The notes under the pieces are model-generated. The model had not been told where the DNA came from and ran no database searches. It saw only the letters and a program-made list of their open reading frames with translations. DNA of 27,163 nt from a virus (taxonomy: Duplodnaviria > Caudoviricetes), in IMG/VR virus record IMGVR_UViG_3300044676_007137, positions 1 to 27,163 of that record, one strand, 5' to 3'. A program made the translations under genes and the position numbers. This document shows, piece after piece, positions 1 through 27,163 of this stretch. Each line of letters starts with the position of its first letter. Position 1 is the first letter of the stretch.

Positions 1-3000
1 CTTTTATATCTACCATTACCAAAGTTGTTTCCTATATCTTCATCTGCGTTGCTATCAGGATATATGTCTCTTGTGTAGAGAGTAGTTCCTGCATAGTTTG
101 TTGTGTAAAGATTTATAGTTTGACCTGATTGACCTATGTAATCAACAAATCTACCACCTGAGCTAGCAGATAAAGTAACACTTCCTCTTAATCCACCAGG
201 ATAAAGAGCTTGTACTGCTGAAGAAGAACTTACATGAGTACCATGACTAACTGCTGCATAATCACTATCGTGGTCGTGATTACCTGCAGCAACTCTAGTT
301 CCTGTAGTTCCAAAGTTTAATGTTATGTTTCTACCACTAATACTTAAAGCATCTGTTGAACCACTAACAGTATCTACATATTCTCCATCGTGATTATGAC
401 CTGTATTTTCTTTAGCACCAAGTAGGGTGTTCATAATGCTTTTTGTATAATACTGATCATCATGATCAGAATCAGCGTGAGTAATAGTTACATCTCCTGT
501 ACCTGCACCTGTAAGAGAAAGTTCTCCTGAAGCAGTTATAGAAGTAACTCCACCTGTTACAGATGAACTTGAATAATCTAATTTACCCTGAGAATCTACT
601 ATTAAATATTTATTACTATCTGCTACTCCACCAATTCTTATTTCTGGTTGTCCTGTACCTGCTGCGCCACTAGAAAAATTAATTCCATCAGAACCTACAG
701 CAGCAAGATTAAGATTTCCATAAGCTAAAATTTGCATATTATTAGATGCAGTAGCTCCTGTTCTAAGCTGTAAAAGAGATGATGATTGAGATAATGCACC
801 AACATCAGTACCTGATGAATTAAAAAGTCTTACTTCTGGTGCAAAAGCAGAAGATATTTCTACTCTTTGACCAGACGAAGCAGTTCTAAATTTACCACTA
901 CCTGAAAGTGTTAGGTTGTCAGTTAAAGAAGAGCTAGCATTCATGTTTACTGCAGAAGTTGTAGAAGTAGGTACGATAGCAACGCCACTAACAAATCCTG
1001 CATTTGCAGTAATTGTACCTGTAACTTCAAGGCTTCCTGATATTTGTACAGCTCCTGAAGTTGTTATAGCTAAGTTACCATTTGCTAATGCAGATATTTC
1101 TACATAATCATCTAAATCAGTTGAGTTTAGAGGACTAAAATTAAGTTGATTTGTTGTGATAGAGTTAGCTGTTATTTTATCTCCATCAATACTTCCATCA
1201 GAAGTTAAAGCATTTACATTTAGTGTTCCTGCAGTTATATCAGAAGCATTTAAAGTACCTCTAATAGTTGCGTTTTGAAACTCTGCTGTTCCATCTGAAT
1301 TAATACTAAAACCTGCAGAACCTGTTGAGTAGTTATAAGATTTTATAAACCCTGAAGTATTTGAAACACCACCAACAGTTATCTCTCCACCTGTAATAGT
1401 CCCTGATGTTATCTTATCTGCTGATAAGTCATTTATCTTTGCAGTAGTAATTGTTGCATCTGCAATAAGAGCGTTTGTTATTTGAGCTTCCCCAATTTTA
1501 GCTGTAGTGATAGTTGCGTCTGTTATGTTAGATTCAGCAATTAAGTTAGCTGTTGCAGTTTGCCCATCAGAAGGATCGGACTCATTACCTGATTTATCAA
1601 CAGCTACTATTCTAAAGTATTGGTCTGTTGAATCCTCCAACTCAATTGTTCCTATAACAGGAATTTGTTGAAGTAGGTTTCCTGAAGTGACTCTGATCTC
1701 TCCAATTTTATTTGCGGTATTTGTAGTAAAGTTTTGTACATTGCCTGTTTGTGTAACAGCGTGAATGTCTAAGTGGTCAACATCTCCCTCTATTGTAAAG
1801 TTTCCATAAGGGTTCCCACCACTGTCTGTTCCATCTTTTCCTAAATAATGTGTTACCTGGACACGCAATGGACCTGCTGCAATAGTTGCAATTTTAGGTT
1901 TAGAAGGTGCTTGACCATCTTTTTCTATTTCAATTCTTGCGTTAGTGGCATAGCTAGGGTTAACACTTGGTGTATTAGTATATAAATCTTCCCCTGATCC
2001 ATCATAGGTAGACATTTTCTTGAATCCTGATTTATCAATTGCAGCAACACCTACATCGTATGTAACTCCTACTGTTAAATCTTGTATTAATAAGCTCTCT
2101 GAACTTACACCTGTAAATGGAAAGTTTTGATAAGAATATTGTGCATCAGTTGTTTTTTTATACCTTATTCTATAATGACTACCATCAGTTATCTGAGATC
2201 CATCGACATTAGTAGGTTTTGCCACTGTTACACGAATAAATCCTATTGAATCTCCTGTTGCGTTCAGATATGTGCCTGATTGAAGCGTAGGAGTGCTTGG
2301 TAGGTCAGGAATAGAGAATACGCCAGCAGTTACCCTATTTAAAGAAAACTCATCAAATCGTAGGTCATCGCCAATAAATCTAATAACATCGCCAAGTTCT
2401 ACTTGTGCTGCTCCAGATTCAAATTGTACATATTGAGTTAGGTCTGTGTAGTTTCCATCTTTATCTCTAAAGTAAACACCCATACCATTTGCTATTGGGA
2501 AAGTTAATCCTACAACTCTTACTTTTACAGGAGTGATGATTTGTCCTCTAAAAGTAACTTCATATAAATCTCTTGATTCTGCAGTAGCGTCAACTGAACT
2601 ATCTATAAATCCAATATCTGGATCAAAGGCAAATATAAAGTCTCCAACCTGCATATCTCCAGAAACTTCGTATTGCTCTAAATCTAAGTTCAAAACTTTT
2701 TTAACTCTAGATAACTCATTTAACATAAGTTGTGCTCTTGAATTTAACTGATCTGTAGGAATTTCGGGTTGTTGGACTAATCCACTTCTACTTAATGCGT
2801 TTCCATGTAAGTCTTTATAAGGATTAGAAGCTATATTTGCTTCTCCAGCTACATCAGTTGCTGAGTCAAAATACCCAACTTCTCCAACGAAGTCTACTCG
2901 TGAAACCCAATCAGTTGCATCAAACTCTGTTCTTAGTCCTTGAGGTACTACGCCATCAAAGTTTGGATCTTCTCCATATCCTGTTTTAACAACAATTGTT

Positions 3001-3599
3001 GAGGGATTGGAATTTACTCCAACGAATAAGTTAGCTGCAGGACCTGCGTCAATAGTTCCATTTGCATTAACTCTATACTCTATGCTGAAAAACTCAGCGA
3101 CTTCTTTTAATGCAGATAAAGCTGTTTGTACAAAGTGTTGACCAATATAAGTACCACTTGGCTCATAAATAACACCCTGGGTTATAGCTTGAGAATTACC
3201 TAATTCGTTTCTTAAGATTCCATAAGGTTTTCCTGAACTCACTGAAGAGTTGAAAAGAGTCTCAGCCAATGTGGTATTTGTATAAACTCTTACTTTTCCA
3301 ACATTTTTAGATTCAGCAATGACCATACCTTTAGACTGACCATCTCCTAAGTAAAGTTGTAAGCCTTGTCCTGAGATATCAACTACACCTTCTTCTAAGG
3401 ATCTGTTTAAAACTATACCTGTATATCTAGAAGTAGAAAGAACATCTGCGTCTGAGAGAGTATTAACATCTACTTCTTGAGGAGTTATGACAATATGTCC
3501 CCACTCTTTTATGGATTCAATTATTTCAGTAGGTGTGAATTCTTGCGAGAAGGATACTGTAAAGTTACCAACACCCATGTGTCTTTCTGTAACTGCCAT
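1..3599 (-). CDS. Tail tip / central tail fibre (host-specificity) protein, >1199 aa, truncated by the window edge
   Basis: Absent from the ORF track because no stop lies in the window. The ATG at 3599 overlaps the upstream stop (TAATG). My translation is open to base 3: MAVTERHMGVGNF...GNGRYK. It has a Tal-like N-terminus, two FN3-like segments (YRIRYKK...YDVGVAAIDKSG; YFRIVAVDKSGNESDPS), DATITTAKI repeats, FSINSDGTAEFQNATIRG, and HxHD-type motifs (GHNHDGEY, GNHDHDSDY). Position after TMP/Dit fits. Confidence 0.85.
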   Translation of the reverse strand, partial: MAVTERHMGVGNFTVSFSQEFTPTEIIESIKEWGHIVITPQEVDVNTLSDADVLSTSRYTGIVLNRSLEEGVVDISGQGLQLYLGDGQSKGMVIAESKNVGKVRVYTNTTLAETLFNSSVSSGKPYGILRNELGNSQAITQGVIYEPSGTYIGQHFVQTALSALKEVAEFFSIEYRVNANGTIDAGPAANLFVGVNSNPSTIVVKTGYGEDPNFDGVVPQGLRTEFDATDWVSRVDFVGEVGYFDSATDVAGEANIASNPYKDLHGNALSRSGLVQQPEIPTDQLNSRAQLMLNELSRVKKVLNLDLEQYEVSGDMQVGDFIFAFDPDIGFIDSSVDATAESRDLYEVTFRGQIITPVKVRVVGLTFPIANGMGVYFRDKDGNYTDLTQYVQFESGAAQVELGDVIRFIGDDLRFDEFSLNRVTAGVFSIPDLPSTPTLQSGTYLNATGDSIGFIRVTVAKPTNVDGSQITDGSHYRIRYKKTTDAQYSYQNFPFTGVSSESLLIQDLTVGVTYDVGVAAIDKSGFKKMSTYDGSGEDLYTNTPSVNPSYATNARIEIEKDGQAPSKPKIATIAAGPLRVQVTHYLGKDGTDSGGNPYGNFTIEGDVDHLDIHAVTQTGNVQNFTTNTANKIGEIRVTSGNLLQQIPVIGTIELEDSTDQYFRIVAVDKSGNESDPSDGQTATANLIAESNITDATITTAKIGEAQITNALIADATITTAKINDLSADKITSGTITGGEITVGGVSNTSGFIKSYNYSTGSAGFSINSDGTAEFQNATIRGTLNASDITAGTLNVNALTSDGSIDGDKITANSITTNQLNFSPLNSTDLDDYVEISALANGNLAITTSGAVQISGSLEVTGTITANAGFVSGVAIVPTSTTSAVNMNASSSLTDNLTLSGSGKFRTASSGQRVEISSAFAPEVRLFNSSGTDVGALSQSSSLLQLRTGATASNNMQILAYGNLNLAAVGSDGINFSSGAAGTGQPEIRIGGVADSNKYLIVDSQGKLDYSSSSVTGGVTSITASGELSLTGAGTGDVTITHADSDHDDQYYTKSIMNTLLGAKENTGHNHDGEYVDTVSGSTDALSISGRNITLNFGTTGTRVAAGNHDHDSDYAAVSHGTHVSSSSAVQALYPGGLRGSVTLSASSGGRFVDYIGQSGQTINLYTTNYAGTTLYTRDIYPDSNADEDIGNNFGNGRYK

Positions 3600-4870
3600 T
3601 ATGCTCTCACTAAACGAATATTTTCGTACAAACTTTCTAGGTATTGGTCTCTTACTGCATTTGCAGTGTCATGGTTCTCAGGGGCAGTAGCGTTATAAAC
3701 ATAACCTAAAAAGCATTTAAACTGTGAAGTCGATAAATGTATCAACCTATTAGTTGTATCTGCTGTATATCCCTGAGGACTCCCAATCATAAATTTTTGT
3801 CCTGCTGCGTCTGTACTACTTTCAATCATATATCCTGTACTATCTGCAACAGTATTCGCGGTAACTAACTTAAGGTTTTTTCTTGTATCTGCTGTTCTAT
3901 CGGAAGTTCCACCTTCGGAGATTACCATAGAGACATGATGAGCACCTCTCTTCAAACCTAAGTCAACTGTAAGTCTTCCATCTCCAAAAGTGTCATCTGA
4001 ATAAGAAGTAAATCTAACGACAACTTCTTGTGGCTCGTTTCTTAAAATCTGTACTGTTTGCCATACATTCCATTCAGTTTCTGAGATACCTGAAGATATT
4101 GCAATTTCTCTATCGCTTACATAGACACCATTGTCATAGAAAGATAGTGTAAATCTAGATTGATCTGTTGTGCTTCCTGAAGTGATTTTTATTATACCAT
4201 TAGAAAGTTCAACACCTGTTGGTAGGTTTCTTGTCAAGTATCCTGATTTTAGAGTGCTATCTATTTTTACTCTAGCTGCACCTTTATAATAATCCACAGG
4301 ATTTATTATCCAATTAGAAGAATAGGTTCTTAAATCTGCATCATAAAAGAAGGACAAGTTACCATCTTCTGTTGACCTTGTTGCTCCCACAGGTCTTGAA
4401 TCATTTTTATAATTATAAGTATTTACAGGTACAGCATGCCAAGGTGCATAGGTTGTACTAGCTGTTGTAATGGAGTGTGAATTTTGAATTAGAGCACCTG
4501 ACATATTTGATTCGAACATCATTTCAGATGGTCTACCTTTCATTTCGAATCCTATTTGATAAGAAAAATAACCTGTTGCAAGTTTTACAGGAGATACATC
4601 CATAGAAGTAATCTTTCCAAATCCTTCCATAGTTGTATCCCCCTCATAAGTAATAGGTAGTAATAAGTCCGAATTACCCATTGAGATTAATTCGTCTCTT
4701 AATTTTTTTGAGCTATCTATGTAGGCTTGACCTGAACCTGTACCACATAAAGTTCCATTAAAGCTAAAGCTTCGATCTAATGAATTTCTTTGTCCTGTTT
4801 GTATAGAACTTTCTCTGATACTGCTTGGAGAAGTAAATGTAATTCTCCCTATGGTCATTGTATTAGCCAT
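3599..4870 (-). CDS. Minor tail protein, probable distal tail (Dit-like) protein, 423 aa
   Basis: Synteny between tape measure and tail tip gene; beta-rich Ser/Thr/Gly composition; coupled to the downstream gene. Confidence 0.6.
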   Translation of the reverse strand: MANTMTIGRITFTSPSSIRESSIQTGQRNSLDRSFSFNGTLCGTGSGQAYIDSSKKLRDELISMGNSDLLLPITYEGDTTMEGFGKITSMDVSPVKLATGYFSYQIGFEMKGRPSEMMFESNMSGALIQNSHSITTASTTYAPWHAVPVNTYNYKNDSRPVGATRSTEDGNLSFFYDADLRTYSSNWIINPVDYYKGAARVKIDSTLKSGYLTRNLPTGVELSNGIIKITSGSTTDQSRFTLSFYDNGVYVSDREIAISSGISETEWNVWQTVQILRNEPQEVVVRFTSYSDDTFGDGRLTVDLGLKRGAHHVSMVISEGGTSDRTADTRKNLKLVTANTVADSTGYMIESSTDAAGQKFMIGSPQGYTADTTNRLIHLSTSQFKCFLGYVYNATAPENHDTANAVRDQYLESLYENIRLVRA

Positions 4871-5021
4871 CTAATTTCCTTTTTATCCAAGTAACAATTT
4901 CAACTTGTACTTCTCTTGGGTATGGAGCAAGCATAAGGTTTATATCTTCTCCTTGTTTCATTCTTCCTAAAATACCTCTTTTTAGGCTTCTCATATTTTG
5001 TGGTTTTTTAGTAAAACCCAT
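4863..5021 (-). CDS. Small basic hypothetical protein, 52 aa (MGFTKKPQNMRSLKRGILGR...WIKRKLDG)
   Basis: Translated by hand. Start overlaps the previous stop (TAATG) and its own stop overlaps the start of the 4870 gene. Confidence 0.65.
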   Translation of the reverse strand: MGFTKKPQNMRSLKRGILGRMKQGEDINLMLAPYPREVQVEIVTWIKRKLDG

Positions 5022-5143
5022 TAGCACATCTCCCTATTTCTACACTGTTCACAATATCTATATTTTGGACTATAAAAATAATTTCCACATTTATAATCAG
5101 ACTTACAAGGTTTTAATATCTCATCTTGTTTGTTAGATATCAT
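5021..5143 (-). CDS. Cys-rich microprotein, putative zinc finger, 40 aa (MISNKQDEILKPCKSDYKCGNYFYSPKYRYCEQCRNREMC)
   Basis: Translated by hand. ATGA overlap upstream, TAATG overlap downstream, GGAAAGAGGAAG purine tract before the start; C-x5-C...CxxC pattern. Confidence 0.65.
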   Translation of the reverse strand: MISNKQDEILKPCKSDYKCGNYFYSPKYRYCEQCRNREMC

Positions 5144-5220
5144 TCTTCCTCTTTCCATTCTACATACTCATTATCGTGGGTAGCTTTGTGGGCGTGAAAA
5201 TTAGCATGTGAATAAAGCAT
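5140..5220 (-). CDS. His-rich microprotein, 26 aa (MLYSHANFHAHKATHDNEYVEWKEEE)
   Basis: Translated by hand. Start overlaps the stop of the 133-aa gene (TAATG) and its stop overlaps the next ATG (ATGA). Confidence 0.5.
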   Translation of the reverse strand: MLYSHANFHAHKATHDNEYVEWKEEE

Positions 5221-5621
5221 TATCTGTTCGCCTCCAACCAACTAATTCTGTCTTTTAGTTCTCTAATTTGTTGTATGTCTTGCTCTTGGTCCATAAGTTG
5301 TGTTTCAAGACGCATAACTTGTTTTTTCATATCATCCCATTCCCATTTTTCAATTTGAACATATTGGTTAGTATCACTAGCTATTTCTAATTTCTGCACT
5401 TTTTCAAACAGAACAGCTATATCGCCTTGTACGAATGTACTTTCTTTTAGCATTTCAAAATCTACTTCTACTTGATTCATTCTGTCATCAATATTTTGTA
5501 GTGTATTAACTATGTCTCCAGCAGTAGATAGACCTGCACCAACAGAACCCATAAGAGCTATAGCTGTAGCTATTAAACCTAGATTATCTTTTATTTTATC
5601 GAACAACGCCTGACCTTCCAT
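5220..5621 (-). CDS. Membrane-anchored coiled-coil protein, 133 aa
   Basis: N-terminal hydrophobic helix (LGLIATAIALMGSVGAGL) followed by heptad-rich helices; overlaps the TMP 3' end by 26 nt. Confidence 0.7.
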   Translation of the reverse strand: MEGQALFDKIKDNLGLIATAIALMGSVGAGLSTAGDIVNTLQNIDDRMNQVEVDFEMLKESTFVQGDIAVLFEKVQKLEIASDTNQYVQIEKWEWDDMKKQVMRLETQLMDQEQDIQQIRELKDRISWLEANR

Positions 5622-8600
5622 CTCCCTTAAGCTTATTTAATTCTTTTTGTATTAGTTGTGCTGTCCTTCTTGCGGAGATTGGATCAGAAGGAAGACCTGT
5701 TACATTAAGTGTAACATTATTTACAGTGTCTCCTCTACTTGAACCCATAGGAGTAATCTGACCACCGCCACCTGGAAAAGCTTTCATCATTTCTGGACCA
5801 TATTCTCCTACAACATAGTTCTGTCCTGGTTTGAAGTTACCGCCCATGTGCCTAAAAGTAGGATTCATACCTGCATAATTTTGACCATACTTTTTCCAAG
5901 TGTCTACTAAATTTTGTGCTTGAGTACCTGTAGTTGAATTACCTGTGTCATAACCTAAAAGTTTCATAAGTTCGGGGACATTAGCAAGTAATTTATCTAG
6001 ATAGCTTTGCCCCATTGGTCCAGACTCTACTCTTACATGATTCATTAAGGTCATAAGACCATCAATTTGACTCATGTTCATACCAAGCAATTCAGCAGTC
6101 ATTCTTAATTCATCTTCTTTTAGAGTGTTGTAATCTGCTTGGGCTTGTATCATATCAAGTTGATTGCCAACAAGATCTCTTTGTAGTTCGTGAATGTCTT
6201 GATGTGTATCTAGTATTTCATTAGGGATTTCTGCGAGTCGTTCCCCTATTTCTATTCTTCTTAATTCAATTTCTTCTATAGCTTCTAACCTTCGCTCTTC
6301 AGCTGATTGAGCAATTTCCGAAGCTTTTTTACGCTTTTCATCAGCGTCTTTTTGAGTTAGTGCTTTATCATCAATCGCATCTATTTGATCTTGAATAAAC
6401 TGTCGTTCTTTTTCAGGGAACTCTAAAGAGCCTTGGGATATAGCAGCGTTAACTTGAGCTAATTCTTTTTTGAGTTTTTCTTTCTTCAAGAAGTCATTAG
6501 CAGAAAGGGCATTTCCTTCTCTTATCTTTTGTTCTATTTCAAGAGCTTCATTGTTTAATTCTTGTATCTCTAACTTTTCTTCTTCAGTTTCGAGATTGGC
6601 AGTAGCTAAGTCTTGCAATTCTTGTTGAAGGGTTAAATCGTCTGCAGTAAGTTTTTTCTGTTCTTTGTGTAAATCAGCATGTTCTTTATGTGCTTTAGCT
6701 AAGTCTCTTTCATTCTTTTGTAGTTCAAATTGTTCTTTAATTGGATTGAATAACTTATCAATTTTTGTTCGGAAGTCATTTGATATTCTTAATAAAGCAT
6801 CTAAATTTGTTTCTGTTCCTTCGAATTCTTCATTTAAGTCTTCTGCAACTTCTACAACATCTCCAAGAATATCTTTAAATTTTTGAATACCATTAGGTCC
6901 ACTAGCTAATTTTCTAGCAAGTTCTAATCGACCTTCTTCTGTTTTCATAAGGCTTAAAGTTTTACGATCTATTCTTGCGGTATGTTTAAAATGTTCATTC
7001 AATGCTCCTGAAATCATTTCATCACGAGCTGCCTTTTCATTTTCTACACCTTGGAATATAGAAAACTGAACTTTTAGAATCTCCATTAGTTCTGCTCTTT
7101 GCTCTTTAGATTTTTTAGTTGAACTCCCAAGAGCTGATTTATACTGCTCAAGAGTTTCAAGAACAGGAGCAAGTTGTTGTTCTAATCCTGCGTCTTTAAT
7201 CATTCCAATCATTTTTGTAACTTCGCCAATGTCTAGGTCTTCTCTAGCGAAGAACCCTTCATCTAAATCAACAACATCTGCGAATAGTGTATTAAATGCT
7301 TTCGGTAATCCATCAGCACTACTAACTATTGCATTAAACACATCTTCTCCAAGCATTCCTTTTTTGACACCTTGTTCAACTGCTTCTTTTGTTGCTTCAG
7401 GTAAGTTAGCTAAGAAATCTGTCCATTGATCTTTTGTTATAGGTTCTGCTTGAAAACCTTTTGTTAAGTCAACTTTAAGCGAATTAATAATTTCATCAAC
7501 AGCTCCAGAAACTTCTTCTGCATCTTTGATATCGTCTCGATAACTTTTAACAGCTTTTCCTATTAGTGCTAATGCACCTATGACAAGACCTGCAACTCCT
7601 GTAAATTTAAGAGCTACCATCATAATTTTTCCAAACACAGCAGCAAAACCTGAAGCAGCTACAGCTGATTTAGCAAATAGTGCCGACAATAAACCAAGAA
7701 CTCCTACAGTACCCGCTAACAAAATAGGCATCTCTCTAAACATTTCAGCCATTGCTTGAAGAATTGCAACGAAACCAATTACTGCATCTAATACAATCTT
7801 AAGAGCAGGTAAGAATATTTCTCCAAAAGTTATCGCAGCTGCATTAAGAGCAGATTTGATCTGTGTTATTTTCATAGAAGCAGTTTCGAATTTTTGTGCT
7901 GCCTCATCGTTCAAAGCATTTTGAGTTATAGCTTGTTCATTAGCCCTCTTCCTTGCTTCGGTTAAACCTTCTTCGTTGTTCGCTAAAGAAAGTAAAGCTC
8001 TTTGTACACGAATAGTTCCTAATCCTAAGTCTTCTAAAGTTGCTGTTGTAGATCTTCCCTCTTCATTCATAGAGTTAAGACCACCTAAGAATATTTGTGC
8101 TGCTTCTCCTATATCAGTTTCTATCAATCTCCTAAACTCATTTATGTCCATTCCCGCTGTTTCAGCAAAAACTGACATTTCTTTTCCACCAAGTTTTGCT
8201 GCGTCAGAGAGGTTTAAGAATAATTTACCGAGAGCAGTAGCACCTGCCTGGGATTGCTGACCTGTCTCTCTCATTGCTGCTGAGAAAGCAAGTATCTCTT
8301 CTGTGCTTAAGCCAACTAGGTTACCTGTCGCACCAAAGTTTTGTGCAAGAAGAATTATCTCTCCTTCTGTTGCTGCTGTACTGTTTCCTAGTTCAACAAG
8401 TACTGCTGCATATTTACCAATAGCATCTGTTTGTTCATTGGTAACATTAAGAAATCTTGCCATTGAGGTTGCTGCTTGTTCTGCAGACATATTTGTAGCT
8501 GTACCTAATTTGGCGACAACTTCTGTAAAACTAGAGATATCATCTGCTCCGATACCTAACTGTCCACCAACTGCTGCAATTCCTGCAAGTTCCCCTGCCA

Positions 8601-8913
8601 TGATTGGTATTTCTGTTGCTAGACGAAGAATGTCATCTGATATATTTTTAAAGACCTGCGGATCCTGAACATCGTTCATGGTCTTTTTTACATTTGCGAA
8701 TTCATTTTCGAATTTGACTGCAGCTGCTGCACCACCAGCCATTGCTAAAGCAAGACCAGCTAAAGTAGCCATTGCTGCAGTACCTGCTGCTGCGTTTAAA
8801 CCTCCAACGAATTTGGATATTGTTTTAGAGGCGTTTGTACCAAATGCAGATAGTTGAGATTGAGCTTGTTTTAAAGAAGCTTTCGCTGCAACTAATATAC
8901 TAAAGTCAGCCAT
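5596..8913 (-). CDS. Tail tape measure protein, 1105 aa
   Basis: TP901-type core (FENEFANVKKT...ELAGIAAVGGQLGI...ELGNSTAATEGEI), Ala-rich helices, central hydrophobic segments, long coiled coil, C-terminal GG..PG..YVVGEYGPE motif; follows the tail chaperones. Confidence 0.95.
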   Translation of the reverse strand: MADFSILVAAKASLKQAQSQLSAFGTNASKTISKFVGGLNAAAGTAAMATLAGLALAMAGGAAAAVKFENEFANVKKTMNDVQDPQVFKNISDDILRLATEIPIMAGELAGIAAVGGQLGIGADDISSFTEVVAKLGTATNMSAEQAATSMARFLNVTNEQTDAIGKYAAVLVELGNSTAATEGEIILLAQNFGATGNLVGLSTEEILAFSAAMRETGQQSQAGATALGKLFLNLSDAAKLGGKEMSVFAETAGMDINEFRRLIETDIGEAAQIFLGGLNSMNEEGRSTTATLEDLGLGTIRVQRALLSLANNEEGLTEARKRANEQAITQNALNDEAAQKFETASMKITQIKSALNAAAITFGEIFLPALKIVLDAVIGFVAILQAMAEMFREMPILLAGTVGVLGLLSALFAKSAVAASGFAAVFGKIMMVALKFTGVAGLVIGALALIGKAVKSYRDDIKDAEEVSGAVDEIINSLKVDLTKGFQAEPITKDQWTDFLANLPEATKEAVEQGVKKGMLGEDVFNAIVSSADGLPKAFNTLFADVVDLDEGFFAREDLDIGEVTKMIGMIKDAGLEQQLAPVLETLEQYKSALGSSTKKSKEQRAELMEILKVQFSIFQGVENEKAARDEMISGALNEHFKHTARIDRKTLSLMKTEEGRLELARKLASGPNGIQKFKDILGDVVEVAEDLNEEFEGTETNLDALLRISNDFRTKIDKLFNPIKEQFELQKNERDLAKAHKEHADLHKEQKKLTADDLTLQQELQDLATANLETEEEKLEIQELNNEALEIEQKIREGNALSANDFLKKEKLKKELAQVNAAISQGSLEFPEKERQFIQDQIDAIDDKALTQKDADEKRKKASEIAQSAEERRLEAIEEIELRRIEIGERLAEIPNEILDTHQDIHELQRDLVGNQLDMIQAQADYNTLKEDELRMTAELLGMNMSQIDGLMTLMNHVRVESGPMGQSYLDKLLANVPELMKLLGYDTGNSTTGTQAQNLVDTWKKYGQNYAGMNPTFRHMGGNFKPGQNYVVGEYGPEMMKAFPGGGGQITPMGSSRGDTVNNVTLNVTGLPSDPISARRTAQLIQKELNKLKGDGRSGVVR

Positions 8914-8916
8914 CGG

Positions 8917-9191
8917 TTATACTCCTAAATCATTCATTGCGACATCAAGAGAAACTTTTGTTTTTTGTTTATTTTTTGTAAAATCGGATTCTTTTTCATT
9001 TCTCATTTTCATTTCTTCATACATTTCTGCATGGTAAGGGGCATAAAAAGCTGATTCTTGAGAAACTAAAGAAAAAAGTAATACCTTGAATTTTCTCCAC
9101 GATATGGACAATGGGTCTAACTTGTAGAAGCGATGGAAGTCCGACTCTACTGACGAAAATCTTTCTAAGACATCGTTAGTAGAGATACTTA
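8917..9191 (-). CDS. Tail assembly chaperone frameshift extension (gpGT / Gp15-like C-terminal part)
   Basis: The -1 frame is open from the slippery site through the tracked ORF 8917..9111: ISISTNDVLERFSSVESDFHRFYKLDPLSISWRKFKVLLFSL...; the DFxRFY...W..F..L pattern resembles Gp15-type chaperones. Confidence 0.8.
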
Positions 9192-9539
9192 TTTTGGGCT
9201 ATCAGGATCCTCATCGTCTGCTTCTCCACCAACCGCATTCGGGTCAGGGATAACAGCATATTGGACTAATAACCAATTAAGTAGCTCTTCCAATTGTTTC
9301 CAAGAGACTTTATTCTCCATCATATCCTGTAGAATTTCTGCTCCGAGGAGCTCTTCTAAGAATTTACCTATTTGTTTTGGATCAGGCTCGCCTGCATCGT
9401 TTAATATTGCAAGCTGACCTAAAACCACACTAGCTGGTAGCTGTCCAGGAATACTATATTTCTTTCCAGCTACCTTAAACTCTAGCTTTTTTTCAACCAG
9501 CTCTTCATAAGCCTTATCGAAATCCATAAAATCTGACAT
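9189..9539 (-). CDS. Tail assembly chaperone (gpG-like), 116 aa
   Basis: Acidic protein between major tail protein and TMP; AGGAG RBS; terminal slippery site. Confidence 0.85.
   Translation of the reverse strand: MSDFMDFDKAYEELVEKKLEFKVAGKKYSIPGQLPASVVLGQLAILNDAGEPDPKQIGKFLEELLGAEILQDMMENKVSWKQLEELLNWLLVQYAVIPDPNAVGGEADDEDPDSPK
9192..9198 (-). promoter_or_regulatory. Programmed -1 ribosomal frameshift heptamer C CCA AAA
   Basis: X XXY YYZ heptamer in the correct phase, immediately before the TAA of the chaperone gene; the -1 frame stays open to 8917. Confidence 0.85.
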
Positions 9540-9564
9540 AACTCTCCTATCTTAGAAACTGTAA

Positions 9565-10170
9565 TTAAACAGTATCTATAACTTTAAATATGTTGCTAAA
9601 TGGTGCATCACTATTAGGTTTCAACACTTTATATTCGACTGTGATTGTTACCTTTTGTGGTGCTTTAGCATGAACCATTGAGAAAGCCCCAATGTTCACT
9701 GCTCTAGGAACTTGAATGTCCCTAACTTTTCCAGAACCAGCTTCATCTGTTCCTGGTGCATTAACTCTTAACAATAGACCATACTCTAAGAATGAATCTG
9801 TTGCTGGTGGAGTTAATGTTGAATAACCTTCTTCTGGTGCAGAAGTAGCGATTGTTCCACCTGCCATAGCGAGTTTTAAGTTCGCTAATGAGGCCTGTGC
9901 AATTTCGCCTGTTACTCTAATTTCTTGTGCAGTTTTGATTGTCTTAATTGGATCAATCTCTTCTGCAACCATGACATCTTCAAATGTCTTGTCATATTCT
10001 AATGAGAATCCACCCTCAGAATAACCTATATCTGTCCAATACGAACTGTCTGGACCTGCTGAAGGATTTGATGGGAATGTCGCGTTAGGACTTACACCAT
10101 TCAAATCTGATTCAAGTACAGTATATAGAGTACCTGTTCCGAGTAAAACCTCTGTAATACTTTGTGCCAT
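9565..10170 (-). CDS. Major tail (tube) protein, 201 aa
   Basis: LLGTGTLY...WTDIGYSEGGFSLEY motif typical of siphovirus tube proteins; size and synteny fit. Confidence 0.9.
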   Translation of the reverse strand: MAQSITEVLLGTGTLYTVLESDLNGVSPNATFPSNPSAGPDSSYWTDIGYSEGGFSLEYDKTFEDVMVAEEIDPIKTIKTAQEIRVTGEIAQASLANLKLAMAGGTIATSAPEEGYSTLTPPATDSFLEYGLLLRVNAPGTDEAGSGKVRDIQVPRAVNIGAFSMVHAKAPQKVTITVEYKVLKPNSDAPFSNIFKVIDTV

Positions 10171-10204
10171 TACTTATACCTACCTATAACTTATGAGGAA
10201 CTTG

Positions 10205-10483
10205 TCATTCCTCTTCTTCTATTACTAAATCGGCATCCTCAAGTTCAAGCTCTTCCATCTTATTTTTGTCATCTCTGACAAAGTTTTTTACCTCTCCCAT
10301 ACCTTCTTCTTGCTCTATAAAAGTCGGAAGTAGAGTATCTCCCTGCTTGGTTCCAGCTTCTTTCATCCTTTTCCAATCGGCAGATGATACTTCTACCCAA
10401 TCTTTTCCAATGATAAGATCGAGTTTTTCATCTCTTATAGCGTCAAAATCTCTTATGTAAGGGTTTAACTTAATTTTTTTCAT
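10205..10483 (-). CDS. Hypothetical acidic protein, 92 aa
   Basis: TAATG-coupled to the upstream gene; no recognised motif. Confidence 0.75.
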   Translation of the reverse strand: MKKIKLNPYIRDFDAIRDEKLDLIIGKDWVEVSSADWKRMKEAGTKQGDTLLPTFIEQEEGMGEVKNFVRDDKNKMEELELEDADLVIEEEE

Positions 10484-10932
10484 TACGCTTCTCCATAATA
10501 CATACCTACATTTACAGTATAGCGTGCCAAATCGTTGTCTGTATTATCTATCCTGTATGGACCTTGTATTGGATTAAACCCATGTACTCTTCCATCTTGT
10601 CCTGTTATTGAGTATTTTTTACCTGGAAAATCAAATGCACAACGAACAAAGGCATTAGCTAATTCAAATGCTTTTGCGAAATCAGGAGTTCCTTTGTTGT
10701 CGTCTGATCCATACTTACCTGCATAACAATCTACATCAATACTTGCTAACCATAAAGGGGCACCATTTATATTTTCTGCAGTTGCTGAATTTAATAATAT
10801 AACAGCAAAAGGTAGTGTTGCATTTGAAGGCAGCCTTGTAGCTATTCCTGTTCCAACAATATCGGATATTAAAGTTTGATCTAGAGCCCAAGTTCTAAAC
10901 AATACTTCTGAATCTGGTAAATTAATTGCCAT
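10483..10932 (-). CDS. Tail terminator / tail completion protein, 149 aa
   Basis: RLP...LPFAVI...IDVDCYA...ARYTV pattern; position just before the tube gene. Confidence 0.8.
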   Translation of the reverse strand: MAINLPDSEVLFRTWALDQTLISDIVGTGIATRLPSNATLPFAVILLNSATAENINGAPLWLASIDVDCYAGKYGSDDNKGTPDFAKAFELANAFVRCAFDFPGKKYSITGQDGRVHGFNPIQGPYRIDNTDNDLARYTVNVGMYYGEA

Positions 10933-12026
10933 TACTTAGCTACCTGTATTGGACCTGTAAATATTTTGTTGTTATCATAAGCCTCTTTAAATGGGTTAGT
11001 TCTAAATTTACCACCGAGGAATGTTTCTACATTATATTTTGGTGTCTCGTGATATATTTCGTATAACGCTCTTCTAACCATAGCACCTTTATTGGTGTTC
11101 TTCTTTGACCTGTCAAAAGGACCTCTATTATCGTTATTATAATAACCACCAAAGAAAGTATCTCCATCAGGTCTAGGGCCTGTGACGCTTCTTAAGAATT
11201 GGAATCGTTTAGGAATAGGAAGTAAAGCATCCATGAATCCTGTTTCTTTGTTAAAGCCTTTATTTATACCAAACTCTACAACCCAAGGATAAGGAACATT
11301 TGGATCAGGCATAGGTTGTACATTACCAATTTTTATCAAATAGTCTCCTGTATCTCTAGAAGAGTTAGATCTTGTTTTTCTCATTACAAGAGAGTTGATT
11401 AGTCTATCACTATCACGCGGAGTTTTTTCTCCTATTTTTTGAAAGATATATTTTGCTAATACTTCAGCTCTATCTTCAGATTGCATATTCATTCTATCGA
11501 AGTTAGCAATCATTCTTGTAGAGACTGCACCTGGTCTTAATTTTTTGACCATTCTATCTAAAGTTATTGTTGCATTAGCACCAACAACAGACCTAAGACT
11601 ACGAGTTCCAATATTACCAAAATAACTATGACCTGCGGGAATAACACCTATAATTTTACCTGCAACTTTACCACCTACTCTTCGCATAGCTCTTTCTCCT
11701 ACACCTGCAACCTTAAATCTATCTGTTTTCTTTTCAAGAGTATTTTTTAAAGCATTGAAGTCTCCAATAGACCTACCTAAGGCTAAGTTGTATCTGTTAA
11801 GTTTTCCAAATACAGGAAGAGGTAAAATACTTTGTGCATCTTCTAGTGCTAAAGAAAGTGTATAAACAAAGCTTCTTGTATCATTCAAGTCTCTTGGTAA
11901 TTCGAATTTATTTATTTCTGAGTCTGTATAGATTAAATACCTATTCATAGCCCTGTGAGTTTTTGTTAATCTAAAACTTCTTAGAGACCTACCAATAACT
12001 GCTTGTTTTATCTTTGGTTTAGCCAT
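10932..12026 (-). CDS. HK97 gp10-like neck/tail completion protein with long basic N-terminal extension, 364 aa
   Basis: TPRDSDRLINSL and YPWVVEFG match the P-x-D-T-G-x-L-x-x-S and Y-x-x-x-V-E-F-G motifs; lies between head closure and tail terminator. Confidence 0.7.
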   Translation of the reverse strand: MAKPKIKQAVIGRSLRSFRLTKTHRAMNRYLIYTDSEINKFELPRDLNDTRSFVYTLSLALEDAQSILPLPVFGKLNRYNLALGRSIGDFNALKNTLEKKTDRFKVAGVGERAMRRVGGKVAGKIIGVIPAGHSYFGNIGTRSLRSVVGANATITLDRMVKKLRPGAVSTRMIANFDRMNMQSEDRAEVLAKYIFQKIGEKTPRDSDRLINSLVMRKTRSNSSRDTGDYLIKIGNVQPMPDPNVPYPWVVEFGINKGFNKETGFMDALLPIPKRFQFLRSVTGPRPDGDTFFGGYYNNDNRGPFDRSKKNTNKGAMVRRALYEIYHETPKYNVETFLGGKFRTNPFKEAYDNNKIFTGPIQVAK

Positions 12027-12373
12027 TAGTAGCCACTCTGAACTATTAGCTGTTTATAGAATGAATTACCAAATCTATCTTTGACATTTTTTACACCAAT
12101 AATATTCCATTTTTTTGAATCGTATACGATTCTATCTTTAGTTGTTACATCAGTAACAGCAGGAACAGTGATTCTTAATGTTATTAAATTTTGCAATAAA
12201 CCATCAGTGTTTTCTTCTGTAGTGTCTCCTGAAAAAACTACTCTTGCTTGAACATTTGAAGAACTTGATGAGAATGCAGTACTAATATTACCTCTGTCAT
12301 CAAGTGTTTCGCTTCCTGAAAGTCTTTCTATGTCAATTGATTCGTTTAATAAAGCTGTTGTTAATTGTGGCAT
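12026..12373 (-). CDS. Head closure / head-tail joining protein (SPP1 gp16-like), 115 aa
   Basis: DDRGN...DVTTKDRIVYDSKKWNI pattern, size and synteny. Confidence 0.85.
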   Translation of the reverse strand: MPQLTTALLNESIDIERLSGSETLDDRGNISTAFSSSSSNVQARVVFSGDTTEENTDGLLQNLITLRITVPAVTDVTTKDRIVYDSKKWNIIGVKNVKDRFGNSFYKQLIVQSGY

Positions 12374-12379
12374 AAATTA

Positions 12380-12388
12380 ATTATAACA
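12380..12388 (-). promoter_or_regulatory. Extended -10 promoter (TGT-TATAAT), probably leaderless, for the neck/tail operon
   Basis: Perfect TGnTATAAT with a 6-nt spacer to the ATG at 12373; no SD sequence in the spacer. Confidence 0.65.
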
Positions 12389-12409
12389 TTAAGGAATAGC
12401 CCAGATAAA

Positions 12410-12472
12410 GAAAATAGTCGGTGTCCTGATAAAACCTTCACTTTCGTGAAACTTTAAACACCGACCACTTTC
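12410..12472 (-). other. Long RNA hairpin with GAAA tetraloop (terminator or small structured RNA)
   Basis: 15-bp outer stem (12410-12424 with 12458-12472) whose two mismatches are G-U pairs on the minus strand only; inner stem UUCAC-GAAA-GUGAA at 12437-12450; U-rich 3' side. Confidence 0.65.
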
Positions 12473-12493
12473 AAATCAGATAGTATATTAATA

Positions 12494-13312
12494 CTAGCCG
12501 AATACTTGTTGATTCTCTACTGTTGTGGGAATATTGTCTAAATCTTTTTTAAGATTTATAAGACCTTCATCATAAGCTTTTTTCTTCCAATCTCCTAAAA
12601 GATTAAGTTCAGCTCTTCTTTGCATATCATTTTCTATAGAGTTAGCTTTAACAAATCTATTTTTCCATTTTGAATACGCTTTACCATAATGAATACAATT
12701 GTATTGAAGTCCTGTACTTGTCTTTCTTGACCTGTGAAAAAAACTTGCAGGTAGCATTCCTGCTTCTCTATATATAGAACACTTCTTTTCTTCTACAGTT
12801 GCTTCAGGAGTGTTTCTTTTATTGTAATAATACTGAACTTGTTTTATGTCACACTCTTTGCATTTGAGCATAAGTTTATCTCTTCCAAATTTTGATTTAT
12901 AAAATTTTGATACAGGCAACACTGTCTCGCAGGAATTACACATTTTAGTAGTAGGGAAGTAAGCATTCTGATAAGCTAACTTCAAAGCTCTGTTTACTTG
13001 TCTCCGAAGTTCATCATTTTCTTTCATCCATTTTTCTAATGTTCTTATTCCAAAGTTTGGTATATGAGTAAATAATCCTGCGTTTAATATTCCATTACTG
13101 TTTTCACAAGCAGCAATAACTTTACCGAATAACTCATGATCAAAAGCTTTAACTGTTGGAAGACCAAATCTAACTCTGAACTGTCTAACTCTTTCTCTTG
13201 AAACTCCCCATTCATTACCCCATTCTGTATTGGTTTTAAATGGTTCTTGTTGTAAAAAACTTACTATTTCGTTTTTTGTTAATTTTTTTGGTGTGTATGT
13301 TTTACTTTCCAA
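12494..13312 (-). CDS. Putative DNA-binding protein: sigma-region-4-like HTH plus two Zn-ribbon-like repeats, 272 aa
   Basis: WGVSRERVRQ (sigma70 region 4-type recognition helix); KMCNSC...KFY...KCKEC and a degenerate copy KKCSIY...FFHR...YNCIHY; TTG start with GAGGAG RBS. Confidence 0.7.
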   Translation of the reverse strand: MESKTYTPKKLTKNEIVSFLQQEPFKTNTEWGNEWGVSRERVRQFRVRFGLPTVKAFDHELFGKVIAACENSNGILNAGLFTHIPNFGIRTLEKWMKENDELRRQVNRALKLAYQNAYFPTTKMCNSCETVLPVSKFYKSKFGRDKLMLKCKECDIKQVQYYYNKRNTPEATVEEKKCSIYREAGMLPASFFHRSRKTSTGLQYNCIHYGKAYSKWKNRFVKANSIENDMQRRAELNLLGDWKKKAYDEGLINLKKDLDNIPTTVENQQVFG

Positions 13313-13339
13313 ATTTGCTCTCCTCTATTAGTATTAAAA

Positions 13340-13383
13340 AGTTTAACATATCCTTGCACAATTGCAAATTTTATGTTTATAAT
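13340..13383. promoter_or_regulatory. Back-to-back sigma70-type promoters sharing a palindromic -35 region
   Basis: Plus strand: TTGCAC(13354)-18 nt-TATAAT(13378). Minus strand: TTGCAA-16 nt-TAAACT, with TG in the extended -10 position. TTGCA-caat-TGCAA at 13354-13367 is an inverted repeat. Confidence 0.6.
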
Positions 13384-13411
13384 TAAGTATCAGATAGAAG
13401 AAGGAGATATT

Positions 13412-13642
13412 TTGGTAGAAATACCTTATGTCGATACTGCACCTGCTTTTGAGGATGAGATAATCCACAAAGGAGAGTTTATGATACATGTGAGGTGGAA
13501 CCCTTATATGAGCTCTCACGAAGCAGATGTGTTCAAAGTTAAATCTGTAGGTACTAAACAAAGTTATGCTTTGATCGGTACAGGGGCAGGTAAGTCTAAA
13601 AAACTAGCTTTGGCAGACGCAGAAATGCTTATTATAGACTAA
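13412..13642 (+). CDS. Hypothetical protein, ~76 aa (the track starts it at 13373)
   Basis: AAGGAG at 13401-13406 precedes an in-frame TTG at 13412; the tracked ATG at 13373 lies inside the promoter. Confidence 0.65.
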   Translation: MVEIPYVDTAPAFEDEIIHKGEFMIHVRWNPYMSSHEADVFKVKSVGTKQSYALIGTGAGKSKKLALADAEMLIID

Positions 13643-13663
13643 CTATCAAAAACAAAGGAGAAT

Positions 13664-14203
13664 ATGATAGCTGAATGTATGCTATTTTTAGCAAGTTTTT
13701 CGCCTCCCTTAGTAGGCACAGAAACTGAATTTATCAATAAACATTTAGAATGCAGACAAGAAATACCTCAAAAAATGAGTCAATATTCTGATTTATACCT
13801 TCAACATTTTGATTTTGAAAATATTGATACAGCAGTAAGAATTGGGTGGTGCGAAAGCAGGGGAAAAGATACTGCATATCGTGAGGACAATTCCGATTCA
13901 GGCGTTATGCAATTTGTTCCTTGGACCTGGAATTGGGTTGCTGAGGAGTATGATCTACCTAGGTGGAATGAGTGGGTAGTCCTGTATCATGGGCAACCAT
14001 ATACAGGTCCCACTTCCAAAACAAATTTTGGTTTTGAATTCAAAAAAGTACAATTCACTCCTTATTACAACATTTTATTTGCCTCTATACTTGCAGAGGA
14101 TATATATGGAAAAACCCAATGGAGAGATTGGTCTTCAAGCGAGTGGTGTTGGTCTAATGTAGTTGAATGGGAGAAAAAATGGAAAAAAGAAGAAAACATG
14201 TAA
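13664..14203 (+). CDS. Lytic transglycosylase / lysozyme-like (SLT family) peptidoglycan hydrolase, 179 aa
   Basis: RIGWCES (catalytic Glu-Ser), GVMQFVPWTW, PYYNI..A and W..W..C motifs; hydrophobic N-terminus; AAGGAG RBS. Confidence 0.8.
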   Translation: MIAECMLFLASFSPPLVGTETEFINKHLECRQEIPQKMSQYSDLYLQHFDFENIDTAVRIGWCESRGKDTAYREDNSDSGVMQFVPWTWNWVAEEYDLPRWNEWVVLYHGQPYTGPTSKTNFGFEFKKVQFTPYYNILFASILAEDIYGKTQWRDWSSSEWCWSNVVEWEKKWKKEENM

Positions 14204-14233
14204 CCTTTTTTACTTTGGAGTTGTCTAATTAGT

Positions 14234-14770
14234 ATGATTGAATTTCCAAATAAAAAATATAAAATAATTTACGCAGATCCTCCATGGTCTTATGACGATC
14301 CCTCTAAGAATAGAGGAGGTGCTGTTAGACATTATCCTACAATGTCTATTGATGATATTTGTAACTTACCTGTAAAAGATATAGCCGATGACGACTGTAT
14401 TTTATTTTTATGGACAACATTTCCTAAATTAATAGAAACAATACCTTTATTTGAAGCATGGGGTTTTACATACAAAACTAATGGATTTACCTGGATTAAA
14501 AAAAACAAAGTATCCACTGATACAAACTTTTGGGGAATGGGTAGGTGGACTAGATCTAATGCAGAAATATGTTTGATTGGTGTTAAAGGTAAACCGAAAA
14601 GATTAAGTGCTGGGGTTCATAGTGTCATAGAAAGTCCTATTGAAAGACATTCAAAAAAACCTGATATAGTAAGAGAAAAAATAATAGAACTTGTTGGAGA
14701 CCTTCCTCGAATAGAATTATTCGCTAGGAATAAAAGTGATGGTTGGGATACTTGGGGTAATGAATCGTGA
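14234..14770 (+). CDS. MT-A70 family amino (N6-adenine-type) DNA methyltransferase, 178 aa
   Basis: IYADPPW, HYPTM, LFLWTT, AWGF.YKT..F.W.K, GMG.WTRSNAE, HSKKP, RIELFAR, GWD.WGNE: the full motif set. Confidence 0.93.
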   Translation: MIEFPNKKYKIIYADPPWSYDDPSKNRGGAVRHYPTMSIDDICNLPVKDIADDDCILFLWTTFPKLIETIPLFEAWGFTYKTNGFTWIKKNKVSTDTNFWGMGRWTRSNAEICLIGVKGKPKRLSAGVHSVIESPIERHSKKPDIVREKIIELVGDLPRIELFARNKSDGWDTWGNES

Positions 14771-16377
14771 AAATAGGAAGTTTATTTAGTGGTATAGGTG
14801 GTCTTGATTTAGGTATAGAAAGAGGTCTTTCTGACTTTGGTGCTGAAACTGTTTGGCAAGTAGAGTTTGATGAGTACTGTTGTTCTGTTTTAGAAAAAAG
14901 ATTTCCTAGATCACAAGTTATTAACAAAGATATTAATGAAGTAAAGTTTGAAGACTTAGAACCTGTCGATATGCTTATCGGTGGTTTCCCTTGTCAGAGT
15001 TTTAGTTACGCAGGTAACAGGAAAGGAATGAGTGAAGAAGATGAACGAGGAATGTTATGGTATCAGTTCGAAAGAGCCATTAGCGTACTTAGACCAAAAT
15101 GGGTTGTGGCAGAAAATGTCAGAGGACTCCTCACAGCCAAAGACGATCAAGGAAACAAAGGAGGAGCTTTCGCAAGAGTTGTTTCTTTCCTTTCCGATAG
15201 CGGGTATAGTGTTGAATGGCAAGTTGTATCAGCAGCCTCGGTTAATGCCTCGCACCTTAGAGAAAGAATATTCATCGTGGGAAACTCCGAACACTATGGA
15301 TTACTTGAAACCGAGAACAGGGGAAGCTTTGGAGAACGCTCTTTATCGTGGAGACAAATCCAAGAAGAGCAAAAGAAAAAGCACAGGGAACCTGAGGGAG
15401 AATCCAAAATTGTGGTCAACACCAAGAGCGAGTCAGGCCTCGAAGCCGATAAACAAACAAGCTCCATCAGTGAAAGCAGGGAAACATGGATCGACTCTAG
15501 AGCAGGACATGGGGGAGAGAAATCCAAAACTTATTGGGAAAAGATTGAACAGCCAATGGGTATCACTACTTATGGGTTTCCCCGCGGATTGGCAGGAGAT
15601 TTAGGATTACCCAACTATTGGGGTTATAGCAACGACAATATGTGGAGAACTCCAACCTTAGCTGATTCAAAGAATGACGCTTTAAAACACGCGACAAAAC
15701 TACTTCAAGGAAAAGACAAAAGAAGCTCAGGACAAAGAATACAAGTTGCTTTAGCTGACCAAGTAGCAATATCTGAGATTATAGAAAATCCTGAATTGTT
15801 TGAACAATACAAAGATCATTTAATGGTAAGAAGAGATAATTTGCCTACTCAAGAAGAGTTTGTAGATTACTTGAGAACTGTTACTTCAGCAAAACAATTA
15901 TTTGATAATACTGAAGGTATAAAGAAATCTACTATTGAACATTGGTTTAGAAGAGATACCTCAGGTTTTAGTTATCCAAGTATTGAAGATTGGGAAATGA
16001 TAAAACCTTATTTAAGTCCTTTGAAATTTGATAAAGAACTTACAGAAGTTACTGATATTGAATGGAAAAGAGATAAGTGGCAAACACCCTTAGTTTCTAG
16101 TAGTAGACCAAGCACAACAAGAATAGCTAAAGGTATAAATCCAAAAGGTCAACTTTCAGAAAACCCTGGAGTCTATACAGAAGAATATCTTATAGAGCCT
16201 TGGGAAACTGTTCCAAGAACAATAGAAAATGAAGAAGACAGAATAAATAAAATCAAAGCACTAGGAAATGCAGTTGTTCCTGCCTGTGCTGAATTTGTTG
16301 GTATTTGCATTGCGAACTCTATAAAGTTCGGTATACTTGTGTTTGATAGTATATATGAAAGAGAGAACAAAAAATGA
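14767..16377 (+). CDS. C5-cytosine DNA methyltransferase, large (alpha) chain, 536 aa
   Basis: Motif I FSGIGG, IV GFPCQ, VI ENVRG, VIII RERIF, X KALGNAVVP; no canonical motif IX in this frame; GTGA overlap with the MT-A70 gene. Confidence 0.93.
   Translation: MKIGSLFSGIGGLDLGIERGLSDFGAETVWQVEFDEYCCSVLEKRFPRSQVINKDINEVKFEDLEPVDMLIGGFPCQSFSYAGNRKGMSEEDERGMLWYQFERAISVLRPKWVVAENVRGLLTAKDDQGNKGGAFARVVSFLSDSGYSVEWQVVSAASVNASHLRERIFIVGNSEHYGLLETENRGSFGERSLSWRQIQEEQKKKHREPEGESKIVVNTKSESGLEADKQTSSISESRETWIDSRAGHGGEKSKTYWEKIEQPMGITTYGFPRGLAGDLGLPNYWGYSNDNMWRTPTLADSKNDALKHATKLLQGKDKRSSGQRIQVALADQVAISEIIENPELFEQYKDHLMVRRDNLPTQEEFVDYLRTVTSAKQLFDNTEGIKKSTIEHWFRRDTSGFSYPSIEDWEMIKPYLSPLKFDKELTEVTDIEWKRDKWQTPLVSSSRPSTTRIAKGINPKGQLSENPGVYTEEYLIEPWETVPRTIENEEDRINKIKALGNAVVPACAEFVGICIANSIKFGILVFDSIYERENKK
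15032..15604 (+). CDS. Overprinted C5-MTase small (beta) chain carrying motif IX, ~190 aa
   Basis: Open +1 frame fully nested in the MTase gene; ends RLNSQWVSLLMGFPADW (motif IX-like); contains two WxTP modules; AAGGA precedes GTG 15032 / ATG 15041. Confidence 0.85.
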   Translation: MKKMNEECYGISSKEPLAYLDQNGLWQKMSEDSSQPKTIKETKEELSQELFLSFPIAGIVLNGKLYQQPRLMPRTLEKEYSSWETPNTMDYLKPRTGEALENALYRGDKSKKSKRKSTGNLRENPKLWSTPRASQASKPINKQAPSVKAGKHGSTLEQDMGERNPKLIGKRLNSQWVSLLMGFPADWQEI

Positions 16378-16475
16378 ACAGATTAGAGCGTAGAGCTGCG
16401 AAATCAAAAAAGAAACACAGATATCAGGGGATAAGTAAGACACAAGTCCTACACCCAGGTGTCATAGATAGATAA
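16374..16475 (+). CDS. Basic microprotein, 33 aa (MNRLERRAAKSKKKHRYQGISKTQVLHPGVIDR)
   Basis: Translated by hand; ATGA overlap with the MTase stop; next ATG follows its stop directly. Confidence 0.6.
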   Translation: MNRLERRAAKSKKKHRYQGISKTQVLHPGVIDR

Positions 16476-16604
16476 ATGAAAATAAAAATTATCTTGAACA
16501 GTGGTGGGGAATTTGTAGATATACATTTTATAGATCCACCTATTCACATTCCTATGGATGTAGAAATAGTTCACGAAGATGATCTTGAAGCAGAGGAAGA
16601 ATAA
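16476..16604 (+). CDS. Acidic microprotein, 42 aa (MKIKIILNSGGEFVDIHFIDPPIHIPMDVEIVHEDDLEAEEE)
   Basis: Translated by hand; abuts both neighbours with zero gap. Confidence 0.6.
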   Translation: MKIKIILNSGGEFVDIHFIDPPIHIPMDVEIVHEDDLEAEEE

Positions 16605-16847
16605 ATGATTAGTACATTAATAATTGTCATGGGTATGACAAGTTGGGGGCAAATGGCTCTTGAAATGAGTATCCTCGCAGACATGATGCACAATATGGGC
16701 AACCAACAAGAAGTAGTTTACAACTATTGGTGTGATGGTGTTAGGTGTGATGAGTATGGACACGATGGTTACGAAGGAATACCTGAAGACTGCACTACTG
16801 AAGAAGAGGAAAATGGATCATGTGGTTTCGGTTTAGTTCAACCATAA
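16605..16847 (+). CDS. Small protein with hydrophobic N-terminus and Cys/acidic C-terminus, 80 aa
   Basis: GAGGA RBS; MISTLIIVMG leader; four Cys in the acidic tail. Confidence 0.7.
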   Translation: MISTLIIVMGMTSWGQMALEMSILADMMHNMGNQQEVVYNYWCDGVRCDEYGHDGYEGIPEDCTTEEEENGSCGFGLVQP

Positions 16848-16960
16848 ATAATTTATTAGATTCGTTCATAGAAAGAGCTATGTTTAGCTATGAATTGTGG
16901 AAATGGGAGAAAGATAAAAGAAGCGAAGGATTTCCTAAAGAATGGTTTGAAGAAGAGTAA
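16820..16960 (+). CDS. Microprotein, 46 aa (MWFRFSSTINNLLDSFIERAMFSYELWKWEKDKRSEGFPKEWFEEE)
   Basis: Translated by hand; GAGGA 9 nt upstream; fills the gap exactly up to the convergent stop at 16961. Confidence 0.55.
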   Translation: MWFRFSSTINNLLDSFIERAMFSYELWKWEKDKRSEGFPKEWFEEE

Positions 16961-17200
16961 TTAAAACTGTACTTTTCTTTTGGCTGCTTTACTTGCTTTT
17001 TCTCTCATAGATGGAGAAACTTTAGAAGGATCAGTATTCCAATCAATGCCAACAGTTCCATAGAGATTAACCCTAGAGCTAATTTGTCTATTAGATAATG
17101 CTTTACATTTTTCACATTTGATTTTAGGTTCATCGTGTATTGAGTGTTGTACTTCGAATACATGTTCACATTTAGAACACTTATAGTCGTAGCGAGCCAT
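16961..17200 (-). CDS. FmdB-family zinc ribbon protein, 79 aa
   Basis: MARYDYKCSKCEHVFE...KCEKC...RQIS matches the YxYxCxxCxxxFE...CxxC pattern. Confidence 0.85.
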   Translation of the reverse strand: MARYDYKCSKCEHVFEVQHSIHDEPKIKCEKCKALSNRQISSRVNLYGTVGIDWNTDPSKVSPSMREKASKAAKRKVQF

Positions 17201-17391
17201 TACTTCTCGAAAGATTTACAGATTTTTAAGTAAAGATTTACTAAATCATCTGCGTCTTGTACTAAGTTAATTCCTTTTATTCTCATGTAATTGAATTGTT
17301 TTAGTACTGCTTCCTTGAATTGCTCGTCATCAATTAATTCGTTGACAGCATCTTCACGCTTTGTCCCATCAGGGAATTTTAATTCGCTCAT
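17200..17391 (-). CDS. Hypothetical protein, 63 aa
   Basis: TAATG coupling on both sides. Confidence 0.75.
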   Translation of the reverse strand: MSELKFPDGTKREDAVNELIDDEQFKEAVLKQFNYMRIKGINLVQDADDLVNLYLKICKSFEK

Positions 17392-18077
17392 TAGTCTAGT
17401 ATACCTGCCGAAGTGAAGTATTGCCTCTTATACTTACTTAGGACTTTTCTATCAGCATCTTGTAAAATATCTGCATTAAGCTGATCTAATACTGATTCAT
17501 AAGTTACCTGGTAATCTCCGATACCTTCATTTCTTACTAGTTGAAATTTACTATCTACTGAATTATCGGATATATTCGTATTTACAGTTCCTGTGCTTTG
17601 TTGAGAGGACAAAGATAGAGCTGAGACGATAAGTCTTCCTGTTGCTCTTGCACAAATATATTTTAAATCACTTGGGATATCTTCTGCTGAAGCTTCGCTA
17701 TCTGAATAGCCTGCTGTATAAACAACAGTAATGTTTTGTAATCTAACTGCTGACCATTTTTCTTTTCCAACTTTTCTCAATCTTCCAAGTTTGGAATAAA
17801 GAACATAGTCGTTTGAGTTTCCCTCTGTTAATGCGTTGCCATCTTCTGTTACAGAAGTAACTGATACTACAGGGGATCGACTTAAAAATAAGTCTTCTGT
17901 TTTATCGCCATCAAACTTTTCAGTGATACTAGCTGTGTAGTTTGGGTTGTATCCAACGAAGTTTGCAATAGCGTCTTCCACAGTCGGAATTAATAAATTC
18001 GTAACTGTAGTTTCGTCAGTAGAGCCTAAATCTACACCAAGTACTTTCTCGACATCAGATACTGTACATAGTGCCAT
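17391..18077 (-). CDS. Head-tail adaptor/connector protein (gp6/gp15-like), 228 aa
   Basis: LCTVSDVE N-terminus, L.RSPVVSVTSV, ITVVYTAGY, IPSDLK, EGIGDYQVTY, L.KYKR; position after the capsid gene. Confidence 0.85.
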   Translation of the reverse strand: MALCTVSDVEKVLGVDLGSTDETTVTNLLIPTVEDAIANFVGYNPNYTASITEKFDGDKTEDLFLSRSPVVSVTSVTEDGNALTEGNSNDYVLYSKLGRLRKVGKEKWSAVRLQNITVVYTAGYSDSEASAEDIPSDLKYICARATGRLIVSALSLSSQQSTGTVNTNISDNSVDSKFQLVRNEGIGDYQVTYESVLDQLNADILQDADRKVLSKYKRQYFTSAGILD

Positions 18078-18084
18078 TTAGGAC

Positions 18085-18336
18085 CTACTTATCTTCTGTG
18101 TCTTTTGGTTTTACAGCTTTATTTTCTACTTTTTTCTTTGGAGCAGCTTTTTTCTTAGCAGGAGCTTTTTTCTTCTCGCCCCAACCTTGCTCTTTAAGCC
18201 ATGCTGTAGGGTATTCTTTACCTGCTTTAGCAATTAAAGAAGCACCTGATTTAGGAAGATCAGCAAAGTCGCCTTCCCAAATTTTTCCATCGCTTAATTT
18301 CCAAATACTTTTCTTTGGTTTCATAAAATCTGACAT
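18085..18336 (-). CDS. Small Lys-rich head-associated protein, 83 aa
   Basis: Directly after MCP; PAKKKAAPKKKVENKAVKP low-complexity tail; AAGGA RBS. Confidence 0.7.
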   Translation of the reverse strand: MSDFMKPKKSIWKLSDGKIWEGDFADLPKSGASLIAKAGKEYPTAWLKEQGWGEKKKAPAKKKAAPKKKVENKAVKPKDTEDK

Positions 18337-18361
18337 AATTTTCCTTCTTTTAAAAATTGAT

Positions 18362-18404
18362 TTAGTTCGTAAGGGGCAGGGTTACTACCCCTTACATAAA
18401 CTAA
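18362..18404 (-). terminator. Stem-loop downstream of the major capsid gene (probable terminator/attenuator)
   Basis: GUAAGGGGUAG-UAACC-CUGCCCCUUAC 11-bp stem (18369-18395) with a further flanking stem; a U5 run follows shortly after. Confidence 0.7.
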
Positions 18405-18418
18405 TTAACAACTATTCC

Positions 18419-19672
18419 TTAGAATGCTGTTATTTTGTGGAAAGCAGCTTGCCTGTAAACAGGGAAACCGACTCTCATTGTTGCTCTAATAGCTAATTGA
18501 TTTTTAACAAAGAAATCGCTATGGCTATCTGAGATTGCCAAATCGATTCCATTTCTCATCACAACTTGAGCAGCATCGCCACCACCGAACTTACCAACAA
18601 GAACAGTGTTCTCTGGTATAGCTGTGGTTGCAACAACTTTAAGTCCCCAAATGGATGCAACAGGTGCGTTGCCCATAGCTCCTGAAGCTATGAAAAGAGG
18701 TACATTAGCTGCATATCCTGCAGTAGCATCTCCAGCAAATCCTGTTAAGTCTGTTACGACTGCATTCCAATCATTTGGGTGCATAACAATTGCGTCTGGC
18801 TCTACGAAAGCATTTACACGAATATCGGTAATTGCTCCATAAAGTGCTCCAATTCTACCTAAGTTTCCTGAGTAGGAACCGAAAGCAGTTGAGCCAACGC
18901 TAGTTTTTCCAGCGTCTAATAATCCTTCTAAGTTAGGTGCAGTACCATCTCCAGAGAGAAGTTGGCTGTCCAAACGAAGTTTGATCATTGTTTGTAATCT
19001 TGAGTTTATGTATCCTTGAATACCAGAAACATCTGACAATAGTTCATCAGTTACAGGCAAGAAAACGCCCATTTTTCTGATGGATTCTGATTGCTCAGTG
19101 AAGGCTAATGCACCTTCTCCTACAGTCGCACCTTCAGCAGCTTCTGCTGCGTTGTTTGTGAATGTAGTTTCTTCAAGATAGCTATAAGCATTTTGGTCTG
19201 TTTCGATTTGATCGAAAAGACTAATAACGCTATTAGGGTCTCTTAAAGCAGATTCCAATATACCAGGTGCTCTTAGAACCTCTGGTGGATATCCTGTTGT
19301 GGTTAAAGTAGTTTTGTATTCTAGTGGGCTAAAGTTAGCTTTAGAATCAATACCCTTTACACCATTGCTCTTGTAGTTCTTGTAAGCGTCTGTGTTAACA
19401 AACTGACTTCCAATATCCATTGGAGCAACTTTTTCCGATTGATAAGCTTGTTCTGCAGGCTCTGAGTCTATTTCCATAGCTTTCTCATTTTTTGCCTGAG
19501 CAGATTTAAGATTTACTTCTTCTACAAGACTAGCAAGTTCTTCATTTCTTTTGGAAATTGCCTCTTTTTGATCAGAGGTGTACTTGCCATTTTCGTCTGC
19601 AGCTTCGAAGAGTTCTTTCATTTCTACTCTTTTAGCAGCAAGCTTTTCTCGGAGATCTTTAATATCTGACAC
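18419..19672 (-). CDS. Major capsid protein, HK97 fold, with N-terminal delta (scaffold) domain, 417 aa
   Basis: Coiled-coil N-terminus; AAEGA...; PVTDELLSD; QLLSGDGT..NLEGLL; IVMHPNDW; IWGLKVV; DFFVKNQLAIRA.MRVG; GTG start with AAGGAG RBS. Confidence 0.95.
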   Translation of the reverse strand: MSDIKDLREKLAAKRVEMKELFEAADENGKYTSDQKEAISKRNEELASLVEEVNLKSAQAKNEKAMEIDSEPAEQAYQSEKVAPMDIGSQFVNTDAYKNYKSNGVKGIDSKANFSPLEYKTTLTTTGYPPEVLRAPGILESALRDPNSVISLFDQIETDQNAYSYLEETTFTNNAAEAAEGATVGEGALAFTEQSESIRKMGVFLPVTDELLSDVSGIQGYINSRLQTMIKLRLDSQLLSGDGTAPNLEGLLDAGKTSVGSTAFGSYSGNLGRIGALYGAITDIRVNAFVEPDAIVMHPNDWNAVVTDLTGFAGDATAGYAANVPLFIASGAMGNAPVASIWGLKVVATTAIPENTVLVGKFGGGDAAQVVMRNGIDLAISDSHSDFFVKNQLAIRATMRVGFPVYRQAAFHKITAF

Positions 19673-19703
19673 GATATTCTCCTTTTTATCTAGCTTAATT
19701 TTT

Positions 19704-21005
19704 TTATATTTCGTCTATTTCTTGTTCAGCTATAAGAGATTCTGTCATTTGAACTTGAGCTTGAAGTATGACTTCATCAATTGAATCATCTACTTCTTCC
19801 TCAGTTGCATCTTCGGAAACTTCTTCTTCTTCAACTACTTCAACTTCGACTTCTGCTTCTTCAATTTCTACATCTTCTGTAATTTCCTCAGATACTTCTT
19901 CGGAGACTACTTCAGTTGCTTCTTCTTCAGTAACAGGAGCTTCTTCTTCCATAGCTTCAATTTCATCAGTGACTTCAGGTACTTTACCCACTTGAGATAT
20001 AACTTCATCAAGTTCTTCCCAAGCGTCATTCAAATCATCTTGAACCGCTCTTAATGCTGTTGTCGCTTCTTTTGACAATTTCCTACCATCCTTTTCTCTC
20101 AAGATACCAATAGCTTTGGTTCTTGAAATTAAGTCATCTAATGCTGCAAGCACATCTTTGACTTCTTCAGAGAAACGCTTTCCTGTCATGCTGGAATCGC
20201 TCTTTGAAACTTCTAAATCTTTTTCTTTTTCTTTTGCACACTTACCTGAATCGTTGTAGTCGCAATTGCCATAACCTTTTTCATCTTCAGTATTCTCTAC
20301 TTCAACATCAGCTTCTTTACCTGCTGACATTTTTTCATAATCTTCGTGTGTTTTACAAGGCATAAAGTAAGTAGTGCCATCTCTATCAACTGAGTGTGAA
20401 CCTTCACAACCCAATTCTTTTGCACGAGTGACAGCTTCTTCTTCTGTAGTAAAGTGATCTTGCATTAAAGCAACAGGTTCTTTTACTTCTTCAGTTGCCT
20501 CGCTTTTTGATTCGTATACTGTATCTTCGCCTGTTTTGATTGCGAGGGTATAGGTCTCTTGGTTTGCACCAACTAAGACAGGGGATACTTCGTATACTGT
20601 GAGGTCTTTAAGGAATCGAGCTTGTGTTTCGGAATCATCTTTTTGAACTTTTCCTACTTCAGAATCATTGACTCTAAATCCGAATGACCACTGTTGTAAG
20701 TCGCCCATTGATTTGACAAGATTGTATGCTTCTTTCCCTGCTTCGGTCTCCATGAAAAATGAGCCTTTAAATACTGCAGAGTCTTCTTTCTCTTCTATGA
20801 CTCCTTTACCGATTGGTTGATCCCACTTGTGAGCAAAAACCATAGGGACTTGATTATTAGCAAATCCTGATTTGACAGCACCTGGGACTACTACATCTCC
20901 ATCGCTATCTACATTGTTGTAAACTGAAAAGACAGCTTCAACTGAACCTTTTTCTTCTCCATCCTCTTTGATGGAAAGATCAAAACTTTTGATTTCTTTA
21001 TCCAT
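19704..21005 (-). CDS. HK97-family prohead protease with C-terminal accessory domains, 433 aa
   Basis: SVYNNVDSDGDVV.PGA, FAH (His), WSFGF (Ser), EVSPVLVGAN; followed by a GCEGSH...MPCKTH module, a helical segment with GRKLS and an acidic tail. Confidence 0.93.
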   Translation of the reverse strand: MDKEIKSFDLSIKEDGEEKGSVEAVFSVYNNVDSDGDVVVPGAVKSGFANNQVPMVFAHKWDQPIGKGVIEEKEDSAVFKGSFFMETEAGKEAYNLVKSMGDLQQWSFGFRVNDSEVGKVQKDDSETQARFLKDLTVYEVSPVLVGANQETYTLAIKTGEDTVYESKSEATEEVKEPVALMQDHFTTEEEAVTRAKELGCEGSHSVDRDGTTYFMPCKTHEDYEKMSAGKEADVEVENTEDEKGYGNCDYNDSGKCAKEKEKDLEVSKSDSSMTGKRFSEEVKDVLAALDDLISRTKAIGILREKDGRKLSKEATTALRAVQDDLNDAWEELDEVISQVGKVPEVTDEIEAMEEEAPVTEEEATEVVSEEVSEEITEDVEIEEAEVEVEVVEEEEVSEDATEEEVDDSIDEVILQAQVQMTESLIAEQEIDEI

Positions 21006-21029
21006 TAACCTATACCTCTTCTTTATATT

Positions 21030-21052
21030 AATACTGTTTACTTGACAGTATC
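21030..21052 (-). other. Short intergenic hairpin between portal and protease
   Basis: GAUACUGU-7 nt-ACAGUAUU stem upstream of the protease RBS; no U-tract. Confidence 0.4.
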
Positions 21053-21055
21053 AAC

Positions 21056-23617
21056 TTAATTGTCTGTACTATTTAGTTTAACACTTTGATTTACGATCTG
21101 TTCAGCTTTCTTATTCCGAGCATCGTCTTTCTTCTTTTGCTCGTTAACTATTTTCTTCATAGCTGATACTCCAGACTTAGTAACTCCGCCCCACTTCATA
21201 ACCGCAATGGTTCCATTGAGTCGGGTGTTACCTTGATGTCTGTTCATAAATGCTTCTCTTCTTTTTACCCACGATAGTACTGAGGCACTTCGGTCTCCTG
21301 CTTTGTATTTAGTCCAATTTCTAAAAGCGTCATTTCCTGTGAAAGAAGTAGGTGGATTACCTCCATTACCTGCTCTCCTCCATATCTTTGGATAGTTTTC
21401 TTTTAGATTTTTTATGTAAGCGTAATCAGGGAACTGTCTAAAGTCTGAATTACTTAGACTGATCTTTTGATTATCGCCTGCATTTGGAAAATTTGTTTGG
21501 TCGCCTGGTGCTTTATCGTCTTTTCTAAAGTCTGCAATTATTCTTAATTTAGAGATTGGTTGCACGACTGACCTGTCAGTTATTTTGTGGGTACCATCTT
21601 CCATAATTGCCCAAACCATCATTGTTGCAGTTTCTTTTTCATTATTGACTGAAGTTACAATACCATGAATAGTTGATGGTGGATCTGGATCTTTATTAAT
21701 TGACCAACTAACAGCATCTCCAATCTTTACAGAGTCTGCTTTACTATTCTCAGCTTCTGTTTCAAAGATTCTTTCATTAAGAGTTTCTGCTTCCTCTAAT
21801 GATACTTTTAATTCGTCAATCATATCTGTTGACTTTGAACTTTTAGGATGTCCTGCAGGTAACAGATCTAAATCAAATGGTTTTCTAGGGAAAGAACCAT
21901 TTAGTCCTTTTATAAACGCGTTAACCCTGGCTATTCCCCATTGGGTTGCACCTGTAACATTACCTCTTACTGAAGCTGGGTTAGTGCTGTATGCACCAAC
22001 ACCTCTTCTAAATACAGCCGATAACATTCTGTAGTTAGCTTTAAATTTAGGATTTTTTGAATTATGTTCTGTTACTTTTTTTTGAAGAGATTTTTTTACC
22101 TTTTCAGAAATAGGTGCTTTTTCTTCATCTAAGTAACTTGGTGTTAAAACTATATTACCTTCTCTGTTTATTTCTACAGGCATTGTTTCAGTAGAAAGTG
22201 TTTTTTCTTCTACTTCAAAATTTGCAGAAGCTTGAACCATTACATCTGATTCTTCGTTATCAGGATCTCTTTCATCTCCTATATCTTCTTCAGGCTCTTT
22301 GTTAGGACTTGCTAAATAATCTTCTTTTTTAGTTGGTTCAAGGTTTAGTGGTCTTAGGAATACTTCATGCTCATCTCCATATTCGAGCCCGACAGCTTTT
22401 CTAGCTTCGGCAACTGTTATCCAACCACCTGCTACACCTGTTTGCATTCTCTTAAACATTTCGCCTTTGTCTACATCTAATGCTCTTACTTCGCCTAAAT
22501 CATATCTACAAACGACTTTATTATCATTTGTGTAATCTGCTTGTAATAGCTGTGCTGTAATTTCATTAGAAACGACTTGCCACAGAGGAATTAACTTCTG
22601 CTCAGTAAAGAATTCTCTTAACTCTCTAGTGTTGTTATAGGTAGCAGCTTCTAGACCTGCTCCTAATCCTGCAAGAATAGCAGGAACACCAAGAACAGCA
22701 GAAACTCTTTCCTCAGGCAATCTCCTTAGTTGGTTAAGGTTCAGTTGTTCAGGAGACCAAGATACAACTTTCACATCCATAGAACCTGAAAGTATCATCG
22801 GAGCACCCCTGTTCGAACCACCAAATTTTTGTTTATAGATTTGAGCTATAGCTTCAGCCTCGTCTTGGCTTGGACCACCCATAGCGTCATCTTTAGGAGA
22901 TAAGATAACTCCAGGTACTGCCATGTTATGTAACAAAGCAGCTGCGTATTGTCCTGCAGCTTCGTCTCCTAAAATTTCTCTAAGGACTGCTTTTAATGGA
23001 GCGAATCCTTTCCTGTGATTGTTTGGATCTATTCCTTGTCGGATATGTACTACTTCTGAAGCAGGTAGTACAGAAAACTCATTAGCATTTATTGAGTTTG
23101 GATCTTTAACATAATATTCATAGTGAGTAATTAATTCTTTTTCATTTCCTCTTGGTTTTACATAATGAGGAATTAGTGGAACAAGTTCTACGACTCTTCC
23201 GCTTTTATTTCTGTTCTTTAAAAGATAAGCATTACCTTCAGCATTTAAAGCTGTAATCATATAACTTGCTAGTAACGAACCTGATGTGTAAGGATTAGGT
23301 CTATTAATAAGTTGAGTAACAGGATGATTGTCTAATACCTCGAAGTCATTTTCACTTGTCTCTCTGTAAACTTTTAATCTTGGTTCGGCAAAAGATGTTG
23401 TCAAAACATTGAGACATGCTACAACAGCTGAGTTTCCTGTTCCATCTCCAATTTCTTTTAACAGCTTATCAGGCATAAATCCTGATTGAGTGTTGTATCC
23501 GAATACTTGTGAATCTACAGAACTATTTTGTAAAAAACCTTTTTGCTCTGTAGTTCTTTGAGGTGGTGCTTGAAGATAATCTACAGCTCTTCTATAAAAA
23601 CTTTTGTTTTCTGCCAT
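21056..23617 (-). CDS. HK97-family portal protein with ~420-aa multi-domain C-terminal extension, 853 aa
   Basis: Portal core aa ~55-430 (NSAVVAC, RPNPY, GNAYL, VVHIR, G.APL, PGVIL, LGVPAILAG, T..EAR...GL), then an acidic linker and three discrete basic/globular domains. Confidence 0.93.
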   Translation of the reverse strand: MAENKSFYRRAVDYLQAPPQRTTEQKGFLQNSSVDSQVFGYNTQSGFMPDKLLKEIGDGTGNSAVVACLNVLTTSFAEPRLKVYRETSENDFEVLDNHPVTQLINRPNPYTSGSLLASYMITALNAEGNAYLLKNRNKSGRVVELVPLIPHYVKPRGNEKELITHYEYYVKDPNSINANEFSVLPASEVVHIRQGIDPNNHRKGFAPLKAVLREILGDEAAGQYAAALLHNMAVPGVILSPKDDAMGGPSQDEAEAIAQIYKQKFGGSNRGAPMILSGSMDVKVVSWSPEQLNLNQLRRLPEERVSAVLGVPAILAGLGAGLEAATYNNTRELREFFTEQKLIPLWQVVSNEITAQLLQADYTNDNKVVCRYDLGEVRALDVDKGEMFKRMQTGVAGGWITVAEARKAVGLEYGDEHEVFLRPLNLEPTKKEDYLASPNKEPEEDIGDERDPDNEESDVMVQASANFEVEEKTLSTETMPVEINREGNIVLTPSYLDEEKAPISEKVKKSLQKKVTEHNSKNPKFKANYRMLSAVFRRGVGAYSTNPASVRGNVTGATQWGIARVNAFIKGLNGSFPRKPFDLDLLPAGHPKSSKSTDMIDELKVSLEEAETLNERIFETEAENSKADSVKIGDAVSWSINKDPDPPSTIHGIVTSVNNEKETATMMVWAIMEDGTHKITDRSVVQPISKLRIIADFRKDDKAPGDQTNFPNAGDNQKISLSNSDFRQFPDYAYIKNLKENYPKIWRRAGNGGNPPTSFTGNDAFRNWTKYKAGDRSASVLSWVKRREAFMNRHQGNTRLNGTIAVMKWGGVTKSGVSAMKKIVNEQKKKDDARNKKAEQIVNQSVKLNSTDN

Positions 23618-24880
23618 CTAATACGCTTTCCAGTTAATTCTCTTATTCAAGTTTAATACTCCATACGCTAATGTATCAACTATATCGTCATGGGAACCCA
23701 ATGGAAAAGTAAGAAGCTCTCTTTCAGCTTCGTGAACCCAATTTTCCATAGGATCGTCAGGAAAAAAAACCTGCCCACTTTCCATCTTAGCTGATAGTGG
23801 CATAGCTCTGCTGCGTTTGTCACGATCTGCTTTTAGCTCTCTTACTTGAATACCTTCTCTTTTAGCGAATTGAATAATAGATAACTGAAATCCTGCTCTT
23901 TCAATACCAATCCAATCGAGATTGTTTTTTTTGTAAAACTTTTTCATTGCAGGAATTATGTCAGGAGCTTCCATTCTTTTACGAAGCATGTCAGTAATGA
24001 ATAATTTGTTTTCATTCTGATCATGAGCAAATGCAGTAAAGACTGTGTAGTCAGCAGTTTGCTTTGTTGATGTTGCTAAGTCTACAGTTGCATACCTAAC
24101 CATATTGTCGAATTCATATAGTTCTTCATCTAGCTTGGCTCCTCTAACAGCGGGAGTGTAATATCTGAACCATTCAGGTCTAAAGAGTTGAGTACCTTCG
24201 TTTACAAACTCTGCTTCATACTCCTGGGCATAAGTAAGAGAACCAATTTCTTCTTTGGCACTTTCTAGTTCTTTAGGATCAATCGCAGGGTTATCAACAG
24301 TGGAGAATTTGAATCTCTCCCAATCCTCTCTAGTCTCAGCGTCTTGCCATAATCTATAGAACCAATTGTTTTGTCCACGAGGTGTAGAGATGAATAAAGC
24401 AGAACCTTTTCTTTCAGTTAAGGTAGGTCGAAGAACTTCAGTCCAGGTTTCTTCTTTCACAAAGGCAGCCTCGTCCATAACAAGAAAGTCAAGACCTTCT
24501 CCACGAAGTCTCTGTGGATTGTCAGCAGACTTTACTGATATGAAACCGCCATTAGGAAAAGAGACAATCATGTCTCCCATTTTTACTTCTGCACCCATTC
24601 CAGCTAAGTCATAGCCTGCCATCATAATATCTCGCCACCCTACTCGTGCAATAGAGAATGTAGGTGCAACCCACCACGCTCTTTTACCAGCTATGGCAGT
24701 TTCAATGCAAAGTTGCACTCCCAACCTTGTTTTCCCAAAACGCCTACCTGCACAGAGTATTTTCCAACGAGATTTTGATTCTGCAACTGTTTTTTGATTT
24801 TCATGTAGCTTAGGGAGTTGGACTCTTCTTTCGTTGTCAGTCTTCTCCACAAAAAATTGGCTGAACTTAGGATCTTCCAT
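23618..24880 (-). CDS. terL: Terminase large subunit, 420 aa
   Basis: Walker A AGRRFGKT, Walker B FLVMDEA, ISTP coupling motif, RNase H-like TVDLA...IE...HDDIVD. Confidence 0.95.
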   Translation of the reverse strand: MEDPKFSQFFVEKTDNERRVQLPKLHENQKTVAESKSRWKILCAGRRFGKTRLGVQLCIETAIAGKRAWWVAPTFSIARVGWRDIMMAGYDLAGMGAEVKMGDMIVSFPNGGFISVKSADNPQRLRGEGLDFLVMDEAAFVKEETWTEVLRPTLTERKGSALFISTPRGQNNWFYRLWQDAETREDWERFKFSTVDNPAIDPKELESAKEEIGSLTYAQEYEAEFVNEGTQLFRPEWFRYYTPAVRGAKLDEELYEFDNMVRYATVDLATSTKQTADYTVFTAFAHDQNENKLFITDMLRKRMEAPDIIPAMKKFYKKNNLDWIGIERAGFQLSIIQFAKREGIQVRELKADRDKRSRAMPLSAKMESGQVFFPDDPMENWVHEAERELLTFPLGSHDDIVDTLAYGVLNLNKRINWKAY

Positions 24881-24886
24881 ACTTAT

Positions 24887-24892
24887 AGTATA
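24887..24892 (-). promoter_or_regulatory. -10 element TATACT, probably a leaderless promoter of the head operon
   Basis: 6-nt spacer to the terL ATG, no SD; same geometry as the site at 12380. Confidence 0.5.
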
Positions 24893-24894
24893 TA

Positions 24895-24983
24895 CACCTA
24901 TCTCCGAAGAGATAGGCGTTGATGGGAGGGCTTGTCAGCAAGGAAGCCGACTATCTAAGTGTACACTTCCTTGCACTAGCTTT
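24895..24983 (-). other. Structured intergenic region: C(UUCG)G hairpin, second 9-bp stem and 12-bp palindrome
   Basis: CGCCUAUCUC-UUCG-GAGAUAGGUG (24895-24918); GCAAGGAAG/CTTCCTTGC (24938-46, 24966-74); AAGTGTACACTT (24957-24968). Confidence 0.65.
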
Positions 24984-24991
24984 TCAAGTTA

Positions 24992-25942
24992 TTACTCTTC
25001 TTCTCCAAAAAGATTTTCATTTATTTCTAACAAGCTCTCTATCGTATCTTCGTCAAGATTATCCATCTCTTGAATCTTACCTTTTAGTATTTCTTGGAAA
25101 TAGTCTTGCGTATCTTTATTCAATAAAATAAAGTTAGACAAAGGTAAAGTTATAATCTCATCTTTTAGTTCATCTACAAAAGCATTCTCAGTTGCAAGTA
25201 AACTACAATTGTTTCTTTTCAACTGATCAACTAATTCGTAGTAGGGTTCCTTTTTAGGAATCGTTGGCAAGTGATAAAATTCTTCTATTAATCTAGAATA
25301 TGCTTTCGCTTCTCTATCTTTTCTTGCACTCCTTCGAAAACTCTTATAAGACATTGTCCCAAAAGATTTTGGAGTCTCGAATCCAACTTTTATGTGAGAA
25401 CCCTTTTCTTCATCATTAGGATACTTTACAGAGAAAGCTCTGCCTAAGTTACCTTCAGGCGTGAAAATAATACTTAACAATCCTAAAGTCTCATCTCGAT
25501 TATGAATCTCGTCCCATTCTCTAATAACAGGGTAAGAAACTATACAAAAGTCCATATCTTTAAGAATATGCCTCATTCTTAGCAAATGTGGTCTTGTTTT
25601 GTCCACAGTTGTCATAACATCCTCGTCTTCACTGCTTGTATCGTAAGTATTAACCATAAGTTGTGCCATATAGTTATCTTTTCCGAAAGAACCAAACAAA
25701 AAAGTCGTTGGAACTGCTAAATCTAAGTACTCTTCGTCAGTAAAAGATAGTTCTCTGCTTAAGATTCCTTTTTCTAGTACATAATTGAATGCACTAAAAG
25801 AAGAGTTGTAGACTGTTCCTATCACTTCTGATAGTTGATCTGAGTTATTGATTAATGGACTATTAACCCAAGACTCAAGTTTTTCAATTTCGTTTTCTAC
25901 ATTGTCTTCAAATTCTTCACTCATACCAATTCGCCCTTCCAA
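24992..25942 (-). CDS. Hypothetical acidic protein, ~310 aa (start may be ATG 25924)
   Basis: Long ORF overlapping the upstream gene; no recognised motif. Confidence 0.75.
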   Translation of the reverse strand: MEGRIGMSEEFEDNVENEIEKLESWVNSPLINNSDQLSEVIGTVYNSSFSAFNYVLEKGILSRELSFTDEEYLDLAVPTTFLFGSFGKDNYMAQLMVNTYDTSSEDEDVMTTVDKTRPHLLRMRHILKDMDFCIVSYPVIREWDEIHNRDETLGLLSIIFTPEGNLGRAFSVKYPNDEEKGSHIKVGFETPKSFGTMSYKSFRRSARKDREAKAYSRLIEEFYHLPTIPKKEPYYELVDQLKRNNCSLLATENAFVDELKDEIITLPLSNFILLNKDTQDYFQEILKGKIQEMDNLDEDTIESLLEINENLFGEEE

Positions 25943-26624
25943 TTTCTACTAATGCTTGTTCGATGTCGCCATCTGCATAATGTTCGTAGGTTTTCCAAAT
26001 TTGACTCTTCATTCCTACTGATAACTTCATAGCTGCTAACACTCTATAAAGACTACCTTTTGTTTCTCTAGTAGGTTTCATCTTAAGGTCACTCTCTGTT
26101 GGTGTAGCAGGCTTTTCTTTTTCACAAAGACCTTCGTCTCCCTTGGCCATACAAGCAACCTTAAAGTGCCAATTGCCATATTGATCAGATGACCAACGAT
26201 GGTCTGTGAATTGACAATAGTATCCTGCTATATCACACTTTCCTCCTGAGGAATCCATGATTTGTTCAGGTGTTACTTGCCGAATCTTAGGGGCATTCAA
26301 AGATTTTAGTTTTGCCAAAATCAAAGAACCCTCAGGTGCTTTTACTCTACCCTCTTCATACAGAGATTTTACCGCTGCAAATACATCAGCTTTGGTATAC
26401 TCTTGTAAATCTGAATAGAATACATCAATTTGGAACTGTTCCCACTTGCTAGCTGAATCAAACCTGAAAGCCAACCATTGAACTATCTCTAGCCACTCAG
26501 ATTTTTTCATTGCTGAATGAGGTCTTGTTTTGTCATCTACAGGTTTCGGCTGAAACTTTGCAATGTCTTCAAGTGATGCCTGGTATTCCTGATTATCAAT
26601 TGGTTCTAAATCACTCACTGTCAT
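25917..26624 (-). CDS. Hypothetical protein, N-terminal half resembling a phage helicase loader/inhibitor (G39P-like), with Cys-rich C-half, 235 aa
   Basis: FYSDLQEY...VFAAVK...KAP...I helical pattern recalls loader-inhibitor domains; four Cys downstream. Recognised by eye only. Confidence 0.45.
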   Translation of the reverse strand: MTVSDLEPIDNQEYQASLEDIAKFQPKPVDDKTRPHSAMKKSEWLEIVQWLAFRFDSASKWEQFQIDVFYSDLQEYTKADVFAAVKSLYEEGRVKAPEGSLILAKLKSLNAPKIRQVTPEQIMDSSGGKCDIAGYYCQFTDHRWSSDQYGNWHFKVACMAKGDEGLCEKEKPATPTESDLKMKPTRETKGSLYRVLAAMKLSVGMKSQIWKTYEHYADGDIEQALVEIGRANWYE

Positions 26625-26970
26625 TCATCCATCTGATATAGCACTGTACTCTGCCATCGTTAGTGATACTTCTTATTTCTATTGGAAGTCCTTTATATTT
26701 TAAGTGGTTCATTGAACTTCTTGCTGAAGCAGCAACTTTTGCCCTAACTTTTGGATCATCTACAAGCTCCTCAAATGTAATAATCCATTTCATAGGATTA
26801 GCTTGTGCTAAATTCAAAGCTTCGTGAGTCCAAAACTTAGCTCTCCTTCTTTTCAAAGCATAAGGAATGTCCTCTACAATTTTTGGTGTAAAATCGTAAT
26901 CAAATTTCTCTGCTTTTTGATAAACACTCCAATTTTGAAGGGTGGAGTCCCATTTCTCATTATTCGTCAT
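26611..26970 (-). CDS. Hypothetical protein, 119 aa
   Basis: AAGGAG RBS; preceded by an AT-rich promoter-like region. Confidence 0.75.
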   Translation of the reverse strand: MTNNEKWDSTLQNWSVYQKAEKFDYDFTPKIVEDIPYALKRRRAKFWTHEALNLAQANPMKWIITFEELVDDPKVRAKVAASARSSMNHLKYKGLPIEIRSITNDGRVQCYIRWMNDSE

Positions 26971-26993
26971 ATTCTCCTTTATTAATTATTTAT

Positions 26994-27021
26994 ACTTTAC
27001 ACTATATTATTATTTATGCAA
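26994..27021 (-). promoter_or_regulatory. Putative sigma70-type promoter TTGCAT-16 nt-TAAAGT
   Basis: AT-rich intergenic region; -35 box resembles the TTGCA boxes at 13354-13367. Confidence 0.4.
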
Positions 27022-27120
27022 GTATATGTTTTTGTTATATATCTACTTAGACACTCATTCCTTAGAAAAGGTTACATAGAAAGATCAGTATTCCTACTTG
27101 CCCGCTTTACGAAGTAAAGC

Positions 27121-27160
27121 TTAGGTATAGTTCTTTAGGTATAGTTAATTAGGTATAGTT
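27121..27160 (+). repeat. Three exact copies of TTAGGTATAGTT at 14-bp period (iteron/operator-like)
   Basis: Copies at 27121, 27135 and 27149; the array may continue beyond the window. Confidence 0.85.
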
Positions 27161-27163
27161 AGT

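Follow-up and report, generated by a model that had tools for sequence, protein, structure and literature searches.

Loss of MCGK words from a tailed phage genome, probably through avoidance of several host restriction enzymes

Why would a phage genome that contains hundreds of CpG dinucleotides lack every CpG that is preceded by A or C and followed by G or T? The question is raised by a 27,163-nucleotide stretch of tailed phage DNA (hereafter, the window, analysed at its full length), in which each of the words covered by the degenerate palindrome MCGK, namely ACGT, CCGG, ACGG and CCGT, has an exact count of zero on both strands.

Words and genes of the window

On the plus strand, ACG is followed by A (ACGA, 51 occurrences) or C (ACGC, 28), and CCG by A (CCGA, 36) or C (CCGC, 13); CGT and CGG are preceded only by G or T (GCGT, 48; TCGT, 83; GCGG, 10; TCGG, 36). 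The initial annotation had arrived at these rules by eye, from roughly 80 ACG and 50 CCG words, and the exact counts bear them out for 79 of the 79 ACG, 49 of the 49 CCG, 131 of the 131 CGT and 46 of the 46 CGG. Equally accurate were its statements that TCGA (43) and CGCG (6) occur freely, along with the ACGC/GCGT and CCGC/GCGG words counted above, that GCGC occurs once, at 664..667 (13.8 expected under the codon shuffle described below), and that GGCC is found only a few times (four, at 9892, 11177, 15436 and 26145). The rule extends to the 1,535 non-coding bases, where none of the 21 CpGs is in the MCGK context.

The flanks of the 423 CpGs in the window alone lead to an expectation of about 54 MCGK words. 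Under a maximal-order Markov model, ACGT is expected 26.1 times (z -9.6) and ACGG and CCGT 11.8 times each (z -5.9 each), against zero observed for all three, and the single GCGC compares with 18.1. For a codon-aware expectation, synonymous codons were shuffled 1000 times within each of 28 ORFs, which cover 25,704 of the 27,163 nucleotides. This null predicts 89.4 ± 7.1 MCGK words, with a minimum of 69 over all shuffles, and therefore codon usage does not explain the gap. By word, the observed and expected counts are 0/32.5 for ACGT, 0/14.4 for CCGG, 0/29.8 for ACGG, 0/12.7 for CCGT and 4/12.2 for GGCC, with four or fewer GGCC in 3 of the 1000 shuffles. The remaining CpG contexts are as expected from the shuffle (MCGM 176/165, KCGK 111/105, KCGM 117/127), in agreement with the earlier view that there is no general loss of CpG; the depletion of MCGK itself is confirmed as lying far below both nulls. 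Every MCGK can be removed by a synonymous change. The properties by which site avoidance is recognized are present in the window: counts well under what composition-based and codon-based nulls predict, and a loss that affects both strands, extends genome-wide and is not bound to particular genes.

Several further gaps, overlooked in the initial annotation, are as strong. GGTGA/TCACC is absent (45.5 expected), and ACTGG/CCAGT occurs once, at 23630..23634 on the plus strand (39 expected); CGWCG (8.8 expected), ATGCAT (7.6) and CATATG (7.7) are also missing, and CCAG/CTGG is reduced to 61 from an expected 137. Altogether, at least eight words are lost from the window, the MCGK parts included. Many of these are known Type II sites, namely those of HphI (GGTGA), BsrI (ACTGG), Hpy99I (CGWCG), HhaI (GCGC) and HaeIII (GGCC), and ACGT and CCGG match known Type II sites as well. 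We know of no described enzyme for ACGG/CCGT.

The window encodes two predicted DNA methyltransferases on the plus strand. The first (14234..14770, 178 aa) is an MT-A70-type N6-adenine methyltransferase with a DPPW motif (Pfam PF05063, E 6e-31; PHROG 359, E 1e-85). Related phages that share this gene contain 1 CpG in 24 kb; a full-text literature search for CpG-depleted phages found nothing relevant. The second (14767..16377, 536 aa) is a C5-cytosine methyltransferase (Pfam PF00145, E 3e-50, residues 1-236), in the translation of which the family motifs FSGIGG (I), GFPCQSFS (IV), AENVRG (VI) and GNAVVP (X) can be read. Its variable region of about 300 aa contains two copies of a W-x-T-P module that is present in one, two or three copies among the relatives; a protein atlas confirms a phage-type C5 methyltransferase and adds nothing further. 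On the minus strand, a 272-aa protein (12494..13312) includes a zinc-ribbon region with a match to Lar-like restriction alleviation proteins (PHROG 5558, E 3.4e-16) and, more weakly, the zinc region of endonuclease VII, with no Pfam match. Its homologues are found in 50 of 80 related loci, both those that avoid words and those that do not, and, judging from these matches, it is possibly a further anti-restriction gene. The head module (17391..24880, minus strand), with the large terminase, portal, S78 protease with DUF3721, HK97-type capsid protein and adaptor, was used to find and place the relatives. No tRNA genes were found in the window.

Lost words among related phages

Relatives were found through the capsid protein, and figures for them are given as observed/expected. 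The locus survey comprised 184 of 235 loci of at least 8 kb, the 51 loci with G+C above 0.43 being left out. Single-linkage clustering put the whole family of the window in one 92-member cluster, and the resulting table of word combinations therefore undercounts lineages and serves only as a list of examples.

Different words are lost in different relatives. Loss of ACGT alone is seen, for example, in G004 (0/74) and G010 (0/46), and loss of CCGG alone in L047 (0/10, with ACGT at 52/57). GATC is absent from G002-G004 (0/105-150) and CATG from G002 (0/105), and other clades lack GGCC or GCGC. On the capsid tree, the lost words thus differ between related phages, and such a mosaic is what restriction-site avoidance, imposed by variable host systems, classically produces. 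Two candidate patterns were discarded: an apparent partial depletion of CCGG in L008-13 and L030-32 vanished under a codon-aware expectation (G009 6/13, G010 17/12), and the C5 methyltransferase does not account for the tolerance of GATC in the clade of the window, given that G006 and G010, without the gene, still carry GATC.

Complete absence of MCGK is seen in 9 of the 80 capsid-matched loci, in L099, L102, L105 and L114, and in L175-L180. Across whole contigs, for which the expectations rest on crude ORF picks, none is observed in G006 (52.0 kb, 144 expected), G007 (52.8 kb, 175) or G008 (46.4 kb, 162). The near-twin of the window, G001 (46.5 kb), has five MCGK words, all within 44161-45604, a stretch without a long ORF that also holds the only GGTGA, ACTGG and CGWCG words of the contig. 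The MCGK-free phages form one clade on the methyltransferase tree (SH-aLRT 89), and therefore the losses of CCGG and ACGG/CCGT both fall on a single branch. The loss of ACGT is older than these, this word being absent in every examined member of the wider clade, even where CCGG and ACGG/CCGT are kept. The presence of other words varies within the MCGK-free clade: ACTGG is absent from the group of the window and L175 and occurs 12-21 times in L078, L033 and L176, and GCGC is at 18/23 in G006. Such variation is expected of strain-variable restriction systems. An early-gene module is common to the MCGK-free G006 and to G010 (CCGG 17/12, ACGG/CCGT 54/58), and is site-free only in G006; therefore the gap tracks the genome lineage rather than particular genes.

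Candidate causes of the MCGK gap

We consider it fairly probable that MCGK was lost under selection by two or three separate restriction enzymes of the bacterial host and not by a single MCGK enzyme, with ACGT, CCGG and ACGG/CCGT, the last alone or within a degenerate word, probably being the separate targets. A host enzyme would cut incoming unmethylated phage DNA, so that a newly arisen site would be lethal and only synonymous variants without sites would survive; the two phage methyltransferases would cover other host enzymes. The complete and recurrent loss of ACGG/CCGT is the new element here.

The targets also separate outside the immediate clade. In G015, ACGT (0/43) and CCGG (0/9) are lost and ACGG/CCGT is kept (43/52), with L331-335 alike. 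In an unrelated family, G017 has lost ACGT (0/24) and ACGG/CCGT (0/26) and keeps CCGG (2/4.3), and its relative G016 has lost ACGG/CCGT (0/22) and CCGG (0/3.7) and keeps three ACGT sites. In G012, ACGT is at 0/10, ACGG/CCGT at 0/16 in ORFs (two in the whole contig) and CCGG at 4/3. Under a single specificity, the three words should always be lost or kept together; instead, CCGG is kept with ACGG/CCGT lost in G017, G011 and G012, evidence that rests on small numbers, two to four sites where three or four are expected. Of the original proposal of a host restriction or defence system with MCGK specificity, the first part thus stands, given a loss that is complete, symmetric and genome-wide, involves at least eight words and forms a mosaic among lineages; the single MCGK specificity is more likely wrong, with ACGT, CCGG and ACGG/CCGT lost separately elsewhere.

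A single host system with a degenerate CpG-centred specificity that removes both CCGG and ACGG/CCGT, either MCGK or, in addition to an older ACGT enzyme, the asymmetric MCGG/CCGK, is a less likely reading. Together, the three words make up precisely one degenerate palindrome, and CCGG and ACGG/CCGT, which are never lost separately within the clade of the window, vanish on a single branch and remain absent across a clade with capsid proteins about 20% different, unlike ACTGG, GCGC and GGCC, which come and go in the same clade. For a joint loss on a single branch, one enzyme is simpler than two. Furthermore, the 317-aa C5 methyltransferase carried by G011 and G017 could protect the CCGG sites that these phages keep, and in G016, where no such gene was found, both CCGG and ACGG/CCGT are at zero. 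M (A/C) and K (G/T) each share an amino or keto group in the major groove, so that an MCGK enzyme is chemically plausible. However, the loss of ACGT predates the rest and stands alone in many relatives, G016 keeps its three ACGT sites at an ACGG/CCGT of 0/22, G012 keeps four CCGG sites with no methyltransferase found in its 41%-complete contig, and loss of ACGT and CCGG without loss of ACGG/CCGT is common. To our knowledge, there is no 4-bp MCGK enzyme, and a full-text literature search for enzymes of MCGK or part-degenerate specificity (ACGK, MCGT, CCGK, MCGG) found nothing relevant.

More speculatively, the uncultured hosts of these phages, which are estuarine and marine, might carry a family of CpG-centred defence nucleases with a graded requirement for flanking bases, from ACGT through ACGG or MCGK up to any CpG, such that the phage of the window would escape an MCGK-grade member, and the distant, nearly CpG-free relatives that share the MT-A70 gene a CG-only member.

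A phage-encoded nuclease that cuts host DNA at MCGK, the phage being protected by having no sites of its own, was suggested in the initial annotation and appears very improbable. A gap that is genome-wide and complete would suit such an enzyme, and the 272-aa protein, with its weak endonuclease VII-like zinc-region matches, is the apparent candidate; its homologues, however, occur whatever words are missing. Pfam detects no nuclease domain in the window, nor in the additional sequence of G001 and G008. In a comparison with 10-20% of the genomes unsampled, no ORF is common to G001/G008, G006 and G007 and absent from G009 and G010; with no gene both common to the MCGK-free genomes and confined to them, a phage nuclease is without support. 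In addition, ACGG/CCGT is also lost in unrelated phages whose only genes in common with the phage of the window are those for methyltransferases.

Still less credible is the decay of the sites through deamination of 5-methylcytosine produced by the phage's own C5 methyltransferase, the last of the original proposals. The gene is present in the window, and CTGT/ACAG is in excess (283 vs 238.5). Where relatives have MCGK sites, a variety of replacements is seen at the corresponding positions of the window; C-to-T at the second base, the change expected of deamination at CpG, is the commonest single difference (7 of 16 sites against L031, 11 of 30 against L009 and 12 of 32 against L011), and first- and fourth-base changes that keep the CpG also occur. 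Yet the deamination products MTGK/MCAK as a whole are not in excess (759 vs 780, z -1.4), with ATGT/ACAT at 188 vs 192 and CTGG/CCAG strongly depleted (61 vs 136), and the gap is independent of the gene. G006 (52 kb, estimated 90% complete) is MCGK-free with neither methyltransferase, and the MT-A70 gene is absent from G007 as well, whereas L031, L009 and L011 carry the C5 gene and keep ACGG/CCGT. Under mutation pressure alone, moreover, sites would settle at an equilibrium number, not vanish altogether from three diverged genomes in which about 480 are expected.

An assembly or sequencing artefact is practically out of the question, given the same gap in independent contigs, near-identical DNA in 20 public runs of 16 studies, among the runs listed, and long, intact reading frames in which the sites are replaced by synonymous alternatives.

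The host that would carry the restriction enzymes was sought by several routes, and no restriction gene came to light. The public runs with DNA of this phage come from estuary, seawater and viral metagenomes, plus one run (X14) with a coded organism label, and there is no identifiable isolate among the public runs listed. A megablast search against 50,697 phage records, with the window as query, gave no match. The capsid protein is at most 36% identical to those of cultured phages, so that no host can be inferred from these. Searched against 185,579 reference genomes, the C5 methyltransferase had no match, and the capsid protein had one 35% match, in an actinomycete MAG, which is too distant to point to a host; the WhiB gene, a marker of actinobacterial phages, is not found in five contigs.

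Significance and comparison with known systems

Word gaps of this kind in phage genomes can be read as traces of host defence enzymes never yet brought into culture or assayed. At least ten different specificities of a single uncultured host group are recorded in the phage family examined here, and ACGG/CCGT is wholly lost from at least three lineages, which belong to two or three unrelated groups of phages. Should the host be found, the recognition words of its restriction genes can be predicted from the pattern, and a newly discovered CpG cutter with a 4-bp or degenerate site would also find use as a methylation-analysis reagent. With the relatives that are nearly free of CpG, the question arises whether selection against a dinucleotide can be exerted by a bacterial system.

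Enzymes that recognize M/K-degenerate palindromes exist, such as AccI (GTMKAC) and MspA1I (CMGCKG), and are a precedent for a homodimeric enzyme that accepts either A or C in one half of its site and either G or T in the other half, as an MCGK enzyme would need to do. Their sites, however, are 6-bp, unlike the 4-bp MCGK, and the present data favour a composite origin of the gap. The Bacillus phages SPR, phi3T and rho11s encode multispecific C5 methyltransferases with tandem target-recognition domains. The predicted C5 methyltransferase of the window is likewise phage-borne and has a long variable region, and its W-x-T-P repeats may be comparable to such domains, which serve in self-protection; the distribution of the gene among the relatives does not follow that of the MCGK gap.

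According to Rusinov et al. 2018 (BMC Genomics 19:885, PMC6286503), elimination of short words, mainly the sites of orthodox Type II systems, is seen in about one tenth of viral genomes. Like the non-temperate dsDNA phages in that account, the phage of the window shows complete or near-complete loss of short recognition words. Unlike the avoidance described there, this phage loses at least eight words at once, and these include an asymmetric 4-mer, ACGG/CCGT, that is also lost in an unrelated phage family.

The MCGK gap and other missing words

The window spans the whole 27,163-base record and represents part of a tailed phage genome with a G+C content of 36%. The minus strand encodes the large terminase, portal, S78 protease, HK97-type capsid, adaptor, head completion protein, tape measure and tail fibre; a short plus-strand cassette combines a lysin-like gene with two methyltransferase genes, one for an MT-A70 adenine enzyme (14234-14770) and one for a C5-cytosine enzyme of 536 aa (14767-16377). 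A megablast search of phage records with the window returned zero matches, so there is no close cultured phage, and the top capsid identity to cultured phages is 36%. Near-identical DNA also occurs in 20 listed runs from 16 studies, which are estuary, seawater and viral metagenomes. The lysin-like gene, peptidoglycan-binding endolysin and holin of the related contig G008 point to a bacterial host. Beyond its window-equivalent part, G008 encompasses two 2OG-Fe(II) oxygenase genes and one 4Fe-4S ferredoxin gene (L226:18206-19632, L227:2712-2975), auxiliary genes of the kind that marine phages typically carry; that part showed no recognisable replication genes.

The initial annotation, made by eye, described this DNA as devoid of MCGK (ACGT, CCGG and ACGG/CCGT taken together), with one GCGC, at 664, and few GGCC. 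Exact counting bears this out: ACGG, ACGT, CCGG and CCGT are all at 0, GCGC occurs once, at 664, and GGCC four times, and the remaining twelve NCGN words are all present (among others, ACGA 51, ACGC 28, CCGA 36, CCGC 13, GCGT 48, TCGT 83, GCGG 10, TCGG 36 and TCGA 43). MCGK is far below both nulls that we employed. Under a maximal-order Markov model, the z-scores are -9.6 for ACGT and -5.9 for each of ACGG and CCGT. The stricter null, in which synonymous codons were shuffled 1000 times within each of 28 ORFs, preserving the proteins and per-gene codon usage, predicts 89.4 +/- 7.1 MCGK sites, with 69 in the lowest shuffle. The other CpG flank classes are at the codon-shuffle expectation (observed/expected: MCGM 176/165, KCGK 111/105, KCGM 117/127). 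Thus, the gap is not general CpG loss, which the initial annotation had already denied, nor is it codon usage. The 1,535 non-coding bases contain 21 CpGs, none in the MCGK context.

The MCGK gap is one among several in the window. By codon shuffling, GGTGA/TCACC is at 0 against 45.5 expected, ACTGG/CCAGT at 1 against 39, GCGC at 1 against 13.8, GGCC at 4 against 12.2, CGWCG at 0 against 8.8, ATGCAT at 0 against 7.6 and CATATG at 0 against 7.7. Several of these words are classical Type II sites (HphI, BsrI, HhaI, Hpy99I, NsiI, NdeI, HaeIII). Separately, CCAG/CTGG shows an approximately twofold shortfall, over and above the ACTGG loss, in the window (61 vs 137 by codon shuffling) and in the relatives G007 (142/321), G009 (44/139), G008 and G010, but not in G003 and G004; the Markov model finds CAGG/CCTG in excess.

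Whole genomes and the mosaic among relatives

For contigs other than the window, expectations were derived from crude ORF picks (the longest ORFs of at least 60 aa that do not overlap). On this basis, MCGK is at 0 vs 144 in G006 (52.0 kb), 0 vs 175 in G007 (52.8 kb) and 0 vs 162 in G008 (46.4 kb). The contig G001 (46.5 kb), 94-97% identical to the window, contains five MCGK, every one inside 44161-45604 (L085:4161-5604). This region of about 1.5 kb, which has no long ORF and contains broken tail-fibre-like fragments, also holds both GGTGA, both ACTGG and the sole CGWCG of the contig; either it was recently acquired from a phage with different constraints, or the assembly is chimeric.

Relatives were collected from IMG/VR by a capsid-protein search (best 80 of 136) and a capsid-alignment search (best 80 of 460, 41 of them new), and a quick IQ-TREE capsid tree was built, with SH-aLRT support only. 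In the first sample, ACGT is absent from the entire 19-row clade of the window and from its 24-row sister clade, except for one row with a single ACGT; the later-added taxa L185-189, L214 and L215 do contain ACGT. In another clade, CCGG is the sole missing word (e.g. L047: CCGG 0/10, ACGT 52/57), and other clades lack GGCC or GCGC. GATC is wholly missing from most clades outside that of the window (0 vs 105-150 in G002-G004, comprising L086-L095, 45-72 kb), and CATG is absent from G002 (0/105) and nearly so from G003 (8/70). Within the window's clade, GATC is present and seems to be building up again (G009 27/90, G010 38/91, window 67/92).

The MCGK-free phages (the window group, L007, L033/L078/L176, L102/L175/L105 and L177-180/G006), together with L030-32, form a 15-row clade in the capsid tree; L030-32 lack ACGT and keep the other words (G009: CCGG 6/13, ACGG/CCGT 40/55). 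In the C5 methyltransferase tree, a single clade (SH-aLRT 89) unites the MCGK-free phages, so one origin of the gap suffices. Within this clade, ACTGG, GCGC and GGCC come and go; the MCGK trio is constantly zero.

A group of distant relatives (terminase 39%, portal 43-48%, capsid 34% and MT-A70 64-69% identical to those of the window) is nearly CpG-free. The joined contig G013 (L320:1-20000 and L321:1-4109) contains a single CG in 24,109 nt, where base composition predicts 663 and codon shuffling 131, alongside 964 GC dinucleotides; GGTGA (0/27), ACTGG (0/27) and GGCC (0/9) are missing as well. The group includes L256, L242, L258, L262, L265 and, in part, L270; our literature search found no paper on nearly CpG-free phages of this sort.

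One specificity or several

The gap is probably composite, the sum of separate specificities for ACGT, for CCGG and for ACGG or ACGK, the last of them undescribed. A single enzyme, with the MCGK specificity originally proposed or with MCGG/CCGK, seems rather unlikely, even though the three words together make up one degenerate palindrome, M and K each form a natural chemical class, and CCGG and ACGG/CCGT were lost on the same branch and never apart inside the clade. Against it, the loss of ACGT is widespread and older, and the word parts occur separately in other phage groups, which were found in a scan with the MT-A70 alignment. G015 (30 kb; portal 59% identical) lacks ACGT (0/43) and CCGG (0/9) and retains ACGG/CCGT (43/52). 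The G011/G017 family is unrelated to the window phage, having only methyltransferase genes in common with it, and its more distant members are without ACGT and CCGG, with ACGG/CCGT retained. In the A+T-rich phages of this comparison, where only 3-4 CCGG are expected, G017 (31 kb) shows ACGT 0/24, ACGG/CCGT 0/26 and CCGG 2/4.3; G016 (28.6 kb), which shares one 447-aa protein with G011 at 78% identity, shows ACGG/CCGT 0/22, CCGG 0/3.7 and three ACGT; and G012, in which only 4 G011 ORFs find a match and which is thus distinct, shows ACGT 0/10, ACGG/CCGT 0/16 in ORFs (2 over the whole contig) and CCGG 4/3. Therefore, ACGG/CCGT loss is recurrent, with at least three lineages affected, and can be complete with CCGG or ACGT present. 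G011 and G017 encode a C5 methyltransferase of 317 aa, by which their CCGG sites might be protected; none was found in G016, where CCGG is at 0. To our knowledge, no enzyme has been described for ACGG/CCGT, and a full-text literature search yielded nothing relevant on MCGK or its part-degenerate forms as a specificity.

Probable host restriction and possible phage counter-measures

The gap is complete, alike on both strands, genome-wide, attained via synonymous change and lineage-specific, so host restriction is its most likely cause; this part of the initial proposal is supported, apart from the single MCGK specificity. An early-gene module is common to G006 and G010 (24-82% protein identity), and only G006 is without CCGG and ACGG/CCGT. 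Decay of the sites through deamination of m5C at the targets of the phage's C5 enzyme, another early suggestion, fails on three counts. First, G006 is MCGK-free yet has neither methyltransferase. Second, L031, L009 and L011 possess the C5 enzyme but retain ACGG/CCGT; the gap tracks neither methyltransferase. Third, the deamination products MTGK/MCAK show no excess (759 vs 780): only CTGT/ACAG is raised (283 vs 238.5), and CTGG/CCAG is strongly depleted. At sites where relatives have MCGK, the replacements in the window are varied, C>T at the second base being the commonest (7/16 vs L031, 11/30 vs L009, 12/32 vs L011); the others include transversions and first- or fourth-base changes that retain the CpG. 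For a phage nuclease cutting at MCGK, also raised initially, there is no candidate gene: zero ORFs are present in all MCGK-free genomes compared (G001/G008, G006 and G007) and absent from G009 and G010, and Pfam detects no nuclease domain in the window or in the extra parts of G001 and G008.

The phage probably combines site loss with self-methylation and, perhaps, an anti-restriction protein. A 272-aa protein (12494-13312, minus strand), adjoining the methyltransferase cassette and kept in 50 of the 80 related loci, matches Lar-like restriction alleviation proteins (PHROG 5558, E 3.4e-16) and contains an N-terminal helix-turn-helix-like region and zinc ribbons. The C5 methyltransferase (14767-16377, plus strand) has its catalytic motifs and an unusually long variable region, of about 300 aa, bearing a repeated W-x-T-P module. 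There are two copies in the window group, L102, L105 and L109, one in L104 and L106, by deletion, and three in L107-113, by a 45-aa insertion, a pattern that suggests target-recognition modules being gained and lost. Multispecific phage methyltransferases carry tandem target-recognition domains, which the W-x-T-P repeats seem to resemble. G015 (L322 and L323) has two MT-A70 genes in tandem (16165-17201), and GATC is over-represented there (214 vs 132 expected).

What is new here is the breadth of word loss, the mosaic that it forms among the members of an uncultured phage family, and the finding that ACGG/CCGT is recurrently and completely lost. Restriction-site avoidance itself is already well known, which makes host restriction an ordinary mechanism. 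Such avoidance in phages was described by Rusinov et al. 2018 (PMC6286503), and the window pattern shows its every testable mark.
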